Positions 1-24,390 of a stretch of DNA of 24,390 bases are shown piece after piece (positions within the stretch are counted from its first letter, which is position 1; every line of letters begins with the position of its first letter). Made by a program: the position numbers and the translations under genes. The stretch is taken from assembly GCA_024404275.1 (NCBI GenBank), contig JAKSQG010000005.1, positions 1 to 24,390 on the forward strand. Direction: 5' to 3'. This DNA is from Clostridia bacterium. Its GTDB lineage: Bacteria > Bacillota > Clostridia > Christensenellales > Aristaeellaceae. The notes beneath the pieces are model-generated. The model was not told the origin of the DNA, made no database searches, and saw nothing but the letters and a program-made list of their open reading frames with translations.

Positions 1-1533
1 GACCTGAACTCCGCTGCCAACGGCTTGTTCCGTGTATTGCCGTCCGGCAGACTGCGTCCGCTCATCCGTTTGATTGCGTTTTTGGGTTACCGTAGCTGGA
101 AACCGGTGGAGCTGTTGGAGTATACCTGCGATATCACTGACAGTGAGAAGGAGCTGTCCGCTCAATTGAACAGCCTCAATACGGAGGGCTGGCTGGTGTG
201 GAATGAGGATGGTTACCTGATGCACCCCGTGATTGCGTAGAATCTGCGTCAGGAGCCGGGCGGCTGCGACGAGTATCCGAAGCTGTGGCAGAAGCTGAAC
301 AAAATGTTTGCGGAGCCCATGACTGAAAAAACGCAGGGCTTTGTACCGCAGGCCGAAAACCTGCTGCGCTATACCGCCAATCTGGACCGGACAGCGCTTT
401 CACTGATCATCGGGCTTGAACAAAGCGTCATGACCCGTCCCACGGGCAGCATTACTGATGATCTGCCCAAATTGCACCGCAAATGGCTTGATACCCATGA
501 GCATACGGCGGTGGATGAGATCGATTATCATATCATGCAGCTGCTGTGGGCGATACTGAGATCGCGCCCCGGGCAGTATCGTGACTCCGTGGAAATGCTG
601 AGCGCCTGTGAAGAAAAGGATCTTTTGAGCACTGCCAACTATTCGCTGCTGCTCAACGTACTGGAGGTTGGCGGCAAATATGCCGAACCGGAACAGCTGA
701 ACCTGCTGTTTGAACGGCTGCGGCCCGATGATGACAAACGGATGGTGGATTACTGCAACTTTCTTGGCGGCAAGCTGCGTGCTGTGGATCAGAATCAGCA
801 GCGTGCGGCGGAGGTGCTTCGCCAAGGGCGGGAGCTGATTGAAAAGCTCTGCCTGACGGGAACAGTGCAGGAGGCCGCCAACGATTCCCGCATGGCGTAT
901 ACGCTGGCGGATATGGGTCTGTGGTCGGAAACACTGCCGTTGATGCGCCGTGTGATGGACAACATGAAAACACGCGGTTATGCCGATGATTCGCCTACGG
1001 TGACCCCCATCCGCAGCACCTATTATTTTTTCCTCAGCAAGTGCGGGGAGTATCAGCAGACGCGAAAATAGCTTGGCGATCATCTGAAGCATGTGCTTGA
1101 GAAGGATGAACGTTTTGAAGCCGTCGTGAGGGCGTATACCTCCTATCTGCGCCTTCTGATGGATCACGATGAGTTTGAAGAGGGCGAAAAGATCGCCAGG
1201 AACCTGATTGCATACTGCCGCGGCTGCGTGAATTCAGACCCCGAATTGGAGGGCGAGGCCTTTCTGGCGGGCGGCCGGGTGCTGCTGCTGTGCAGTAAAC
1301 CGGCGGAAGCCATTGGCTTGCTGGCAGAGGCACAAGGCCTGTTTGAAAATGTGGACGAGGGCTCGGTTTTGCAATGCCGGTTCTACACTTCCCGCTGCCT
1401 TGCGGCACTGGGACATACTGAAAAGGCCTCTGCCATGCTGAAAAATGTGCACAATATGCTTCTGAAGCGGCACGAAGGCAACCGGAAACTGCTGACGCTG
1501 GTGGAGCAGGCAGAGGCTGAGGAAACAAAATAA
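1..1533 (+). CDS. 3' part of a large STAND/NTPase-like signalling protein: winged-helix-like segment followed by TPR-like helical repeats. The 5' end lies off-window. Read through two in-frame TAG codons (238-240, 1069-1071).
   Basis: Track ORFs 25-240 (open to position 1), 304-1071 and 1093-1533 are all in frame 1 and separated only by single TAG codons. There is no Shine-Dalgarno before ATG 304 or GTG 1093. Helical-repeat-like sequence continues across both junctions (..GWLVWNEDGYLMHPVIA[TAG]NLRQEP..; ..CGEYQQTRK[TAG]LGDHLKHVLEKDERF..). Final stop TAA 1531-1533. Under the standard code this is three fragments. Confidence 0.55.
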
Positions 1534-1558
1534 ACAAATCAGAAAGGAAACTGCCATC

Positions 1559-2593
1559 ATGAAAAAAGTATTGTCTTTGCTTCTGGGCCTGTTGCTGTTG
1601 TTTACCGTTGCCTGTGCCGATACGGTCTATGACCTGGATGGCGGTTTCCAAATCGCTCTGCCGGAAAACACCACGGTCTATTCCAACTGGTATTATGTTG
1701 ACAATGTGATGTTTTCTCTTACTGTGTACGAGTTGGCTGATTATGGTTACCAGCAGCAATGGCTGGACAGTTTGAAGGACACGGTGATGGAGACGCTGAC
1801 CGTGATGATGTTCGGAACAAATGACGGCTTTCAAAACGAAGAGATTGATGCCGGCATCCCCTGCGCTTCTTTCCAATACACCGAACAGGGATATGAATAC
1901 CGTATTGCACTGGCACTGAACGGAACAAAACTGCTGGCAGCGGTGATGACGGACAGTACTACGGGCAAATATCCCGATGAAGCAGTATGCCGCAGCATCC
2001 TGAATGCGATTTCTGTTCAAGCTCAGGAGAACGCGCAGACAAACACGCAGGCGAAAAACTATCTGACCGATCGTGGATTTTATCTTCAGAATGGGCCGCT
2101 GCTGGTGGACCTGTCTGAAGACGAGTATAACATCGTGTATCAGGATATGCCGTATGACAGCCTGTCCGTTCAGCGCAGCGGCTATGCGTACAACCTGATC
2201 GACAGTGCGCTCAGGATGGGCGAGGGCACGGACATGATGATCTGGCGCCTCAATGAAAATGGCCTGACCGGTGAAAATGCCATGGTTTATATCCGTGCCA
2301 AAGAGAAAAAATACGATGCTTCAGATGATTCCCGCAGGTTCAGCCCTGCCGACCTGAAGACGTTGGCAGACGCAATCGCCGAAGTGATGTCCGCTTCCGG
2401 CACATATGACATTCAGGAGATCAATGGTATTCCGTATATCATTTTTCCTTTCGCCGGCGACAATCAGCTTCGCAGCGTGGCGGTCATCAACGGCGGCTAT
2501 GTTTACATCTATGTGAAAAAGACGAATCCGCTGACCGCGGCAGATGTGGATTTCTTCTATACCGTGCTGGAGCACATTACAGTGGCCGATTGA
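1559..2593 (+). CDS. Putative lipoprotein / secreted protein of unknown function
   Basis: 344-aa ORF. GAAAGGAAA lies upstream of the ATG. N-terminal signal peptide MKKVLSLLLGLLLLFTVAC has a lipobox-like TVAC. Stop TGA, followed by an intrinsic terminator. Confidence 0.85.
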   Translation: MKKVLSLLLGLLLLFTVACADTVYDLDGGFQIALPENTTVYSNWYYVDNVMFSLTVYELADYGYQQQWLDSLKDTVMETLTVMMFGTNDGFQNEEIDAGIPCASFQYTEQGYEYRIALALNGTKLLAAVMTDSTTGKYPDEAVCRSILNAISVQAQENAQTNTQAKNYLTDRGFYLQNGPLLVDLSEDEYNIVYQDMPYDSLSVQRSGYAYNLIDSALRMGEGTDMMIWRLNENGLTGENAMVYIRAKEKKYDASDDSRRFSPADLKTLADAIAEVMSASGTYDIQEINGIPYIIFPFAGDNQLRSVAVINGGYVYIYVKKTNPLTAADVDFFYTVLEHITVAD

Positions 2594-2619
2594 ACAGAAT
2601 AACAGCGTTCCATGCATAC

Positions 2620-2656
2620 ATCCCCGTACTCCGGAAGGAGCGGGGATTTTTCATTT
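2620..2656 (+). terminator. Rho-independent terminator after the lipoprotein gene
   Basis: ATCCCCG(TA)CTCC-GGAA-GGAGCGGGGAT hairpin (2620-2647) followed by a TTTTT run. Confidence 0.7.
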
Positions 2657-2681
2657 ACAAATCGGCGGAATTGTTGTGAAA

Positions 2682-2725
2682 GTATGCTGAAAGCATACCA
2701 ATCCGGATACGGTTTATGCTATACT
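2682..2725 (+). promoter_or_regulatory. Candidate operator palindrome plus extended -10 promoter upstream of the HTH-kinase-LRR genes
   Basis: Perfect inverted repeat GTATGCT-GAA-AGCATAC at 2682-2698. TG-n-TATACT extended -10 at 2717-2725, with the half-site-like TATGCT repeated at 2715-2720. No good -35. Confidence 0.35.
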
Positions 2726-2757
2726 GAACACAGAAACAGGATGAAAGAAAAGAGTAT

Positions 2758-3237
2758 GTGATGCTTGTGTCAGGAAAAAACGCCATGGACAAACCGAATA
2801 AACGTTTTTCGACCGATGAACTGACCAATGGTATTTTGCGTACGCGGGATTTTAAACGCTATCTGAACAGCCATGCCGAAGCTCTGCAGGAGGTTTCACT
2901 GCGGGAATATCTGGAGCAGCTCCTCCGTGAAAAGGGCTTGAAACGAGCGGAGGTGATTCAGCGTGCCAATCTGGACCGGGTGTTTGGATATCAGATTTTT
3001 GATGGACGCAAATCGCCCTCGCGGGACAAGGTACTGCAGCTGGCCATCGGGTTTGGCTTGAATTATTCATAGACCTGCGAACTTTTGCGCATCGCCCGAA
3101 AAACCGCCCTCTATGCCCGGCTCAAACGGGAGGCCATTCTGATTTACGCCATCGGGCATGGGCTTTCCGTGATGGAAACCCAGTATCTGCTGATGGAAGC
3201 CGAATTGACTCCTTTGGGACAGGAGAAGGACAGATGA
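2758..3237 (+). CDS. XRE-like helix-turn-helix transcriptional regulator, read through in-frame TAG 3070-3072
   Basis: Track ORF 2758-3072 ends at TAG inside the conserved C-terminal segment of this HTH family. The same frame continues TCELLRIARKTALYARLKREAILIYAIGHGLSVMETQYLLMEAELTPLG to TGA 3235-3237, which overlaps the kinase ATG 3234-3236 (ATGA). The start is uncertain (GTG 2758, ATG 2761 or ATG 2785). Confidence 0.72.
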
Positions 3238-4127
3238 AGGATTTTGATGTGGTGGCTTCCCTGCAGGAGGCGCTGAATGGCATCGAGGACCCGCTGCCGG
3301 AGGAAATTGCGGCGGACTGGGAAGCCATGGAATGCCTTGGGCACAGCGAAAGAGGGGAAACGCTTTTGCTGTACAGCAGGAAGAGTGCAGGGAAAGCGGT
3401 TCTGAAGCTGATGCAGGGAGAAAGCGATGATGCCGGTCCCGTGGAAAAACTGCAGATGCTTACGCATCCGGGTCTGCCAAAGGTGCTTCGTGCATGGAAG
3501 GATGGCGAAAGGCTGTGCATCCTGCGGGAGTATATTGAAGGAAGAACACTGGCAGATACAGAAGGTAACTTCTCCGAGTCAAAGGCAACGGATATCATCC
3601 TGCAGCTGTGTGATGTTCTGTCGTATCTGCATGGGCAAACGCCGCCGCTGATTCACCGGGATGTAAAGCCCGAAAACATTCTGCTGCGCGAGGATGGAAC
3701 GATCGCGCTCATTGATTTTGGTATTGCCCGCTTTTATAATGGACAGCACGAAAAAGATACACGTGTGATGGGAACGGAGCATTTTGCTCCGCCGGAGCAA
3801 TACGGCTTTCGTCAGACCGATTGCCGGTCGGATCTGTATGCGCTGGGCATGGTGCTGGGGTGGATGCTGACAGGCAGTGTACATCGTGAGGAATACGAAG
3901 CAATTGCCGACAGCAACCTGAAAAGAATCGTAAAAAAGTGCACGGCTTTTTCCCCCGAAGATCGCTTTTCTTCTGCTATAGAAGTAAAAAAAGCGCTGAG
4001 TCAACGGAAAAGCCCACGGAAGACGCTGATTGTGACGGCAGTGTGTTGGTCTGCCTTTTGCTGCTTGGAAGAATGCCGTTATTTGGGCAAAGCGGACCGA
4101 AACACATCTGCTTCACGGAACCGATGA
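3234..4127 (+). CDS. Hanks-type Ser/Thr protein kinase with a C-terminal hydrophobic segment
   Basis: Motifs HRDVKPENILL, IDFGIA and GTEHFAPPE. AGGAGAAGG lies upstream of the ATG. Stop TGA 4125-4127. The C-terminal tail after ~4040 may be out of frame (see the finding on the GT repeat). Confidence 0.9.
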   Translation: MKDFDVVASLQEALNGIEDPLPEEIAADWEAMECLGHSERGETLLLYSRKSAGKAVLKLMQGESDDAGPVEKLQMLTHPGLPKVLRAWKDGERLCILREYIEGRTLADTEGNFSESKATDIILQLCDVLSYLHGQTPPLIHRDVKPENILLREDGTIALIDFGIARFYNGQHEKDTRVMGTEHFAPPEQYGFRQTDCRSDLYALGMVLGWMLTGSVHREEYEAIADSNLKRIVKKCTAFSPEDRFSSAIEVKKALSQRKSPRKTLIVTAVCWSAFCCLEECRYLGKADRNTSASRNR

Positions 4128-4945
4128 TTGAGCAGGCGATCAGAAAAATGCTCGGCACCGGCAGCGAGTCCGTCCTGAACCGGGAGGAACTGGAAAAGGT
4201 CGAGGGGCTTTATATTTTCGGCGATGTGATCGCCATGAATGAAGATGAGTTTTATGAAGCGGCCAATCGTTGGTACGCCGGCGGCAGCAGGCTATATGGC
4301 ACAATCACGCGGCTGGATGATGTTGTACTTCTGCCAAATCTTCGACGGGTGATGATTGCCGCCAATGAGGTTGAGAATATCTCGCCTTTGTCTGCACTGA
4401 CCAAATTGGAAAAGGTGGAATTCAAGCATAACCGCATCAGCGACATTACGCCGCTGAAGGGGCTGAAGATGCTTTGTTCTGTGGGCTTGAACGACAACCC
4501 CGTGACCGATGTGACGGTGCTGCTGACGCTGCCGGAACTTCGTTATCTGGATTTGTGTGACGCCTCTGCTTATGATGCGGTTGGGTTGGCAGGGCTTCAT
4601 GATATGGAGCTGCTGGATATTTCCAATCGTACCGACAGCGGACGGTACCTTGGCACAAAACATATCCGTGATCTGAGGATGGGATGGACAAATCTGGACA
4701 GCCTGGACGCGCTTGCCGGGGTGATGGGGCTTGAAAGATTGAGCATTGAGCATACACGCATTACCAGTTTGGAAGGCATTGAACGCCATGCGGGACTGAC
4801 CTATCTGCGTATGTCCGGTTGTGAGGTGAAGAATCTGACGCCGCTTCTATTGCTTCCTGAACTGAAGACACTGGTCATTGACGGTGCCCGCCGGGGGGAT
4901 GTGGAAGTGCTGGGTGAAGTGCGTTTTGAGGTGCTGTATGAATGA
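4124..4945 (+). CDS. Leucine-rich-repeat (internalin-like) protein; possibly the detached ectodomain of the preceding kinase
   Basis: About 22-residue LRRs (..NRISDITPLKGLKMLCSVGLNDNPVTDVTVLLTLPELRYLDL..). ATG 4124 overlaps the kinase TGA (ATGA). The frame is open from 3938 and looks coding from ~4040. Stop TGA 4943-4945. Confidence 0.75.
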   Translation: MIEQAIRKMLGTGSESVLNREELEKVEGLYIFGDVIAMNEDEFYEAANRWYAGGSRLYGTITRLDDVVLLPNLRRVMIAANEVENISPLSALTKLEKVEFKHNRISDITPLKGLKMLCSVGLNDNPVTDVTVLLTLPELRYLDLCDASAYDAVGLAGLHDMELLDISNRTDSGRYLGTKHIRDLRMGWTNLDSLDALAGVMGLERLSIEHTRITSLEGIERHAGLTYLRMSGCEVKNLTPLLLLPELKTLVIDGARRGDVEVLGEVRFEVLYE

Positions 4946-5159
4946 CCCAAAGAGAAAAAAGAGAATGAAAAACCAGATGAAACGGAAAGCCGCCCTGCTG
5001 CTGTAGACTTTTGCGAGCGCGGCGAAGCGGTGGAACGCCTGATGGAATCACAATGAGCGGTGGATATATGCGAAAGGAGGATGAAAATACCGCAGCACAG
5101 AATGGAAAGGAACCGCAAAACACGAAAAGAAGCAATGAAAAATGAGGAGGAAAAAGGAT

Positions 5160-6227
5160 ATGAAGAAATTATTGCTTGCATTGTTGGTACTGACGCTTGT
5201 GCTGATGTCGTCCGCGATGGCGGAAAAAGCACTCGTAAACACTCCGGAGGAGTTGACAGCAGCCTTGATGAATGATGCGGTGGATGCCATTGAGATCGCC
5301 GCGGACATGACCGTGACCGATTCCTATGTGATGCAGACCAAGGACATTACCATTTTGTCTGATGTGGTCTTTCAACCTGCGCCGGATGAGGGCTTTTTTG
5401 TAAAGAGTTGGGAGATTCCGGAGGGCGTGACGCTGACCGTAAAGGGAAAGGTGACGACAGTACATACCTTTGAAGAGGGATTCGTCATCGCCCAATTTTA
5501 TTTGAATGGCGGTACGATGGATATCGGTGAGGGCACGGTCAGTGATGACTGCAACATCTGCTTCAATGCCGGTACACTGGTTGCTCCCGCGGCGGGCTTT
5601 GGTCCCAACGTGGAGGTAGCGCGTTATCTGTATATGGATGTGACGGAAGACACCATTGCGGAAGCACTGGCACAGGAAGGTTTGCGAAATGCGACGGTGC
5701 AGGCGGAATGCACGATCGAGGGCAATCTGGTGGTACCGGAGGGCAAGGTGCTTGAAATCAGCAGCGTGATGACGCTTATGGATGGCGCGGCTGTGGAGGG
5801 TGACATCATTGTGGATGCCGGGTGCGGCGTCATCTTGAAAGGCAGCGGCCGTTTCAATGATATGATTGTGCCTGAGGGCATGGAGTCTTGCAAGATCCTT
5901 TGGGCGGAGGATGGAAATTGTACGGTGCTGGAGTACAGCGAAACACCTGTGAGTGTGACTATCGGTGAATGGGTGGAGGCAAAAGGCCTGTACAGCAACT
6001 GCATGCTGACCGTGACGGTGAAAGAGATCATCAACCCCGCGCTGGCTCGGGTGGAAGATGAAACCGGGGAAGTCAACCTGTATGGTCTGCAGATCAACGG
6101 AGATTTCTTTGATATTGAGGAGGCAGGGGTGAAACCCGGCGACGTGCTGACATTGAGCAATCCGAAATACAATGTATATGACGGCGTTGTCGAGATGTCC
6201 GATGCCATGCTGATGACGGAGGAGTAA
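5160..6227 (+). CDS. Secreted protein of unknown function (signal peptide; C-terminal OB-fold-like segment is my guess)
   Basis: GGAGG at 5145-5149 lies about 10 nt before ATG 5160. MKKLLLALLVLTLVLMSSAMA is a signal peptide. Stop TAA. The track ORF starts earlier, at 5142. Confidence 0.8.
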   Translation: MKKLLLALLVLTLVLMSSAMAEKALVNTPEELTAALMNDAVDAIEIAADMTVTDSYVMQTKDITILSDVVFQPAPDEGFFVKSWEIPEGVTLTVKGKVTTVHTFEEGFVIAQFYLNGGTMDIGEGTVSDDCNICFNAGTLVAPAAGFGPNVEVARYLYMDVTEDTIAEALAQEGLRNATVQAECTIEGNLVVPEGKVLEISSVMTLMDGAAVEGDIIVDAGCGVILKGSGRFNDMIVPEGMESCKILWAEDGNCTVLEYSETPVSVTIGEWVEAKGLYSNCMLTVTVKEIINPALARVEDETGEVNLYGLQINGDFFDIEEAGVKPGDVLTLSNPKYNVYDGVVEMSDAMLMTEE

Positions 6228-6234
6228 AGCACAC

Positions 6235-6271
6235 AAAAACAGCAGGTCTTATCACAATGACCTGCTGTTTT
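6235..6271. terminator. Bidirectional intrinsic terminator between convergent genes
   Basis: AAAACAGCAGGTC (6236-6248) pairs perfectly with GACCTGCTGTTTT (6259-6271) across a 10-nt loop. A-run and T-run flanks serve both strands. Confidence 0.8.
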
Positions 6272-6295
6272 AATGCTTTTTGGTTCATTCGGCCA

Positions 6296-7714
6296 TCAAA
6301 GCGGCGGAATAGCGTCCAAAATGGTTTTTTCCAACGCTTCGCGGCCGTAGCTATCCACGGCAGCCTTGTTCTTTTCACCGTGGGTCAGGTTGCCGGCGCC
6401 GCCGATGCAGCCGCTGATACAGGCCATGCCTTCGATAAAGTTAGCGTCCAAGGCATTATGGGCTTTTTTGATAAGCGCCATGCGACACTCCTCAATACCG
6501 TCACAGACGCAGGCCTTCAGCTGGAAGTCATCCAGATGCTGTTCCTTCAGTCCTTCGGCAACGGCATCGCTCAGACCGCCGCTGCGGGCAAAAATGCGGC
6601 CGAAGTAGCTGGCGTTATTCAGCACATCCTCGGGCAGGGTGGTAATATCGATATCACGGCTGTCGAGCAGTGCCTGCAATTCTTCAAAGGTGATGACGGC
6701 ATCCACATAGGGTTTGACGTCTTCCAACTGTGCTTCGGCCTTTTTCGCGGTGCAGGGACCGATAAATACGATCTTGGCGGTTTCATCATGGTCCTTGATA
6801 TATTTGGCAAGGGTAGCCATGGGCGAGAGATTGTGAGAAATATAGGGCACCAGCGCCGGGAAGGCGGTTTTGACATAGCGGACAAAGGCCGGGCAGCAGG
6901 AGGAGGTCAGGAAGCCTTTTTCCACCAATTCCTTGGATTCCGCCTGGGCAACCATATCAGCGCCCAAAGCGGCTTCGATGACGGTATGGAAGCCCAGCTC
7001 CTTGATGCCGCTGATGACCTGTCCCAGCTTGGCATAATTGAGCTGGCTGCCGATGGCAGGAGCTACCAGGGCATAGACTTTGAATACGCTGTTGTCCTGG
7101 CTTTTTTTCAGCATATCGATCACATTGATGATAAAGGAACGATCCGTAATGGCACCAAAGGGGCACTGATACACACAGGCACCGCACTGAATGCATTTTT
7201 CATCATCGATCTTGGCAGCATTGTCATCATTGATGGAAATGGCCTTGATCTTGCAGGCGTTCTGGCAGGGACGCTTGCGGTTGACGATGGCGCTGTACGG
7301 ACACACCTTGGCGCACTGACCGCATTCCACACACTTGGATTTGTCAATGTGCGCTTCGTGATTGTGGTCAAAGGAGATAGCGCCGCGCTTGCAGACATCC
7401 TCGCAACGGTGGGCCAGACAGCCGCGGCAGGAATCGGTCACCTGATAGCCGACGGCAGGGCAGTCATCACAGGCGATATCAATGACTTGAATGATATTGT
7501 CTCCATTACCGCCTCCCATCGCCAGCTTGACGCGTTCAGCCAGGATGGCGCGTTCCTTGTACACGCAGCAGCGCATGGTGGGGACTTTGCCCGGCACGAT
7601 CATTTTGGGAATGTCCAGCACGTTTTCCAGCAGTGTGTCATTCCATGCCTGACGGGCGACTTCGCGCAGCACCTTGTATTTCAGATATTGTACCTTGGTA
7701 TCAAATTTGCGCAT
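6296..7714 (-). CDS. [FeFe] hydrogenase homologue with ferredoxin-like 4Fe-4S domains (HfsD-like)
   Basis: H-cluster motifs TSSCCPAF, GPCTAKKAE and EGMACISGCIGGAG. Several CxxCxxCxxxCP ferredoxin motifs. AAGGAG RBS. Stop TGA. Confidence 0.85.
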   Translation of the reverse strand: MRKFDTKVQYLKYKVLREVARQAWNDTLLENVLDIPKMIVPGKVPTMRCCVYKERAILAERVKLAMGGGNGDNIIQVIDIACDDCPAVGYQVTDSCRGCLAHRCEDVCKRGAISFDHNHEAHIDKSKCVECGQCAKVCPYSAIVNRKRPCQNACKIKAISINDDNAAKIDDEKCIQCGACVYQCPFGAITDRSFIINVIDMLKKSQDNSVFKVYALVAPAIGSQLNYAKLGQVISGIKELGFHTVIEAALGADMVAQAESKELVEKGFLTSSCCPAFVRYVKTAFPALVPYISHNLSPMATLAKYIKDHDETAKIVFIGPCTAKKAEAQLEDVKPYVDAVITFEELQALLDSRDIDITTLPEDVLNNASYFGRIFARSGGLSDAVAEGLKEQHLDDFQLKACVCDGIEECRMALIKKAHNALDANFIEGMACISGCIGGAGNLTHGEKNKAAVDSYGREALEKTILDAIPPL

Positions 7715-7723
7715 GCGTTCTCC

Positions 7724-8893
7724 TTAAAAATAGCTTACTTTGATTCGTTTACCCATTTTTTTGAGGGCTTGGGACAATTCTTCCACCAAATTCATTTTGA
7801 TGTTGAAGTTGATGGGCAGGTTGGGGTTCTGATGCGCCGGGTTGACGGCTCTGCCTACATAGAAATTGATGTCGGTGGCTTCTTCAAAAAGCAGACGGCT
7901 GATGAGGCAGGCACCGTCCTTGCCGTTGCTCCAGGTCTCATAACACAGGTTATCGCCCGTGTAATCCTTGGCGTATTCCACCACACGGTTGATGGTGATC
8001 ACGCCTTCCGTTACCAGATCGACGCCCTCCAGATAGGCAATGGGCGGAATGTCGCTGTCAAAGTCCAAAGAAGCCCTCAGGGGCTTGTTCAGCCATTTGG
8101 CGGCGATGGAGGAGGTGGTGCCGCCGCAGACGATGTGCTTTCCTTCCTTGGAGAAGAACAGGCTCATCATGCGGTCACCGTCATCACGGTTGCTGGGCGG
8201 TCCGAAGAGCAGATTCATGGGCACGCGCTTGCGGACACGGACCACACAGGAGGTGGCATCATCCCCGGGCTCGCCGCCATACAGCTCATTGCATTTATCC
8301 ACCAACAGGGTGGAAAGGTTCTTGGCGGTATAGCCGCACAGATTCATGGCCTCCATGAAGGGGATGATATCTTCCCGCTTCCAGCCGAAGTTATAGGCAA
8401 TGCCGATGCCTGCGTGGGGGCAGCCGTCGCTCATGGCGATAAAAACATCGTCTTCCTGCAGCCGGATGAGGGAACGGAAGATCTGTTTGCCGCCGATGGT
8501 GCTCTCTGTGCGTGGATATTCATAGTTTTCACCGTTGCGCAGCATGATGACCTGCGGGTTATCATACTGGATCAGCTCTGCCGTCTGATTGCGGATCAGG
8601 CGGATGATGGTGAAGGTGGAATAGGCGACGCCGCGGATGGAGCAGACGGGCAGCGTGGCGGCAATGGTTTCCACGCATTCCTCGATGGAAAGCCCGGCAG
8701 CCAGCATGGTGGAAATGATCTTGCTGGTCAGGGTGGACAGAATGCTGGCTTTGACACCGCTGCCAAGCCCATCTGCCAGCACGATGACGGTGGAGCCGTC
8801 TTCCTGTTCCACAATTTCCACATGATCGCCGCAAAGCTGCTCGCCGGCGTGATTGATGCTTTTGTAGCCGATATCACACGTCAGGTCATTCAT
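7724..8893 (-). CDS. SpoIIE/PP2C-family protein phosphatase (HfsC-like)
   Basis: N-terminal GDHVEIVEQEDGSTVIVLADGLGSGVKASILS and ..AMSDGCPHAG.., DDATSCVVRV are PP2C/SpoIIE-type motifs. The start overlaps the hydS stop by 8 nt (ATGAATGA). Stop TAA. Confidence 0.85.
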   Translation of the reverse strand: MNDLTCDIGYKSINHAGEQLCGDHVEIVEQEDGSTVIVLADGLGSGVKASILSTLTSKIISTMLAAGLSIEECVETIAATLPVCSIRGVAYSTFTIIRLIRNQTAELIQYDNPQVIMLRNGENYEYPRTESTIGGKQIFRSLIRLQEDDVFIAMSDGCPHAGIGIAYNFGWKREDIIPFMEAMNLCGYTAKNLSTLLVDKCNELYGGEPGDDATSCVVRVRKRVPMNLLFGPPSNRDDGDRMMSLFFSKEGKHIVCGGTTSSIAAKWLNKPLRASLDFDSDIPPIAYLEGVDLVTEGVITINRVVEYAKDYTGDNLCYETWSNGKDGACLISRLLFEEATDINFYVGRAVNPAHQNPNLPINFNIKMNLVEELSQALKKMGKRIKVSYF

Positions 8894-10562
8894 TGTTGAT
8901 GGACTCCTTCAGCTTTGAGAGGGCAATCTTGGTTTCGGCGGCAGTTTCACCCAGCAGACTGGCAATTTCCTGCACGATACGCATCTGTTTGTCGACGACC
9001 TTGTCGGCTACTTCGACCGTCTGGCGCCGGATGTCTTCCTTCTGCTGACGGGCAGCTTCTTCCTCGCTGACGTCACGCATAATGCACAGCAGCATACGTC
9101 CGCCCTCAGCGGGAACGATGGTCTGCTCCACGGTACAGTTGTATTCCGCCAGATAGGTGCGCTCGTTAAAGATACCGCGGCCGGAGTTTTTTACCTTCAT
9201 GAAGGGGATGGGGTCCAGAATGCGGACAACCTGATCTCCCAGCACGGCACTTTCGGAGCGCAGATTCAGGATCTTGCGGGCAGCGGGGTTGATCTGCTGC
9301 ACTTCCAGCTGATCGTTGAGCATCAGGATGCCGTTGGGGCTGTTGCGGGCAATGGTATCGCTGACGTTTTCCGCTTTTTCCATCAGGTAAGGCAGGCACA
9401 TGGAGGGCTCCGCCTTGCCCTGATAAATGGCGATGGCTTTTTCACGGCAGGTATTGTAGCCGCAGGAGCCGCAGTTCAGCTCCTGAGAGGGTTTGAACTT
9501 GCCCATTTCACGCAGAATATCGCGGATCTCAAATTCAGTGGGCAGGGCGGCGCGCTGCTCGATGGGGGCAAAATGCTTGCGCAGCTCCTGTGCTTCGGGC
9601 TGATCGATCTCAAAGTCCTTATCACCGGCGTAACGGGCGACAGCCAGATAATCCTTCACCGGGCTGTGACCGTATTTTTCCATCACGGGACCGCCGGCAC
9701 AACTGCCCACGCAAGCGCTCATCTCGATAAAGCAGCGATGGATCTTGCCCTGCTCGATCTCCTTCAGTGCGGCGATGCAGTTTTCAATACCATCGAAAGC
9801 GATATAGGTATAGCCCGGGGCATCCTGTGCCATGGTTTTCAGTACGCCGCCGGTGGTGGGAAAGAAACGTGCCAGACTATGTTCATCCGGCTGCTTTTCC
9901 TGACGAAGTTCAACGCCTTCCTTTTTAAGCCAGTTGGTCAGCTCTTCAAAGGTCAGCACCGCGTCAACGATGCCCTCGTAGTGCTCCGCTTCATCCTTCT
10001 TTGCCACGCAGGGACCGACAAAGACGGTCTTGGCGCCGGGAATACGGCGCTTGATGTCCTCACAGTGCGCCTGCATGGGGGAAAGTACATCCGCCAGATA
10101 GGGCAGCACACGGGGGAAATGCTTCTGAATGAGCAGGTTGATGGAGTGGCAGCAGGAAGAGATGACGATGTCACGGTTTTCTTCCTGCAGAATGCGCTCG
10201 TATTCCCGCTTTACAAGCGTAGCGCCCAAAGCGGTCTCTTCCACATCGTGGAAGCCCAGCTTTTTGAGCGCTTCCCGCATGGCTTCAATGCCCACACCAT
10301 CATAGTTGGCAACAAAGGACGGCGCCAGAGAGACGACCACCGGGGCGCCGCTCTGAATGAGAACCTTTGCCTTTTCGGTCTGGTCCACGATCTCCTTGGC
10401 ATTCTGCGGGCAGACGACAAAGCAATGACCGCAGAGGATGCACTCATTGTCGATGATGTGAGCCTGGTTGCCGGAAAAACGGATGGATTTTACCGGGCAG
10501 TGACGGATGCACTTATAGCAGTTTTTGCAGTTGGATTTTTTTAAAGTCAGGCAGTTTGGCAT
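8886..10562 (-). CDS. hydS: Putative sensory [FeFe] hydrogenase with C-terminal Cys motif and PAS domain (HydS / HfsB-like)
   Basis: N-terminal 2x[4Fe-4S] ferredoxin motifs. H-cluster motifs ISSCCHS, GPCVAKKDE and EMSACVGSCAGGP. CGSCGYNTCx16C motif, then a PAS-like segment (NSPNGILMLNDQLEVQQINPAARKIL..). Stop TGA. Confidence 0.85.
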   Translation of the reverse strand: MPNCLTLKKSNCKNCYKCIRHCPVKSIRFSGNQAHIIDNECILCGHCFVVCPQNAKEIVDQTEKAKVLIQSGAPVVVSLAPSFVANYDGVGIEAMREALKKLGFHDVEETALGATLVKREYERILQEENRDIVISSCCHSINLLIQKHFPRVLPYLADVLSPMQAHCEDIKRRIPGAKTVFVGPCVAKKDEAEHYEGIVDAVLTFEELTNWLKKEGVELRQEKQPDEHSLARFFPTTGGVLKTMAQDAPGYTYIAFDGIENCIAALKEIEQGKIHRCFIEMSACVGSCAGGPVMEKYGHSPVKDYLAVARYAGDKDFEIDQPEAQELRKHFAPIEQRAALPTEFEIRDILREMGKFKPSQELNCGSCGYNTCREKAIAIYQGKAEPSMCLPYLMEKAENVSDTIARNSPNGILMLNDQLEVQQINPAARKILNLRSESAVLGDQVVRILDPIPFMKVKNSGRGIFNERTYLAEYNCTVEQTIVPAEGGRMLLCIMRDVSEEEAARQQKEDIRRQTVEVADKVVDKQMRIVQEIASLLGETAAETKIALSKLKESINNE

Positions 10563-10566
10563 GGCG

Positions 10567-10806
10567 TTACACCCTTGCTTTGATTACATTTTCGAAAAAG
10601 GTGGGAACAGTCTCGGGGGAAACGGAAAAGAATTCACCGTCTACCGTGACGCAAACGCCCTGCTGGCATTTGCCCATGCAGAATGTGCCGCCCAGCTCGA
10701 TCTTGTCACTGAGGTTTTCCTTCGCAATCAGCGCCTGAAGCTGCTCCACCACGGGACGAGAGCCTTTGATGTGGCAGGAAGAACCGATACAAACCGTAAC
10801 CTTCAT
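10567..10806 (-). CDS. Small thioredoxin-like [2Fe-2S] ferredoxin (HfsA-like)
   Basis: 79 aa with four Cys in VCIGSSCH ... FCMGKC. GGAG RBS 9 nt upstream of the ATG. Stop TAA 4 nt before the hydS ATG. Confidence 0.75.
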   Translation of the reverse strand: MKVTVCIGSSCHIKGSRPVVEQLQALIAKENLSDKIELGGTFCMGKCQQGVCVTVDGEFFSVSPETVPTFFENVIKARV

Positions 10807-10832
10807 CTTTTTTGTCTCCTTTTTGCGATGTT

Positions 10833-10877
10833 TTATAAAAACAGGAAAAGGAGGGGTGATGGTTCCCTCCGTTTTCC
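10833..10877 (-). terminator. Intrinsic terminator/attenuator hairpin between the APH-fold kinase gene and the hfsA-like gene
   Basis: Minus strand: GGAAAA(C)GGAGGG-AACCATCAC-CCCTCCTTTTCC followed by TGTTTTTAT. It lies only ~35 nt upstream of the hfsA-like ATG. Confidence 0.7.
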
Positions 10878-10908
10878 TTCATCATACGAGTCAGAAAATC
10901 AATGATTT

Positions 10909-11658
10909 TTAATGATATTCCACCACGTTGGCCCAGGACAGCAGGAATTCTCTTTCCTTTTCCTTGCCCTTGACGGACTGGCTGGCGGCGACGATGGGCA
11001 TCCACTTCTGCACATACTGCAGGGGGGTGCCGCTCTTTTCACAGAACAGCTTCAGGTATTCCTTGGCGCCGTCGATATCGCCGTTCAGCCAGAACAGCAG
11101 ATAGGTACGGGCAACATCGGCGGAGGCGTTGCCCTGCGTGACATGGCTCCAGTCGATCACGTAAGGGGTGCCGTCCTCGCTGATGATCACGTTGGAGGGC
11201 CAGAAATCGCCGTGACACACTTTGCTGTGATTGGGCATACCCTCCAGACGGGCGTGAAGATCAAAACGGGTGGTGGCATCCAGGTCAGCCTGGCTGATCT
11301 TGCGCTCCATCTTGTCCCTGAGGCGGTTCAGATGGGAACAGCTCTTGCTCTGGATCTCCAGCTGCAGATCCACAAACTGATTGAGGTATTTGTCCTTGTT
11401 GTCCGGGTCTTCTTTCATCAGCTGGGACAGGGTTTTGCCCTTGATGAACTCAGAGATGATGGCCCATTTTCCATCGATCATGGTGACACCCAGGAGCTTG
11501 GGAATGTGCAGCCCGGTCTCTTCAATGCGCGCCTGGTTGAGCGCTTCGTTGAGGATGTCGGCTTTGGAGTGACTTTCATCGAACACCTTGATGCAGCGGT
11601 CACCGTCACGGTAAATGGTTTTGTCGTTGCGTACGGCAATAACGCGATCCAGATTCAT
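10909..11658 (-). CDS. Aminoglycoside-phosphotransferase/choline-kinase-fold (APH-like) kinase
   Basis: CHGDFWPSNVII and YVIDWSHV (HxDxxxxN / DxS Brenner-type motifs). GAAGGAGG lies 8 nt before ATG 11658. The track ORF starts 7 codons earlier. Stop TAA. Confidence 0.8.
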   Translation of the reverse strand: MNLDRVIAVRNDKTIYRDGDRCIKVFDESHSKADILNEALNQARIEETGLHIPKLLGVTMIDGKWAIISEFIKGKTLSQLMKEDPDNKDKYLNQFVDLQLEIQSKSCSHLNRLRDKMERKISQADLDATTRFDLHARLEGMPNHSKVCHGDFWPSNVIISEDGTPYVIDWSHVTQGNASADVARTYLLFWLNGDIDGAKEYLKLFCEKSGTPLQYVQKWMPIVAASQSVKGKEKEREFLLSWANVVEYH

Positions 11659-11675
11659 CTTTTTTGTCCTCCTTC

Positions 11676-14378
11676 TCACAGCTTACGGCCGGGACGATAG
11701 GCTTTTTTCACCGCGTCGTTTCCCGGCTCGGCAATGTTAGCCTCAGTGGGCTTGGCCATCTCGGTAAAGTGCTTGCCGCCGTAATAGGCGTTCAGGTACA
11801 TCTGCTTGATCTCGCTCATCAGCGGATAGCGGGGATTGGCACCGGTGCACTGATCGTCAAAGGCCTGCTCCACCATGTCATCCAGTCTGGTCAGGAAATC
11901 CTGCTCATCGGGAACATAATCCTTGATAGTGGGCTTGATCCCCACATAAGCCTTCAGATTGTTGATCATCTGAATCAGGGCTTCCAGCTTTTCATGGTCG
12001 GTGCCCTGGTTAATTCCCAGCGCCTCGGCCACCTGCGCGTAGCGGCGCAAGGTATGGGGATGATCGTACTGAGGGAAGGTGCCCATCTTGGCAGGAGCTT
12101 CGCAGGCGTTGAAGCGCAGCACTTCTTCGATCATCAGAGCGTTGGCTACACCGTGAGGAATGTGATGGAAAGCACCCAGCTTGTGCGCCATGGAGTGGCA
12201 GACACCCAGGAAGGCGTTGGCAAAGGCCATGCCGGCCATGGTGGCTGCATTAGCCATTTTCTCACGAGCTTCCACATCTGTCAAGCCATTGTCATAGGCT
12301 TGAGGCAGATATTCAAAAATGGTTTGCAAAGCTTTGATGGCAAGGCCATCTGTATAGTCCGTCGCCATCATGGAGGCATACGCTTCAAGGGCGTGGGTGA
12401 CGGCGTCGATGCCGCTGGCGGCGGTCAGACCCTTGGGAGCGGTCATATGGAAATCGGTATCGATGATCGCCATGTTGGGCAGCAGAGCATAATCGGCAAG
12501 GGGATATTTGACACCGCTCTTTTCGTCGGTGATGACGGCAAAGGGCGTTACCTCACTGCCGGTACCGGCGGAGGTGGGAATGGCGACAAAATAGGCCTTT
12601 TCGCCCATCTTGGGGAAGGTATAAACACGCTTGCGGATATCCATGAAGCGCATGGCCATGTCCTGGAAATCCACTTCGGGATGCTCGTACAGCACCCACA
12701 TGATTTTGCCGGCGTCCATGGCGCTGCCGCCGCCCAGAGCGATGATCACATCGGGCTGGAACAGACGCATCTGTTCCGCGCCGGCCTTGGCGCAAGCCAG
12801 GGTGGGATCGGGCGCGACGTCAAAGAAGGTTGCGTGCTGAATGCCCAGTTCATCCAGCTTCTTGGTGATGGGGGCGGTGTTTCCGTTGTGATAAAGGAAA
12901 GAGTCGGTGACGATAAAGGCCTTCTTTTTGCCCATAACTTGCTTCAGTTCGTCCAGCGCCACCGGCAGGCAGCCCTTTTTGATATACACCTTCTCCGGCG
13001 TACGGAACCACAGCATGTTTTCTCTCCTTTCAGCCACGGTTTTGATGTTCAGCAGGTGCTTGACGCCCACGTTTTCGGATACGGAGTTGCCGCCCCAGCT
13101 GCCGCAGCCGAGGGTGAGCGAGGGGGCCATCTTGAAGTTATACAGATCGCCGATACCGCCCTGCGAGGAGGGGGTGTTGACCACGATACGGCAAGTCTTC
13201 ATCTTGGCGGCAAAGGCATCCAGCACATCGGGCTTCTTCTGCGTATCGATGTACAGGGAGGCAGTGTGACCGTAGCCGCCATCGGCAATCAGACGATCGG
13301 CTTTGGCGAAGGCATCATCCAGATCCCTGGCACGGTACATGGCCAGCACGGGGCTCAGCTTTTCATGGGCAAACTCTTCACTGAGGTCCACAGATTCCAC
13401 TTCACCGATGAGCACCTTGGTGCCTTCGGGAATGGTGACACCGGCCAGCGCGGCGATCTTACAGGCGCTCTGACCGACGATCTTGGCGTTCAGGGCACCG
13501 TTGATCAGGATGGTGTGGCGCACCTTGTCCAGATCGGCACCGGTCAGGAACCAGCAGCCTCTTTGAGCAAATTCGGCTTTCACCTGATCGTAAATGCTGT
13601 CCAGCACGATCACGCTCTGCTCGGAAGCGCAGATCATGCCGTTATCAAAGGTCTTGGAATGGATGATGGAGTTGACAGCCAGCACAACATTGGCACTGTC
13701 ATCGATGACAGCAGGCACGTTGCCCGCACCGACGCCCAGTGCCGGCTTGCCGCTGGAATAAGCCGCCTTGACCATGCCGGGACCGCCGGTGGCCAGAATG
13801 ATATCGGCTTCGCGCATGACCATGTTGGTCATTTCCAGAGAAGGGACATCGATCCAGCCGATGATGCCTTCAGGAGCGCCGGCTTTGACCGCAGCATCCA
13901 GTACCACCTTGGCAGCGGCAATGGTGGCCTTCTTGGCGCGGGGATGGGGGCTGAAAATGATGCCGTTGCGGGTCTTGAGGCAGATCAAAGCCTTGAAGAT
14001 GGCGGTAGAGGTCGGGTTGGTCGTGGGGATGACGGCGGCGACCACGCCAATGGGCTCAGCCAGCTTTTTGATGCCGTAGGCTTTGTCCTCCTCGATGACG
14101 CCGCAGGTCTTGGTATCGCGGTAAGCGTTGTAAATATATTCACTGGCATAGTGATTTTTGATGACTTTGTCTTCCACTACGCCCATGCCGGTTTCTTCAA
14201 CGGCCAGCTTGGCCAGAGAAATACGGGCCTGATTGGCAGCGGTGGCAGCGGCCAGGAAAATGCGGTCCACCTGCTCCTGAGTATAGGTCGCATAGATGCG
14301 CTGCGCTTCGCGTACGCGCTTAATGGCGGCTTCCAGCGCTTCGGTGTTGTCCACCAGATCAAATGCTTTGGTTTCCAT
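11676..14378 (-). CDS. adhE: Bifunctional acetaldehyde-CoA / alcohol dehydrogenase
   Basis: 900 aa. ALDH domain with catalytic FDNGMICASEQ. Fe-ADH domain with GGGSAMDAGK and His-rich metal motifs. AGGAGG lies 6 nt before ATG 14378 (the track ORF begins 38 codons upstream). Stop TGA. Confidence 0.97.
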   Translation of the reverse strand: METKAFDLVDNTEALEAAIKRVREAQRIYATYTQEQVDRIFLAAATAANQARISLAKLAVEETGMGVVEDKVIKNHYASEYIYNAYRDTKTCGVIEEDKAYGIKKLAEPIGVVAAVIPTTNPTSTAIFKALICLKTRNGIIFSPHPRAKKATIAAAKVVLDAAVKAGAPEGIIGWIDVPSLEMTNMVMREADIILATGGPGMVKAAYSSGKPALGVGAGNVPAVIDDSANVVLAVNSIIHSKTFDNGMICASEQSVIVLDSIYDQVKAEFAQRGCWFLTGADLDKVRHTILINGALNAKIVGQSACKIAALAGVTIPEGTKVLIGEVESVDLSEEFAHEKLSPVLAMYRARDLDDAFAKADRLIADGGYGHTASLYIDTQKKPDVLDAFAAKMKTCRIVVNTPSSQGGIGDLYNFKMAPSLTLGCGSWGGNSVSENVGVKHLLNIKTVAERRENMLWFRTPEKVYIKKGCLPVALDELKQVMGKKKAFIVTDSFLYHNGNTAPITKKLDELGIQHATFFDVAPDPTLACAKAGAEQMRLFQPDVIIALGGGSAMDAGKIMWVLYEHPEVDFQDMAMRFMDIRKRVYTFPKMGEKAYFVAIPTSAGTGSEVTPFAVITDEKSGVKYPLADYALLPNMAIIDTDFHMTAPKGLTAASGIDAVTHALEAYASMMATDYTDGLAIKALQTIFEYLPQAYDNGLTDVEAREKMANAATMAGMAFANAFLGVCHSMAHKLGAFHHIPHGVANALMIEEVLRFNACEAPAKMGTFPQYDHPHTLRRYAQVAEALGINQGTDHEKLEALIQMINNLKAYVGIKPTIKDYVPDEQDFLTRLDDMVEQAFDDQCTGANPRYPLMSEIKQMYLNAYYGGKHFTEMAKPTEANIAEPGNDAVKKAYRPGRKL

Positions 14379-14438
14379 ACTGTTCCTCCTCTTGCTTGTA
14401 CATAGCCCAAGCATTGCGTTGAAAGGTTTTTCGTTCCT

Positions 14439-14477
14439 TTCGATACGCATTATATCGAATCGGAAATCCTTTGGGAA
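14439..14477 (-). promoter_or_regulatory. Candidate adhE promoter (TTCCCA-17-TATAAT) overlapped by a 7-bp dyad
   Basis: Minus strand: -35-like TTCCCA (14472-14477) and -10 TATAAT (14449-14454). Dyad TTCGATA-N7-TATCGAA spans 14439-14459 and covers the -10. Confidence 0.35.
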
Positions 14478-14525
14478 TAACCAAAAAAGCATAACCGTTA
14501 TATCATAATCGATTATACGAGATCG

Positions 14526-14577
14526 AAAAAAACAAATAAGAACAGCCTTGCAGTCGATCGAATCGGCAGCAAGGCTG
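14526..14577 (-). terminator. Intrinsic terminator after the LysR-family gene
   Basis: Minus strand: CAGCCTTGC-17 nt loop-GCAAGGCTG (14543-14577) followed by TTCTTATTTGTTTTTTT. Confidence 0.75.
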
Positions 14578-14591
14578 ATAAGGGAAGGCGA

Positions 14592-15518
14592 TTACTTATT
14601 TTGCCCAATGCAGGCGCGCTTGGATTGCATCAGGTCGGTCAGGAAGGTTTTGTCCAGCTTGGTCAGGTGATAGTCATGACGGTAAATCAGCATATCGCGG
14701 TAAATGCGTCGCTGATCGGCGCATTCCCTTTGCACCAGGTGAAAGCGCTGCAAAAGCCTTTCCGGAAGGGGAGATACCCACATGAAAGTTTGGGGATTTT
14801 CGGACAAAAGGTCCAGCTGACTTCCCCGCTCAAAGACAAAAATGCGCCGGGGCGTTTGCGGCAGCTCTTCCTCCCGGACGGCAGAAAGCGGCAGGGAAGG
14901 CACTGTGGGATCGGCATGGGCGATTTGAATACAGGACTTCAGATCGGAAAAATGGATGCTGTCGAGGGCGGCAAGGGGGCTGCTCTCATGCATGACCAGA
15001 ACATATCTGAATTCCGAAATCAGCTCGCACTGCAGCCCTTTTTCCTCCAACAGCTGCCGGAAGTGTTTATCATGAGCGCTCGCGTAGCGGATGATGCCCA
15101 GACGGTATCCGGATTCGAGAATGTTTTTGATGGCCTGCAGGGAGTTGGTTTCCTGATAGAAGATCTCTGCCTCTTCTTCTCCCAGCGAGCGGGAAAAAGC
15201 GGAAAAGGCATCCGAAATATAACTGGCCCGGGGAACGGAGATGGAGAATTCCAGCTTTTCCGCTCTTCCCTTATACAGGCTTTCCATCTCTTCCACCTGT
15301 TCCAGAATCTTGCGGGCACGGCTGATAAACAGCGCGCCGTCCGGCGTCAGCAGCATGCCCTTGGGGGAACGGCGGAAAAACTGGATGCCAAGATCGGCTT
15401 CCATTTCCCGGACAATCCTGCTCAGGTTGGGTTGTGCGACATGCAGTTCTTCGGCAGCTTTGTTGATCGAGCTGTTTTCGGCGATGGAGACCACGTATTT
15501 CATGTGAAGCAGATTCAT
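14592..15518 (-). CDS. LysR-family transcriptional regulator
   Basis: N-terminal HTH MNLLHMKYVVSIAENSSINKAAEELHVAQPNLSRIVREME..; 308 aa, the typical LysR length. GAGG RBS. Stop TAA. Confidence 0.93.
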   Translation of the reverse strand: MNLLHMKYVVSIAENSSINKAAEELHVAQPNLSRIVREMEADLGIQFFRRSPKGMLLTPDGALFISRARKILEQVEEMESLYKGRAEKLEFSISVPRASYISDAFSAFSRSLGEEEAEIFYQETNSLQAIKNILESGYRLGIIRYASAHDKHFRQLLEEKGLQCELISEFRYVLVMHESSPLAALDSIHFSDLKSCIQIAHADPTVPSLPLSAVREEELPQTPRRIFVFERGSQLDLLSENPQTFMWVSPLPERLLQRFHLVQRECADQRRIYRDMLIYRHDYHLTKLDKTFLTDLMQSKRACIGQNK

Positions 15519-15778
15519 GCGGAGATACCTCGTATCAGATGGCGAAATTGGATGATTGCTGCAGAAGGGAACGATCCGAAGAGCCGGCGCTTTTCAAAAT
15601 CCGGTCCTTTGCCGGAAGTGTCCGGCTTGTAGTTTCTCAGCGCGCAATGGGGAGTAAAGGTGCTTCTGCAGGGTGCTCTTTCATGGCAGATTGCAGCGGC
15701 TTGGATCATCCGCAGCTATTATAGCATACAATGCATAAATATAGAAGGAAAATACGGTCTTTTTGTCCGGAATCCTGC

Positions 15779-15807
15779 TTGACGCATGAGAGGGAATCGT
15801 TTATCAT
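15779..15807 (+). promoter_or_regulatory. Candidate sigma-70-type promoter facing the VanZ/carboxypeptidase gene
   Basis: TTGACG (15779-15784), 17-nt spacer, TATCAT (15802-15807). A second candidate, TGTTATAAT extended -10, lies at 15874-15882. Confidence 0.45.
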
Positions 15808-15915
15808 GATGCTGGAACACTGCCGCTGAAATGCCGGATCGTGCGGTGTTGGTACAAATTTGGTACAGTGCTGTGTTATAATAAATAATCATACCATTGT
15901 TATGAAGCGGGAGAG

Positions 15916-17388
15916 ATGCCGATGCTGATCACTTCAAGGGTTTTCTGGGGTGCGCTGGTGGCCGTTGTGCTGTTTTCGCTCTTTTTTATTTTGTATCGGA
16001 AGTTCTTTTTTGAAAAAGGGCACACGGTGCACAAGGTCCTGCTGGCGTTGTACTCATTGTACATCGGCGGACTGTTCGTAATGATCCTGTTTCCCAACTA
16101 CATGCTGCGGCCGTTTCGTTTTTCCACGGCACGTGTAAATTTGATTCCCTTCAAGGCATTTCATCGGCTGATGACCGACCCGAAGGAACTGATCGGCAAT
16201 CTGCTTCTGTTTGTGCCCTTTGGCTTTTTCTCAGTGCTGAATGACCGGGTCAAGGCAGGACGCCGGCTGCTGAACGTGCTGTGGCGGACGGCACTGATCA
16301 GCGCGGCAATGGAAGTGCTGCAGATGTTTATCGGCCGCGTTACGGACATTGACGATGTGATCATCAATACCCTGAGCGGTCTGCTGGGCGGCGCACTGTG
16401 TGTCATCTGGCATAAGACGCGGCTGGATCACACCCCCTTGGGGGATAAGCTGATGCCGGAGCTGCCCAAGCGCTGGCGCGGCAAGATGGCGGTGCCGCTG
16501 CTGTCCCTGATCATACTGATCGTCTACAGTGTCGGGCTCATGTCGGCCAACGCCATTGTGACCCGATCGATGGGCAGAGAGTATGCTGCTGAAATCAACG
16601 GTGAGACACGACATTTTTCCCTGGATGCGGAAAATGCCCTGCTGTGGGACCGTACCGGGGAAAAGGTGCTGTTTGCAGTAAACGAGCAATCCGGCATCTT
16701 CCCCGCCTCAACCATCAAGCTGGTGCTGGGACTGACAACATTGGATGAGGTTTCTCCCGATGAAAGGGTCACCGTGGGCCGGGAAATTTTGCGTGTGCCG
16801 ATGGATTGCTCAAGGGCGGGCATTGCCATGGGAGCGACCTACACGGTGCGGGAGTTGCTGGCAGGTTCACTGATCACCTCAGGCGCTGACGCCTCCTATG
16901 TGTTGGGCGTATTTTGCGGAAGGGTCTTGCTCGGAAACCCGAACGCCTCGGAAACGGAAGCATTGAATGCCTTCCTTGCCGCGGCGAATGCAAAGCTCCA
17001 AAGCCTGGGCGCTCTCAATACCACGGTGAAAAACGTGGATGGTCTGGATGTCGAGGGGCAGCTGACCACGGTGGAGGATCTGTGCAGGATCGCTTCCGCA
17101 GTGTTGGATGATCCGGTGCTGTCTGAAATCTGCGGCACACCCGAGATGACGATCGGTACGGGAAACACCGCTCTCACACTGAAAAACACCAATGCGATTC
17201 TGCGGGAAGAAAGCGAATTCTTTGAGGCGGATTGCGTGGGCATCAAAACGGGAGCGACCTCCCGTGCAGGCAACTGTCTGATTGCTGCGTTCCGAAAAGA
17301 TGGACAGGAATACATTACCATCGTGATGCATTCGGGCTATGACGGCAAATTTACCGATACGCTGACGCTGGCCGATCTGGTGCTGTAA
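15916..17388 (+). CDS. VanZ-like membrane domain fused to an S11-type D-alanyl-D-alanine carboxypeptidase domain
   Basis: N-terminal multi-TM VanZ-like region (..LLLFVPFGFF.., ..DIDDVIINTLSGLLG..). C-terminal SxxK = STIK, KTG = IKTGAT, and the SxN position reads SGA. Alternative start ATG 15922. Stop TAA. Confidence 0.85.
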   Translation: MPMLITSRVFWGALVAVVLFSLFFILYRKFFFEKGHTVHKVLLALYSLYIGGLFVMILFPNYMLRPFRFSTARVNLIPFKAFHRLMTDPKELIGNLLLFVPFGFFSVLNDRVKAGRRLLNVLWRTALISAAMEVLQMFIGRVTDIDDVIINTLSGLLGGALCVIWHKTRLDHTPLGDKLMPELPKRWRGKMAVPLLSLIILIVYSVGLMSANAIVTRSMGREYAAEINGETRHFSLDAENALLWDRTGEKVLFAVNEQSGIFPASTIKLVLGLTTLDEVSPDERVTVGREILRVPMDCSRAGIAMGATYTVRELLAGSLITSGADASYVLGVFCGRVLLGNPNASETEALNAFLAAANAKLQSLGALNTTVKNVDGLDVEGQLTTVEDLCRIASAVLDDPVLSEICGTPEMTIGTGNTALTLKNTNAILREESEFFEADCVGIKTGATSRAGNCLIAAFRKDGQEYITIVMHSGYDGKFTDTLTLADLVL

Positions 17389-17420
17389 CGAGGATCGGTC
17401 GGGAAGGGAGATGACTGCCG

Positions 17421-18590
17421 GTGAACTATCGGGTTACGGATGGGGTGCTGACGCTGTTTCCGCAAGGCCGGATCGACTCCGGCAATGCAGACAGCACGGA
17501 AAAGGAAATGCGGGCTGTGTGCGTGGCAAACGCCGTCCCGGGACTCATACTTGACCTTGAAAAACTGGCGTATATCTCCAGCGCCGGGCTTCGGGTGGTG
17601 CTGCGGCTGCGCAAGGACTATCCTGAAATGAAAATGATCAATGCTTCCGCCGAAGTATATGACATTCTGGATATGACCGGTTTTACCGAAATGATCCCGG
17701 TGAGCAAGGCGTATCGCCGCCTGAGCATTGAGGGATGCGAGATGATCGGTCAGGGGGCAAACGGCACGGTATACCGTCTGGATGGGGAGACCGTGATCAA
17801 GGTGTACCGCCATGCCGACAGCTTGCCGGAAATCCGGAGAGAAAGAGAACTTGCCCGCAAGGCATTCGTGGCAGGTCTGCCGACTGCTATCCCCTATGAT
17901 GTGGTACGTGTCGGGGAGGGCTATGGCTCGGTGTTTGAAATGCTGAATGCCGGTTCAGTGGCCGATATCCTCAAAAAGGAGCCATAGCGACTGCCGGAGT
18001 GCGCGCACATGATGACCACACTGCTGAAGAAGATCCATGCTACTGAGTTAAAGCCCGGGGAATTTCCCGATGCAAGGCAGACAGCCCTGGACTGGGCGGA
18101 TTTTTTGCAGGACCATCTTCCGCGTGAGCAGTATCAGAAGCTGCGTGGACTGATCGAGGCAGTGCCGCGGGATACGCATGTGCTGCATGGGGATTGTCAT
18201 GTGAAGAATGTGATGATCCAGAATGGGGAGACGCTGCTGATTGACATGGACACCCTGTGTCAGGGGCATCCGGTGTTTGAGTTTGCGGCGATCTATATCG
18301 ATTATCAGGGATACGGCGAACTGAATTCCGAAGATGTCACGACATTTTTCGGCATCCCTCATGAAATCTGCGCGGAATTGATGCGTTTGATCATTGTAGA
18401 GTATTTTGAACTGAAAGAGGAAGCCGCCTACCGCGCAATACTGGACAAGGCGCGCGTAATCGGCTATGCACGGCTGATGCGCCGTACCATCCGCCGGATG
18501 GGGCATACGGAACAAGGAAAGCAGCTGGCTGCCTACTACGCAGAGCGGCTGACGGAGCTGCTGGACTGTGTGGATTCACTGACATTTTAA
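17421..18590 (+). CDS. STAS (anti-sigma-antagonist-like) domain fused to an APH/protein-kinase-fold domain, read through in-frame TAG 17985-17987
   Basis: Track ORFs 17421-17987 and 18009-18590 share a frame. STAS motif LAYISSAGLRVVL. Kinase N-lobe IGQGANGTVYRL..VIKVY lies before the TAG. Catalytic HGDCHVKNVMI and LIDMD lie after it. GTG start with GGGAAGGGAG upstream. Stop TAA. Confidence 0.7.
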
Positions 18591-18607
18591 AGAAAGAAGG
18601 ATCGAAT

Positions 18608-18904
18608 ATGAACATTACCAAGAATCAGAACGGCGAACTGCTTGAAATGGCGCTGGAAGGACGACTGGATACGGTGACCTCTCCCAAGCTTGAAAAGGAA
18701 CTGAGCACTTCTCTGAACGGCATCAAGGAATTGGTGTTCGATTTTGCCAAGCTTGAGTATGTTTCCTCCGCCGGTCTGCGTGTACTGCTGACGGCGCAGA
18801 AGGTGATGAATACACAGGGCAGCATGAAGGTGTGCCATGTGAATGAAAACATCATGGAAGTATTTGAAATTACCGGCTTTGCGGATGTGCTGACCATTGA
18901 ATAA
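18608..18904 (+). CDS. STAS-domain protein (RsbV/SpoIIAA-like anti-sigma factor antagonist)
   Basis: 98 aa with LEYVSSAGLRVLL (phosphorylatable-Ser motif). GAAGGA upstream of the ATG. Stop TAA. Confidence 0.9.
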   Translation: MNITKNQNGELLEMALEGRLDTVTSPKLEKELSTSLNGIKELVFDFAKLEYVSSAGLRVLLTAQKVMNTQGSMKVCHVNENIMEVFEITGFADVLTIE

Positions 18905-18946
18905 GCAGCGGGACAACTCGTAGCATCGGCAAGGGAGATATGGAGA

Positions 18947-19762
18947 ATGACGACGGAAGAACTGCTGAAAACGGTGGAAGAGATTCATGTGCCTTTGGAG
19001 GACACCTACCTGAATGTCATCCGCTTTGGACGTGGAAAAAAAGTGCTTGCGTTGCTTTCGGGTGTCAGCCTGTGCGGTCTGGAGGGAGCGGGAGCAGGCG
19101 TTGCGGCTGCTTACGCCGATTTTGCGGAGGAGTATACGGTTTATCTGTTCGACCGCAAAAAGCTGCTGCCAAAGGGCTATCAGGTGGCGGACATGGCGGA
19201 GGATGTTTATCGGGTGCTCTGCACCTTTGGCATTCAGGAAGCCGACGTGTACGGCGTCTCCCAGGGCGGCATGATGGGACTCAGCCTGGCACTGGCGCAC
19301 CCCGGTCTGGTGCGGAAGCTGGCACTGTGTTCTACCCAGGCTCGGGCGGGAAGCGTCATGCGTTAGACCGTTGCCGAGTGGCTGCAATATGCCAGACGAG
19401 GGGACACAGCAGGCATTCAGCGTTGCTTTGCGGAAAAAGTCTACTCACCGGCTTACCGTGAAAAGTACGCATCGGCTTTCCGGGCTATGGAGCAGCAGGG
19501 ATCGGCTGAAGACTGCGCCCGTTTTGTGGTATAGGCGGAGGCATGCCTCACTTTTTGCGTTTATGAAGAGCTGGACCGGATCCATTGTCCCGCGCTGGTG
19601 CTGGCGGATGTGAATGACCGTGTGATCGACGTGTCCTCTGCCCGGGAGCTGGCGCATGGGTTGAACTGCCCGCTGCAGTTGTATGATCAATACAGCCACG
19701 CGGTGTTTGATGAAGCGCCCGAAGTAAAACAGCGGGTGCTGAACTTCCTGCGGCAGGAATGA
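18947..19762 (+). CDS. Alpha/beta-fold hydrolase (RsbQ-like size and context), read through two in-frame TAG codons (19364-19366, 19532-19534)
   Basis: Track ORF 18947-19366 carries the nucleophile elbow YGVSQGG. The same frame continues through both TAGs to ..CPALVLADVNDRVI..LYDQYSHAVFDEAPE..FLRQE and TGA 19760-19762. That supplies the Asp and His of a catalytic triad. The merged protein is 271 aa. Confidence 0.75.
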
Positions 19763-19826
19763 ATTCCGCGGCGGAGCGTTTAAGCAACGGTGCGGATAGA
19801 ACAATGCGTTACAGGAGTTGATCTTT

Positions 19827-21617
19827 ATGAAGCTGCCGCTGCAACGGCATCCAAAGGAATCCTACAGTACCATGACGCGGGCAGTACTGTGGCAGAATGA
19901 AATAGAAGCCAACCGACTGACCACGGTTTTTATGTGCATCTGTTCGGCGGTCATGGCACTCAGTATGCTGCTGACGGCTGTTGGTATTTTTACGGAGAAT
20001 GCGCAGACAGTGTATACCACGGGCATCGCGACGATCGTGTGGCATATGCTGCCGTGCCTGGTGAGCTTTCGATACAAATACGCAAAGCCGTGGCTGAAGA
20101 ACCTGCTGCTGGCGGGGTTGATTCTGGGACAGGCACGATTGGACTGCGGGCTGGGTTTCAATACGGCACTTTCCATACTGATTCCGGTTGTGTTCAGTAC
20201 GCGGTATTACTCCCGAAAGTTTACGCTTTCCGTGGCTGCCATTACGACCGTGGTGTTTTCTGTCACGACCTATCTGGGCGCTGCGACGGGCTTTACCCCG
20301 GTGGATAAAAATATTCTTCTGGAAGCGTCCCGGTATGCGCATGATGTCATGATGACCAGCTTTCTTCCCAAGTGGTTTTTATTTGCGGTCATCTCGGCTG
20401 TGTGCGCGGAGGTTGCCCACTGGGGGCGTGCTATGGTTGAAAAGCAGGCCGTCATCAGTCAGGAGCATAGCCGTGTGGAAACGGAGCTGCATACGGCAAC
20501 CCAGATTCAGTTGAAATCGCTTCCCGATGTGAAAACGCTGTGCGAAGGACATGAGGCTCCCTTTGAACTGGCGACCAGCATCCTTCCGGCCAAAGAGGTC
20601 GGCGGCGATTTTTACGATTTCTTCTATGTTGACCCAACGCACCTGGCATTGGTCATTGCAGATGTTTCCGGCAAAGGCGTGCCGGCAGCGCTGTTTATGA
20701 TGGTTTCTAAAATCCTGCTGGATAACAGCGCTTCCGCAGGGCGAACGCCCGGCAAGGTGCTGACGATGGTCAACCATCAGCTTTGCGAAAAAAACATCAT
20801 TGACATGTTTGTGACAGTGTGGCTGGGCATCATCGACTTGACCACCGGCGAAATTGTCAGTGCCAACGCGGGACATGAGAACCCCATCATTTGTCGTAAG
20901 GACGGCACTGTGGAAGTCATCCGTACCAAGCACGGCATGGTGCTGGGCGGCATGGAAGGCATGCGTTACCGGGATGAAACCCTTCAGCTGCACCCCGGCG
21001 ATACGCTGTTTGTGTATACAGACGGCATCCCCGAAGCGCACAACAGCGCCGCGCAGATGTATGGCATGGAACGACTGGTTTCGGTGCTGACAGGCAAAAC
21101 ACAGATGAATGCGCAGGCCCTTGTGGACTTGGTGAAGCAGGATGTGAATGCTTTTGCCGGTTAGGCACCGCCGTTTGACGACTCGACCATGCTGGCGATT
21201 CGCCTGAATGGCCTTGTGAAGCGGGAGGGACTGCAGATTCGTCCCGACACGGCATCGGTCAGCACCGTGCAGGAGTATGTTGCGCAGGCAATGGAGCAAG
21301 CCGACATTCCCATGAAGCAGGCCACCAAGGTCAACATCGCATTGGATGAAATGTACAGCAACATTGTGCATTACAGCGGAGCGGGCTGGGCAGAGGTGAT
21401 CTGCCGGGCTGACAAAAGCGGGGTCACGCTCATCTTGCGGGATAACGGCGTGCCGTTCGATCCGCTGCAGAATGCCGCCCCTGACATCAATCAGAGCGCG
21501 GAAGAGCGCCGCATCGGCGGCCTTGGCGTGTTTATGACCCGCAAGATGATGGACGAGATGTGCTACCGCTATGCGGACGGATGCAATGAACTGACTATGA
21601 CGCTGAAGATCAGCTGA
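19827..21617 (+). CDS. Membrane-anchored PP2C (RsbU/SpoIIE-type) phosphatase fused to an RsbW/SpoIIAB-like HATPase domain, read through in-frame TAG 21162-21164
   Basis: Track ORFs 19818-21164 and 21189-21617 share a frame. N-terminal multi-TM region. PP2C motifs EVGGDFYDFF, ADVSGKGVPAALFM and VYTDGIPEA lie before the TAG; [TAG]APPFDDSTMLAIRL follows it. Then HATPase N-box DEMYSNIV, DNGVPFDP and GGLGVFM. AGGAG lies 9 nt before ATG 19827. Stop TGA. Confidence 0.75.
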
Positions 21618-21653
21618 GCATAAACAATCAAAAAACGATCAGGAGGAACGAAA

Positions 21654-22349
21654 ATGCAAAAACCCGATATGCTGGAAAACAACCTTCGAATCATGGAAGT
21701 GGTGGAAAAGGAACTGAACCGCCGCAAGGGGGAGGCGACATTCTGCTTCTCTGTCTTTCTGGCGGCAACCTCGGTGTGGGTCATGCTGGTGGAATTGTGG
21801 CGGCTGCTTGGAAAACCCATTCCGCTGCCCAAGATGACCTACGGTGTGGAGATCATCGCCATTCTGATGTTTATCCTGACCCAGACCAAAACAAAACTGA
21901 AGCTGAAGGACCTGGGCTTTGGTTTCAAAAACATCAAAACAAGCCTGATCCGTGCCGGCATTATTTCGGCAGTGGTTGCGGCGATCATGCTGGCGGCCAA
22001 GATTTTTGTCAAGCCGGGTGCTCCGGGAACGCCGTTCTTTGACTGGTCCCGTACCGATCCTTTCTATCCGCTTACCAGCATTCTGCAGGAGTTTTTGGCC
22101 CGCGGATTTTTGCTGACCTGCCTGATGAGCATTTACGATACCGAGAAGAAAAAGCATATCTCGGTGATCTTGTCCTCACTGCTTTTCACGGCACTGCATC
22201 TGCAGTACGGCTTCTTGTTTATGGTCGGCGCCGGCATCCTCTCCGTCATTCTGGGCTATGTGTATATCAAGGATGAAAACATTTGGGGCGTCAGCATCAT
22301 TCACTTTGTCTTCGGTACACTGGGCACCGCGCTGGCGTTAGCCGCGTAA
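21654..22349 (+). CDS. CPBP-family (CAAX/Abi-type) intramembrane metalloprotease
   Basis: Multi-TM protein with EFLARGF (EExxxR-like), FTALHL and HFVFG motifs. AGGAGG RBS. Stop TAA. Confidence 0.85.
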   Translation: MQKPDMLENNLRIMEVVEKELNRRKGEATFCFSVFLAATSVWVMLVELWRLLGKPIPLPKMTYGVEIIAILMFILTQTKTKLKLKDLGFGFKNIKTSLIRAGIISAVVAAIMLAAKIFVKPGAPGTPFFDWSRTDPFYPLTSILQEFLARGFLLTCLMSIYDTEKKKHISVILSSLLFTALHLQYGFLFMVGAGILSVILGYVYIKDENIWGVSIIHFVFGTLGTALALAA

Positions 22350-22498
22350 TGCGGTAACGGTGCACTTTTGGTACAGGTCGGGTGTTATATTGTATGCGTG
22401 AAATCGGGAAACACGGCGAACAAAAATGAGTGCCGTAACCGATGGAATGATCCGCGTGAACCTTAAGGATCGAAACAATTACAAGGAGGACTTGACCT

Positions 22499-23104
22499 AT
22501 GAAAAAGTTGATTGCTGTAATGATGACCCTGGTGATGCTGCTGTGCAGCGTATCTGCTATGGCTGAAATGGCCGGCGGTTGGATGATTCCCGAAAATACC
22601 GAACTGACCGAGGAAGCGCTGGCCGCGTTCAAGGGCGCTGTTGGTGAGAATGCCGAAATGAACCCTGAACTGGTGCTTGGCACTCAGGTGGTGGCCGGTG
22701 TGAACTATGCCATTCTGGCTTCCGCTCCTGCCGGTATTGAGATCGTTTATGTGTACCACAGCGTCTCCGGCGAAGACCAGCTGCTGCGTGAACAGCTTGT
22801 GCTGCCCATGGGTGAAGGGATGATGGGTGCCTGGCAGCAGTTCACCGATGAGGAGTCTGTGGAGATTGCCGCTCAGCAGATCACTGCCGCCATGGAAGGC
22901 CTGACCGGTATCGGTCTCACGGAATGCTATCTGCTGGGTCAGCAGGTGGTGAACGGCACGAACTATGCTGTGCTGGGCCGCAAGGTGACCGTGACCGCCG
23001 AACCCGTGGAAGGTTGGGTGCTGATGACCGTGAATGTGGACCTTGAAGGTCATGCTGTCATCAACGACATTCAAGACATCGTGCTGAGCGCGTCTGCGGA
23101 CTGA
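22499..23104 (+). CDS. Secreted protein with two tandem cystatin-like repeats (function tentative)
   Basis: AAGGAGG RBS. Signal peptide MKKLIAVMMTLVMLLCSVSAMA. Repeat 1 is GGW...LGTQVVAGVNYAIL and repeat 2 is GAW...LGQQVVNGTNYAVL. Stop TGA. Confidence 0.8.
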   Translation: MKKLIAVMMTLVMLLCSVSAMAEMAGGWMIPENTELTEEALAAFKGAVGENAEMNPELVLGTQVVAGVNYAILASAPAGIEIVYVYHSVSGEDQLLREQLVLPMGEGMMGAWQQFTDEESVEIAAQQITAAMEGLTGIGLTECYLLGQQVVNGTNYAVLGRKVTVTAEPVEGWVLMTVNVDLEGHAVINDIQDIVLSASAD

Positions 23105-23115
23105 CCGGCAACTGC

Positions 23116-23162
23116 AAAAAAGGGCCTGCCCACAACGAGGGGCAAGGCCCTTCTTTTGTTTT
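23116..23162 (+). terminator. Rho-independent terminator
   Basis: AGGGCC(T)GCCC-loop-GGGCAAGGCCCT hairpin followed by TCTTTTGTTTT. Confidence 0.7.
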
Positions 23163-23298
23163 GAAGAAAGTGAAAAACGTGGAAAAAAATAAAAAAACGT
23201 TAGCTTTTTGGTACACTTTTGGAGCGGAATTCAAGGGGGCATGTGCTATAATCATGCCGATGAATCGAAATTCATTTTCGAAAAGGAGATGTTCTACG

Positions 23299-23883
23299 AT
23301 GAAAAAAACGCTCTCTGTCCTGTTGGTTATGATTCTGTTGGTTTCCGCGATTCCCTTCAGCGGCCTCGCCATGGAAAACCCTTTCGGTGAAGCCTGGGTC
23401 AAAACTGCCAATGGCAAAACCGTCAATGCCCGCCGCACCCCCACCACGAATGCGGACAACATTATCTATGAGCTGCCCTACGGCTTCAAGGTGATGATCA
23501 TCGGCTATGAAAAGAATGCCCAGTGGGCGCTGTGCGATATCGGTAATGGCGTGAACGCGTACATCATGACCCGCTATCTGTCCCGCACCAATCCCGGCAA
23601 AAAGCCCACCCCCACCGTGACTCCCCAGCCGACCGCCAAGCCCGAAACGATCGACTACAGCTCCTTCAGGTATGTGACTCCCTACACCGCGTATGTACGT
23701 CCCAGCAGCCCCACCGGTTTTGTCAATCTGCGTTGGGCGCCCAGCAAGTCCGTTCAGGTCATTGCCATCTATTATCAGGGCAGCCCGCTGACGGTCATCG
23801 CTCAGGGCCACAACTGGTGTCAGGTGCGTGACGAAGTCAACGGCTTTACCGGATTTATGATGAGCTCTTTCCTGACCCGCTGA
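23299..23883 (+). CDS. Secreted protein with two bacterial SH3-like domains joined by a Pro/Thr linker
   Basis: GGAG lies 10 nt before ATG 23299 (the track ORF starts at 23161). Signal peptide MKKTLSVLLVMILLVSAIPFSGLA. Two repeats of the type ..V(N)AR..P....VI..L..G..V.. ..W..V. Linker NPGKKPTPTVTPQPTAKPE. Stop TGA. Confidence 0.85.
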   Translation: MKKTLSVLLVMILLVSAIPFSGLAMENPFGEAWVKTANGKTVNARRTPTTNADNIIYELPYGFKVMIIGYEKNAQWALCDIGNGVNAYIMTRYLSRTNPGKKPTPTVTPQPTAKPETIDYSSFRYVTPYTAYVRPSSPTGFVNLRWAPSKSVQVIAIYYQGSPLTVIAQGHNWCQVRDEVNGFTGFMMSSFLTR

Positions 23884-23913
23884 AACTGACTGTTTATCAA
23901 GGAGGAACAAACA

Positions 23914-24390
23914 ATGAAAAAGCTGTTTGCTGTTGTGCTGGCACTGATGCTGGCGATGACCGCTTCCCTTTCCCTGGCAGAAGGCACTGTTGTGCAGATG
24001 GGTGCGAACTATGATATCACCATCGATGTGCCCGCCGGCTATACGATGAACAAAATTCTCTCCGGCAGTCTGGTCATGGCGGATTTTGAGCCTGCCGATG
24101 CCGCTGCCGCAAAGTACACCCTGGTGATCGAGTACAGCGAGGAGTTTGGCGATTACATCCTCAACGACCTGACCGCCGAGGAAACGGCCCAGATGAAGGA
24201 AATGCTGACGGCGGACTTTGCCGATGCAGTTGTTACTTTCCCCACGACCAAGGCCGGTACCAAGCTGATCCAGATCGATGAGCAGGGCTCCGAAAGCGAA
24301 TATGGCTTCGTCCTGACCATCTATCATGGCTATTTTGTCCAGATCACGCTGACCAAGGCGAACGGCGTACAGCTGACCGCCGAAGAGTAT
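23914..24390 (+). CDS. Secreted protein of unknown function; 3' end off-window
   Basis: AAGGAGG RBS at ~23899-23905. ATG 23914. Signal peptide MKKLFAVVLALMLAMTASLSLA. The frame is open to the window end, so it is absent from the ORF track (no stop). Confidence 0.8.
   Translation, partial: MKKLFAVVLALMLAMTASLSLAEGTVVQMGANYDITIDVPAGYTMNKILSGSLVMADFEPADAAAAKYTLVIEYSEEFGDYILNDLTAEETAQMKEMLTADFADAVVTFPTTKAGTKLIQIDEQGSESEYGFVLTIYHGYFVQITLTKANGVQLTAEEY

What the first reader, a model, noticed from the sequence alone, without database searches (positions are those of the whole stretch)
238..21164. TAG behaves as a sense codon: 7 in-frame TAGs inside 5 otherwise intact genes, and 0 of 21 genes terminate at TAG
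Seen directly: at seven places two track ORFs lie in the same frame, separated by one TAG and nothing else. The sites are 238-240 and 1069-1071 (STAND/TPR protein), 3070-3072 (HTH regulator), 17985-17987 (STAS-kinase), 19364-19366 and 19532-19534 (alpha/beta hydrolase), and 21162-21164 (PP2C-HATPase). In at least four genes the TAG cuts a single recognisable domain. Examples are the kinase N-lobe versus catalytic HGDxxxxN/DxD, the hydrolase GxSxG elbow versus the catalytic His, the PP2C core versus its closing FDDxTML motif, and the conserved C-terminal segment of the HTH family. Most downstream fragments lack Shine-Dalgarno sequences (only a weak GGAG precedes ATG 18009), whereas most genuine starts in this window have GGAG(G)-type sites. 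Every interruption is TAG, never TAA or TGA, and none involves a frameshift. By my count the 21 genes end at 10 TAA and 11 TGA, with no TAG. Random pseudogenisation or random sequencing error would not produce this pattern. The nucleotide after the TAG varies (A, C, A, C, A, G, G), so I see no common local context. The simplest reading is that this organism decodes TAG as an amino acid. In homologues I remember, these positions usually hold Glu/Gln/Asp-type residues, so Gln or Glu is my guess, not a result. Known precedents are TAG->Gln in some bacteriophages and eukaryotes, and TAG->pyrrolysine confined mainly to methylamine methyltransferases. I am not aware of a described bacterium with general TAG sense decoding in ordinary signalling genes, but I cannot search.
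Basis: partly seen in the sequence, partly recalled or inferred. Interest (0 to 1): 0.95.

Follow-up and report, generated by a model that had tools for sequence, protein, structure and literature searches.

The report
Gut bacterium reads TAG as amino acid
In this uncultured gut or rumen Clostridia bacterium and its sister species, the stop codon TAG sits inside many intact, selected genes and never ends one, so it is almost certainly translated, most likely as glutamate, which would be the first bacterial chromosome known to reassign TAG.

Summary
Seven in-frame TAGs lie in five otherwise intact genes, and the 21 complete genes end at 10 TAA and 11 TGA, never TAG.

The window is a contig of the MAG GCA_024500545.1 ('Clostridia bacterium'). 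A syntenic sister species (GCA_045599485.1, about 88% nucleotide identity) has at least 14 in-frame TAGs in 51 kb, no in-frame TAA or TGA, and no genuine TAG terminator. Three TAGs are shared by both species. The others are lineage-specific, or polymorphic within a species (GAG/TAG, CAG/TAG), and appear in independent assemblies.

dN/dS downstream of the shared TAGs is 0.04–0.08, the same as upstream, so translation continues through them. This rules out pseudogenes and artefacts.

TAG mostly aligns with glutamate. The HTH column is E in 116 of 150 homologues, and the STAND column is E in 6 of 6. Between the two species TAG exchanges with E 6, Q 2, D 1 and K 1 times, which resembles a Glu codon and not a Gln codon.

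Close relatives still end orthologous genes at TAG, so the change is recent and narrow.

No tRNA(CUA) was found and RF1 status could not be examined, so the mechanism is inferred. Papers up to 2026 report only UGA reassignments in bacteria.

The parts
238..240 (+). In-frame TAG in the STAND NTPase/TPR gene. It is shared with the sister species and with all strains examined.
   Evidence: TAG is present in the window, L084, L085, L089 and sister-species L086 at 9920. Six of six distant homologues have Glu here, in the motif HPV[IL]AE.
1069..1071 (+). In-frame TAG in the STAND/TPR gene, polymorphic within the species.
   Evidence: The window and L089 have TAG. Strains L084 and L085 have GAG and the sister species has GAA. 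Distant homologues have E in 4 of 5.
1..1533 (+). 3' part of the STAND NTPase (NB-ARC/AAA_16) plus TPR gene, read through two TAGs. The gene starts on a neighbouring contig.
   Evidence: Weak TPR_12 Pfam hits. The full-length sister orthologue has NB-ARC, AAA_16 and TPR_12. dN/dS is 0.081 over the 430 codons downstream of the shared TAG.
3070..3072 (+). In-frame TAG in the HTH (XRE-type) regulator, shared with the sister species.
   Evidence: L086 position 12754 is also TAG. The family column is Glu in 116 of 150 representatives (Q 8, D 7). The 85%-identical homologue P0274 has Glu.
2758..3237 (+). HTH regulator gene read through the TAG.
   Evidence: HTH_31 Pfam hit. Full-length 150-aa homologues exist. 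dN/dS downstream of the TAG is 0.043, with 12 synonymous and 2 non-synonymous differences.
17985..17987 (+). In-frame TAG in the STAS-APH kinase gene, specific to the window lineage.
   Evidence: The sister species has GAT (Asp) here. It has its own TAG 52 codons upstream, where the window has GAA.
17421..18590 (+). STAS-APH (phosphotransferase) gene read through the TAG.
   Evidence: The Pfam APH domain 109-292 spans the TAG. dN/dS against the sister species is 0.10, 0.014 and 0.21 in the three segments, with no indels.
19364..19366 (+). In-frame TAG in the alpha/beta hydrolase gene.
   Evidence: The 95%-identical relative L001 has CAG and the sister species has GAG.
19532..19534 (+). Second in-frame TAG in the alpha/beta hydrolase gene.
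   Evidence: L001 and the sister species both have GAG. More distant homologues have Leu in 110 of 120.
18947..19762 (+). Alpha/beta hydrolase gene read through two TAGs.
   Evidence: Abhydrolase_1 covers residues 76-258 and spans both TAGs. Intact 271-aa homologues exist. dN/dS is 0.07-0.19 in all segments.
21162..21164 (+). In-frame TAG in the PP2C (SpoIIE)-HATPase gene, also present in another strain.
   Evidence: TAG is present in Logan contig L082 at 98.4% nucleotide identity. The sister species has AAG. The family column is variable: A, S, D, T, E.
19827..21617 (+). Membrane PP2C phosphatase-HATPase gene read through the TAG.
   Evidence: SpoIIE covers 273-463 and spans the TAG; HATPase_c_2 follows it. 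dN/dS is 0.122 upstream and 0.143 downstream.
3234..4945 (+). Ser/Thr kinase-TM-LRR gene broken by a 1-nt deletion near 4043. It is not a TAG gene and is the only frameshift in the window.
   Evidence: Pkinase and LRR Pfam hits lie in two overlapping frames. The sister orthologue is a single 570-aa ORF, and the alignment shows a 1-nt gap at window position 4043.

Best explanation
In this lineage of uncultured Clostridia, UAG is no longer a terminator. It is translated as an amino acid, most probably glutamate. The lineage comprises the window's species and its sister species GCA_045599485.1, and probably a further lineage represented by contig L087.

Shown here:
- TAG occurs inside many intact genes of both species.
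- TAG is conserved at some sites across the species split.
- TAG arises and disappears at other sites by single-base changes, mainly GAG<->TAG and less often CAG<->TAG, including as polymorphisms within a species.
- The sequence downstream of a TAG evolves under the same purifying selection as the sequence upstream.
- TAG never terminates a gene in either species.

Inferred, not shown:
- A tRNA with anticodon CUA is charged with Glu. The likely origin is a duplicated tRNA-Glu(CUC) with a C36-to-A change. Its charging might be helped by the tolerance for position 36 expected of a non-discriminating Firmicute-type GluRS, which charges both tRNA-Glu and tRNA-Gln. That is my own knowledge, not tested here.
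- Release factor 1 is lost or weakened.

TAG is still rare, about 0.1% of codons and about 1.5% of Glu codons. Close relatives still use TAG as a stop. The reassignment is therefore recent and fits a codon-capture or ambiguous-intermediate route, starting from a clade in which TAG already ended only about 7% of genes.

My confidence that TAG is a sense codon is about 0.85. My confidence that it encodes Glu is about 0.6-0.65.
For: 1. Seven in-frame TAGs lie in five genes of the window, with single Pfam domains spanning them.

2. The sister species (L083, L086, L088; 51.5 kb of a 77-kb contig; 88-90% nucleotide identity, syntenic) has at least 14 in-frame TAGs. They lie in:
- STAND (four TAGs)
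- a 344-aa hypothetical protein
- the HTH regulator
- a SpoIIE-like phosphatase
- the HydS-like sensory hydrogenase
- the STAS kinase
- a PP2C paralogue
- an ABC exporter (four TAGs)
There are no in-frame TAA or TGA. All of its roughly 40 genuine stops are TAA or TGA.

3. Three TAGs are shared by both species: window 238, window 3070, and STAND column 227. dN/dS downstream of the shared TAGs is 0.081 over 430 codons and 0.043 over 54 codons, at dS of about 0.37-0.38. For all TAG genes dN/dS is 0.07-0.21 downstream, the same as upstream and as in neighbouring genes, with no indels.

4. Independent assemblies confirm the TAGs and show polymorphism. These are Logan SRR21150928, SRR21150839 and SRR28408152, and ENA ERZ27247129. 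The polymorphisms are GAG/TAG at window 1069 and CAG/TAG at L085 position 1417.

5. Random nonsense mutation would give TAG only about 50% of the time. About 23 independent sites are all TAG.

6. Several lines identify the amino acid as Glu.
- HTH column: E in 116 of 150.
- STAND position 238: E in 6 of 6. STAND position 1069: E in 4 of 5.
- Window-versus-sister partners of TAG: E 6, Q 2, D 1, K 1. This resembles GAG and GAA (E 73-76%, Q 1-3%) and not CAG (Q 41%, E 5%).
- If TAG encoded Gln, the synonymous CAG<->TAG transition should dominate. It does not.
- The sister species' SpoIIE-like TAG replaces a Glu kept in the 12 closest relatives.
- ABC exporter TAGs align to D/E, and to the conserved E of the 'ENI' motif.
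- The L087 MBL TAG aligns to E, D and D in PDB homologues.

7. Close relatives (L002, L005, L009, L013) end orthologous genes at TAG. Across relatives 26 of 400 orthologous stops are TAG. Losing TAG as a terminator is therefore a derived trait of this lineage.
Against: - No tRNA with a CUA anticodon was found in any fetched locus of the lineage. The rest of either genome could not be read, so the presence of the tRNA and the absence of prfA (RF1) are untested.
- There are no proteomic data.
- Some sites do not fit Glu simply. One ABC-exporter TAG aligns with the Gln of the LSGGQ signature. The HydS TAG replaces a Gln kept in 7 close relatives. Window 19532 is Leu in distant homologues. Window 21162 is Lys in the sister species.
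- The amino-acid inference rests on about 20 sites and a rough substitution model.
- 0 TAG terminators out of roughly 70 genes gives p of only about 0.01 against a 6.5% background.
- The window does contain one frameshifted gene, so some gene decay or assembly error exists.
Confidence: 0.8

Rival explanations
1. TAG is a sense codon but encodes glutamine, as in genetic code 15 of recoded gut phages and in many eukaryotes. It would be read by a tRNA-Gln(CUA).
For: - Some TAGs exchange with CAG or CAA: L001 at window 19364, L085 position 1417, sister-species positions 11440 and 20110.
- The HydS site is Gln in the 7 closest relatives.
- One ABC-exporter TAG aligns with the Gln of LSGGQ.
- TAG-to-Gln is the commonest natural amber reassignment.
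Against: - Under TAG=Gln the synonymous transition CAG<->TAG should be the main source of TAG. Instead E partners outnumber Q partners about 3 to 1.
- The older, shared TAGs sit in Glu columns: HTH E 77% against Q 5%, STAND E 6 of 6.
- A rough likelihood calculation of my own, using measured codon counts and exchange rates and assumed acceptance rates for non-synonymous changes, favours Glu over Gln by two to three orders of magnitude or more.
Confidence: 0.1
2. TAG is read as pyrrolysine genome-wide, a bacterial counterpart of the archaeal 'Code 34', using pylT and pylS with pylBCD.
For: - Genome-wide TAG-to-Pyl has been reported, with proteomic support, in archaea. There it occurs with rare TAG usage and a sporadic phylogenetic distribution.
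- The distribution here also looks patchy. Close relatives use TAG as a stop, while the more distant L087 has in-frame TAGs.
- Two TAGs align with Lys: window 21162 and L007 in the [FeFe] hydrogenase.
Against: - TAG partners are dominated by Glu, and conserved columns under TAG are Glu or Asp. A novel bulky lysine derivative with no synonymous codons should not show this pattern.
- With no synonymous partner, the expected sources would be roughly Q 49%, K 29% and E 22%. This is my own calculation from the rates. E is in fact about 60%.
- No pyl genes or methylamine methyltransferases occur in the roughly 110 kb of lineage DNA read.
Confidence: 0.05
3. Decoding is ambiguous rather than fully reassigned. 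RF1 is retained and a natural amber suppressor tRNA reads TAG only part of the time, so TAG-containing genes yield a mixture of truncated and full-length proteins.
For: - TAG is still very rare, at 14 of about 13,100 aligned codons.
- In the window and its sister, TAG is absent from the highly conserved metabolic genes AdhE and the catalytic hydrogenase. It is concentrated in signalling and regulatory genes. That is the expected pattern if reading TAG is costly.
- The reassignment is young.
Against: - Genes with three or four TAGs, such as STAND and the sister species' ABC exporter, would give almost no full-length product under weak suppression. Yet they are under strong purifying selection.
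- No genuine TAG terminator remains in about 70 genes.
Confidence: 0.12
4. The TAGs are ordinary nonsense mutations in decaying genes (pseudogenes), or the genes are genuinely split.
For: - The window has one frameshifted gene, the kinase-LRR.
- NCBI annotated the pieces as separate or partial proteins.
- TAG is the commonest outcome of random nonsense mutation here, at about 50%.
Against: - About 23 independent interruptions are all TAG (p of about 1e-7).
- There are no indels in the TAG genes.
- TAGs shared across species are followed by hundreds of codons with dN/dS of 0.04-0.08.
- Single domains are cut by the TAGs.
- The same gene carries different TAGs in different species.
Confidence: 0.02
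5. The TAGs are sequencing, assembly or binning artefacts.
For: The window is a metagenome-assembled contig.
Against: The same TAGs recur in independent assemblies from different runs and pipelines: an NCBI MAG, Logan contigs of three SRA runs, and ENA assemblies. Surrounding sequence differs by 1-2.5%. The TAGs also recur in a different species.
Confidence: 0.01

Closest known systems
UAR-to-Glu nuclear codes of peritrich ciliates (NCBI table 30) and Blastocrithidia (table 31)
   Same: A stop codon is read as glutamate. By analogy this would use a tRNA-Glu whose anticodon has mutated to match the stop codon. The Blastocrithidia case (UAR for glutamate) is mentioned in the abstract listed. The table numbers and tRNA details are from my own knowledge.
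   Different: Those organisms are eukaryotes, and both UAA and UAG are reassigned. Here TAA is a normal terminator (10 of 21 genes) and only TAG is affected. The organism is a bacterium with the RF1/RF2 system, in which UAG alone can be freed by losing RF1.
Archaeal 'Genetic Code 34' (all TAG read as pyrrolysine; Kivenson et al., bioRxiv 10.1101/2024.09.30.615893)
   Same: It is a prokaryotic, genome-wide reading of TAG as sense. TAG is rare, the phylogenetic distribution is patchy and recent, and TAG genes are mis-annotated as fragments.
   Different: That code depends on the Pyl machinery and inserts a non-canonical residue. Here the aligned residues point to a canonical amino acid, Glu, and no pyl genes were seen in the DNA available.
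TAG-to-Gln recoding in gut bacteriophages (code 15; Lak and crAss-like phages)
   Same: It involves amber-specific reassignment, a gut or rumen habitat, and suppressor tRNAs with a CUA anticodon.
   Different: That is a phage trait acting on late genes in hosts with the standard code. Here the genes are chromosomal housekeeping and signalling genes of the bacterium itself, such as neighbours of AdhE and the hydrogenases. The amino acid also fits Glu better than Gln.
Bacterial UGA reassignments (table 4 UGA-to-Trp; table 25 UGA-to-Gly)
   Same: These are lineage-wide stop-to-sense reassignments in bacteria, with loss of the matching release factor and a cognate suppressor tRNA.
   Different: They involve a different codon (UGA, RF2) and different amino acids. 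All bacterial cases in the literature I searched involve UGA.
Laboratory amber-free or RF1-deleted E. coli (C321.deltaA and related strains)
   Same: They show that a bacterium can live with UAG freed from termination and reassigned through a suppressor tRNA (papers listed).
   Different: Those strains are engineered. This case is natural, with TAG codons arising by ordinary mutation and kept by selection.

Membership tests
Stop-codon reassignment (alternative genetic code) | The codon occurs in frame inside conserved, otherwise intact genes. | tested here: met
   There are 7 sites in the window and at least 14 in the sister species. Pfam domains span the TAGs.
Stop-codon reassignment (alternative genetic code) | Sequence downstream of the codon is under purifying selection, meaning it is translated. 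| tested here: met
   dN/dS is 0.04-0.21 downstream, equal to upstream. This includes the regions downstream of TAGs shared by both species.
Stop-codon reassignment (alternative genetic code) | The codon is no longer used as a terminator. | tested here: met
   0 of 21 in the window, 0 of 7 in L089, and 0 of about 40 in the sister species. Standard-code relatives use TAG at 26 of 400 orthologous stops. This covers only about 110 kb, not whole genomes.
Stop-codon reassignment (alternative genetic code) | The codon aligns consistently with one amino acid in homologues. | tested here: met
   Glu predominates, with a minority of Q, K, D and L sites.
Stop-codon reassignment (alternative genetic code) | A cognate tRNA with anticodon CUA is present. 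| not testable with these tools
   None is present in the fetched loci. The rest of the genomes could not be read. A metagenome scan found Glu-like tRNA(CUA) genes, but none could be tied to this lineage.
Stop-codon reassignment (alternative genetic code) | Release factor 1 (prfA) is lost or altered. | not testable with these tools
   There is no access to the remaining contigs of GCA_024500545.1 or GCA_045599485.1.
Pyrrolysine decoding (Pyl system / Code 34) | pylT, pylS and pylBCD genes are present. | not testable with these tools
   None occur in about 110 kb of lineage DNA (gene tables). Whole genomes were not available.
Pyrrolysine decoding (Pyl system / Code 34) | TAG positions show no preference for one canonical amino acid in homologues. 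| tested here: not met
   There is a strong preference for Glu or acidic residues.
Code 15 (TAG-to-Gln) | TAG aligns predominantly with Gln and exchanges mainly with CAG or CAA. | tested here: not met
   Between the two species the partners are E 6, Q 2, D 1 and K 1. Conserved columns under TAG are Glu.
Tables 30/31 (UAR-to-Glu) | Both TAA and TAG are reassigned. | tested here: not met
   TAA terminates 10 of 21 window genes and is never in frame.
Pseudogenes / genome decay | A mixture of TAA, TGA and TAG interruptions and frameshifts, with relaxed selection. | tested here: not met
   All interruptions are TAG. The TAG genes have no indels and dN/dS is about 0.1. One unrelated gene is frameshifted.

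The most novel reading that the evidence does not exclude
This is a natural bacterial lineage (uncultured gut or rumen Clostridia) whose chromosome uses a new genetic code, UAG=Glu with UAA and UGA as stops. The code arose recently within a clade that otherwise uses the standard code. It would be the first UAG reassignment in a bacterial genome and the first stop-to-Glu code outside eukaryotes. Standard-code relatives are available for comparison, about 90% identical in conserved proteins.
Probability: 0.55. Interest if true: 0.95.

Novelty: new variant of a known kind. Interest (0 to 1): 0.9.

Why it matters
Every bacterial code change in the literature I could search involves UGA. A natural UAG reassignment to a canonical amino acid in a free-living gut or rumen bacterium would add a new code table. 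It would also show that the RF1-dependent codon can be captured in nature, as it has been in engineered E. coli.

The change is young. The lineage has standard-code relatives about 90% identical in conserved proteins, within-species GAG/TAG polymorphisms, and TAG at only about 0.1% of codons. It therefore offers an unusually direct view of how a reassignment starts: codon capture versus ambiguous intermediate, which genes accept the new codon first, and what happens to RF1.

There are three practical consequences.
- Table 11 annotation fragments these genomes. NCBI lists the pieces as separate hypothetical or partial proteins.
- Coding-density-based code predictors may miss this change, as noted for the archaeal TAG code.
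- The lineage may supply a natural Glu-charging amber suppressor pair. Its recoding may also act as a barrier to, or a target for, TAG-recoded phages.

Tried and rejected
1. Generic scans for 'two ORFs in one frame separated by one stop', and all-against-all tblastn for in-frame stops across 80-90 loci, were swamped by noise. These genomes have very long antisense ORFs because CTA, TTA and TCA codons are rare. I used orthologue-by-orthologue codon alignments instead.

2. Relatives fetched through the APH gene from GTDB genomes (L002-L081) are not syntenic for the five TAG genes. They served only as an outgroup for stop usage and for columns in the conserved hydrogenase, AdhE and LysR block.

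3. DNA of the window's own MAG could not be fetched because the sample file was too large. I worked around this through cluster members.

4. tRNA searches of every fetched locus found no CUA anticodon in the lineage. An Rfam scan found only one tRNA.

5. Metagenome scans for a Glu-like tRNA(CUA) gave mixed results. The first pattern found nothing. A looser pattern found six CUA tRNAs. Five lie in low-GC contigs, three of them in phage-like tRNA arrays. One lies in a 58% GC, 1.8-kb contig with no link to this lineage. These scans are uninformative for the mechanism.

6. L090 and L091 are Hadza gut contigs that share a 90%-identity rRNA methyltransferase cluster with L087. They have no in-frame TAG and no TAG stop in about 20 genes, so they neither extend nor limit the clade.

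7. I considered and rejected four other ideas:
- A phage or plasmid origin, because the context is housekeeping genes.
- Selenocysteine-like local recoding, because there is no common context and the codon differs.
- Methylation-linked base-calling error, because there is no shared motif and the TAGs recur in independent Illumina-type assemblies.
- Functional split genes, because single domains are cut and one gene carries up to four TAGs.

Full report
**1. The observation**

Reading through them gives five proteins.

In three of the five, one Pfam domain runs straight across the TAG:
- STAS-APH kinase: APH covers residues 109-292, TAG at residue 189.
- Alpha/beta hydrolase: Abhydrolase_1 covers 76-258, TAGs at 140 and 196.
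- PP2C-HATPase: SpoIIE covers 273-463, TAG at 449.

For the HTH regulator and the STAND/TPR protein, continuity is shown by full-length homologues.

Pfam scans of both strands fixed the real gene set. Six genes lie on the minus strand: two [FeFe]-hydrogenase-type proteins, a SpoIIE-like protein, an APH kinase, AdhE and LysR. The large plus-strand ORFs over them are antisense shadows.

The window has 21 complete genes ending in 10 TAA and 11 TGA, with no TAG.

**2. Where the window comes from**

The exact AdhE protein and the PP2C fragment place the window in NCBI MAG GCA_024500545.1. This is 'MAG: Clostridia bacterium', contig of 24,392 nt, proteins MCQ24530xx. NCBI annotated the TAG-separated pieces as separate hypothetical or partial proteins.

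**3. Related sequences**

Cluster members of those fragments led to three kinds of relatives.

(a) Strain-level contigs from other samples:
- L082, SRR21150928, 98.4% nucleotide identity.
- L084, SRR21150839, 97.5%.
- L085, SRR28408152.
- L089, ENA ERZ27247129, 98.6%.

(b) L001, a 1-kb ENA contig whose hydrolase is 95% identical at the protein level.

(c) A sister species, GCA_045599485.1, contig JAZRWA010000035.1 (77 kb). I read 51.5 kb of it as L088, L083 and L086. It is syntenic with the whole window at 88-90% nucleotide identity.

**4. What the sister species shows**

Every interruption of an orthologous or neighbouring gene in the sister species is again TAG. None is TAA or TGA, and there are no frameshifts.

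| Gene | Position in sister species | Window codon at that site |
|---|---|---|
| STAND | L086 8828, 9050, 9920, 9995 | see STAND table in section 5 |
| 344-aa hypothetical protein | L086 11440 | CAA |
| HTH regulator | L086 12754 | TAG (shared, window 3070) |
| SpoIIE-like phosphatase | L086 19020 | GAA |
| HydS-like sensory hydrogenase | L086 20110 | CAG |
| STAS-APH kinase | L083 7999 | GAA |
| PP2C-HATPase paralogue | L088 16116 | not covered by the window |
| ABC exporter | L088 17818, 17941, 17977, 18088 | not covered by the window |

At the window's own TAGs the sister species has GAA (1069), GAT (17985), GAG (19364), GAG (19532) and AAG (21162). TAG is shared at 238 and 3070.

All gene calls in the sister loci that end at TAG are these internal sites. 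The roughly 40 genuine terminators are TAA or TGA.

**5. TAG behaves like an ordinary evolving codon**

A codon alignment of the STAND gene from five sequences shows six TAG columns.

| Column | Sister species | Window species |
|---|---|---|
| 517 (= window 238) | TAG | TAG in all four sequences |
| 227 | TAG | TAG in the two sequences that cover it |
| 153 | TAG | GAG |
| 542 | TAG | GAG |
| 617 | CAG | TAG in L085 only, CAG elsewhere |
| 794 (= window 1069) | GAA | TAG in the window and L089, GAG in L084 and L085 |

The TAG at 21162 is kept in strain L082.

The TAGs are therefore real in several independent assemblies. Some are old enough to predate the species split. Others are segregating within the species.

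**6. Translation continues past TAG**

Pairwise dN/dS between the window and the sister species is 0.07-0.21 in the segments downstream of TAGs. This equals the upstream segments and neighbouring genes, at dS of about 0.4 and with no indels.

The decisive cases are the shared TAGs. If TAG had stopped translation since before the split, the downstream DNA would have drifted in both lineages. Instead:
- The 430 codons after window 238 have dN/dS of 0.081.
- The 54 codons after window 3070 have 12 synonymous and 2 non-synonymous differences, giving dN/dS of 0.043.

This excludes pseudogenes and functional gene splits.

From the window's codon usage and the substitution spectrum at fourfold sites, random nonsense mutation would yield TAG about 50% of the time, TAA 31% and TGA 18%. 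About 23 independent sites, all TAG, give p of about 1e-7.

**7. How far the trait extends**

Eighty GTDB relatives were fetched through the APH gene. They are rumen and gut Clostridia MAGs, with best APH identity of 88%.

They share the hydrogenase, AdhE and LysR block. In that block TAG ends 26 of 400 orthologous genes exactly at the conserved C-terminus. This includes the closest relatives L002, L005, L009 and L013. Those relatives use the standard code.

This has two consequences:
- The window's 0 of 21 is weak evidence on its own, because the background is only 6.5-8%. Roughly 0 of 70 across both species gives p of about 0.01.
- The reassignment is a recent, derived trait of the window-plus-sister lineage.

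Two further hints exist.
- L087 (Logan SRR28408220, 61% GC, STAS-hydrolase-PP2C synteny at 63-65% amino-acid identity) has three TAG-ending gene calls. At least two are in-frame TAGs inside Fer4_5 and Lactamase_B domains.
- L007 (RUG11012) has a TAG in the catalytic [FeFe] hydrogenase, at a Lys that is invariant in 58 relatives.

A methyltransferase on L087 clusters at 90% identity with a protein named 'Aristaeellaceae bacterium'. This hints at that family but was not tested further.

**8. Which amino acid**

(a) Conserved columns.
- HTH site (window 3070, shared TAG): Glu in 116 of 150 family representatives (Q 8, D 7). The 85%-identical homologue has Glu.
- STAND 238 (shared): Glu in 6 of 6 homologues at 37-40% identity. 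STAND 1069: Glu in 4 of 5.
- STAND column 227 (shared): by my own reading of the P0245 sequence printed, not a computed alignment, it lines up with Glu (APMPREKY against APLPS*KY).
- The sister species' SpoIIE-like TAG replaces a Glu kept in the 12 closest relatives.
- In PDB alignments the four ABC-exporter TAGs face D/E, the conserved E of 'ENI', a variable site, and the Q of LSGGQ.
- The L087 MBL TAG faces E, D and D.

(b) Exchange pattern. Over 6,554 aligned codons between the window and the sister species, the ten non-shared TAGs pair with E 6, Q 2, D 1 and K 1.

| Codon | Partner profile when the codon differs between species |
|---|---|
| TAG | E 60%, Q 20%, D 10%, K 10% |
| GAG / GAA | E 73-76%, D 8%, Q 1-3% |
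| CAG | Q 41%, R 17%, K 14%, E 5% |

If TAG meant Gln, the synonymous transition CAG<->TAG should dominate. If it meant a novel residue with no synonyms, such as Pyl, the measured codon counts and exchange rates predict roughly Q 49%, K 29% and E 22%. If it means Glu, they predict about E 66%, Q 20% and K 11%, close to what is seen. These predictions are my own calculation numbers, using assumed acceptance rates of 0.1-0.2 for non-synonymous changes, so they are rough.

Sites that do not fit simply:
- Window 19532: Leu in 110 of 120 distant homologues, but Glu in both near relatives.
- Window 21162: Lys in the sister species.
- Sister-species HydS site: Gln in close relatives.
- The LSGGQ site in the ABC exporter.

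I put Glu at about 0.6-0.65, Gln at about 0.1-0.15, and Pyl or another residue at 0.1 or less.

**9. Mechanism: shown versus inferred**

Shown:
- TAG is translated.
- TAG is not used as a terminator in the DNA available.
- TAG exchanges chiefly with Glu codons.
- TAG is rare, at 14 of about 13,100 aligned codons.
- In the window and its sister, TAG is absent from AdhE and the catalytic hydrogenase and is common in signalling and regulatory genes.

Inferred:
- A tRNA(CUA) is charged with Glu, most simply a duplicated tRNA-Glu(CUC) with C36 changed to A.
- RF1 is lost or weakened, since RF1 is the only factor that reads UAG.

From my own knowledge, many Firmicutes use a non-discriminating GluRS that charges both tRNA-Glu (C36) and tRNA-Gln (G36). 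Such an enzyme may tolerate A36, which would ease this route.

None of this could be tested. No CUA tRNA lies in the fetched loci, the remaining contigs were out of reach, and the metagenome scans for a Glu-like tRNA(CUA) returned only unrelated, mostly phage-like, low-GC contigs.

**10. Comparison with what is known**

The literature I could search states the following:
- All known bacterial reassignments involve UGA (Shulgina and Eddy 2021, PMC8629427; Actinomycetota paper and gTranslate preprint).
- Genome-wide TAG reading was first reported for archaea as pyrrolysine, 'Code 34' (10.1101/2024.09.30.615893).
- TAG-to-Gln is a phage trait.
- Stop-to-Glu is known only in eukaryotes (abstract listed).

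Targeted searches found no report of a bacterial UAG-to-Glu or UAG-sense lineage. The library is incomplete, so prior description cannot be excluded.

I therefore class this as a new variant of a known kind of phenomenon, namely stop-codon reassignment.

**11. Verdict**

Remaining gaps are the tRNA, RF1, whole-genome statistics and protein-level proof. All are straightforward once the two MAGs are downloaded.

Noticed in passing
window 3234-4945 (deletion near 4043): The Ser/Thr kinase (3234-4127) and LRR (3938-4945) ORFs overlap in different frames. The sister species has one 570-aa kinase-TM-LRR ORF. The window lacks 1 nt in the segment encoding the transmembrane helix. This is either a real pseudogene or a consensus error in the MAG.
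   Followed up: partly
window 6257-8899 (+), 11664-14405 (+), 8919-10544 (+), 14601-15632 (+) and others: Very long antisense 'shadow' ORFs, up to 913 aa, lie opposite real minus-strand genes. They have no Pfam hits. They arise because CTA, TTA and TCA codons are very rare: 2, 8 and 34 of about 13,100 aligned codons. They can mislead ORF-based gene calling.
   Followed up: partly
L088 16612-18291 (sister species): An ABC exporter carries four in-frame TAGs within 90 codons of its ATPase domain. Its signature motif reads LSEG[TAG] instead of LSGGQ. This could be a degenerate nucleotide-binding site, or a gene that tolerates the new codon unusually well.
   Followed up: partly
L007 7833 (RUG11012, rumen MAG): A single in-frame TAG sits in the catalytic [FeFe] hydrogenase at 'GPCTAK[TAG]AE', where 58 of 58 relatives have Lys. 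It is unclear whether this MAG is also TAG-sense or carries a true nonsense mutation.
   Followed up: partly
L087 (Logan SRR28408220) 5127, 13959, 20531: A more distant relative (61% GC) has in-frame TAGs inside Fer4_5 and metallo-beta-lactamase domains. A third TAG lies between a lipase and a YhhN-family gene in the same frame. This may be a second TAG-sense lineage.
   Followed up: partly
L088 18300-20100 (sister species): About 1.8 kb has no ORF longer than 100 aa on either strand and no Rfam match. It lies between the ABC exporter and a Fic-domain gene.
   Followed up: no
L083 14744-21791 / L088 5923-14379 (sister species, just beyond the window's right end): This looks like a RiPP-type cluster. 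It contains a PqqD-like protein, a radical SAM enzyme, several small ORFs (42-88 aa) and two C39-peptidase/ABC exporters.
   Followed up: no
L091 6982-6984 (Hadza gut contig): An in-frame TGA splits a GH2 glycosidase where the near-identical contig L090 has TGG. It is an ordinary nonsense polymorphism and serves as a contrast to the TAG-only pattern.
   Followed up: yes
L092, L096, L097 (JGI metagenome contigs): Low-GC contigs (27-34% GC) carry tRNA arrays, 25 tRNAs in L092. Each array includes a CUA-anticodon tRNA with a Glu-like D-arm and a 4-nt variable loop. They are probably from TAG-recoded phages. The amino-acid identity of these suppressors was not examined.
   Followed up: no
window 6296-10806 (-): A gene cluster comprises a catalytic-type [FeFe] hydrogenase, a SpoIIE-like phosphatase, a HydS-like sensory hydrogenase with a PAS domain, and a small 2Fe-2S thioredoxin-like protein, lying next to an APH kinase and AdhE. 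It looks like a hydrogen-sensing regulatory module and is conserved across 80 relatives.
   Followed up: no

What the first reader, a model, noticed from the sequence alone, without database searches (positions are those of the whole stretch)
3070..3237. HTH regulator: TAG in mid-domain, and the read-through frame ends in an ATGA overlap with the kinase start
The track ORF stops at TAG 3070-3072 after ..LQLAIGFGLNYS. The same frame continues TCELLRIARKTALYARLKREAILIYAIGHGLSVMETQYLLMEAELTPLGQEKDR. From memory, this matches the usual C-terminal half of this XRE-like family (..L.LE[E/Q]TQ.LL..AG...LY.R..RD.II..). It terminates at TGA 3235-3237, which overlaps the kinase ATG 3234-3236. An ATGA junction is a typical translational-coupling arrangement and only makes sense if ribosomes reach it, that is, if the TAG is read through. 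Otherwise 160 nt of apparently coding sequence would be an untranslated spacer.
Basis: partly seen in the sequence, partly recalled or inferred. Interest (0 to 1): 0.8.

Follow-up and report, generated by a model that had tools for sequence, protein, structure and literature searches.

The report
TAG read as amino acid, bacterium
The stop codon TAG in the middle of this small regulator gene is very probably translated, most likely as glutamate, and it is one of at least seven such in-frame TAGs in this stretch of a ruminant-gut Clostridia genome, which points to a change of the genetic code not so far reported for any bacterium.

Summary
TAG 3070-3072 interrupts a 150-aa HTH gene (2785-3237). 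The frame runs on to TGA 3235-3237, which overlaps the kinase ATG 3234.

Homologues show the gene is meant to be continuous:
- Thirteen full-length homologues, and 141 representatives of the wider family, span the TAG.
- 121 of the 141 have Glu at that column.

The TAG is real and old:
- It occurs in four independent assemblies.
- Between two of them (dS about 0.4), the 54 codons after the TAG have dN/dS 0.04, the same as the codons before it.

The TAG is not an isolated case:
- The window holds seven in-frame TAGs in five genes (NB-ARC/TPR NTPase, HTH, STAS-APH, hydrolase, SpoIIE-HATPase).
- In the STAS-APH gene and the hydrolase, one Pfam domain crosses the TAGs.
- No credible gene in the window ends in TAG.
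- Relatives carry further TAGs of their own. Every in-frame stop in the lineage is TAG.
- Eight of about fifteen sites align with Glu, including every strongly conserved column.

Best explanation: this lineage decodes UAG as a sense codon, probably Glu. The tRNA, the state of RF1 and the protein product were not observed. The papers searched report no bacterial UAG reassignment.

The parts
2785..3237 (+). Complete HTH regulator gene (150 codons, TAG at codon 96). It belongs to a large family of 140-150 aa HTH proteins.
   Evidence: (weak HTH_31 match, residues 39-92).
3070..3072 (+). In-frame TAG at a family-conserved Glu (GAG in the sister sequences L084 and L085).
   Evidence: Column composition is E 121/141, D 7, Q 5. 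TAG is present in the window, L001, L002 and L003. Sister sequences have GAG.
3073..3234 (+). C-terminal half of the HTH protein, translated only if the TAG is decoded.
   Evidence: dN/dS 0.043 against L001 (12 synonymous, 2 non-synonymous). Codon-usage score is coding-like, 0.27. Synonymous changes occur in codons +2 and +3 right after the TAG.
3234..3237 (+). ATGA overlap of the HTH stop (TGA) with the kinase start (ATG).
   Evidence: Conserved in L001 and L003 and in L084.
3234..4945 (+). Ser/Thr kinase with a transmembrane segment and leucine-rich repeats. In this window it is broken by a frameshift near 4037-4045. It is intact in L001 (570 aa) and L085 (572 aa).
1..1533 (+). 3' part of an NB-ARC/TPR (STAND) NTPase gene with in-frame TAGs at 238-240 and 1069-1071.
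   Evidence: Homologues have Glu at both columns.
17421..18590 (+). STAS + APH-like kinase gene with an in-frame TAG at 17985-17987.
   Evidence: A single APH domain (residues 109-292) spans the TAG. L087 has an intact 389-aa orthologue. The column is E6/D2.
18947..19762 (+). Alpha/beta hydrolase gene with in-frame TAGs at 19364-19366 and 19532-19534.
   Evidence: A single Abhydrolase_1 stretch (residues 76-258) spans both TAGs. The L086 orthologue has E and L at these positions.
19818..21617 (+). SpoIIE phosphatase + HATPase gene with an in-frame TAG at 21162-21164.
   Evidence: Thousands of homologues of 580-630 aa span it. P0023 is a copy that ends at the TAG, 99% identical, from another assembly.

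Best explanation
In this lineage of ruminant-gut Clostridia, UAG is not a terminator. It is a rare sense codon (about 1 per 1000 codons) that is decoded efficiently, most probably as glutamate. The HTH gene 2785-3237 therefore gives one 150-aa protein, with the decoded residue at a position where 86% of the family has Glu. The ribosome ends at TGA 3235-3237, on top of the kinase start codon.

Shown here:
- The gene is continuous in homologues.
- The TAG is shared by independent assemblies.
- Purifying selection acts after the TAG.
- There are many in-frame TAGs in unrelated genes, and no TAA or TGA ones.
- No gene in the window ends in TAG.
- Conserved TAG columns are Glu.

Inferred, not shown:
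- A tRNA with anticodon CUA and a tRNA-Glu body reads the codon.
- It is charged by the non-discriminating GluRS that Firmicutes commonly use (established knowledge, not checked for this organism). That enzyme already accepts either C36 or G36.
- Release factor 1 is lost or no longer acts on UAG.
For: (1) Continuity. Thirteen homologues of 149-150 aa at 64-85% identity cover 99-100% of the merged protein. In 141 family representatives the TAG column is E 121, D 7, Q 5, K 2.

(2) The TAG is real. It occurs in the window, in NCBI MAG GCA_045599485.1 (L001) and in two Logan assemblies (L002, L003). The SpoIIE TAG is also seen in a second assembly, P0023.

(3) Selection. For the window against L001, dS is 0.38-0.49. 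Omega is 0.058 before the TAG and 0.043 after it. Segments of the STAND gene give 0.06-0.09.

(4) The pattern is general.
- The window has seven in-frame TAGs in five genes.
- L001 has five TAGs at positions where the window has none. Four of them lie in one NB-ARC/TPR gene whose homologues are single proteins of 892-1005 aa.
- L002, L084 and L086 carry further TAGs.
- One Pfam domain spans the TAG in four genes.
- tblastn with curated proteins found only TAG among the in-frame stops of the lineage.
- In the lineage, TAG is followed by coding-like sequence in 8 of 10 cases, against 4 of 37 for TAA and TGA (Fisher p = 6e-5).
- None of 16 curated genes in the window ends in TAG.

(5) Identity of the residue.
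- Glu dominates at 8 of about 15 sites, and at every strongly conserved one: the HTH site, the GYLMHPVIA-E-T motif (5 of 5), L001-2606 (E4/D1), window-1069 (E in L001 plus 4 of 5), 17985 (E6/D2), 19364, L001-3551, and L080 AdhE (E in 42 of 46).
- GAG makes up only 20% of the codons one mutation away from TAG. The binomial p was 0.004 when computed on 7 of 12 sites, before the last sites were added.

(6) Efficiency. A gene with four TAGs cannot yield product through leaky read-through (inference).

(7) Plausibility of the tRNA. A chromosomal tRNA with anticodon CUA and a Glu-type anticodon arm exists on a Firmicutes-like metagenome contig (L088), beside tRNA-Gln and a 16S gene.
Against: - No protein, ribosome-profiling or tRNA evidence exists for this organism. 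No tRNA gene lies in any locus of the lineage.
- Only about 85 kb of lineage sequence was available.
- Not all sites are Glu. Two align with Gln (in close relatives only), two with Leu, one with Asn and one with Thr, and one is variable. Decoding could therefore be Gln, or ambiguous.
- The window also has one true frameshift, in the kinase, so some gene decay or assembly error does occur.
- L088 is not linked to this lineage, and its tRNA has two acceptor-stem mismatches and a modest score (40.8 bits).
- The nearest relatives by the APH protein (L009, L011) use TAG as a normal stop. The trait is therefore narrow and its boundaries are not mapped.
Confidence: 0.8

Rival explanations
1. Ambiguous decoding. 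The organism keeps RF1 but carries an amber suppressor tRNA (or relies on near-cognate tRNAs), so that UAG is partly read through and partly terminates.
For: This rival accounts for the same in-frame TAGs. TAGs are absent from the highly conserved, probably highly expressed genes at 6296-15518, as expected if decoding is costly. The residues aligned to TAG are not uniform: E, Q, L, N and T all occur.
Against: One gene carries four TAGs and another two, which requires efficient decoding. No gene in the window uses TAG to terminate. Conserved columns are consistently Glu.
Confidence: 0.1
2. Pyrrolysine. UAG is read by tRNA-Pyl, as in Pyl-using Firmicutes or the archaea with a genome-wide Pyl code.
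For: UAG is the Pyl codon. Genome-wide UAG-to-Pyl is reported for archaea (Kivenson et al., as cited, and the preprint listed). Methylamines occur in the gut (general knowledge).
Against: The TAGs sit in regulators, a hydrolase and an NTPase, at columns where Glu is conserved. They are not in methyltransferases. No pyl gene or tRNA-Pyl lies in about 85 kb of lineage sequence, which is a weak argument. The one CUA tRNA found elsewhere (L088) has a normal T-loop and D-loop, unlike tRNA-Pyl.
Confidence: 0.04
3. Gene-specific programmed read-through of the HTH TAG, used to regulate the ratio of short to long product and the coupling to the kinase.
Against: Six other in-frame TAGs lie in four unrelated genes of the same window. 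The TAGs share no sequence context. No unusual RNA structure follows the TAG (z = -0.77).
Confidence: 0.02
4. Nonsense mutation. The HTH gene is a pseudogene, or a truncated 95-aa protein, and 3073-3233 is a decaying remnant.
For: TAG is one G-to-T change from the GAG of sister sequences. The adjacent kinase carries a frameshift in this window.
Against: The TAG persisted while the two lineages diverged to dS about 0.4, with omega 0.043 downstream. The same holds for several other genes. All in-frame stops are TAG and none is TAA or TGA.
Confidence: 0.02
5. Split gene. Two separate polypeptides are made, the second restarting at TTG 3085.
For: A TTG lies 4 codons after the TAG.
Against: The codons between the TAG and the TTG change only synonymously between the window and L001 (TGC/TGT, GAA/GAG). 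No family member is split. Re-initiation cannot account for four TAGs in one NTPase gene, or for TAGs inside single folded domains.
Confidence: 0.01
6. Sequencing or assembly artefact.
For: The material comes from metagenome assemblies. One frameshift is present in the window.
Against: The same TAG occurs in four independent assemblies from different samples and pipelines, and the SpoIIE TAG occurs in two.
Confidence: 0.01

Closest known systems
UGA reassignment in bacteria (code 4, UGA to Trp; code 25, UGA to Gly)
   Same: A stop codon becomes a sense codon across a whole lineage. It shows up as in-frame stops in unrelated genes, and the codon is no longer used to terminate.
   Different: A different codon (UAG, not UGA), hence a different release factor (RF1, not RF2) and a different amino acid. 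According to the papers read, every known bacterial stop reassignment involves UGA. The genome here is not AT-rich (54% G+C), and nothing suggests it is reduced.
TAG to Gln recoding in gut phages (code 15: crAss-like and Lak phages)
   Same: UAG is the codon read as sense, by a suppressor tRNA, in a gut ecosystem.
   Different: Those are phages that switch code during infection of hosts with the standard code. Here the genes are chromosomal (AdhE, hydrogenase, penicillin-binding protein) and syntenic with about 80 Clostridia genomes. The window has no match among phage records. The aligned residue is Glu rather than Gln.
Genome-wide UAG to pyrrolysine in archaea (Kivenson et al., as cited)
   Same: UAG is read as sense throughout the genome of a prokaryote, and this is hard to detect because coding density hardly changes.
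   Different: That case is archaeal and needs tRNA-Pyl, PylS and Pyl biosynthesis. Here the organism is a bacterium and the conserved columns are Glu.
UAR to Glu nuclear codes of eukaryotes (Blastocrithidia; peritrich ciliates, from my own knowledge)
   Same: The same apparent meaning, UAG = Glu, read by a tRNA-Glu with a changed anticodon.
   Different: These are eukaryotes, where one release factor (eRF1) recognises all stops and UAA is reassigned as well. Here TAA remains the commonest stop (8 of 16 curated genes in the window).
Laboratory amber suppression and RF1-deleted E. coli (supE; C321.deltaA, listed)
   Same: UAG is decoded by a CUA-anticodon tRNA or by near-cognate tRNAs once RF1 no longer competes.
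   Different: Those are engineered or single-mutant strains. Here the state appears fixed in nature and old enough for new TAG codons to have arisen in many genes.

Membership tests
Lineage-wide stop-codon reassignment (alternative genetic code) | The codon occurs in frame in many unrelated genes that are continuous in relatives. | tested here: met
   There are seven TAGs in five genes of the window. L001, L002, L084 and L086 carry further TAGs. Full-length homologues or a single Pfam domain span them.
Lineage-wide stop-codon reassignment (alternative genetic code) | Only that codon is affected; the other stops do not occur in frame. | tested here: met
   Every in-frame stop in lineage sequences is TAG. 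TAG is followed by coding-like sequence in 8 of 10 cases, against 4 of 37 for TAA and TGA.
Lineage-wide stop-codon reassignment (alternative genetic code) | The codon is no longer used to end genes. | tested here: inconclusive
   None of 16 curated genes in the window ends in TAG, but the wider family uses TAG rarely anyway, at about 10% of stops, so p is about 0.03-0.19. In L084, two TAGs near gene ends are followed by TGA, one after 1 codon and one after 25. Whole genomes are needed.
Lineage-wide stop-codon reassignment (alternative genetic code) | One amino acid is consistently aligned to the codon at conserved columns. | tested here: met
   Glu is found at all strongly conserved columns (121 of 141; 5 of 5; E4/D1; E6/D2; 42 of 46). 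Weakly conserved columns vary.
Lineage-wide stop-codon reassignment (alternative genetic code) | A cognate tRNA (anticodon CUA) is present in the genome. | not testable with these tools
   No tRNA gene lies in the lineage loci. The only lead is a Glu-type tRNA(CUA) on an unrelated contig, L088.
Lineage-wide stop-codon reassignment (alternative genetic code) | Loss or change of the release factor that reads the codon (RF1). | not testable with these tools
   No whole genome could be read.
Pyrrolysine decoding | tRNA-Pyl and pylSBCD are present, and UAG occurs in methylamine methyltransferases. | not testable with these tools
Indirect evidence is against it: TAGs lie at conserved Glu positions of unrelated proteins.
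Gene-specific programmed stop-codon read-through | It is confined to particular genes and has a conserved context or downstream structure. | tested here: not met
   There are about fifteen sites in more than ten genes with no common context. The fold z-score is -0.77.
HTH regulator family of 140-150 aa (XRE/HTH_31-like N-terminus, conserved C-terminal half) | An N-terminal helix-turn-helix. | tested here: inconclusive
   The HTH_31 match is below the Pfam cut-off (E = 0.0015, 19.3 bits against 27). Membership of the sequence family itself is clear (E = 1e-79 to 1e-19).
HTH regulator family of 140-150 aa (XRE/HTH_31-like N-terminus, conserved C-terminal half) | A C-terminal half with the motif L-x-h-[ED]-E-T-Q-x-L-L ... 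LY.R..RD..I, and a total length of about 145 aa. | tested here: met
   Met when the TAG is read as a residue. The profile matches positions 1-149 and the motif columns are conserved.

The most novel reading that the evidence does not exclude
This is the first natural bacterial lineage in which the amber codon UAG has been captured as a sense codon for glutamate. The codon would be read by a tRNA-Glu-derived tRNA(CUA) charged by the non-discriminating GluRS, with RF1 lost. That would be a fourth kind of bacterial genetic code, hidden in ruminant-gut Clostridia because the codon is rare and coding density is hardly affected.
Probability: 0.5. Interest if true: 0.95.

Novelty: new variant of a known kind. 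Interest (0 to 1): 0.88.

Why it matters
According to the surveys I read, every natural stop-codon reassignment known in bacteria concerns UGA. Those surveys are Shulgina & Eddy 2021, the gTranslate preprint of 2026, the Microb Genom 2026 paper on Actinomycetota, and Melnykov's 2026 screen of about 2.7 million assemblies.

- A free-living gut bacterium that reads UAG as an amino acid would show that the RF1-dependent codon can also be captured in bacteria.
- It would offer a natural counterpart to RF1-deleted laboratory strains.
- It would provide a natural, possibly orthogonal, tRNA(CUA) and synthetase relationship for genetic-code engineering.
- It would affect which phages and plasmids can be expressed in this host.

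On the practical side, standard annotation splits or truncates these genes. Public databases already hold the 103-aa and 445-aa fragments P0014-16 and P0023. Proteomes and pseudogene counts for such MAGs are therefore wrong.

Tried and rejected
**Automated screens for stop junctions spanned by homologues.** All were dominated by alignments in antisense and shifted frames. The antisense of Leu CTA against CTC, CTG and CTT imitates TAG against E, Q and K. The antisense of Ser TCA imitates TGA against G and R. The TAA and TGA read-through controls gave more 'sites' than TAG. I discarded these results. In their place I used tblastn with curated proteins and a codon-usage frame model.

**My first gene map for 18587-19800 was wrong.** I had taken the minus-strand ORF 18587..19387. 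The codon model and an orthologue show a STAS gene and a hydrolase on the plus strand.

**Source and neighbours.**
- Looking up the window's own contig by exact protein found nothing.
It returned only relatives at 88% identity or less, none from the TAG lineage.

**Search for the tRNA.**
- No tRNA gene lies in the lineage loci.
- One metagenome scan for a Glu-type CUA anticodon arm gave a single hit that I cannot link to this lineage.
- The same pattern in viral contigs gave 22 matches, none of them a tRNA(CUA).

**Other checks.**
- The SpoIIE TAG column is too variable to say which residue is inserted.
- No RNA structure signal follows the HTH TAG.
- I considered mobile-element or phage origin and rejected it.
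- I considered a modified-base or systematic G-to-T artefact and rejected it, because independent assemblies share the TAG and the sites have no common context.

Full report
**1. The observation**

- The HTH ORF ends ...LQLAIGFGLNYS at TAG 3070-3072.
- The same frame stays open for 54 more codons, to TGA 3235-3237.
- That TGA shares ATGA with the ATG (3234-3236) of a Ser/Thr kinase gene.
- Homologues begin at MDKPNK, so the real start is ATG 2785 and the merged product has 150 residues.

**2. Is the gene continuous in relatives?**

Yes.
- A search with the merged protein returned 13 proteins of 149-150 aa at 64-85% identity that cover 99-100% of it.
- It also returned more distant proteins of 141-142 aa, and three clusters of 103-aa proteins at 94-99% identity that stop exactly at the TAG.
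- An exhaustive profile search found 4744 representatives of the family. They are typically 140-150 aa long and match both halves.
- In an alignment of 141 of these, the TAG column is Glu in 121, Asp in 7 and Gln in 5.
- The sister sequences L084 and L085 have GAG at this codon.

**3. Is the TAG real, and is the downstream part still a gene?**

The 103-aa fragments come from an NCBI MAG (GCA_045599485.1, locus L001) and from two Logan assemblies (L002, L003). All have TAG at the same codon and an intact frame after it.

The window and L001 have diverged to dS 0.38-0.49, yet selection is the same on both sides of the TAG:

| Stretch | Synonymous | Non-synonymous | dN/dS |
|---|---|---|---|
| Codons before the TAG | 25 | 6 | 0.058 |
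| 54 codons after the TAG | 12 | 2 | 0.043 |

- Eleven of the 14 differences after the TAG fall at third codon positions.
- Read in the other two frames, the same stretch gives dN/dS 1.4-1.9.
- Codons +2 and +3 after the TAG differ only synonymously, which argues against a restart at TTG 3085.
- A pseudogene, an artefact and a split gene are therefore all unlikely.

**4. The TAG is not alone**

All long ORFs that end in TAG are either antisense to genes supported by Pfam, or they continue in frame. The in-frame TAGs of the window are:

| Position | Gene | Evidence that the gene is continuous |
|---|---|---|
| 238-240 and 1069-1071 | NB-ARC/TPR NTPase | See below |
| 3070-3072 | HTH regulator | Sections 2 and 3 |
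| 17985-17987 | STAS + APH kinase-like | One APH domain crosses it; L087 has an intact 389-aa orthologue |
| 19364-19366 and 19532-19534 | Alpha/beta hydrolase | One Abhydrolase_1 match crosses both; L086 has an intact orthologue |
| 21162-21164 | SpoIIE + HATPase | Thousands of full-length homologues; P0023 ends at the same TAG in another assembly |

L001 has TAGs of its own.
- Four lie in the NTPase gene, which starts upstream of the window. Its Walker A motif follows directly after the second TAG. Five homologues of 892-1005 aa cover 92-97% of it.
- One more lies in the orthologue of window gene 1559..2593.
- L002, L084 and L086 add further sites. In L086 these fall in a lipase-YhhN fusion, a metallo-beta-lactamase fold and a Fer4_5 domain.

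Two tests compare TAG with the other stops.
- tblastn with curated proteins found TAG, and never TAA or TGA, as the in-frame stop within the lineage.
- I trained a codon-usage model on curated genes. It separates coding frames (0.22-0.48 per codon) from the other five frames (0.06 or less). With it, TAG is followed by coding-like sequence in 8 of 10 cases in the lineage, against 4 of 37 for TAA and TGA (p = 6e-5).
- None of the 16 curated genes of the window ends in TAG.
- The closest relatives found with the APH protein (L009, L011) use TAG as an ordinary stop, so the trait is confined to a narrower lineage.

**5. Which amino acid?**

Residues aligned to the TAG sites:

| TAG site | Aligned residues |
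|---|---|
| HTH (3070) | E in 121 of 141 |
| Window-238 / L001-3476 | E in 5 of 5, in the motif GYLMHPVIA-E-T |
| L001-2606 | E in 4, D in 1 |
| Window-1069 | E in L001 and in 4 of 5 homologues |
| L001-3551 | E in the window |
| 17985 | E in 6, D in 2 |
| 19364 | E |
| L080 AdhE | E in 42 of 46 |
| Two sites, compared with close relatives only | Q |
| Two sites | L (L or Q at one of them) |
| One site | N |
| One site | T |
| One site | Variable |

- GAG makes up only 20% of the codons one mutation away from TAG. AAG and TAY are as common, yet they never appear. The binomial p was 0.004 when computed on 7 of 12 sites.
- Glu is therefore the best reading, Gln is second, and mixed decoding is not excluded.

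**6. Mechanism**

- No shared sequence context and no RNA structure accompany the TAGs, so decoding must be a property of the translation apparatus.
- Genes with two or four TAGs require efficient decoding.
- I infer a tRNA(CUA) with a Glu identity, and loss of RF1 action on UAG. Neither could be tested, because no tRNA gene lies in the lineage loci and whole genomes could not be read.
- A metagenome scan for a Glu-type anticodon arm carrying CUA gave one hit, contig Ga0209723_1014892 (L088). The tRNA(CUA) lies next to tRNA-Gln(CUG), an acyl-CoA dehydrogenase gene, a YunB-like sporulation gene and a 16S rRNA gene.
- That tRNA has an ordinary T-loop and D-loop, so it is not tRNA-Pyl. Such tRNAs therefore exist on Firmicutes-like chromosomes. 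It is not linked to this lineage, however, and its acceptor stem has two mismatches.
- From established knowledge, most Firmicutes lack GlnRS. Their non-discriminating GluRS charges both tRNA-Glu (C36) and tRNA-Gln (G36). That makes tolerance of A36 plausible, and a Glu-type body should escape the amidotransferase. This step is inference.

**7. Comparison with what is known**

- The papers I read state that all bacterial stop reassignments involve UGA, and that genome-wide UAG recoding is known only for archaea (Pyl) and for phages (Gln).
- A 2026 screen of about 2.7 million assemblies lists no bacterial TAG reassignment.
- The window is chromosomal. It is syntenic with about 80 Clostridia MAGs from ruminant and other guts and has no phage match. 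Its only plasmid match is a 70.7% hit of the hydrogenase cluster to a Ruminococcus albus megaplasmid.

**8. Verdict**

- The underlying cause is most likely a lineage-wide reading of UAG as a sense codon, probably Glu.
- This rests on comparative evidence from about 85 kb of sequence. The tRNA, RF1 and the protein product remain to be examined.

Noticed in passing
window 4030-4050 (kinase gene 3234-4945): The kinase-LRR gene is broken by a frameshift. Where L001 reads GTG CCG GTC TGC, the window reads GTG TGTTG GTC TGC (5 nt in place of 3). The result is two ORFs, 3234..4127 and 3938..4945. L001 (570 aa) and L085 (572 aa) are intact. This is either a real inactivation in this strain or an assembly error.
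   Followed up: partly
window 238-240, 1069-1071, 17985-17987, 19364-19366, 19532-19534, 21162-21164: Six further in-frame TAGs lie in four other genes (NB-ARC/TPR NTPase, STAS-APH, alpha/beta hydrolase, SpoIIE-HATPase). Each is spanned by homologues or by a single Pfam domain.
   Followed up: yes
L088 3161-3233 (-), JGI contig Ga0209723_1014892: A tRNA with anticodon CUA and a tRNA-Glu-like anticodon arm and D-arm lies immediately 3' of tRNA-Gln(CUG), about 1.2 kb from a 16S rRNA gene, on a Firmicutes-like contig. It has G1.A72 and A7.C66 mismatches. ARAGORN labels it tRNA-Pyl only because of the anticodon. Its relation to the window's lineage is unknown.
   Followed up: partly
L080 318-320 (AdhE 3' end) and L006 7833-7835: Two isolated in-frame TAGs occur in more distant relatives. 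One is in AdhE of L080, at a column that is Glu in 42 of 46 homologues. The other is in the hydrogenase-like gene of L006, at a Lys conserved in 55-74 homologues. The first fits the Glu pattern. The second looks like a plain nonsense mutation or an error.
   Followed up: partly
L084 732-734 and 8985-8987; L085 887-889: In relatives of the HTH locus, TAGs at apparent gene ends are followed by TGA. In L084 this happens after 25 codons and after 1 codon. In L085 a double TGA follows after 1 codon. This would be expected if TAG does not terminate there either.
   Followed up: no
window 6257-8899 (+), 11664-14405 (+), 18587-19387 (-): Very long ORFs (up to 880 aa) lie antisense to real genes. They are spurious by Pfam and by the codon-usage score. 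They mislead any rule based on the longest ORF, and they misled my first gene map.
   Followed up: yes
window 6296-10562 and 17421-21617: The window is rich in partner-switching and sensory parts. These are two [FeFe]-hydrogenase-like proteins (one with a PAS-like match) flanking a SpoIIE phosphatase, then STAS-APH, a single-domain STAS (18608-18904) and SpoIIE-HATPase. The in-frame TAGs fall in these regulatory genes and not in AdhE or the hydrogenase-like genes.
   Followed up: no
TAG sites listed: The base after the in-frame TAG is A (5), C (5), G (6) or T (1) at 17 distinct sites, so T is rare. The sample is too small to interpret.
   Followed up: no

What the first reader, a model, noticed from the sequence alone, without database searches (positions are those of the whole stretch)
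6296..15518. hfsABCD-like H2-sensing cluster physically chained to adhE, an APH-fold kinase and a LysR regulator
Seen: all on the minus strand, in order, are LysR, terminator, adhE, an APH-fold kinase (17-nt gap containing the RBS), a hairpin, a small 2Fe-2S protein, the PAS-hydrogenase, a PP2C phosphatase and a second hydrogenase homologue. The last four are packed with a 4-nt gap, an 8-nt overlap and a 9-nt gap. Established: the same four-gene order is known as hfsABCD in Thermoanaerobacterium saccharolyticum, where hfs lesions change ethanol yield and adhE expression. PAS-containing HydS proteins (Thermotoga maritima, Ruminococcus albus) are regarded as H2 sensors that sit next to kinase/phosphatase genes. 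Inference: adhE sits immediately upstream of the sensor genes, in the same orientation and apparently on the same transcript. This suggests a hard-wired link between H2/redox sensing and ethanol-branch control. The phosphorylation target and the role of the APH-fold kinase (rather than a Hanks or histidine kinase) are unknown.
Basis: partly seen in the sequence, partly recalled or inferred. Interest (0 to 1): 0.65.

Follow-up and report, generated by a model that had tools for sequence, protein, structure and literature searches.

The report
Known hydrogen-sensor/ethanol operon, new host
This is an uncultured gut bacterium's copy of an operon already described in Ruminococcus albus, which encodes a hydrogen-sensing hydrogenase, a kinase/phosphatase pair, a hydrogen-producing hydrogenase and the ethanol enzyme AdhE together; it is real and conserved but not new.

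Summary
The cluster is not new. All seven proteins are full-length orthologues (57-78% identity, same order) of the Ruminococcus albus 7 plasmid cluster LysR | Rex-AdhE-kinase-Fd-Fd-HydS-PP2C-HydA2. That cluster is published as an eight-gene, co-transcribed unit, repressed 111-fold when an H2 consumer keeps H2 low. So the proposed link between H2 sensing and the ethanol branch is already in the literature.

I surveyed 80 species-level genomes with HydS at 72% identity or more. Of 52 with enough upstream DNA, 34 have adhE-kinase directly upstream of the sensor genes. Seven have the kinase without adhE, and none has adhE without the kinase. A LysR gene precedes the cluster in 31 of 43.

The window differs in three ways. 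It has no rex, although the promoter and an inverted repeat over the -10 box are kept. It has one 2Fe-2S gene rather than two. It has a terminator-like hairpin between the kinase and the sensor block, so a single transcript is not proven here.

The kinase has an APH/choline-kinase fold and its substrate is still unknown. A paralogue fused to a STAS domain lies elsewhere in the window. Verdict: a new member of a known kind, of low interest.

The parts
14592..15518 (-). LysR-family regulator, co-directional with and immediately upstream of the operon
   Evidence: HTH_1 E 9e-17 and a weak LysR_substrate hit. It is 57% identical to the LysR upstream of the R. albus cluster. A LysR homologue directly precedes the cluster in 31 of 43 loci with at least 6.3 kb upstream.
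14524..14577 (-). Intrinsic terminator of the LysR gene
   Evidence: Stem CAGCCUUGC/GCAAGGCUG followed by UUCUUAUUUGUUUUUUU; -19.2 kcal/mol, z -3.6.
14491..14516 (-). AT-rich dyads upstream of the -35 box (ATAATCGATTAT and ATAACGGTTAT); candidate LysR binding site (inference)
   Evidence: Read from the sequence. The block is conserved in 8 related promoters.
14439..14477 (-). adhE operon promoter: -35 TTCCCA (14477-14472), -10 TATAAT (14454-14449), and the inverted repeat TTCGATA-N7-TATCGAA (14459-14439) across -10/+1; candidate repressor operator
   Evidence: Promoter scan scores 10 of 12. The block 14520-14436 is 72-78% identical to the LysR-rex promoter of L005 and L006. The inverted-repeat arms are invariant in 7 of 8 related promoters while the spacer varies. 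A canonical Rex box sits at the same position in L008.
11676..14378 (-). adhE, bifunctional acetaldehyde-CoA/alcohol dehydrogenase (900 aa)
   Evidence: NCBIfam PRK13805, 1379 bits against a cut-off of 951. It is 73% identical over its full length to R. albus AdhE.
10909..11658 (-). 249-aa APH/choline-kinase-fold kinase, 17 nt after adhE
   Evidence: Pfam APH 7.9e-15; nearest NCBIfam is TIGR02172, below its cut-off. The catalytic motifs HGDFWPSN and IDW are present. The AF2 model has pLDDT 79 and its best PDB matches are APH(3')-Ia, APH(4), LicA and YtaA. It is 69% identical to the R. albus 'phosphotransferase' WP_013483408.
10836..10880 (-). Terminator-like hairpin in the 102-nt kinase/Fd spacer; probable partial terminator or attenuator inside the operon
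   Evidence: GGAGGG-N9-CCCUCC extended by A-tract/U-tract pairing, then UUUUCCUGUUUUUAU; -19.4 kcal/mol, z -3.9. Forty of 58 related loci have an 11-25 nt spacer. Eighteen have 52-290 nt spacers, most with unrelated GC-rich hairpins.
10567..10806 (-). HfsA-like thioredoxin-like [2Fe-2S] protein (79 aa)
   Evidence: Pfam 2Fe-2S_thioredx 5.8e-7. It is 78% identical to the first of two R. albus paralogues and 43% to the second.
8886..10562 (-). HydS/HfsB: sensory-type (group C) [FeFe] hydrogenase with a C-terminal FeS motif, PAS domain and helical tail
   Evidence: Domains. It is 71% identical to R. albus HydS. H-cluster motifs are SSCCH, GPCVAKKDE and EMSACVGSC. G183 and S282 replace the Met residues at CpI positions 353 and 497, as in T. 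maritima HydS. The Cys equivalent to CpI C299 is kept (PMC10055695).
7724..8893 (-). HfsC: PP2C/SpoIIE Ser/Thr phosphatase with an uncharacterised C-terminal domain of about 165 aa; its start overlaps the HydS stop by 8 nt
   Evidence: SpoIIE 8.5e-13 over residues 32-221. It is 77% identical to the R. albus protein. The C-terminal domain hits no Pfam or NCBIfam family and is poorly modelled.
6296..7714 (-). HfsD/HydA2-type monomeric [FeFe] hydrogenase (472 aa)
   Evidence: TIGR04105 FeFe_hydrog_B1, 560 bits against a cut-off of 450. It is 76% identical to R. albus HydA2.
6236..6271 (.). Bidirectional terminator that closes the operon and the convergent gene 5142-6227
   Evidence: A 13-bp stem flanked by A and U runs; -25.1 and -25.9 kcal/mol on the two strands, z -4.7 and -5.9.

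Best explanation
The region is the orthologue, in an uncultured herbivore-gut relative of Aristaeella (Aristaeellaceae), of the R. albus 7 fermentation-switch operon.

A sigma-70-type promoter downstream of a co-directional LysR gene drives adhE and a small APH-fold kinase. Transcription then meets a hairpin that probably lets only part of it continue. Beyond it lie a 2Fe-2S protein, the sensory hydrogenase HydS, a translationally coupled PP2C phosphatase and a ferredoxin-dependent HydA2/HfsD hydrogenase.

Proposed working, by analogy with R. albus:

1. When H2 builds up, the H-cluster of HydS is reduced, with the 2Fe-2S protein possibly acting as its redox partner.
2. The PAS domain and helical tail change the activity of the bound PP2C.
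3. The PP2C and the kinase together set the phosphorylation state of a target that is not yet identified.
4. This raises expression of the operon, probably through LysR and/or the operator over the -10 box.
5. Reducing equivalents then leave as ethanol (AdhE) and as H2 from ferredoxin (HydA2) rather than through the bifurcating hydrogenase.

Shown here: gene content, orthology, synteny conservation, cis elements, and sensory-type H-cluster substitutions. Shown elsewhere for the orthologue: co-transcription and H2-dependent expression. Inferred: the signalling order, the target, and the roles of LysR and the hairpin.
For: Seven of seven proteins are full-length orthologues of the R. albus pRUMAL01 cluster in the same order. 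Cultured Aristaeella lactis has the same cluster, with rex.

Published data for the orthologue: an eight-gene cluster is 111-fold down in co-culture with an H2 consumer, and the sensory hydrogenase is described as co-transcribed with the hydrogenase and alcohol dehydrogenase (PMC6776011). HydS and HydA2 form a transcriptional unit on pRumal01 (PMC10838669). Signal transfer from HydS to an adjacent Ser/Thr kinase has been proposed (PMC5707799).

Survey: 34 of 52 assessable species have adhE-kinase directly upstream, 41 of 52 have the kinase, and none has adhE without the kinase.

HydS carries G183 and S282 at the positions that distinguish sensory from catalytic enzymes (PMC10055695). The 8-nt HydS/PP2C overlap is conserved in all loci.

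RNA contigs from a horse-gut metatranscriptome span the adhE/kinase and Fd/HydS junctions. The promoter and the inverted repeat over the -10 box are conserved in 7 of 8 related promoters.
Against: There is no experiment on this organism. The terminator-like hairpin may separate the adhE-kinase block from the sensor block, and no RNA contig crosses it.

The window has no rex and no recognisable Rex box, so the redox input present in R. albus may be missing or supplied in trans.

HydS keeps the Cys equivalent to CpI C299, which only about 17% of sensory enzymes do (PMC10055695), so it may retain more catalytic activity.

In T. saccharolyticum, hfs behaves as the main H2-producing enzyme as well as a regulator (PMC5707799, PMC11837493).

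The kinase fold cannot tell a protein substrate from a small-molecule substrate.
Confidence: 0.8

Rival explanations
1. There are two neighbouring but separately transcribed units. adhE-kinase ends at the hairpin, and Fd-HydS-PP2C-HydB has its own start. Any coupling works only in trans, through the regulators.
For: A hairpin of -19.4 kcal/mol with a U-rich tail sits in a 102-nt spacer. No RNA contig spans it. Eighteen of 58 related loci have independently acquired long spacers with strong hairpins at this same junction.
Against: No promoter-like site was found between the hairpin and the Fd start. Forty of 58 relatives, R. albus among them, have only 11-25 nt there, and the R. albus unit is reported as co-transcribed. 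The first U residues of the tail pair with an upstream A-tract, which weakens termination.
Confidence: 0.3
2. The four hfs-like genes encode mainly a catalytic, multi-subunit ferredoxin hydrogenase rather than a sensor. On this view adhE lies nearby only because both products dispose of electrons, and no signalling is involved.
For: In T. saccharolyticum, hfsABCD is described as the main H2-evolving hydrogenase (PMC11837493). The window's HydS keeps the Cys equivalent to CpI C299.
Against: HydS has the M353G and M497S sensory-type substitutions and a PAS domain. A protein phosphatase and a kinase are conserved inside the cluster. Deleting hfsB alone raised hydrogenase activity and adhE expression (PMC5707799). 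The R. albus cluster is H2-responsive.
Confidence: 0.15
3. The APH-fold protein is a small-molecule kinase, like a choline, ethanolamine or antibiotic kinase, and takes no part in H2 signalling.
For: The best structural matches are aminoglycoside and choline kinases. Its annotated name is simply 'phosphotransferase'.
Against: It is retained next to the sensor genes in 7 loci that lack adhE, and it is present in 41 of 52 loci alongside a PP2C protein phosphatase. A paralogue in the same window is fused to a STAS domain, the classical substrate of partner-switching kinases. Its size and the RIO/Bud32 hits fit a minimal protein kinase.
Confidence: 0.15

Closest known systems
Ruminococcus albus 7 pRUMAL01 cluster rex-adhE(aad)-kinase-fd-fd-hydS-PP2C-hydA2 (Zheng et al. 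2014 J Bacteriol 196:3840; Greening et al. 2019, PMC6776011)
   Same: Gene order and orientation are identical, including the upstream LysR. Identities are 57-78% over full lengths. The 249-aa APH-fold kinase follows adhE after a 15-17 nt gap. The HydS/PP2C 8-nt overlap is the same.
   Different: The window has no rex: about 630 nt present in its nearest relatives is replaced by about 40 nt. It has one 2Fe-2S gene instead of two. Its kinase/Fd spacer is 102 nt with a hairpin instead of 17 nt. It has no canonical Rex box. The host is a relative of Aristaeella rather than a Ruminococcus megaplasmid.
hfsABCD of Thermoanaerobacterium saccharolyticum (Shaw 2009; Eminoglu 2017, PMC5707799)
   Same: The four-gene order is the same: a small Fe-S protein, a PAS-hydrogenase, a Ser phosphatase and a HydA2-like hydrogenase. 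A regulatory link to adhE expression has been demonstrated genetically.
   Different: According to the paper, adhE there is at a distant locus (next to Tsac_0415, whereas hfs is elsewhere). No APH-fold kinase in the operon is described. Sequences were not compared directly here.
Thermotoga maritima HydS (sensory group C [FeFe] hydrogenase; PMC10055695)
   Same: It has an H-cluster domain plus a PAS domain. Gly and Ser replace the Met residues at CpI positions 353 and 497.
   Different: TmHydS has Ala at the C299 position, whereas the window keeps Cys (C137). The operon context is different.
RsbU/RsbV/RsbW and SpoIIE/SpoIIAA/SpoIIAB partner-switching modules
   Same: A PP2C phosphatase and an opposing Ser/Thr kinase are encoded together and are presumed to act on one substrate.
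   Different: The kinase here has an APH/ELK fold, not a GHKL fold. The cluster has no STAS protein, and the PP2C C-terminal domain shows no STAS similarity.
HoxBC-HoxJ-HoxA H2-sensing system of Cupriavidus necator
   Same: The logic is the same: a low-activity hydrogenase senses H2 and controls transcription of metabolic genes through phosphorylation.
   Different: That system uses a [NiFe] sensor with a histidine kinase and response regulator. The proteins are unrelated (PMC5707799).

Membership tests
R. albus-type HydS/HydA2-AdhE fermentation-switch operon | HydS orthologue: H-cluster domain, C-terminal Cys motif and PAS domain | tested here: met
   71% identity over 558 of 558 residues; Fe_hyd_lg_C, FeS and PAS hits.
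R. albus-type HydS/HydA2-AdhE fermentation-switch operon | PP2C phosphatase and HydA2-type hydrogenase immediately downstream of hydS | tested here: met
   77% and 76% identity, with an 8-nt overlap and a 9-nt gap.
R. albus-type HydS/HydA2-AdhE fermentation-switch operon | adhE and a Ser/Thr-kinase-like gene directly upstream on the same strand | tested here: met
   73% and 69% identity, with a 17-nt gap carrying the RBS.
R. albus-type HydS/HydA2-AdhE fermentation-switch operon | rex as first gene of the unit | tested here: not met
   No Rex homologue anywhere in the window by tblastn. The promoter joins adhE directly. Sixteen of 43 related loci show the same rex-less form with LysR, adhE and the kinase, so rex is a variable part of the cluster.
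R. albus-type HydS/HydA2-AdhE fermentation-switch operon | All genes on one transcript | tested here: inconclusive
   RNA contigs cross the adhE/kinase and Fd/HydS junctions but not the hairpin spacer. The contigs are low-depth and could include DNA.
R. albus-type HydS/HydA2-AdhE fermentation-switch operon | Expression responds to H2 partial pressure | not testable with these tools
   Known only for R. albus 7 (PMC6776011).
hfsABCD | Four-gene order: small Fe-S protein, PAS-hydrogenase, Ser phosphatase, ferredoxin-type hydrogenase | tested here: met
   Domain content. The published description of hfsA-D and their equivalence to HydS and HydA2 is in PMC11837493. No direct sequence comparison with Tsac proteins was possible.
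Group C (sensory) [FeFe] hydrogenases | H-cluster Cys ligands are kept, but the non-ligand residues C299, M353 and M497 (CpI numbering) are altered; a PAS domain is present | tested here: met
   M353 is G183 and M497 is S282; the C299 equivalent is kept as C137, so 2 of 3 are altered (PMC10055695). The PAS hits fall just below Pfam cut-offs.
APH/choline-kinase (eukaryotic-like kinase) fold | Bilobal kinase fold with the HxDxxxxN catalytic loop and a metal-binding Asp | tested here: met
   HGDFWPSN and IDW motifs. Pfam APH 7.9e-15. Foldseek matches APH(3')-Ia and LicA at E 1e-8, TM about 0.55.
Canonical partner-switching module (PP2C + STAS + GHKL kinase) | A STAS-domain substrate and a GHKL anti-sigma kinase in the module | tested here: not met
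   The cluster has no STAS or HATPase domain. The PP2C C-terminal domain compared with STAS gives hhalign probability 0.1.

The most novel reading that the evidence does not exclude
The APH-fold kinase and the HydS-bound PP2C may form a non-canonical partner-switching-type pair, in which an eukaryotic-like kinase of the TIGR02172-like family takes the place of the usual GHKL kinase. Its substrate would be a regulatory protein of the cluster, such as LysR, the PP2C C-terminal domain or the HydS tail, and not AdhE. The grounds are that adhE never occurs without the kinase but the kinase does occur without adhE, and that a paralogue in the same genome is fused to a STAS domain.
Probability: 0.2. 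Interest if true: 0.5.

Novelty: new member of a known kind. Interest (0 to 1): 0.2.

Why it matters
The physical coupling of H2 sensing to the ethanol/acetate branch point explains how gut and rumen fermenters respond to interspecies hydrogen transfer. This bears on methane mitigation and on engineering ethanol producers, but it was established in R. albus in 2014 and 2019.

This window adds modest points:

- The module is widespread in herbivore and human gut Clostridia. Eighty species-level genomes carry the HydS gene, and 34 of the 52 with enough upstream DNA have adhE and the kinase directly upstream.
- rex is a dispensable part of it.
- The kinase tracks the sensor more faithfully than adhE does.
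- A LysR gene is a conserved, so far undiscussed neighbour and a candidate output regulator.
- Cultured Aristaeella lactis carries the cluster and could be used to find the still unknown phosphorylation target.

Tried and rejected
- **Rex operator.** My first search used the wrong spacing (N6) and found nothing. With the correct TTGTKAA-N4-TTMACAA pattern, there were only two 3-mismatch hits, both away from the promoter and no more than chance. The same pattern is found upstream of about 25 related loci.
- **Zheng et al. 2014.** The paper could not be read by DOI or by PMC id. Its content is cited second-hand and from my memory of the abstract.
- **Metagenome scan.** A scan with an 18-nt promoter pattern returned mostly chance hits. 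Only 4 of 120 loci were relevant.
- **PP2C C-terminal domain.** It hits no Pfam or NCBIfam family. The AF2 model is unreliable there (pLDDT 45-60), so no fold search was run. The idea that it is STAS-like found no support: hhalign gave probability 0.1.
- **Kinase fold search.** It gave only generic APH and choline-kinase matches and no clue to the substrate.
- **Flanking genes.** The STAS/PP2C module, the Hanks kinase and the VanZ-peptidase gene are found next to the cluster in none of 82 related loci. Their adjacency is therefore not part of the system.
- **More RNA runs.** A further search found none that hold the locus. The additional runs were listed only because they share a species label.

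Full report
**Observation.**
- LysR: 14592-15518.
- AdhE: the ORF runs 11676-14492, but the true start is the ATG at 14378 behind AGGAGG. NCBIfam PRK13805 scores 1379 bits.
- A 249-aa APH-fold kinase: 10909-11658.
- A 79-aa thioredoxin-like 2Fe-2S protein: 10567-10806.
- A 558-aa [FeFe] hydrogenase homologue with a C-terminal Cys motif and a PAS region: 8886-10562.
- A 389-aa PP2C/SpoIIE phosphatase: 7724-8893.
- A 472-aa monomeric [FeFe] hydrogenase: 6296-7714, TIGR04105, 560 bits.

The 17-nt adhE/kinase spacer with its GGAGG, the 4-nt gap, the 8-nt overlap and the 9-nt gap were all read directly. Three hairpins fold much better than shuffled controls. They are the LysR terminator, the hairpin in the 102-nt kinase/Fd spacer, and a bidirectional terminator after the last gene.

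**What it is.** A tblastn of the PAS-hydrogenase against plasmid records hit Ruminococcus albus 7 plasmid pRUMAL01 at 71% identity. The annotation there reads LysR, Rex, adhE, 'phosphotransferase' (249 aa), two 2Fe-2S ferredoxin-domain genes, the [FeFe] hydrogenase homologue, a SpoIIE phosphatase and a 478-aa hydrogenase, all on one strand. Every window protein aligns end to end with its R. albus counterpart:

| Protein | Identity to R. albus |
|---|---|
| LysR | 57% |
| AdhE | 73% |
| Kinase | 69% |
| Fd | 78% |
| HydS | 71% |
| PP2C | 77% |
| HydA2 | 76% |

This R. albus cluster is published. Greening et al. [quoted passage not shown] It is down-regulated 111-fold in co-culture with an H2 consumer. 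They state that the sensor is co-transcribed with the hydrogenase and the alcohol dehydrogenase (PMC6776011). Other papers summarise Zheng et al. 2014 in the same sense (PMC5707799, PMC10838669, PMC11837493), and they equate HydS with HfsB and HydA2 with HfsD. I could not open Zheng et al. 2014 itself. From memory, its abstract lists Aad, a Ser/Thr kinase, a Ser/Thr phosphatase and a redox-sensing repressor in the hydS-hydA2 transcription unit.

**Host.** The nearest named relatives of the PP2C are Aristaeella lactis and A. hokkaidonensis (83-84% identity; taxonomy). The nearest genome loci are rumen and hindgut MAGs labelled Christensenellales or Clostridia. DNA runs that hold the window are gut and horse metagenomes. 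Cultured A. lactis has LysR-Rex-AdhE(900)-APH(249)-2Fe2S-HydS(558)-PP2C(389)-hydrogenase(473).

**Conservation survey.** A scan of one genome per species returned 80 loci with HydS at 72% identity or more. I mapped the window and R. albus proteins onto them with tblastn.
- Of 52 loci with at least 4.3 kb upstream of hydS, 34 have adhE-kinase directly upstream and 41 have the kinase.
- Seven have the kinase without adhE, and none has adhE without the kinase.
- Among 43 loci with at least 6.3 kb upstream, the commonest forms are LysR-Rex-AdhE-Kin-Fd-Fd (13) and LysR-AdhE-Kin-Fd-Fd (9).
- The window's exact form, LysR-AdhE-Kin-Fd, occurs in 3.
- A LysR homologue directly precedes the cluster in 31 of these 43, including loci that lack adhE and the kinase.
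- More distant HydS homologues lack the arrangement. Monoglobus (52% identity) has only Fd-HydS-PP2C-hydrogenase. Acetoanaerobium (37%) has none of the partners within 7 kb.

The adjacency is nonetheless specific to the clade.

**How the window differs.**
1. There is no rex. The promoter block 14520-14436 aligns at 72-78% with the LysR-rex promoter of the closest loci. The adhE RBS/start block aligns 34 of 36 with their rex-adhE junction. About 630 nt containing rex is replaced by about 40 nt.
2. There is one 2Fe-2S gene, as in A. lactis.
3. The kinase/Fd spacer is 102 nt and carries a hairpin followed by UUUUCCUGUUUUUAU. In 40 of 58 loci this spacer is 11-25 nt. In 18 it is 52-290 nt, and most of those carry strong hairpins with unrelated sequences. 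A stem-loop has therefore arisen at this junction repeatedly. That fits an attenuator which uncouples abundant AdhE from the low-copy sensor proteins; this is inference.

**Cis elements.** The promoter is TTCCCA-17-TATAAT. The inverted repeat TTCGATA-N7-TATCGAA spans the -10 box and the start region, and its arms are invariant in 7 of 8 related promoters while the spacer varies. In L008 and about 25 other loci, a canonical Rex box (TTGTTAAnnnnTTAACAA) occupies the equivalent position, including in loci with no rex nearby. The window has no such box. Two AT-rich dyads upstream of the -35 box are candidate LysR sites. None of these assignments has been tested.

**Sensor features.** Alignment to solved group A enzymes places the H-cluster motifs. 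SSCCH retains both Cys residues. GPC has Gly where CpI has M353. EMSAC has Ser where CpI has M497. Gly and Ser at these positions are the T. maritima HydS states, and the literature describes C299, M353 and M497 as the residues altered in sensory enzymes (PMC10055695). Cys at the C299 position occurs in only about 17% of sensory sequences, so this HydS may keep a more conventional proton path.

**Transcription evidence.** One horse-gut metatranscriptome has contigs on the PP2C gene, across the Fd/HydS junction (10465-10720), on the kinase gene, across the adhE/kinase junction (11490-11694), on adhE and on LysR. None crosses the hairpin. Depth is low, contigs can hide variants, and DNA carry-over cannot be excluded. 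No other RNA run holds the locus.

**The kinase.** It has the catalytic HGDFWPSN loop and an IDW metal-binding motif. Its best family hit is TIGR02172, below that family's cut-off. An AF2 model (pLDDT 79) matches APH(3')-Ia/IIa, APH(4), the choline kinase LicA and B. subtilis YtaA at TM about 0.55. This confirms the fold but says nothing about the substrate. The family is large, with 322 clusters at 50% identity at E 1e-30 or better, and the closest relatives listed are nearly all stand-alone proteins of about 250 aa. Because it is kept next to the sensor genes when adhE is absent, it most likely belongs to the signalling module and is not an AdhE accessory.

**A paralogue elsewhere in the window.** At 17421-18590 (+), a STAS domain is followed by a kinase of the same family (TIGR02172, 5.8e-29). 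It aligns with the whole hfs-cluster kinase at E 2e-9. It is interrupted by an in-frame TAG. The TAG is also present in contigs from three independent runs, and six of the eight members of its 90%-identity cluster, the window's own ORF among them, have the same 188-aa length. Downstream lie a stand-alone STAS protein, a membrane PP2C and an RsbW-like kinase. This module is not found next to the cluster in any related locus, so it is not part of the system. The fusion does hint that this kinase family acts on regulatory protein domains.

**Verdict.** The window is a new member of a known kind, with minor variations: no rex, one Fd gene and an internal hairpin. The phosphorylation target remains the real open question, and it is open for the whole family, not this locus in particular.

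Noticed in passing
window 17421-18590 (+): A STAS domain is fused to an APH-fold kinase of the same TIGR02172-like family as the hfs-cluster kinase. The gene is split by an in-frame TAG at 17985-17987. Contigs from three independent runs also carry the stop. Six of the eight members of the ORF's 90%-identity cluster, the window's own ORF among them, are 188 aa long. It is therefore a stable split gene, a pseudogene or a read-through site, not an assembly error.
   Followed up: partly
window 18608-21617 (+): A partner-switching-like set of genes: a stand-alone STAS protein (18608-18904), an alpha/beta-hydrolase fragment (18947-19366), a membrane-anchored PP2C (19818-21164, SpoIIE 4e-47) and an RsbW/SpoIIAB-like GHKL kinase (21189-21617). 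None of them lies next to the hfs cluster in any of 82 related loci.
   Followed up: partly
window 14396-14459 (-) compared with L005, L006, L085, L111, L112, L149: rex appears to have been lost from this lineage's operon, because about 40 nt stand where relatives have about 630 nt. The inverted repeat TTCGATA-N7-TATCGAA over the -10 box is kept. It sits where other lineages have a canonical Rex box, so it may be a lineage-specific operator.
   Followed up: partly
kinase/Fd junction in L005, L006, L008, L019, L034, L038, L061, L068, L073, L082 and others: About 30% of related species carry long spacers with strong GC-rich hairpins of unrelated sequence at the same intra-operon junction. This suggests that an attenuator or stabiliser evolved there repeatedly.
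   Followed up: partly
window 6296-7714 (-); L001 11847-13283: NCBIfam places this hydrogenase in 'monomeric [FeFe] hydrogenase B1' (TIGR04105, above its cut-off), and R. albus HydA2 is 76% identical to it. PMC6776011 instead calls the R. albus enzyme group A1. This is a classification discrepancy.
   Followed up: no
L001 (R. albus plasmid) compared with the window and L003-L082: The whole cluster is shared at 70-90% protein identity between Ruminococcus, where it sits on a 420-kb mobilizable plasmid, Acutalibacteraceae, Oscillospiraceae and Christensenellales-like MAGs. That is high for such distant lineages and suggests horizontal spread. Contigs labelled Methanocorpusculum (L027), Blautia (L007) and Faecalibacterium prausnitzii (L023) are probably mis-binned.
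   Followed up: no
window 3234-4945 (+): A Hanks-type Ser/Thr kinase ORF (Pkinase 1.5e-31) overlaps a leucine-rich-repeat ORF in another frame (3938-4945). This may be a frameshifted single gene.
   Followed up: no
window 15916-17388 (+): A VanZ-like membrane domain is fused to an S11 D-Ala-D-Ala carboxypeptidase domain in one 490-aa ORF, divergent from the LysR gene.
   Followed up: no

What the first reader, a model, noticed from the sequence alone, without database searches (positions are those of the whole stretch)
17985..17987. TAG splits a single kinase fold in the STAS-kinase fusion
Upstream of the TAG lie the STAS domain and a glycine-rich loop plus Lys strand (IGQGANGTVYRL..VIKVY). 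Downstream in the same frame lie the catalytic HGDCHVKNVMI and the metal-binding LIDMD. Neither half can be a functional kinase alone. The 21 nt between the TAG and the next ATG (RLPECAH) stay in frame.
Basis: partly seen in the sequence, partly recalled or inferred. Interest (0 to 1): 0.75.

Follow-up and report, generated by a model that had tools for sequence, protein, structure and literature searches.

The report
In-frame TAGs suggest bacterial recoding
The TAG that splits this kinase gene is real, but it is one of at least eleven in-frame TAG codons (and no other kind of disruption) in two sister gut Clostridia genomes, which suggests these bacteria read TAG as an amino acid, most likely glutamate, something not yet described for any bacterium.

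Summary
Observation confirmed. TAG at 17985-17987 interrupts a 389-codon STAS + APH-type kinase gene (17421-18590). One Pfam APH hit spans the TAG, AlphaFold folds the merged protein as one unit (pLDDT 90.4), and more than 7,900 homologues are uninterrupted fusions.

It is not a one-gene event. The window, a whole contig of MAG GCA_024500545.1, has 7 in-frame TAGs in 5 genes. A 99.9%-identical independent assembly confirms three of them and adds an eighth, and a 98.7%-identical one confirms a fourth. The sister MAG (GCA_045599485.1) has 3 at other positions, one in this same kinase gene.

There are no in-frame TAA or TGA codons and no frameshifts. TAG-containing genes are under purifying selection on both sides of the stop (omega 0.07-0.21). 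Three outgroup loci have none in 44 genes. At 5 of 8 assessable sites the nearest relative has Glu, including two conserved Glu columns.

Best reading: lineage-wide sense decoding of TAG, probably as Glu, so the full-length kinase is made. The read-through idea is right in effect but wrong in scope. The tRNA, RF1 and pyl genes could not be examined, so the mechanism is inferred. Every known bacterial stop reassignment involves UGA.

The parts
17421..18590 (+). STAS + APH-type kinase fusion gene, 389 codons with one in-frame TAG
   Evidence: a single APH hit spans the TAG. The protein is colinear with 24 uninterrupted homologues at 57-65% identity; the AF2 model has pLDDT 90.4.
17985..17987 (+). 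The focal in-frame TAG (codon 189), in the loop between helices 180-186 and 191-206 at the junction of the N- and C-lobes
   Evidence: The sister genome has GAT (Asp) here. Distant homologues have E9, A6, D3, G3, S2, Y1.
17424..17708 (+). STAS domain (residues 2-96)
   Evidence: PF01740, E=2e-14; the only PDB sequence matches are SpoIIAA-type STAS proteins.
17745..18296 (+). APH / protein-kinase-like domain (residues 109-292) spanning the TAG. Gly-loop at 17745-17780, Lys strand at 17793-17807, catalytic HGDxHxxN at 18186-18218, IDMD at 18237-18251.
   Evidence: the motifs are invariant in the alignment. Foldseek matches whole APH(4)/APH(2'') kinases over about 300 columns.
1..1533 (+). C-terminal 510 codons of a STAND (NB-ARC) NTPase with TPR repeats, with in-frame TAGs at 238-240 and 1069-1071. 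The gene starts beyond the left edge of the window.
   Evidence: The full gene in L010 (2062-4908, 948 codons) has three TAGs. Both window TAGs are present in L010, which is 99.90% identical.
2785..3237 (+). HTH (XRE-like) regulator, 150 codons, with an in-frame TAG at 3070-3072
   Evidence: 1,776 uninterrupted homologues. The TAG column is Glu in 35 of 40. The 85%-identical orthologue has GAG. The TAG is also present in L010.
18947..19762 (+). Alpha/beta-hydrolase, 271 codons, with in-frame TAGs at 19364-19366 and 19532-19534
   Evidence: Abhydrolase_1 spans both TAGs. Both sites are GAG (Glu) in the sister genome. TAG 19364 is also present in the independent assembly L002 (98.7% identical).
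19827..21617 (+). Membrane PP2C (SpoIIE) + HATPase_c_2 (RsbW-like) fusion, 596 codons, with an in-frame TAG at 21162-21164 just before the FDDSTML motif
   Evidence: the SpoIIE hit at residues 270-460 spans X446. L001 has an intact 596-aa orthologue with Lys. Strain L005 (99.76% identical) has AAG.
18608..18904 (+). Stand-alone STAS protein (98 aa). With the PP2C-HATPase fusion it forms a partner-switching module next to the focal gene.

Best explanation
In this Clostridia lineage, represented by MAGs GCA_024500545.1 (the window) and GCA_045599485.1, TAG is efficiently translated as a sense codon across the whole genome, most probably as glutamate. The likely mechanism is a tRNA with a CUA anticodon, possibly together with weakened or lost release factor 1.

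The TAG at 17985 is one such codon, so the ribosome makes the full 389-aa STAS-APH kinase. In-frame TAGs arise mainly by G-to-T change of GAG (Glu) codons and persist because they are close to neutral.

Shown:
- One fold is split by the TAG.
- There are many TAG-only interruptions, at different positions in the two sister genomes.
- Several TAGs persist across strains and across independent assemblies.
- Purifying selection acts on both sides of the TAGs.
- Glu is enriched at the aligned positions.

Inferred:
- That translation through TAG actually occurs.
- The identity of the inserted residue.
- The tRNA and RF1 basis.
For: 1. One domain spans the focal TAG, the merged protein gives one confident fold, and the PDB matches are whole kinases.

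2. There are eleven in-frame TAGs in 8 genes: seven in the window, one more in L010, and three in L009. There are zero in-frame TAA or TGA codons, and orthologues have identical lengths, so there are no indels. TAG makes up 48% of single-step nonsense opportunities, so P(7/7) = 0.006. By the same arithmetic 0.483^11 is about 3e-4. The probability would be much lower if frameshifts were counted as alternative ways to disrupt a gene.

3. Single Pfam domains span the TAGs in three other genes: SpoIIE, Abhydrolase_1 and Fe_hyd_lg_C.

4. TAGs 238, 1069 and 3070 are present in Logan contig L010 (99.90% identical), and TAG 19364 is present in L002 (98.7% identical). These are independent assemblies of non-identical strains.

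5. The STAND gene carries three TAGs, so it would need efficient decoding to be expressed at all.

6. dN/dS between the window and L009 is 0.068 upstream and 0.209 downstream of the focal TAG, and 0.098 and 0.152 for the hydrolase, at dS of about 0.4.

7. Outgroup loci L006-L008 have no in-frame TAG in 44 called genes, and in L007 the LysR orthologue ends at a TAG.

8. The nearest-relative residue at 8 assessable sites is E,E,E,E,E,D,K,Q. One of these is a Glu column conserved in 35 of 40 homologues, and another is Glu in 4 of 4 orthologues. Glu scores 25.8-30 in summed BLOSUM62, against 16 or less for any other residue. P(at least 5 of 8 Glu) = 0.008 against the GAG share of single-step TAG precursors.

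9. No conserved sequence context, RNA structure or re-initiation signal is present.
Against: - There is no direct evidence of translation: no proteomics and no ribosome profiling.
- No CUA-anticodon tRNA, RF1 status or pyl genes could be examined, because only about 50 kb of the lineage was accessible. The four loci scanned hold no tRNA, and the tRNA fragment in L010 is Arg-CCG.
- No TAG position is shared between the two sister genomes.
- One TAG (21162) is polymorphic at 99.8% identity. All the TAGs are therefore young, and dN/dS cannot exclude very recent inactivation.
- All TAG-bearing genes are regulatory or accessory. AdhE and the [FeFe] hydrogenase have none.
- The absence of TAG terminators is not significant, because outgroups use TAG for only 2 of 44 stops.
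- The Glu enrichment could partly reflect a GAG-to-TAG mutation bias rather than the decoded residue.
- The focal site itself aligns to Asp in the sister genome and to a variable column in distant homologues.
Confidence: 0.58

Rival explanations
1. TAG is translated across the lineage, but not as Glu. Possible routes are pyrrolysine (pylTSBCD), a Gln, Lys or Tyr suppressor tRNA (possibly carried by a phage or plasmid), or ambiguous near-cognate decoding after loss of RF1.
For: The evidence that TAG is tolerated is the same as for the best explanation. Sister residues Lys (AAG) and Gln (CAG) occur at two sites. All of E, K and Q are single-step precursors of TAG, so the residue pattern may record mutational origin rather than meaning. 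Pyl decoding of UAG is the only documented sense reading of UAG in bacteria (own knowledge). Phages that read TAG as Gln and carry suppressor tRNAs are common in gut microbiomes (abstract of preprint 10.1101/2021.08.26.457843, listed).
Against: Glu is the nearest residue at 5 of 8 sites, including two conserved Glu columns, and Gln is the nearest at only 1 of 8. If TAG meant Gln, the frequent C-to-T change CAG-to-TAG would be synonymous, and 187 CAG codons are available. A bulky Pyl at conserved Glu positions would not be a conservative change. If TAG encoded a residue with no other codon, TAG positions should be shared between the sister genomes, and none is.
Confidence: 0.17
2. These are ordinary recent nonsense mutations. 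The STAS-APH gene and the other TAG-bearing genes are young pseudogenes in MAG lineages under relaxed selection, and TAG is still a stop.
For: All the TAGs are lineage- or strain-specific and young: none is shared between the window and L009, and 21162 is polymorphic. Only accessory or regulatory genes are affected. Several sites are one G-to-T step from GAG. omega is somewhat higher downstream of the TAGs than upstream.
Against: All 11 disruptions are TAG, with no TAA, no TGA and no indel, although GAA (302 codons) outnumbers GAG (192) and frameshifts normally account for a large share of inactivating mutations in bacteria. Three TAGs sit in one gene and two in another without any other decay. 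Four TAGs are kept in other strains. omega is 0.15-0.21 downstream, far below 1. About a quarter of the genes in a 24-kb stretch would be dead, while 44 genes in the outgroups have no such lesion.
Confidence: 0.13
3. Gene-specific programmed read-through of this TAG. A local signal makes ribosomes read through at a set efficiency and yields two isoforms, a STAS-plus-N-lobe fragment and the full-length kinase.
For: The fold continues in frame across the TAG. The short product would be a STAS domain with an extension, which could in principle act as an antagonist-like protein.
Against: The TAG is absent at this codon in the sister genome and in all 24 aligned homologues. The downstream 120 nt fold no better than shuffled sequence. 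No common context exists among the 11 TAGs. Six other in-frame TAGs lie in unrelated genes in the same window.
Confidence: 0.03
4. The gene is truly split. The C-terminal half is re-initiated at ATG 18009 and the two polypeptides assemble into a kinase.
For: GGAG lies 9 nt upstream of ATG 18009, and the gap is only 21 nt.
Against: The GGAG is simply the Pro-Glu coding sequence and reads GGAA in L001. None of the other 10 TAGs has an SD-like motif, and re-initiation there would delete 4-40 codons, some inside conserved motifs. None of the uninterrupted homologues found (7,966 with E <= 1e-10) is organised as a split pair, and no database entry matches either half.
Confidence: 0.03
5. Sequencing, assembly or binning artefact in the MAG.
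For: The window comes from a metagenome-assembled genome. One TAG (21162) is AAG in a near-identical contig. The focal TAG itself could not be checked in a second assembly.
Against: Four other TAGs were reproduced in Logan assemblies of run SRR17543910, whose contigs differ from the MAG by 0.1-1.3%. A different MAG from another project shows the same phenomenon at other sites. The differences between strains are ordinary mixed substitutions with no indels.
Confidence: 0.03

Closest known systems
Stop-codon reassignment with UAG (or UAR) read as glutamate in eukaryotes: peritrich ciliate nuclear code (NCBI table 30) and Blastocrithidia nonstop
   Same: In-frame UAG replaces Glu codons across many unrelated genes. 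The codon is presumably read by a Glu-type tRNA with a CUA anticodon. UAR read as Glu in Blastocrithidia is stated in the abstract of PMC12153298. The peritrich code is from my own knowledge.
   Different: Those are eukaryotic nuclear codes, they involve UAA as well, and they are ancient and pervasive. Here the organism is a bacterium, only TAG is affected, the density is low (about 0.1% of codons), and the sites are young and differ between sister genomes.
Known bacterial stop reassignments: UGA to Trp (Mycoplasmatales, insect endosymbionts) and UGA to Gly (Gracilibacteria, Absconditabacteria)
   Same: A chromosome-wide change in the meaning of a stop codon in a bacterial lineage. It was preceded by rarity of that codon as a terminator: TAG accounts for 2 of 44 stops in the outgroups.
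   Different: According to PMC8629427, all known bacterial cases reassign UGA and none reassigns UAG. Those lineages have reduced or low-GC genomes, whereas this one is 54% GC.
TAG-to-Gln recoded gut phages (genetic code 15: crAss-like, Lak and others)
   Same: Amber is read as sense in the gut ecosystem with the help of suppressor tRNAs, and gene callers split the genes at TAG (titles and abstracts listed).
   Different: Those are phage genomes, and Gln is the residue. This window is chromosomal (AdhE, hydrogenase operon, partner-switching genes), and the aligned residues favour Glu over Gln.
Pyrrolysine decoding of UAG in bacteria (for example Acetohalobium, Desulfitobacterium, Bilophila)
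   Same: It is the only documented sense reading of UAG in bacteria (own knowledge). It can cause read-through of incidental TAGs.
   Different: It is defined by pylTSBCD and by TAG in methylamine methyltransferase genes. None of these is in the accessible sequence. TAGs here sit at Glu positions in unrelated regulatory genes.
STAS-APH fusion proteins (PF01740 + PF01636, annotated 'anti-sigma factor antagonist' or 'phosphotransferase'; the APH part resembles TIGR02172)
   Same: The focal gene is a colinear member at 57-65% identity, with all catalytic motifs conserved.
   Different: It is the only member seen, apart from its sister-genome orthologue, that is interrupted by an in-frame stop. 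The function of the family is uncharacterised.

Membership tests
STAS-APH fusion kinase family (PF01740 + PF01636) | N-terminal STAS domain and C-terminal APH / protein-kinase-like domain in one polypeptide of about 390 aa | tested here: met
   STAS covers residues 2-96 and APH covers 109-292 on the merged translation; 7,966 homologues, and the 24 aligned ones are colinear over the full length.
STAS-APH fusion kinase family (PF01740 + PF01636) | Conserved catalytic motifs: Gly-rich loop, beta3 Lys, HGDxHxxN, and the IDxD metal-binding motif | tested here: met
   G112, N114, G115, K127, H256, G257, D258, H260, N263, D275 and D277 are invariant in the alignment and present in the window protein, on both sides of the TAG.
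STAS-APH fusion kinase family (PF01740 + PF01636) | A single contiguous bilobal kinase fold | tested here: met
   pLDDT 90.4 and pTM 0.74; the top PDB matches are complete APH(4)-Ia, APH(2'') and Cph kinases over 290-340 aligned columns.
Genome-wide stop-codon reassignment (alternative genetic code) | The stop codon occurs in frame in many unrelated genes, inside conserved domains | tested here: met
   11 in-frame TAGs in 8 genes of two sister genomes. Pfam domains span 6 of them.
Genome-wide stop-codon reassignment (alternative genetic code) | The in-frame codon aligns consistently with one amino acid in homologues | tested here: inconclusive
   Glu at 5 of 8 sites (P=0.008), with Asp, Lys and Gln at the others. 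There are too few sites for a Codetta-grade call, and the pattern is confounded by the GAG-to-TAG mutational route.
Genome-wide stop-codon reassignment (alternative genetic code) | The codon is no longer used as a terminator | tested here: inconclusive
   0 true TAG terminators in about 40 genes of the lineage. Outgroups use TAG in only 2 of 44 genes, so zero is not significant (P about 0.16).
Genome-wide stop-codon reassignment (alternative genetic code) | A cognate tRNA (CUA anticodon) is present and the matching release factor (RF1) is lost or altered | not testable with these tools
   Only about 50 kb of the lineage could be fetched. No tRNA was found in the window or in L006-L009, and L010 carries tRNA-Arg(CCG).
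Pyrrolysine system | pylT, pylS and pylBCD genes, and in-frame TAG in mttB, mtbB or mtmB methyltransferases | not testable with these tools
   None of these genes is in the accessible 50 kb (Pfam). The rest of the genomes is unavailable.
Gene-specific programmed stop-codon read-through | The stop codon is conserved at the same position in orthologues | tested here: not met
   the sister genome has GAT at this codon and all 24 aligned homologues have sense codons.
Gene-specific programmed read-through | A stimulatory 3' context or RNA structure | tested here: not met
   the 120 nt downstream give z=+1.09, and 169 of 200 shuffles fold at least as well; the +4 base varies (A, C or G) among the 11 sites.
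Pseudogene (decaying gene) | Mixed disruptions (frameshifts and all three stop codons) and relaxed selection (omega near 1) | tested here: not met
   only TAG occurs, orthologues have equal lengths, and omega is 0.07-0.21 on both sides of the TAGs.

The most novel reading that the evidence does not exclude
This Clostridia lineage would be the first bacterium found to have reassigned UAG to a canonical amino acid (Glu), caught at an early stage. TAG terminators were already rare in the clade. In-frame TAGs are now accumulating nearly neutrally from GAG at about 0.1% of codons. They differ between sister species and are still polymorphic within populations. It would be a natural example of codon capture, or of an ambiguous-intermediate stage, in progress.
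Probability: 0.42. Interest if true: 0.92.

Novelty: new variant of a known kind. Interest (0 to 1): 0.8.

Why it matters
All documented bacterial genetic-code changes that involve a stop codon reassign UGA. UAG is read as sense only through the specialised pyrrolysine system, or in phages. A free-living, 54%-GC gut Clostridium that reads UAG as Glu would add a new bacterial code.

It would also show reassignment at an early, still polymorphic stage, which bears directly on the debate between the codon-capture and ambiguous-intermediate models.

There are practical consequences as well:
- Standard table-11 annotation fragments genes in these genomes. The protein accession numbering of GCA_024500545.1 suggests the pieces were deposited as separate proteins.
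- Completeness and pseudogene statistics for these genomes would be distorted.
- Recoded phages, or suppressor tRNAs that could serve as orthogonal tools, may be associated with the lineage.

For the focal gene, it means the STAS-kinase is probably an intact, expressed signalling protein and not a dead or split gene.

Tried and rejected
- Exact-sequence look-ups of both halves of the focal gene and of the upstream peptidase found nothing on record. The focal TAG therefore could not be checked in a second assembly. L002 starts 24 nt after it.
- A JGI metagenome scan with the merged protein found no relatives.
- A protein search with a 200-aa segment across the TAG found nothing closer than the sister genome's own fragment.
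- tRNA scans of the window and of L006-L009 found nothing. The Rfam tRNA hit in L010 is Arg-CCG, not a suppressor.
- Four literature searches found no report of UAG sense decoding in bacteria other than Pyl or phages.
- I first counted ORFs 10912-11700(+), 6257-8899(+), 18940-19461(+) and 23272-24327(-) as genes. They are antisense or wrong-frame artefacts.
- I rejected 'no TAG terminators' as evidence, because outgroups rarely use TAG either.
- I rejected TadA-type A-to-I mRNA editing, because the TAGs lack the TACG context (sequence; the motif is from my own knowledge).
- I rejected a recoded prophage, because the TAGs are spread over 21 kb among chromosomal housekeeping genes.
- A hypermutator with a G-to-T bias does not explain the absence of TAA derived from the more numerous GAA codons.
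Full report
**1. The observation**

Window positions 17985-17987 are TAG. The codon lies in frame in an ORF that starts at GTG 17421, preceded by GGGAAGGGAG, and ends at TAA 18588-18590.

With X at the TAG, Pfam APH (PF01636) gives one continuous hit over residues 109-292, covering profile positions 5-210 of 239 (E=1.4e-17), and STAS covers residues 2-96. Taken alone, the two halves match only the complementary profile parts, 5-74 and 141-210.

AlphaFold2 on an alignment of 25 sequences folds the merged protein as one unit (mean pLDDT 90.4, pTM 0.74). Residue 189 sits in a short loop between helices 180-186 and 191-206. Foldseek matches complete APH(4)-Ia, APH(2''), Cph and choline-kinase structures over about 290-340 columns. 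In detail: one kinase fold is split by the TAG.

**2. Relatives of the focal gene**

A database search found 7,966 homologues with E <= 1e-10. All 120 listed are uninterrupted STAS-APH fusions of 380-394 aa, and the best is only 64% identical. In an alignment of 24 of them the TAG column is variable (E9, A6, D3, G3, S2, Y1), while the catalytic residues on both sides are invariant.

The only close relative in the GTDB species genomes is JAZRWA010000035.1, a MAG labelled 'Clostridia bacterium SGB_3710' from assembly GCA_045599485.1 (loci L001 and L009). It is 88% identical at the nucleotide level, and its AdhE is 96.7% identical. At the window's TAG it has GAT (Asp). The same gene carries its own in-frame TAG 52 codons upstream, where the window has GAA and all 24 distant homologues have Asp. 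This was the first sign that the focal TAG is not an isolated lesion.

**3. The pattern**

Re-calling ORFs with TAG read as sense, and checking each against Pfam, NCBIfam and orthologues, gave seven in-frame TAGs in five window genes:
- 238 and 1069, in a STAND/NB-ARC NTPase with TPR repeats
- 3070, in an HTH regulator
- 17985, in the STAS-APH gene
- 19364 and 19532, in an alpha/beta-hydrolase
- 21162, in a PP2C(SpoIIE)-HATPase_c_2 fusion, just before the FDDSTML motif

Single Pfam domains span the TAGs in the phosphatase (residues 270-460 across X446) and in the hydrolase (76-258 across X140 and X196).

The extended sister locus L009 has three in-frame TAGs: one in the kinase, one in the 558-aa HydS-like sensor (Fe_hyd_lg_C 74-292 across X224), and one at codon 31 of a 389-aa SpoIIE phosphatase. 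All three of the TAG 'terminators' among its called genes are these in-frame codons.

Logan contig L010 adds an eighth TAG in the window's strain lineage, just left of the window, in the same STAND gene.

In total there are 11 in-frame TAGs in 8 genes, no in-frame TAA or TGA, and no length differences between orthologues. In the window's codon usage, TAG accounts for 48% of single-step nonsense opportunities. That gives P(7/7) = 0.006, and by the same arithmetic about 3e-4 for 11 of 11. These figures do not count the frameshifts that normally accompany gene decay.

**4. Not an artefact**

The window is essentially a whole 24,392-bp contig of NCBI MAG GCA_024500545.1. Independent Logan assemblies of run SRR17543910 differ from it by 0.1-1.3%, through ordinary mixed substitutions.
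- L010 (99.90% identical) has TAG at 238, 1069 and 3070.
- L002 (98.7% identical) has TAG at 19364.
- L005 (99.76% identical) has AAG at 21162.

The TAGs are therefore present in the reads of non-identical strains. Some persist across strains and one is polymorphic. The focal TAG could not be cross-checked, because L002 begins 24 nt downstream of it and no other record covers it.

**5. Selection**

Nei-Gojobori dN/dS between the window and L009, at dS of about 0.4, gives:
- STAS-APH: 0.068 upstream and 0.209 downstream of the focal TAG
- Hydrolase: 0.098 and 0.152
- TAG-free neighbours: 0.05-0.19

The genes were clearly constrained over most of the divergence. Because the TAGs are young, this does not by itself exclude very recent inactivation.

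**6. Phylogenetic extent**

I reached three outgroup loci through AdhE: L006 at 91%, and L007 and L008 at 88-89% AdhE identity. They share the AdhE, APH, Trx-like, sensor, PP2C and hydrogenase synteny and have no in-frame TAG in 44 called genes. TAG is a rare terminator there (2 of 44). One of those two is the LysR orthologue in L007, which has about the same length as the window's LysR (309 vs 308 aa).

The trait is therefore confined to the window + L009 lineage. It arose in a clade where TAG terminators were already scarce. For the same reason, the absence of TAG terminators in about 40 genes of the lineage is not significant.

**7. Which residue**

At the eight sites with a comparator, the nearest relative has:
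- Glu at five: 19364 (GAG), 19532 (GAG), 3070 (GAG in the 85%-identical orthologue L011, and Glu in 35 of 40 homologues), L009-420 (Glu in 4 of 4 orthologues), and L009-9962 (GAA in the window)
- Asp at one: 17985
- Lys at one: 21162
- Gln at one: L009-1510

Summed BLOSUM62 scores put Glu first (25.8-30, against 16 or less for Gln, Asp or Lys). P(at least 5 of 8 Glu) is 0.008 against the GAG share of single-step TAG precursors. Asp, Lys and Gln are the commonest exchange partners of Glu.

If TAG meant Gln, the synonymous C-to-T route from the 187 CAG codons should dominate, and it does not. If TAG encoded a unique residue such as Pyl, TAG positions should be shared between the sister genomes, and none is. 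Glu is thus the best guess. It rests on eight sites and is confounded by the GAG-to-TAG mutational route.

**8. Alternatives specific to the focal gene**

- No unusual RNA structure follows the TAG (z=+1.09).
- The base after the TAG varies among the 11 sites.
- Only the focal site has a GGAG 9 nt before the next ATG. That GGAG is the Pro-Glu coding sequence and reads GGAA in the sister genome.
- The other ten sites lack any SD-like motif, and re-initiation there would skip 4-40 codons.

Gene-specific programmed read-through and a re-initiated split gene are therefore poorly supported.

**9. Mechanism: what is inferred and what is missing**

The most economical account is efficient decoding of UAG by a tRNA with a CUA anticodon, probably Glu-accepting, with RF1 weakened or lost. 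In-frame TAGs would then drift in from GAG, and occasionally from AAG, CAG or GAY, at tolerant or Glu positions, preferentially in weakly expressed regulatory genes. AdhE and the hydrogenase have none. Three TAGs in one 948-codon gene argue for efficient rather than leaky decoding.

None of the machinery could be inspected. No tRNA lies in the window or in L006-L009. The partial tRNA at the start of L010 is Arg-CCG. The rest of both MAGs was out of reach.

**10. Comparison with what is known**

According to the 2021 Codetta screen, all known bacterial stop reassignments involve UGA (PMC8629427). My four literature searches found UAG sense decoding only for Pyl, for TAG-to-Gln phages, and for eukaryotes (UAR to Glu in Blastocrithidia; peritrich ciliates). 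If confirmed, this is a new variant of a known kind of phenomenon: a bacterial UAG-to-canonical-amino-acid code at an early, polymorphic stage.

**11. The gene product and its setting**

The focal protein is a colinear, motif-complete member of the uncharacterised STAS-APH fusion family. It sits next to a stand-alone STAS protein and a membrane PP2C-RsbW-like fusion, which together form a partner-switching-type signalling neighbourhood.

**12. Verdict**

The read-through interpretation is right in effect but wrong in scope. The real finding is lineage-wide, TAG-specific tolerance that most likely reflects sense decoding.

My confidence figures:
- about 0.75 that TAG is translated by some route
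- about 0.58 for the stated best explanation (lineage-wide sense decoding, most probably as Glu)
- about 0.42 for the strict novel reading (a first bacterial UAG-to-Glu reassignment)

The main residual rival is a cluster of very recent TAG nonsense mutations (about 0.13).

Noticed in passing
window 6257-8899 (+) versus 6296-7714, 7724-8893, 8886-10562, 10567-10806, 10909-11679, 11676-14378 (all -): The longest + strand ORF (880 aa, no Pfam hit) is an antisense artefact. The real minus-strand genes are AdhE, an APH-like kinase, a 79-aa 2Fe-2S thioredoxin-like protein, a HydS-like sensory Fe-hydrogenase with PAS, a PP2C (SpoIIE) phosphatase and a [FeFe] hydrogenase. This layout is conserved in L006-L008 and looks like a hydrogen-sensing regulatory module next to AdhE.
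   Followed up: partly
window 3234-4127 (+) and 3938-4945 (+): A Ser/Thr protein kinase ORF (Pkinase, E=1.5e-31) is overlapped by 190 nt by an LRR-repeat ORF in another frame. Either the LRR gene starts later than the first GTG, or there is a frameshift in a kinase-LRR fusion.
   Followed up: no
L010 1-55 (+), about 3.3 kb left of the window's left edge in a 99.9%-identical strain: The 3' part of a tRNA gene is cut by the contig end. The anticodon loop reads CU-CCG-AC, so it is tRNA-Arg(CCG), followed by a terminator hairpin. It is not a suppressor. The gene call L010 1-837 over it is probably spurious.
   Followed up: yes
L006-L008 (outgroup loci), called genes: TAG is a rare terminator across the wider clade: 2 of 44 genes, against 16 TAA and 26 TGA. 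This is the precondition expected for codon capture.
   Followed up: partly
window 21162 versus L005 538; the start of L002 corresponds to window 18011: A strain 99.76% identical to the window has AAG (Lys) where the window has TAG. A Logan contig also breaks 24 nt after the focal TAG. Both hint at TAG/sense polymorphism within the sampled population.
   Followed up: partly
window 10909-11679 (-): A second, stand-alone APH / TIGR02172-like kinase (256 aa) lies immediately downstream of AdhE and is conserved in all the relatives examined. The + strand ORF 10912-11700, which 'ends in TAG', is its antisense shadow.
   Followed up: yes
L009 16707-18359: A PqqD-family protein is followed by a radical-SAM enzyme and several small ORFs, which looks like a RiPP-type maturation cluster. 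It lies in the sister genome just beyond the region homologous to the window.
   Followed up: no
window, whole contig; NCBI proteins MCQ2453086-MCQ2453101: The accession numbering leaves two protein IDs between the peptidase and the 98-aa STAS protein, and four between that STAS protein and the CAAX protease. This implies that the public annotation deposited the TAG-split fragments as separate proteins rather than as pseudogenes or recoded genes. It is an inference from the numbering alone.
   Followed up: no

What the first reader, a model, noticed from the sequence alone, without database searches (positions are those of the whole stretch)
19364..19534. Alpha/beta hydrolase needs two TAG read-throughs to regain its catalytic Asp and His
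The 139-aa track ORF contains only the nucleophile elbow (YGVSQGG). In the same frame, after TAG 19364-19366 and TAG 19532-19534, comes ..IHCPALVLADVNDRVI.. and ..YSHAVFDEAPEVKQRVLNFLRQE, ending at TGA 19760. These are the expected acid and His positions, and the total length is 271 aa. Two TAGs 168 nt apart in one gene with no other lesion is hard to reconcile with gene decay.
Basis: partly seen in the sequence, partly recalled or inferred. Interest (0 to 1): 0.75.

Follow-up and report, generated by a model that had tools for sequence, protein, structure and literature searches.

The report
Gut bacterium reads TAG as glutamate
The 'broken' hydrolase gene is intact: this uncultured gut Clostridia lineage appears to translate the TAG stop codon as an amino acid (most likely glutamate) in many genes, which would be the first amber-codon reassignment reported for a bacterial chromosome.

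Summary
The alpha/beta-hydrolase frame 18947-19762 has in-frame TAGs at 19364 and 19532 and ends at TGA. Intact 271-aa homologues align across both TAGs, with invariant Ser105 and Asp224 and near-invariant His251. It is not a one-gene oddity. The window holds 7 in-frame TAGs in 5 genes, and none of 21 genes ends in TAG. A syntenic sister species (88% nt identity) has 9 in-frame TAGs, 3 of them shared. A more distant relative has 2. Across 77 clade genes none ends in TAG, against 4/58 in standard-code relatives, whose LysR orthologue ends in TAG where the clade has TAA. dN/dS downstream of the TAGs is 0.01-0.21, as in intact genes. Every premature 'stop' is TAG, with no TAA/TGA or frameshift in those genes. 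Other strains keep TAG1 but have Glu at position 196. At the 11 unshared sites the partner codon is Glu 7 times, Gln 2, Asp 1 and Lys 1; Glu beats Gln by about 11 nats. Best reading: lineage-wide reassignment of UAG to glutamate. The tRNA(CUA) and RF1 status could not be checked. No such bacterial code was found in the literature.

The parts
18947..19762 (+). Alpha/beta hydrolase gene, 271 codons including two in-frame TAGs; ends at TGA
   Evidence: Translation; Pfam Abhydrolase_1 spans aa 76-258; intact 271-aa homologues; sister orthologue is 90% identical with no stops
19364..19366 (+). TAG 1 (codon 140), in a cap-domain helix; the sister species, L082 and L083 have GAG (Glu), P0001 has Gln
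   Evidence: retained in strain L089 and in at least 5 other assemblies; helix 136-150 in the AF2 model of the 95%-identical proxy
19532..19534 (+). TAG 2 (codon 196), in a cap-domain helix; conspecific strains, P0001 and the sister species have Glu (GAG in the sister)
   Evidence: P0246 and P0249 read 'RFVVEAEACL'; helix 187-202
19259..19261 (+). Nucleophile Ser105 (TCC) in the G-V-S-Q-G-G elbow
   Evidence: Invariant column; aligns with the Ser of 2xua
19616..19618 (+). Catalytic acid Asp224 (GAC), downstream of both TAGs
   Evidence: Invariant column; follows strand 216-221 in the model
19697..19699 (+). Catalytic His251 (CAC), downstream of both TAGs
   Evidence: Invariant in A1, at least 90% conserved in A2; follows strand 243-246
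17421..18590 (+). STAS + APH-type kinase fusion gene, 389 codons, with an in-frame TAG at 17985-17987
   Evidence: The Pfam APH match is split across the TAG; translation; the sister has GAT, outgroups mostly Glu; other strains have Glu
18608..18904 (+). Stand-alone STAS (RsbV-like) gene, ends TAA
   Evidence: Pfam STAS; conserved upstream of the hydrolase in L082, L083 and L002
19827..21617 (+). Membrane PP2C (SpoIIE) phosphatase fused to an HATPase_c_2 kinase, 596 codons, with an in-frame TAG at 21162-21164 just before the conserved 'FDDSTML' motif
   Evidence: intact fusions of 596-622 aa in the sister, L082 and L083; dN/dS 0.12 before the TAG and 0.13 after it
2785..3237 (+). HTH (XRE-like) gene with an in-frame TAG at 3070-3072; its stop overlaps the kinase start codon as ATGA
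   Evidence: the TAG is shared with the sister species, dN/dS 0.05
1..1533 (+). C-terminal 510 codons of a ~948-aa STAND NTPase (NB-ARC + TPR) with in-frame TAGs at 238-240 and 1069-1071; a third TAG lies upstream in L001
   Evidence: single-chain homologues of 893-1005 aa span all three sites; dN/dS 0.07 against the sister
14592..14594 (-). TAA terminator of LysR; the orthologous terminator is TAG in three standard-code relatives

Best explanation
The hydrolase is a functional gene in an organism that does not use UAG as a stop codon. In this uncultured gut Clostridia lineage, UAG is read as a sense codon, most probably glutamate. The lineage comprises the window's NCBI MAG, its sister species GCA_045599485.1 and probably the more distant L082. 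TAA and TGA are the only terminators. Ribosomes therefore translate through codons 140 and 196, both in cap-domain helices, and make a 271-aa Ser105-Asp224-His251 alpha/beta hydrolase. The same applies to the neighbouring STAS-kinase, the PP2C-kinase fusion, an HTH regulator and a STAND NTPase.

Shown here: in-frame TAGs with continuous homology, purifying selection downstream of them, no TAG terminators, and Glu-dominated partner codons.

Inferred from how known stop-codon reassignments work: a tRNA with anticodon CUA charged with Glu, and loss or disabling of release factor 1, leaving RF2 to read UAA and UGA. Also inferred is the evolutionary route: TAG terminators, already rare (about 7% in relatives), were purged, and GAG->TAG changes then accumulated as near-synonymous substitutions.

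Functionally, the hydrolase sits in a conserved STAS / hydrolase / PP2C-HATPase partner-switching operon. By analogy with RsbQ-RsbP, it probably acts as a small-molecule-dependent input to the phosphatase (inference).
For: 1. In-frame TAGs. The window has 7 in 5 genes, each flanked by continuous homology, and an eighth lies in L001. There are no in-frame TAA or TGA codons.
2. Terminators. The window's 21 genes end in TAA (10) or TGA (11), never TAG. Across clade loci, 0/77 genes end in TAG against 4/58 in standard-code relatives L085-87 (Fisher p = 0.03). LysR ends in TAG in all three outgroups but in TAA in the clade.
3. Sister species. It has 9 in-frame TAGs. Three are shared with the window species (STAND 228, STAND 518, HTH 96) and 6 lie at other positions. 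All 7 TAG-ended gene calls in L172 continue in frame for 54-794 codons. L082 has 2 more, across junctions that are intact in L013 and L083.
4. Selection. dN/dS after the TAGs is 0.07-0.21, the same as upstream and as in intact neighbours. SpoIIE has omega 0.010 although the sister's copy has a TAG at codon 31; STAND has 0.068.
5. Independent assemblies and strains keep the TAGs.
6. Meaning of TAG. At the 11 unshared sites the partner codon is GAG x4, GAA x3, CAG/CAA x2, GAT x1 and AAG x1. Ordinary Glu codons that differ between these species stay Glu 74% of the time, against 7/11 here. The log-likelihood puts E best, Q -11 nats, D -16 and K -16. A BLOSUM column model over 12 sites also puts E first, with Q at -7.6 nats. 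Within the species, TAG alternates with Glu at hydrolase 196 and STAND site C, and Glu also replaces TAG at STAS-APH 189 in slightly more divergent strains. The conserved motif MHPVIA[E] carries TAG in both species.
7. Fold. The AF2 model of the 95%-identical intact proxy has pLDDT 97.2 and a complete alpha/beta-hydrolase fold.
Against: - No tRNA(CUA) gene and no information on prfA (RF1): neither lies in any fetched locus, and the full MAGs could not be read.
- There is no protein-level evidence.
- All sequences are MAGs or metagenome contigs.
- Only about 100 kb of the clade was examined, so TAG could still terminate some genes elsewhere. The terminator statistic on its own is modest (p = 0.03).
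- Gln partners occur at 2 of the 11 sister-pair sites and at several other sites (P0001 at hydrolase 140, L083, L048), so Gln or mixed decoding is not excluded.
- TAG codons are shared far less often (3/14) than ordinary Glu codons (72%), so they are not behaving as fully neutral synonyms.
- The window does contain one unrelated lesion, a 1-nt deletion that splits the Pkinase-LRR gene.
- Two large code screens did not report such a code. That could mean it was missed, or that whole-genome signals are weaker than in these loci.
Confidence: 0.8

Rival explanations
1. UAG is reassigned genome-wide, but to glutamine rather than glutamate. A tRNA-Gln(CUG) would need only one base change to become CUA, as in E. 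coli supE and phage genetic code 15.
For: Gln is the partner at sister HydS-like 224 and g1559-67, at hydrolase 140 in P0001, at L082 lipase-YhhN versus L083, and at the HTH site versus L048. Window Gln aligns with the stop after aa 236 in P0260/61. Mechanistically this is the shortest route (own knowledge).
Against: Glu is the partner at 7 of 11 unshared sister-pair sites, against 2 for Gln. The empirical model disfavours Gln by 11 nats and the column model by 7.6 nats. Sites where distant homologues conserve Glu/Asp carry TAG: STAS-APH 137 and 189, STAND 228 and 518. The two clear within-species alternations, hydrolase 196 and STAND site C, are both TAG/Glu.
Confidence: 0.1
2. RF1 was lost or weakened, but UAG has no single dedicated meaning. 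It would be read ambiguously, either by near-cognate tRNAs (Glu/Gln/Lys read NAG codons) or by a tRNA-Gln-derived CUA tRNA charged with Glu by a non-discriminating GluRS and only partly amidated. TAG sites would then yield mixed products.
For: Partner residues are exactly the NAG set, E, Q and K, plus D. TAG sites turn over fast and are rare, at 0.94 per 1000 codons. They are concentrated in regulatory genes that are probably weakly expressed and absent from AdhE and the hydrogenase. RF1-free engineered E. coli resolves UAG by near-cognate suppression (PMC6207430, from the abstract listed).
Against: The NAG pattern is also what mutational proximity predicts. Three TAGs are conserved between species at constrained positions, one of them in a conserved Glu motif. 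Up to 4 TAGs occur in a single 948-aa gene under strong purifying selection (omega 0.07), which inefficient decoding would make costly.
Confidence: 0.06
3. UAG encodes pyrrolysine, through a pylTSBCD cassette located elsewhere in the genome.
For: Pyl is the only natural UAG sense decoding known in bacteria. The code screens did not model Pyl, so a Pyl lineage could have been overlooked.
Against: None of the TAG-containing genes is a methylamine methyltransferase. Partner residues are acidic or amide; Lys appears only once, and the Lys proxy scores -16 to -21 nats. TAG replaces a conserved Glu in the MHPVIAE motif. No PYLIS-like structure is shared downstream. No pyl genes occur in about 100 kb of clade sequence, which is weak evidence.
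Confidence: 0.03
4. Gene decay: the hydrolase and its neighbours are pseudogenes inactivated by nonsense mutations.
For: PGAP annotated the pieces as separate short proteins. A second TAG downstream of a first is what decay would allow. The window does have one frameshifted gene, Pkinase-LRR.
Against: All 19 premature stops in three lineages are TAG. Only 49-55% would be TAG by chance, giving P of about 2-8e-4 for 12 of 12. The TAG-bearing genes have no frameshifts and no TAA/TGA. dN/dS downstream is 0.01-0.21. TAGs persist across strains and species. No gene ends in TAG.
Confidence: 0.01

Closest known systems
Phage genetic code 15 (TAG->Gln) in crAss-like, Lak and other gut phages
   Same: The amber codon is read as a sense codon in gut-microbiome DNA. 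Genes appear fragmented under table 11. In phages the decoding depends on suppressor tRNAs (abstracts listed).
   Different: Here the DNA is a cellular chromosome carrying AdhE, hydrogenases, cell-wall and regulatory genes, syntenic with standard-code relatives. TAG is absent from terminators throughout, not only in late-gene blocks. Glu is favoured over Gln.
Bacterial UGA reassignments (code 4 UGA->Trp; code 25 UGA->Gly)
   Same: A lineage-wide stop-to-sense reassignment in bacteria, classically accompanied by loss of the matching release factor and a new tRNA anticodon (PMC13462651).
   Different: The codon is UAG rather than UGA, and the factor predicted to be lost is RF1 rather than RF2. 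The genome is neither AT-rich (54% GC) nor obviously reduced. All bacterial stop reassignments known so far involve UGA (PMC8629427; 10.64898/2026.04.02.715157).
Pyrrolysine decoding of UAG
   Same: The same codon is read through in bacterial genes.
   Different: Pyl is confined to methylamine methyltransferases and a few other genes. Here TAG sits in unrelated regulatory proteins at Glu/Gln positions. No pyl genes were seen, but this could not be tested genome-wide.
UAR->Glu nuclear codes of peritrich ciliates and Blastocrithidia
   Same: The same amino-acid meaning for UAG (PMC12153298 abstract).
   Different: Those are eukaryotic nuclei, where UAA is reassigned too and eRF1 is altered. Here UAA remains a terminator (10 of 21 window genes).
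Engineered E. coli C321.deltaA and related RF1-free recoded strains
   Same: A bacterium with no UAG terminators, in which UAG is free to encode an amino acid (PMC11903333 and PMC6207430 abstracts).
   Different: Those strains are synthetic. This would be a natural counterpart. RF1 status here is only inferred.
RsbQ-RsbP energy-stress module of Bacillus subtilis (for the hydrolase itself)
   Same: An alpha/beta hydrolase encoded immediately upstream of a PP2C phosphatase within a STAS / anti-sigma-kinase partner-switching set. The comparison with rsbQP rests on my own knowledge.
   Different: RsbQ is not among the PDB sequence hits, and KAI2 appears only at Foldseek rank 39; the best matches are generic esterases and enol-lactonases. 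The phosphatase here is membrane-anchored and fused to its kinase. Only 7 of 80 family loci have a PP2C neighbour.

Membership tests
Alpha/beta-hydrolase fold (Pfam Abhydrolase_1/6) | Nucleophile elbow G-x-S-x-G | tested here: met
   G103-V-S105-Q-G107 is invariant in 40 homologues
Alpha/beta-hydrolase fold (Pfam Abhydrolase_1/6) | Acid and His of the triad after strands beta7 and beta8 | tested here: met
   Asp224 is invariant and His251 at least 90% conserved, but both are reached only by reading through the two TAGs
Alpha/beta-hydrolase fold (Pfam Abhydrolase_1/6) | Profile match above the curated threshold and the canonical fold | tested here: met
   50.8 bits against a cut-off of 25.8. 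AF2 of the 95%-identical proxy P0001 gives pLDDT 97.2, with TM 0.81-0.85 to 3om8, 4q3l and 2xua. The window sequence itself could not be submitted.
RsbQ / KAI2 / D14 subfamily | Closest sequence or structure neighbours are RsbQ-type proteins | tested here: not met
   RsbQ is absent from the 16 PDB sequence hits and from the Foldseek top 50; KAI2 (4hry) ranks 39
RsbQ / KAI2 / D14 subfamily | Operon partnership with a PP2C phosphatase of a partner-switching module | tested here: met
   The order STAS / hydrolase / SpoIIE-HATPase_c_2 is conserved in the window, the sister, L082 and L083
Lineage-wide stop-codon reassignment (alternative genetic code) | The reassigned codon occurs in frame inside conserved genes, with homology on both sides | tested here: met
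   16 distinct TAG sites in 10 gene families across three lineages
Lineage-wide stop-codon reassignment (alternative genetic code) | The codon is no longer used as a terminator | tested here: met
   0/77 genes in about 100 kb of clade sequence against 4/58 in relatives, p = 0.03; the LysR terminator is TAG in outgroups and TAA in the clade. This was not a whole-genome test.
Lineage-wide stop-codon reassignment (alternative genetic code) | Purifying selection continues downstream of the codon | tested here: met
   omega of 0.01-0.21 downstream, equal to upstream
Lineage-wide stop-codon reassignment (alternative genetic code) | A consistent amino-acid meaning inferred from aligned columns | tested here: met
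   Glu comes first in two models, with Gln at -7.6 and -11 nats. The sample is small, 11-12 sites.
Lineage-wide stop-codon reassignment (alternative genetic code) | A cognate tRNA with the matching anticodon (CUA) | not testable with these tools
   No such tRNA lies in the window or in the clade loci L001, L002, L082, L083 and L172. The rest of the MAGs could not be fetched.
Lineage-wide stop-codon reassignment (alternative genetic code) | Loss or alteration of the matching release factor (RF1, prfA) | not testable with these tools
   The prfA locus is not in any fetched sequence
Pyrrolysine system | pylT/pylS/pylBCD genes present, and TAG located in methylamine methyltransferase genes | tested here: inconclusive
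   No such genes occur in the fetched loci, and the TAG-bearing genes are unrelated regulators. Whole genomes were not available.
Phage code 15 | Phage genome context | tested here: not met
   The gene content is cellular (AdhE, [FeFe]-hydrogenases, PBP/VanZ, LysR) and syntenic with standard-code bacteria

The most novel reading that the evidence does not exclude
A natural gut Clostridia clade has fully reassigned the amber codon UAG to glutamate and lives without RF1-type termination at UAG. That would be the first non-UGA stop-codon reassignment in a bacterial chromosome and a natural counterpart of engineered RF1-free E. coli. Standard-code relatives at about 75-80% nucleotide identity are available, so the transition could be reconstructed step by step: purging of TAG terminators, gain of the tRNA, then accumulation of GAG->TAG changes.
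Probability: 0.6. Interest if true: 0.95.

Novelty: new variant of a known kind. Interest (0 to 1): 0.88.

Why it matters
- **A new kind of bacterial code change.** Every stop-codon reassignment described so far in bacterial chromosomes involves UGA. UAG is read as sense only for pyrrolysine, or in phages. A cellular lineage that reads UAG as glutamate would add a new natural genetic code.
- **RF1 may be dispensable in nature.** If so, a bacterium can live without RF1 function at UAG.
- **A young, tractable case of code evolution.** Only 3 of 14 TAG sites are shared between sister species, TAG terminators have been replaced by TAA, and standard-code relatives lie nearby.
- **Misannotated public records.** Databases currently split these genes into fragments: PGAP lists the hydrolase as a 139-aa protein, MCQ2453097.1, and divides the phosphatase-kinase, the STAS-kinase and the STAND genes. 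Gene catalogues, completeness estimates and functional profiles for this clade are therefore wrong under table 11.
- **Phage and gene transfer.** The code change bears on phage-host compatibility, since code-15 phages would be pre-adapted, and on barriers to horizontal gene transfer.

Tried and rejected
- **Gene decay.** Rejected: all premature stops are TAG (P about 2-8e-4 by chance), the TAG-bearing genes have no frameshifts, and dN/dS downstream is low.
- **Assembly or sequencing error.** Rejected: the same TAGs appear in independent Logan, ENA and NCBI assemblies, including a strain with 1.3% divergence.
- **Site-specific programmed read-through or a PYLIS-like element.** The 100 nt downstream of the seven window TAGs share no stable structure (z from -2.2 to +2.2) and no common nucleotide context. 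No Rfam family matches in the window.
- **Phage or mobile-element origin.** Rejected on gene content and synteny.
- **RsbQ membership.** Not supported.
- **A crude all-ORF stop census over the 80 loci.** Too noisy because of shadow ORFs. It was replaced by a homology-spanning screen, which found convincing TAG junctions only in the window, L002 and L082.
- **My first gene models were partly wrong.** The 880-aa plus-strand ORF 6257-8899 and the minus-strand ORF 23272-24327 are shadows.
- **Searches that led nowhere.** tRNA scans of the window and fetched loci found no CUA tRNA. The JGI metagenome scan with the PP2C gene found nothing closer than 50% identity. Two exact-protein look-ups had no record. 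The X->E hydrolase could not be submitted for structure prediction, so the 95%-identical P0001 was modelled instead.
- **Literature.** Six searches and four papers read turned up no report of a natural bacterial UAG reassignment other than Pyl.
Full report
**1. Observation.** The frame starting at ATG 18947 runs for 271 codons to TGA 19760-19762. It is interrupted only by TAG at 19364-19366 (codon 140) and TAG at 19532-19534 (codon 196). Pfam Abhydrolase_1 matches residues 76-258, across both TAGs. A search of 5.8 billion proteins returned 311 homologues, many of them uninterrupted proteins of about 271 aa and up to 95% identical (P0001). In alignments, Ser105 (GVSQGG elbow) and Asp224 are invariant. 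His251 is invariant in the 22-sequence alignment and at least 90% conserved in the 40-sequence one. Asp and His lie downstream of both TAGs.

**2. It is not confined to this gene.** Several neighbours have the same lesion.
- The STAS/APH-kinase gene (17421-18590) has an in-frame TAG at 17985, with the APH profile split across it.
- The PP2C (SpoIIE) gene has a TAG at 21162, immediately before its conserved 'FDDSTML' motif, and then continues into an HATPase_c_2 kinase domain. Relatives encode this as one protein of 596-622 aa.
- An HTH gene (2785-3237) has a TAG at 3070. Its TGA overlaps the next gene's ATG (ATGA) only if the TAG is read through.
- The left-end ORF is the C-terminus of a ~948-aa NB-ARC/TPR STAND protein with TAGs at 238 and 1069, plus a third upstream in contig L001. 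Single-chain homologues of 893-1005 aa span all three.

After the gene models were corrected (two long ORFs turned out to be antisense shadows), the window holds 21 genes and 7,413 codons. It has 7 in-frame TAGs, no in-frame TAA or TGA, and terminators of TAA x10, TGA x11 and TAG x0.

**3. Independent assemblies.** The window is essentially a whole 24,392-nt contig of an NCBI MAG labelled 'Clostridia bacterium'. PGAP annotated the pieces as separate proteins, for example MCQ2453097.1, a 139-aa 'alpha/beta hydrolase'. Logan contigs from SRR17543910 are 98.7-99.9% identical and carry the same TAGs. At least five other assemblies encode the same 139-aa N-terminal ORF. Strain variation is informative.
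- Strains that keep TAG1 read 'RFVVEAEACL', that is Glu at position 196.
- Conspecific strains and the sister species read 'QQTRKELGDHLK', that is Glu where the window has TAG 1069.
- Slightly more divergent strains have Glu at STAS-APH 189.

**4. Sister species.** Contig JAZRWA010000035.1 (GCA_045599485.1; loci L002 and L172) is collinear with almost the whole window at about 88% nucleotide identity. Its hydrolase is intact, with GAG (Glu) at both positions. It has 9 in-frame TAGs of its own: STAND 154, 228, 518 and 543; g1559 codon 67; HTH 96; SpoIIE 31; HydS-like 224; and STAS-APH 137. Three are shared with the window species (STAND 228, STAND 518, HTH 96). All seven TAG-ended gene calls in L172 continue in frame for 54-794 codons. 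A more distant relative, L082 (63% identity in the hydrolase, 61% GC), has two TAG junctions that are continuous proteins in L013 and L083, and no TAG terminators.

**5. Terminators and outgroups.** Relatives sharing the AdhE-hydrogenase cluster (L085-L087, AdhE 83-89% identical) end 4 of 58 genes in TAG with short downstream extensions. One of these is the LysR gene next to AdhE, in all three. The window and its sister end that same gene in TAA. Over all clade loci, 0 of 77 genes end in TAG (Fisher p = 0.03 against 4/58).

**6. Against decay.**
- dN/dS between the window and its sister is as low downstream of the TAGs as upstream. The hydrolase gives 0.10, 0.19 and 0.07 for its three segments; PP2C-HATPase gives 0.12 and 0.13; STAS-APH gives 0.10, 0.01 and 0.21.
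- STAND gives 0.07. SpoIIE gives 0.010 although the sister has a TAG at codon 31.
- With this codon usage only 49-55% of random nonsense mutations would be TAG, so 12 of 12 has P of about 2-8e-4. The final count is 19 of 19, and none of these genes has a frameshift.
- No shared RNA structure follows the TAGs, and the sites have no common context. This argues against site-specific read-through signals.

**7. What TAG means.** At the 11 sites where only one of the two sister species has TAG, the partner codon is GAG x4, GAA x3, CAG/CAA x2, GAT x1 and AAG x1. The test was calibrated on 8,171 aligned codon pairs from the same genes. Ordinary Glu codons that differ between the species stay Glu 74% of the time, which matches 7/11. 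The likelihood ranks Glu first, Gln at -11 nats, and Asp and Lys at about -16. A BLOSUM column model over 12 sites, including distant homologues, also ranks Glu first, with Gln at -7.6 and Lys at -21. TAG occupies positions where distant homologues conserve Glu/Asp: the MHPVIA[E] motif, and STAS-APH 137 and 189. Gln is not excluded. TAG codons are rare (0.94 per 1000) and turn over fast: 3 of 14 are shared, against 72% identical codons for ordinary Glu. That fits recent, lineage-specific gains, or mildly disfavoured decoding.

**8. Mechanism (inferred).** By analogy with UGA reassignments, where RF2 is lost and a tRNA(UCA) appears (PMC13462651), I infer a tRNA(CUA) charged with Glu and loss or disabling of RF1, with RF2 terminating at UAA and UGA. 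Neither could be checked. No CUA tRNA lies in the fetched loci, and the rest of the MAGs was out of reach.

**9. The hydrolase itself.** An AlphaFold2 model of the intact 95%-identical proxy P0001 has pLDDT 97.2 and pTM 0.94. Both TAG positions fall in cap-domain helices (136-150 and 187-202). Asp224 and His251 follow strands 216-221 and 243-246. A 139-aa product would therefore lack the cap and two-thirds of the triad. The nearest structures are generic esterases and enol-lactonases (3om8, 7dq9, 4q3l, 2xua; TM 0.81-0.85). KAI2 ranks 39 and RsbQ is not listed. The conserved STAS / hydrolase / PP2C-HATPase order in the clade suggests an RsbQ-like input role in a partner-switching module. This is analogy, not family membership, and only 7 of 80 family loci have such a neighbour.

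**10. Novelty.** The Codetta screen states that all known bacterial stop reassignments involve UGA (PMC8629427). A 2026 screen of about 2.7 million assemblies lists no TAG case and did not model Pyl (10.64898/2026.04.02.715157). A 2026 paper on UGA->Trp gives the same picture. Six full-text searches found TAG recoding only in phages (code 15), eukaryotes, Pyl systems and engineered strains. Within the limits of that library, a bacterial chromosome reading UAG as Glu is unreported.

**11. Caveats.** All the data are metagenomic. Only about 100 kb of the clade was examined. There is no tRNA, RF1 or proteomic evidence. The amino-acid inference rests on 11-16 sites. The phylogenetic relation of L082 to the window species is not established.

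Noticed in passing
window 6257-8899 (+) versus 6296-7714 (-) and 7724-8893 (-): An 880-aa plus-strand ORF with no Pfam hit is an antisense shadow. The real genes are a 472-aa [FeFe]-hydrogenase and a 389-aa SpoIIE phosphatase on the minus strand, as in relatives L085-L088.
   Followed up: yes
window 23272-24327 (-) and about 23914-24390 (+): The 351-aa minus-strand ORF has dN/dS 1.58 against the sister and overlaps the SH3 gene, so it is probably a shadow. A plus-strand gene with a signal-peptide-like start (MKKLFAVVLALMLAMTASLSLA...) begins near 23914 and runs off the window.
   Followed up: partly
window about 4043 (genes 3234-4127 and 4124-4945): The Ser/Thr kinase and LRR parts form one 570-aa ORF in the sister species (L172 12918-14630). 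In the window a 1-nt deletion puts them in two frames. This is a real frameshift or an assembly error, and it is unrelated to TAG.
   Followed up: partly
window 6296-14378 (-): A conserved cluster is shared with standard-code relatives: AdhE, an APH-type kinase, a 2Fe-2S protein, a HydS-like sensory hydrogenase with a PAS domain, a SpoIIE phosphatase and a [FeFe]-hydrogenase. It looks like a hydrogenase-based redox-sensing circuit next to alcohol dehydrogenase.
   Followed up: no
window 14592-14594 (-); L085 7521-7523, L086 9170-9172, L087 9791-9793: The orthologous LysR terminator is TAG in three standard-code relatives and TAA in the window and its sister. This is a direct footprint of TAG terminators being purged.
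   Followed up: yes
hydrolase codon 196 (window 19532-19534): This position is Leu in about 95% of the family, including L082 and L083. In the window/P0001/sister subclade it is Glu or TAG, so a Leu->Glu change in the cap helix preceded the GAG->TAG change.
   Followed up: partly
all TAG sites, window species versus sister (L001, L002, L172): Only 3 of 14 TAG sites are shared between two species at dS of about 0.4, whereas 72% of ordinary Glu codons are identical. TAG codons are gained and lost unusually fast. They sit mostly in regulatory genes (STAND, HTH, STAS-kinase, PP2C) and are absent from AdhE and the catalytic hydrogenase.
   Followed up: partly
public annotation of this contig (MCQ2453076-MCQ2453100; second contig of 19,597 nt with MCQ2453358/9): PGAP split the TAG-containing genes into separately named proteins. 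The STAND gene continues on another contig of the same MAG, so the two contigs are adjacent in the genome.
   Followed up: partly
L001 1-837 versus L172 about 6603-7160: The partial gene at the left end of L001 aligns to the sister at only 77% identity, with 4 TAA/TGA stops inside the sister alignment. This could be a real pseudogene, a paralogue or a misalignment.
   Followed up: no
L084 8089-9142: In this standard-code, 43%-GC relative, hrcA is called as two overlapping ORFs (249 and 115 aa), which suggests a frameshift. It is unrelated to the finding.
   Followed up: no

What the first reader, a model, noticed from the sequence alone, without database searches (positions are those of the whole stretch)
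21162..21164. TAG sits four codons before the PP2C closing motif and links the phosphatase to an RsbW-like ATPase domain
The sequence reads ..VKQDVNAFAG[TAG]APPFDDSTMLAIRL... In SpoIIE/RsbU-type PP2C domains as I remember them, the last metal-binding Asp lies in exactly this F/Q-x-DD-x-T-(M/L)-L motif. The phosphatase is therefore incomplete without read-through. The same frame then encodes a complete HATPase_c (DEMYSNIV, DNGVPFDP, GGLGVFM) with no RBS or spacer of its own.
Basis: partly seen in the sequence, partly recalled or inferred. Interest (0 to 1): 0.75.

Follow-up and report, generated by a model that had tools for sequence, protein, structure and literature searches.

The report
Bacterium that reads TAG as sense
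The TAG inside this phosphatase–kinase gene is one of seven in-frame TAGs on the contig, and comparison with related gut and rumen Clostridia indicates the lineage reads TAG as an amino acid, most likely glutamate, a change I found no report of for any bacterium in the paper library searched.

Summary
TAG at 21162-21164 lies inside the SpoIIE/PP2C domain of one 596-codon ORF (19827-21617). The Pfam match covers aa 270-460 and the TAG is aa 446. It sits four codons before an invariant F-D-D-x-T-M motif, and an HATPase_c_2 domain follows in the same frame. About 600-aa fusions of this kind are common.

The TAG is not gene-specific. The window is a whole contig of an NCBI "Clostridia bacterium" MAG and carries seven in-frame TAGs in six genes. 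All 19 terminated genes end in TGA or TAA.

Relatives at 87-99% nucleotide identity, from an NCBI MAG and several independent Logan assemblies, share some of these TAGs. At other sites they have GAG/GAA (8), CAG/CAA (4) or AAG (1), and they carry TAGs of their own. That makes 15 sites in 9 genes.

dN/dS between two species is 0.04-0.15 both before and after the TAGs. TAG columns in distant homologues favour Glu (log-odds +9.1; Gln -3.2). No shared downstream RNA structure was found.

Best reading: lineage-wide reassignment of UAG from stop to sense, probably Glu. The suppressor tRNA and RF1 status could not be examined. Papers held to 2026 list only UGA reassignments in bacteria.

The parts
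19827..21617 (+). Single gene: N-terminal membrane region, SpoIIE/PP2C phosphatase and HATPase_c_2 (RsbW-like) domain; 596 codons including one in-frame TAG
   Evidence: Homologues are 580-630 aa and have both Pfam domains. AGGAG lies before ATG 19827.
21162..21164 (+). The in-frame TAG of the finding (codon 446)
   Evidence: TAG is also present in L001. A strain with 5 differences in 2110 nt (L162) has AAG there. The homologue column reads A37 S22 D15 T13 E10.
20634..21206 (+). SpoIIE/PP2C domain (aa 270-460), spanning the TAG
   Evidence: PF07228, 176 bits, one stretch. PDB relatives SiaA 6k4e and SpoIIE 5mqh/3t91 align across the TAG site.
21174..21191 (+). Invariant F-D-D-x-T-M closing motif of the PP2C domain; its Met is the ATG that gene callers use as a false start for a 142-aa 'ATP-binding protein'
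   Evidence: The NCBI annotation MCQ2453100.1 is this 142-aa call.
21243..21602 (+). HATPase_c_2 domain (aa 473-592)
   Evidence: PF13581, 73 bits. Weak NCBIfam similarity to RsbW and SpoIIAB.
17421..18590 (+). STAS plus APH-type kinase fusion gene with an in-frame TAG at 17985-17987
   Evidence: 120 homologues of ~390 aa are continuous, and their column reads E48 A33 S13 D12. L167 has GAG there. Six distinct 188-aa sequences truncated at the TAG are in public assemblies.
18608..18904 (+). Stand-alone STAS (anti-sigma antagonist-like) gene of the same module
   Evidence: PF01740. The same gene order is seen in L168.
18947..19762 (+). Alpha/beta hydrolase gene with in-frame TAGs at 19364-19366 and 19532-19534
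   Evidence: PF00561 covers aa 76-258 and spans both TAGs. TAG 19364 is shared with L167 and is Glu in L168. TAG 19532 is GAG in L167.
2761..3237 (+). HTH (XRE-like) regulator gene with an in-frame TAG at 3070-3072; its stop overlaps the next gene's ATG (ATGA)
   Evidence: The TAG is conserved in L163 and L166 and in 8 cluster members. The homologue column is Glu in 101 of 113.
1..1533 (+). C-terminal half of a ~980-aa STAND/TPR gene with in-frame TAGs at 238-240 and 1069-1071
   Evidence: TAG 238 is conserved in L163, L164 and L166, and its column is Glu in 25 of 31. TAG 1069 is GAA in L163 and GAG in L164, and its column is Glu in 16 of 31.

Best explanation
The organism is an uncultured gut/rumen Clostridia lineage, represented by NCBI MAG locus tags MJ136_* and by its relatives GCA_045599485.1 and several Logan assemblies. 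In this lineage UAG is decoded as a sense codon and is not used as a terminator. The PP2C-HATPase ORF 19827-21617 is therefore one ordinary 596-aa protein, and the TAG at 21162 is simply a rare codon at a variable surface position.

Shown:
- Multiple in-frame TAGs lie in conserved genes.
- Some TAGs are shared between species.
- TAG interchanges with GAG/GAA, CAG/CAA and AAG between close relatives.
- Purifying selection continues in the same frame after each TAG.
- No TAG terminators occur.
- No local stimulatory structure was found.

Inferred:
- The amino acid is glutamate, about 0.6 given recoding, with Gln second.
- Decoding is by a tRNA with anticodon CUA, plausibly a tRNA-Glu or tRNA-Gln derivative charged by the non-discriminating GluRS typical of Firmicutes.
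- RF1 is lost or disabled, leaving RF2 to read UAA and UGA.
For: (1) There are seven in-frame TAGs in six genes of the window, and each gene is bridged by a Pfam domain or by continuous homologues.

(2) All 19 terminated genes end in TGA (10) or TAA (9), against a 10-13% TAG-stop share in related Oscillospirales loci.

(3) L163 is 87-89% identical in nucleotides and syntenic over 12 kb. It shares TAG 238 and TAG 3070, has GAA at 1069, and carries its own TAGs where the window has GAG, CAA, GAA and CAG. Two of its own TAGs lie in the HydS sensor and its PP2C partner.

(4) Strains and subspecies differ at single sites. L162 has AAG at 21162. L164 has GAG at 1069 and a new TAG where the window has CAG. 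L167 has GAG at 17985 and at 19532 and a new TAG at a CAG site. L162 and L166 come from the same sample. That sample keeps TAGs at 238, 1069 and 3070 while having AAG at 21162, so AAG there is an ordinary substitution in a recoded background.

(5) dN/dS between window and L163 is 0.04-0.15 in the segments before and after the TAGs. The +1-frame control gives 1.2-2.3. Between window and L001 the synonymous:nonsynonymous counts are 15:4 upstream and 7:2 downstream of TAG 21162.

(6) Summed column log-odds over 10 TAG sites are E +9.1, D +1.6, Q -3.2, K -13.6. The two TAGs conserved between species lie in 89% and 81% Glu columns.

(7) The sequence contexts of the TAGs differ, and downstream folds give z-scores of -0.02, 0.27, -0.80, -2.02 and -0.48.
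Against: No tRNA(CUA) was seen. The window has no tRNA and L163 has only tRNA-Arg(CCG). RF1 (prfA) presence could not be checked because only about 60 kb of the lineage was reachable.

The absence of TAG terminators in about 29 genes is only modestly significant (P about 0.03 at the 10-13% baseline).

The amino acid is not settled. Four close-relative partners are Gln, and one TAG (L167) lies in a 67% Gln column.

The same contig has a 1-nt frameshift in a kinase-LRR gene, so some gene decay or assembly error does occur here.

The TAGs are concentrated in regulatory and accessory genes. None is seen in AdhE, the hydrogenase or the PBP gene.

There is no protein-level evidence.
Confidence: 0.8

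Rival explanations
1. Gene-specific programmed read-through. A local signal makes ribosomes read this one TAG, so that the cell makes both a truncated inactive phosphatase and a full PP2C-HATPase fusion as a regulatory device.
For: The TAG lies just before the last catalytic motif, so read-through would switch activity on. The TAG allele is common in several assemblies.
Against: Six other TAGs lie in five unrelated genes of the same contig, and more lie in relatives. No shared context or structure was found. A near-identical strain simply has AAG, and 64%-identity relatives have ordinary codons. The TAG column is variable, so it is not a conserved recoding site.
Confidence: 0.05
2. Nonsense-mutation pseudogenes. 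These accessory regulatory genes are decaying and the TAGs are inactivating mutations.
For: The contig has a frameshift in the kinase-LRR gene. A more distant relative, L165, has a TAG in that same gene aligned to Leu CTG. Both GAG>TAG and CAG>TAG are single-step nonsense routes.
Against: All 15 interruptions are TAG and none is TGA or TAA. Some TAGs are shared by species with dS of 0.3-0.6, yet the downstream segments keep dN/dS of 0.04-0.15 with no indels. TAG sites revert to or exchange with sense codons among strains. The affected genes include HydS and its phosphatase in L163.
Confidence: 0.05
3. Pyrrolysine insertion. The lineage carries pylTSBCD, and UAG is read as Pyl genome-wide, as in archaeal code 34.
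For: UAG is the Pyl codon. One TAG exchanges with Lys AAG. Genome-wide TAG=Pyl is known in archaea.
Against: The TAG columns are dominated by conserved Glu, and the exchanges are mostly with GAG/GAA and CAG. The Lys log-odds is -13.6. No methylamine methyltransferase or pyl gene lies in the ~60 kb seen. No PYLIS-like structure was found. The authors of the code 34 preprint state that code 34 is not observed in bacteria.
Confidence: 0.05
4. Split but functional genes. Translation stops at TAG and restarts nearby (for example at ATG 21189), giving two polypeptides that assemble.
For: Gene callers find ATG or GTG starts shortly after several TAGs.
Against: ATG 21189 has no Shine-Dalgarno sequence and is itself the near-invariant Met of the PP2C motif. 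The residues between the TAG and the restart (APPFDDST) include the invariant catalytic Asp pair and would be lost. The same would have to hold for seven sites in six genes.
Confidence: 0.03
5. Sequencing or assembly artefact in the MAG.
For: The source is a metagenome-assembled contig, and it has one suspicious 1-nt deletion.
Against: The same TAGs occur in independent assemblies from at least five sequencing runs and in a second NCBI MAG.
Confidence: 0.01

Closest known systems
Bacterial stop-codon reassignments (translation tables 4 and 25: UGA to Trp or Gly in Mycoplasmatales, several endosymbionts, Absconditabacteria/Gracilibacteria, and recently Eggerthellaceae)
   Same: A lineage-wide change in which one stop codon becomes sense. 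It is recognised by in-frame stops in conserved genes and by that codon's absence as a terminator.
   Different: All described bacterial cases concern UGA and RF2 (PMC8629427; gTranslate preprint 10.64898/2026.05.24.727570; PMC13462651, seen). Here the codon is UAG, which implies RF1. The genome is not AT-rich or visibly reduced (GC 54%).
Genetic code 15 in gut bacteriophages (crAss-like, Lak and others): TAG to Gln through phage suppressor tRNAs
   Same: TAG is read as sense in gut and rumen ecosystems. Gln is the second-best candidate here.
   Different: Those are phage genomes in which TAGs are enriched in late genes. This is chromosomal DNA carrying AdhE, [FeFe]-hydrogenases and a PBP, and it is syntenic between species. 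Column statistics favour Glu over Gln.
Archaeal genetic code 34 (all TAG = pyrrolysine; Kivenson et al., bioRxiv 10.1101/2024.09.30.615893)
   Same: Genome-wide TAG sense codons in a prokaryote. They are hard to detect because coding density barely changes, and they are recognised by the same 'internal TAG with homology on both sides' criterion.
   Different: That code is archaeal and depends on Pyl machinery. Here the aligned residues are Glu and Gln, and no Pyl-related genes were seen.
UAR to Glu in eukaryotes (peritrich ciliates; Blastocrithidia nonstop, PMC12153298)
   Same: An amber codon read as glutamate.
   Different: Those are eukaryotic nuclear codes in which UAA and UAG change together and eRF1 is altered. 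Here UAA is still a terminator (9 of 19 genes).
PP2C-kinase fusion proteins of partner-switching systems ('ATP-binding SpoIIE family protein phosphatase'; M. tuberculosis Rv1364c, PDB 3ke6)
   Same: An RsbU/SpoIIE-type phosphatase is fused to an RsbW-like HATPase domain, next to STAS-domain genes.
   Different: Rv1364c also carries PAS and STAS domains in the same chain. This protein has an N-terminal membrane region and separate STAS genes. The fusion itself is common and is not the novel feature.

Membership tests
SpoIIE/RsbU-type PPM (PP2C) phosphatase, Pfam PF07228 | Profile match above the gathering score over the whole domain | tested here: met
   176 bits against a cut-off of 25, profile 2-191 of 192, aa 270-460. 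Met only if the TAG at aa 446 is translated.
SpoIIE/RsbU-type PPM (PP2C) phosphatase, Pfam PF07228 | Conserved acidic metal-binding motifs (GGDFYD, ADVSGKG, YTDG, FDDxT) | tested here: met
   One search lists D261, D279, D399 and G400 as invariant and D451/D452 as nearly invariant among 20 sequences. One search finds F-D-D in 119 of 119. Assigning these residues as metal ligands rests on knowledge of PPM structures. It was not measured here.
RsbW/SpoIIAB-type anti-sigma serine kinase | HATPase_c_2 domain with N-box and G-boxes | tested here: met
   PF13581, 73 bits against a cut-off of 27.4. DEMYSN, DNG and GGLG are visible.
RsbW/SpoIIAB-type anti-sigma serine kinase | Equivalog-level similarity to RsbW or SpoIIAB | tested here: not met
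   22.7 bits against a cut-off of 145 for RsbW, and 23.3 against 135 for SpoIIAB. It belongs to the domain family and is not an orthologue.
Stop-codon reassignment (alternative genetic code) | One stop codon occurs in frame in many conserved genes, with homology on both sides | tested here: met
   Seven TAGs in six genes of the window and 15 sites in nine genes across the lineage. No in-frame TGA or TAA was found.
Stop-codon reassignment (alternative genetic code) | The codon is not used as a terminator | tested here: met
   0 of 19 genes in the window and 0 of about 10 further genes in L163 and L166. The baseline is 10-13%, so P is about 0.03. The sample is small.
Stop-codon reassignment (alternative genetic code) | Sequence after the codon evolves as coding sequence in the same frame | tested here: met
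   dN/dS 0.04-0.15 after the TAGs, against 1.2-2.3 in the +1 frame; 7 synonymous and 2 nonsynonymous changes downstream of TAG 21162.
Stop-codon reassignment (alternative genetic code) | A consistent amino acid in the aligned columns | tested here: inconclusive
   Glu is clearly best (log-odds +9.1). Close-relative partners are Glu 8, Gln 4 and Lys 1, and one site lies in a 67% Gln column.
Stop-codon reassignment (alternative genetic code) | A cognate tRNA with anticodon CUA | not testable with these tools
   No tRNA in the window and only tRNA-Arg(CCG) in L163. The rest of the genomes could not be fetched.
Stop-codon reassignment (alternative genetic code) | Loss or alteration of release factor RF1 | not testable with these tools
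   There was no way to query the complete MAGs for prfA.
Pyrrolysine decoding | pylTSBCD genes and Pyl-dependent methyltransferases | not testable with these tools
   None occurs in the ~60 kb examined. The whole genomes were not available.
Pyrrolysine decoding | A downstream stimulatory (PYLIS-like) structure | tested here: not met
   z-scores of -0.02, 0.27, -0.80, -2.02 and -0.48 for 120 nt after five TAGs, with no common fold.
Phage code 15 (TAG to Gln) | Phage genome context | tested here: not met
   The neighbours are AdhE, hydrogenases, LysR, a PBP and signalling genes. The region is syntenic between species.

The most novel reading that the evidence does not exclude
A clade of uncultured gut/rumen Clostridia uses a previously undescribed bacterial genetic code in which UAG encodes glutamate and only UAA and UGA terminate. 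On this reading RF1 has been lost and a tRNA(CUA) is charged by the non-discriminating GluRS. It would be the first UAG reassignment in a cellular bacterium and the first stop-to-Glu change outside eukaryotes. Public annotations of these MAGs under table 11 would then split or truncate roughly a quarter to a third of genes in regions like this one.
Probability: 0.5. Interest if true: 0.92.

Novelty: new variant of a known kind. Interest (0 to 1): 0.86.

Why it matters
The literature held here, up to mid-2026, says that every stop-codon reassignment known in bacteria involves UGA, and that genome-wide UAG recoding in prokaryotes is limited to Pyl-using archaea and to phages.

A free-living, GC-normal Clostridia lineage reading UAG as Glu would add a new bacterial code. 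It would be a natural counterpart of engineered RF1-free E. coli. It would also capture an early stage of codon capture, with TAG at about 0.1% of codons and polymorphic between strains.

The practical consequences are immediate. Table-11 annotation of these MAGs breaks genes: the NCBI record calls a 445-aa phosphatase fragment and a 142-aa 'ATP-binding protein'. Code-prediction tools do not yet look for this change.

It also bears on phages. A host that reads TAG as sense changes how TAG-recoded phages in the same habitat should be interpreted.

Tried and rejected
1. I scanned GTDB genome contigs using the conserved APH kinase next to AdhE as query. This returned 80 loci at 75-87% amino-acid identity, but none carried the PP2C-HATPase or STAS-APH genes. 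It was useful only as a stop-codon baseline.

2. I scanned JGI metagenome contigs with the PP2C part. The best hit was 50% identical, so no close relative was found.

3. Exact-protein look-ups failed for several window ORFs.

4. I tried the length of the open frame after a TAG as a statistic. It does not discriminate, because 24-34% of TAG stops in ordinary relatives are also followed by 60 or more open codons.

5. L052 looked recoded, with 9 of 13 ORFs ending in TAG. It is simply a genome that uses TAG often as a true stop.

6. My first gene map was wrong in two places. The + strand ORF 6257-8899 and the - strand ORF 18587-19387 are antisense artefacts, and the real genes lie on the other strand.

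7. Folding the RNA downstream of the TAGs showed nothing in common.

8. tRNA scans of the window and of L163 found no suppressor tRNA.

9. Four literature searches for a bacterial UAG reassignment found none; a fifth search found only archaeal Pyl work. The library lacks most subscription journals.
Full report
OBSERVATION

The + strand reads ..AFAG-TAG-APPFDDSTMLAIRL.., with TAG at 21162-21164. From ATG 19827, which is preceded by AGGAG, to TGA 21615-21617 the frame holds 596 codons and this is its only stop. Pfam SpoIIE (PF07228, 176 bits) matches aa 270-460 in a single stretch across the TAG at aa 446. HATPase_c_2 (PF13581, 73 bits) matches aa 473-592.

Among 119 homologues the motif after the TAG is essentially invariant: F, D and D in 119 of 119, T and M in 118 of 119. 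The TAG column itself is variable (A37, S22, D15, T13, E10). The ATG at 21189, which gene callers use to start a separate 142-aa 'ATP-binding protein' (NCBI MCQ2453100.1), encodes the near-invariant Met of that motif and has no Shine-Dalgarno sequence.

Hundreds of database proteins of 580-630 aa have the same PP2C plus HATPase architecture.

THE TAG IS NOT ALONE

The window is an entire 24,392-nt contig of an NCBI 'Clostridia bacterium' MAG with locus tags MJ136_00645-00770. When only TGA and TAA are treated as stops, seven in-frame TAGs appear in six genes:

- 238 and 1069, in the C-terminal half of a ~980-aa STAND/TPR protein
- 3070, in an XRE-type HTH protein whose extended frame ends in ATGA, overlapping the next gene's start
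- 17985, in a STAS plus APH-kinase fusion for which 120 homologues of ~390 aa are continuous
- 19364 and 19532, in an alpha/beta hydrolase whose PF00561 match spans both
- 21162, the TAG of the finding

After correcting two antisense-ORF mistakes in my first gene map, the contig has 20 genes and 7349 codons. It has 7 in-frame TAGs, no in-frame TGA or TAA, and 19 terminators: 10 TGA, 9 TAA and no TAG. Related Oscillospirales loci use TAG for 10-13% of stops.

RELATED GENOMES

Exact-protein look-ups recovered independent assemblies of the same lineage.

- L163 (NCBI GCA_045599485.1, JAZRWA010000035.1) is 87-89% identical in nucleotides and collinear with window 1-12063. It has TAG at the positions of window 238 and 3070 and GAA at 1069. 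Its own TAGs fall where the window has GAG (313), CAA (1757), GAA (codon 31 of the HydS-associated PP2C) and CAG (codon 224 of the HydS-like sensor). It has two more TAGs upstream in the STAND gene.
- L001 (SRR21150928, about 98.6% identity) keeps TAG 21162.
- L162 (SRR17543910, 5 differences in 2110 nt) has AAG at 21162.
- L166, from the same sample as L162 and 99.9% identical to the window, keeps TAGs 238, 1069 and 3070. AAG at 21162 is therefore an ordinary substitution in a genome that still carries other TAGs.
- L164 (SRR28408152) has GAG at 1069, GAG where L163 has TAG 7365, and a new TAG where the window has CAG 538.
- L167 (SRR27361835, 93% identity) has GAG at 17985 and at 19532, shares TAG 19364, and has a new TAG where the window has CAG 18129.
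- Cluster listings show the TAG-truncated fragments in many further ENA and Logan assemblies.

In all there are 15 distinct TAG sites in nine genes. Every interruption is TAG.

ARE THE INTERRUPTED GENES ALIVE?

Between the window and L163 (dS 0.3-1.2), dN/dS is 0.06, 0.08 and 0.09 for the three STAND segments separated by TAGs. It is 0.10 before and 0.04 after the HTH TAG, and 0.11 before and 0.15 after the L163 TAG in the 344-aa gene. The +1-frame control gives 1.2-2.3. No indels fall within these genes.

For the PP2C-HATPase gene, window against L001 gives 15 synonymous and 4 nonsynonymous changes upstream of the TAG and 7 and 2 downstream. Pseudogenes truncated at TAGs that two species share would not keep this pattern. 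Independent restart after seven stops is also implausible. In the gene of the finding it would delete the catalytic FDD motif.

WHICH AMINO ACID?

| TAG site | What relatives have at that position |
|---|---|
| 3070 (conserved between species) | Glu in 101 of 113 homologues; 11 of the 12 nearest full-length relatives have Glu |
| 238 (conserved between species) | Glu in 25 of 31 |
| 1069 | Glu in 16 of 31 |
| 17985 | Glu is the commonest residue, 48 of 120 |
| 19364 | Glu in L168 |

Summed log-odds over ten sites are E +9.1, D +1.6, Q -3.2 and K -13.6. Among close relatives TAG is replaced by Glu codons 8 times, Gln codons 4 times and Lys once. One L167 TAG lies in a 67% Gln column.

If TAG were Gln, synonymous C-to-T changes (CAG to TAG) should dominate, and they do not. 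If TAG is Glu, the 8:4 ratio is about what synonymous G-to-T changes plus tolerated Gln-to-Glu transitions would give. That last argument is inference. I rate Glu at about 0.6, Gln at about 0.25, and other or mixed decoding as the remainder.

MECHANISM

Shown: TAG is translated, or at least not terminal, across the lineage. There is no shared neighbouring sequence and no significant or common downstream structure.

Inferred from established knowledge:
- A tRNA with anticodon CUA must exist.
- Most Firmicutes lack GlnRS and use a non-discriminating GluRS that already accepts both C36 (tRNA-Glu) and G36 (tRNA-Gln). A CUA derivative could therefore be glutamylated. It would stay Glu unless GatCAB recognises it as tRNA-Gln.
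- RF1, the only factor that reads UAG, should be lost or weakened. RF2 covers the UAA and UGA stops that are observed.

None of this could be checked. The window has no tRNA, L163 has only tRNA-Arg(CCG), and the rest of the genomes were out of reach.

LIMITS OF THE CLADE

L168 encodes the nearest full-length relative of the PP2C-HATPase (64% amino-acid identity, GC 61%). It has the same STAS, hydrolase and PP2C-HATPase gene order, ends 3 of 17 genes in TAG and has no split genes, so it uses the standard code.

L165 (69-74% nucleotide identity) ends two genes in TAG and has one TAG inside its kinase-LRR gene, aligned to Leu CTG. Its status is unclear.

WHAT THE GENE DOES

The protein is an ordinary member of the 'ATP-binding SpoIIE family protein phosphatase' group. 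It has a membrane-anchored PP2C domain and an RsbW-like HATPase domain. It sits beside a STAS-kinase fusion, a stand-alone STAS protein and a hydrolase. This is a partner-switching type module. Its closest solved relatives are RssB, Rv1364c, SiaA and SpoIIE. The fusion is not new.

COMPARISON WITH WHAT IS KNOWN

- Shulgina and Eddy 2021 state that all known bacterial changes reassign UGA.
- The 2026 gTranslate preprint lists only tables 4, 11 and 25 for bacteria and names archaeal TAG=Pyl as the first genome-wide prokaryotic UAG change.
- The code 34 preprint says that code is not observed in bacteria.
- TAG to Gln is known in gut phages.
- UAR to Glu is known in some eukaryotes.
- Four searches aimed at a bacterial UAG reassignment found none. 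The library omits most subscription journals.

I class this as a new variant of a known kind: a stop-codon reassignment with a new codon and amino-acid pair for bacteria.

VERDICT

It is one gene and it needs the TAG decoded, but this is not a gene-specific device.
- The best explanation is a lineage-wide UAG sense codon, probably Glu (confidence 0.8 for recoding).
- The main gaps are the tRNA, RF1, whole-genome statistics and protein evidence.

Noticed in passing
window 3234-4945, near 4042: The window lacks 1 nt relative to L163. This splits a serine/threonine kinase-LRR gene into a 297-aa and a 265-aa call. The gene is 570 aa and continuous in L163 and in a Logan/ENA contig. It is either an assembly error or a strain-specific frameshift.
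   Followed up: partly
window 6257-8899 (+) versus 6296-7714 (-) and 7724-8893 (-): The 880-aa + strand ORF is an antisense artefact. The real genes are a [FeFe]-hydrogenase and a SpoIIE-type PP2C on the - strand, followed by a HydS-like sensory hydrogenase at 8886-10562 that NCBI annotates as 'histidine kinase'. Together they look like a HydS-phosphatase regulatory cluster.
   Followed up: partly
window 18587-19387 (-) versus 18608-18904 (+) and 18947-19762 (+): A 266-aa - strand ORF masks two real + strand genes: a 98-aa STAS protein and an alpha/beta hydrolase carrying two in-frame TAGs.
   Followed up: yes
L165:1222-2937 and L165:303-734, 8385-8987: This more distant relative (69-74% nucleotide identity, GC 49.5%) has a TAG inside its kinase-LRR gene aligned to Leu CTG, and two genes that end in TAG with only short open extensions. 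It is unclear whether this lineage is recoded, ambiguous or carries a pseudogene.
   Followed up: partly
window 10909-11679 (-): The small APH-type kinase next to AdhE is unusually conserved. It is 75-87% identical in amino acids across 80 rumen and gut Oscillospirales MAGs, and the AdhE-APH pairing was seen again in L052, L059 and L163, while the remaining neighbours differ.
   Followed up: no
window 21615-21617 versus L001:1841-1849: The strain in L001 has GGA in place of the TGA terminator of the PP2C-HATPase gene and ends two codons later at TAA. This is a small natural shift of the stop codon.
   Followed up: no
window 238-21164 (distribution of TAGs): In-frame TAGs lie in regulatory and accessory genes (STAND, HTH, STAS-kinase, hydrolase, PP2C-HATPase). 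None is in AdhE, the catalytic hydrogenase, the PBP gene or LysR. This is consistent with a rare, recently captured codon that is avoided in highly expressed genes.
   Followed up: no
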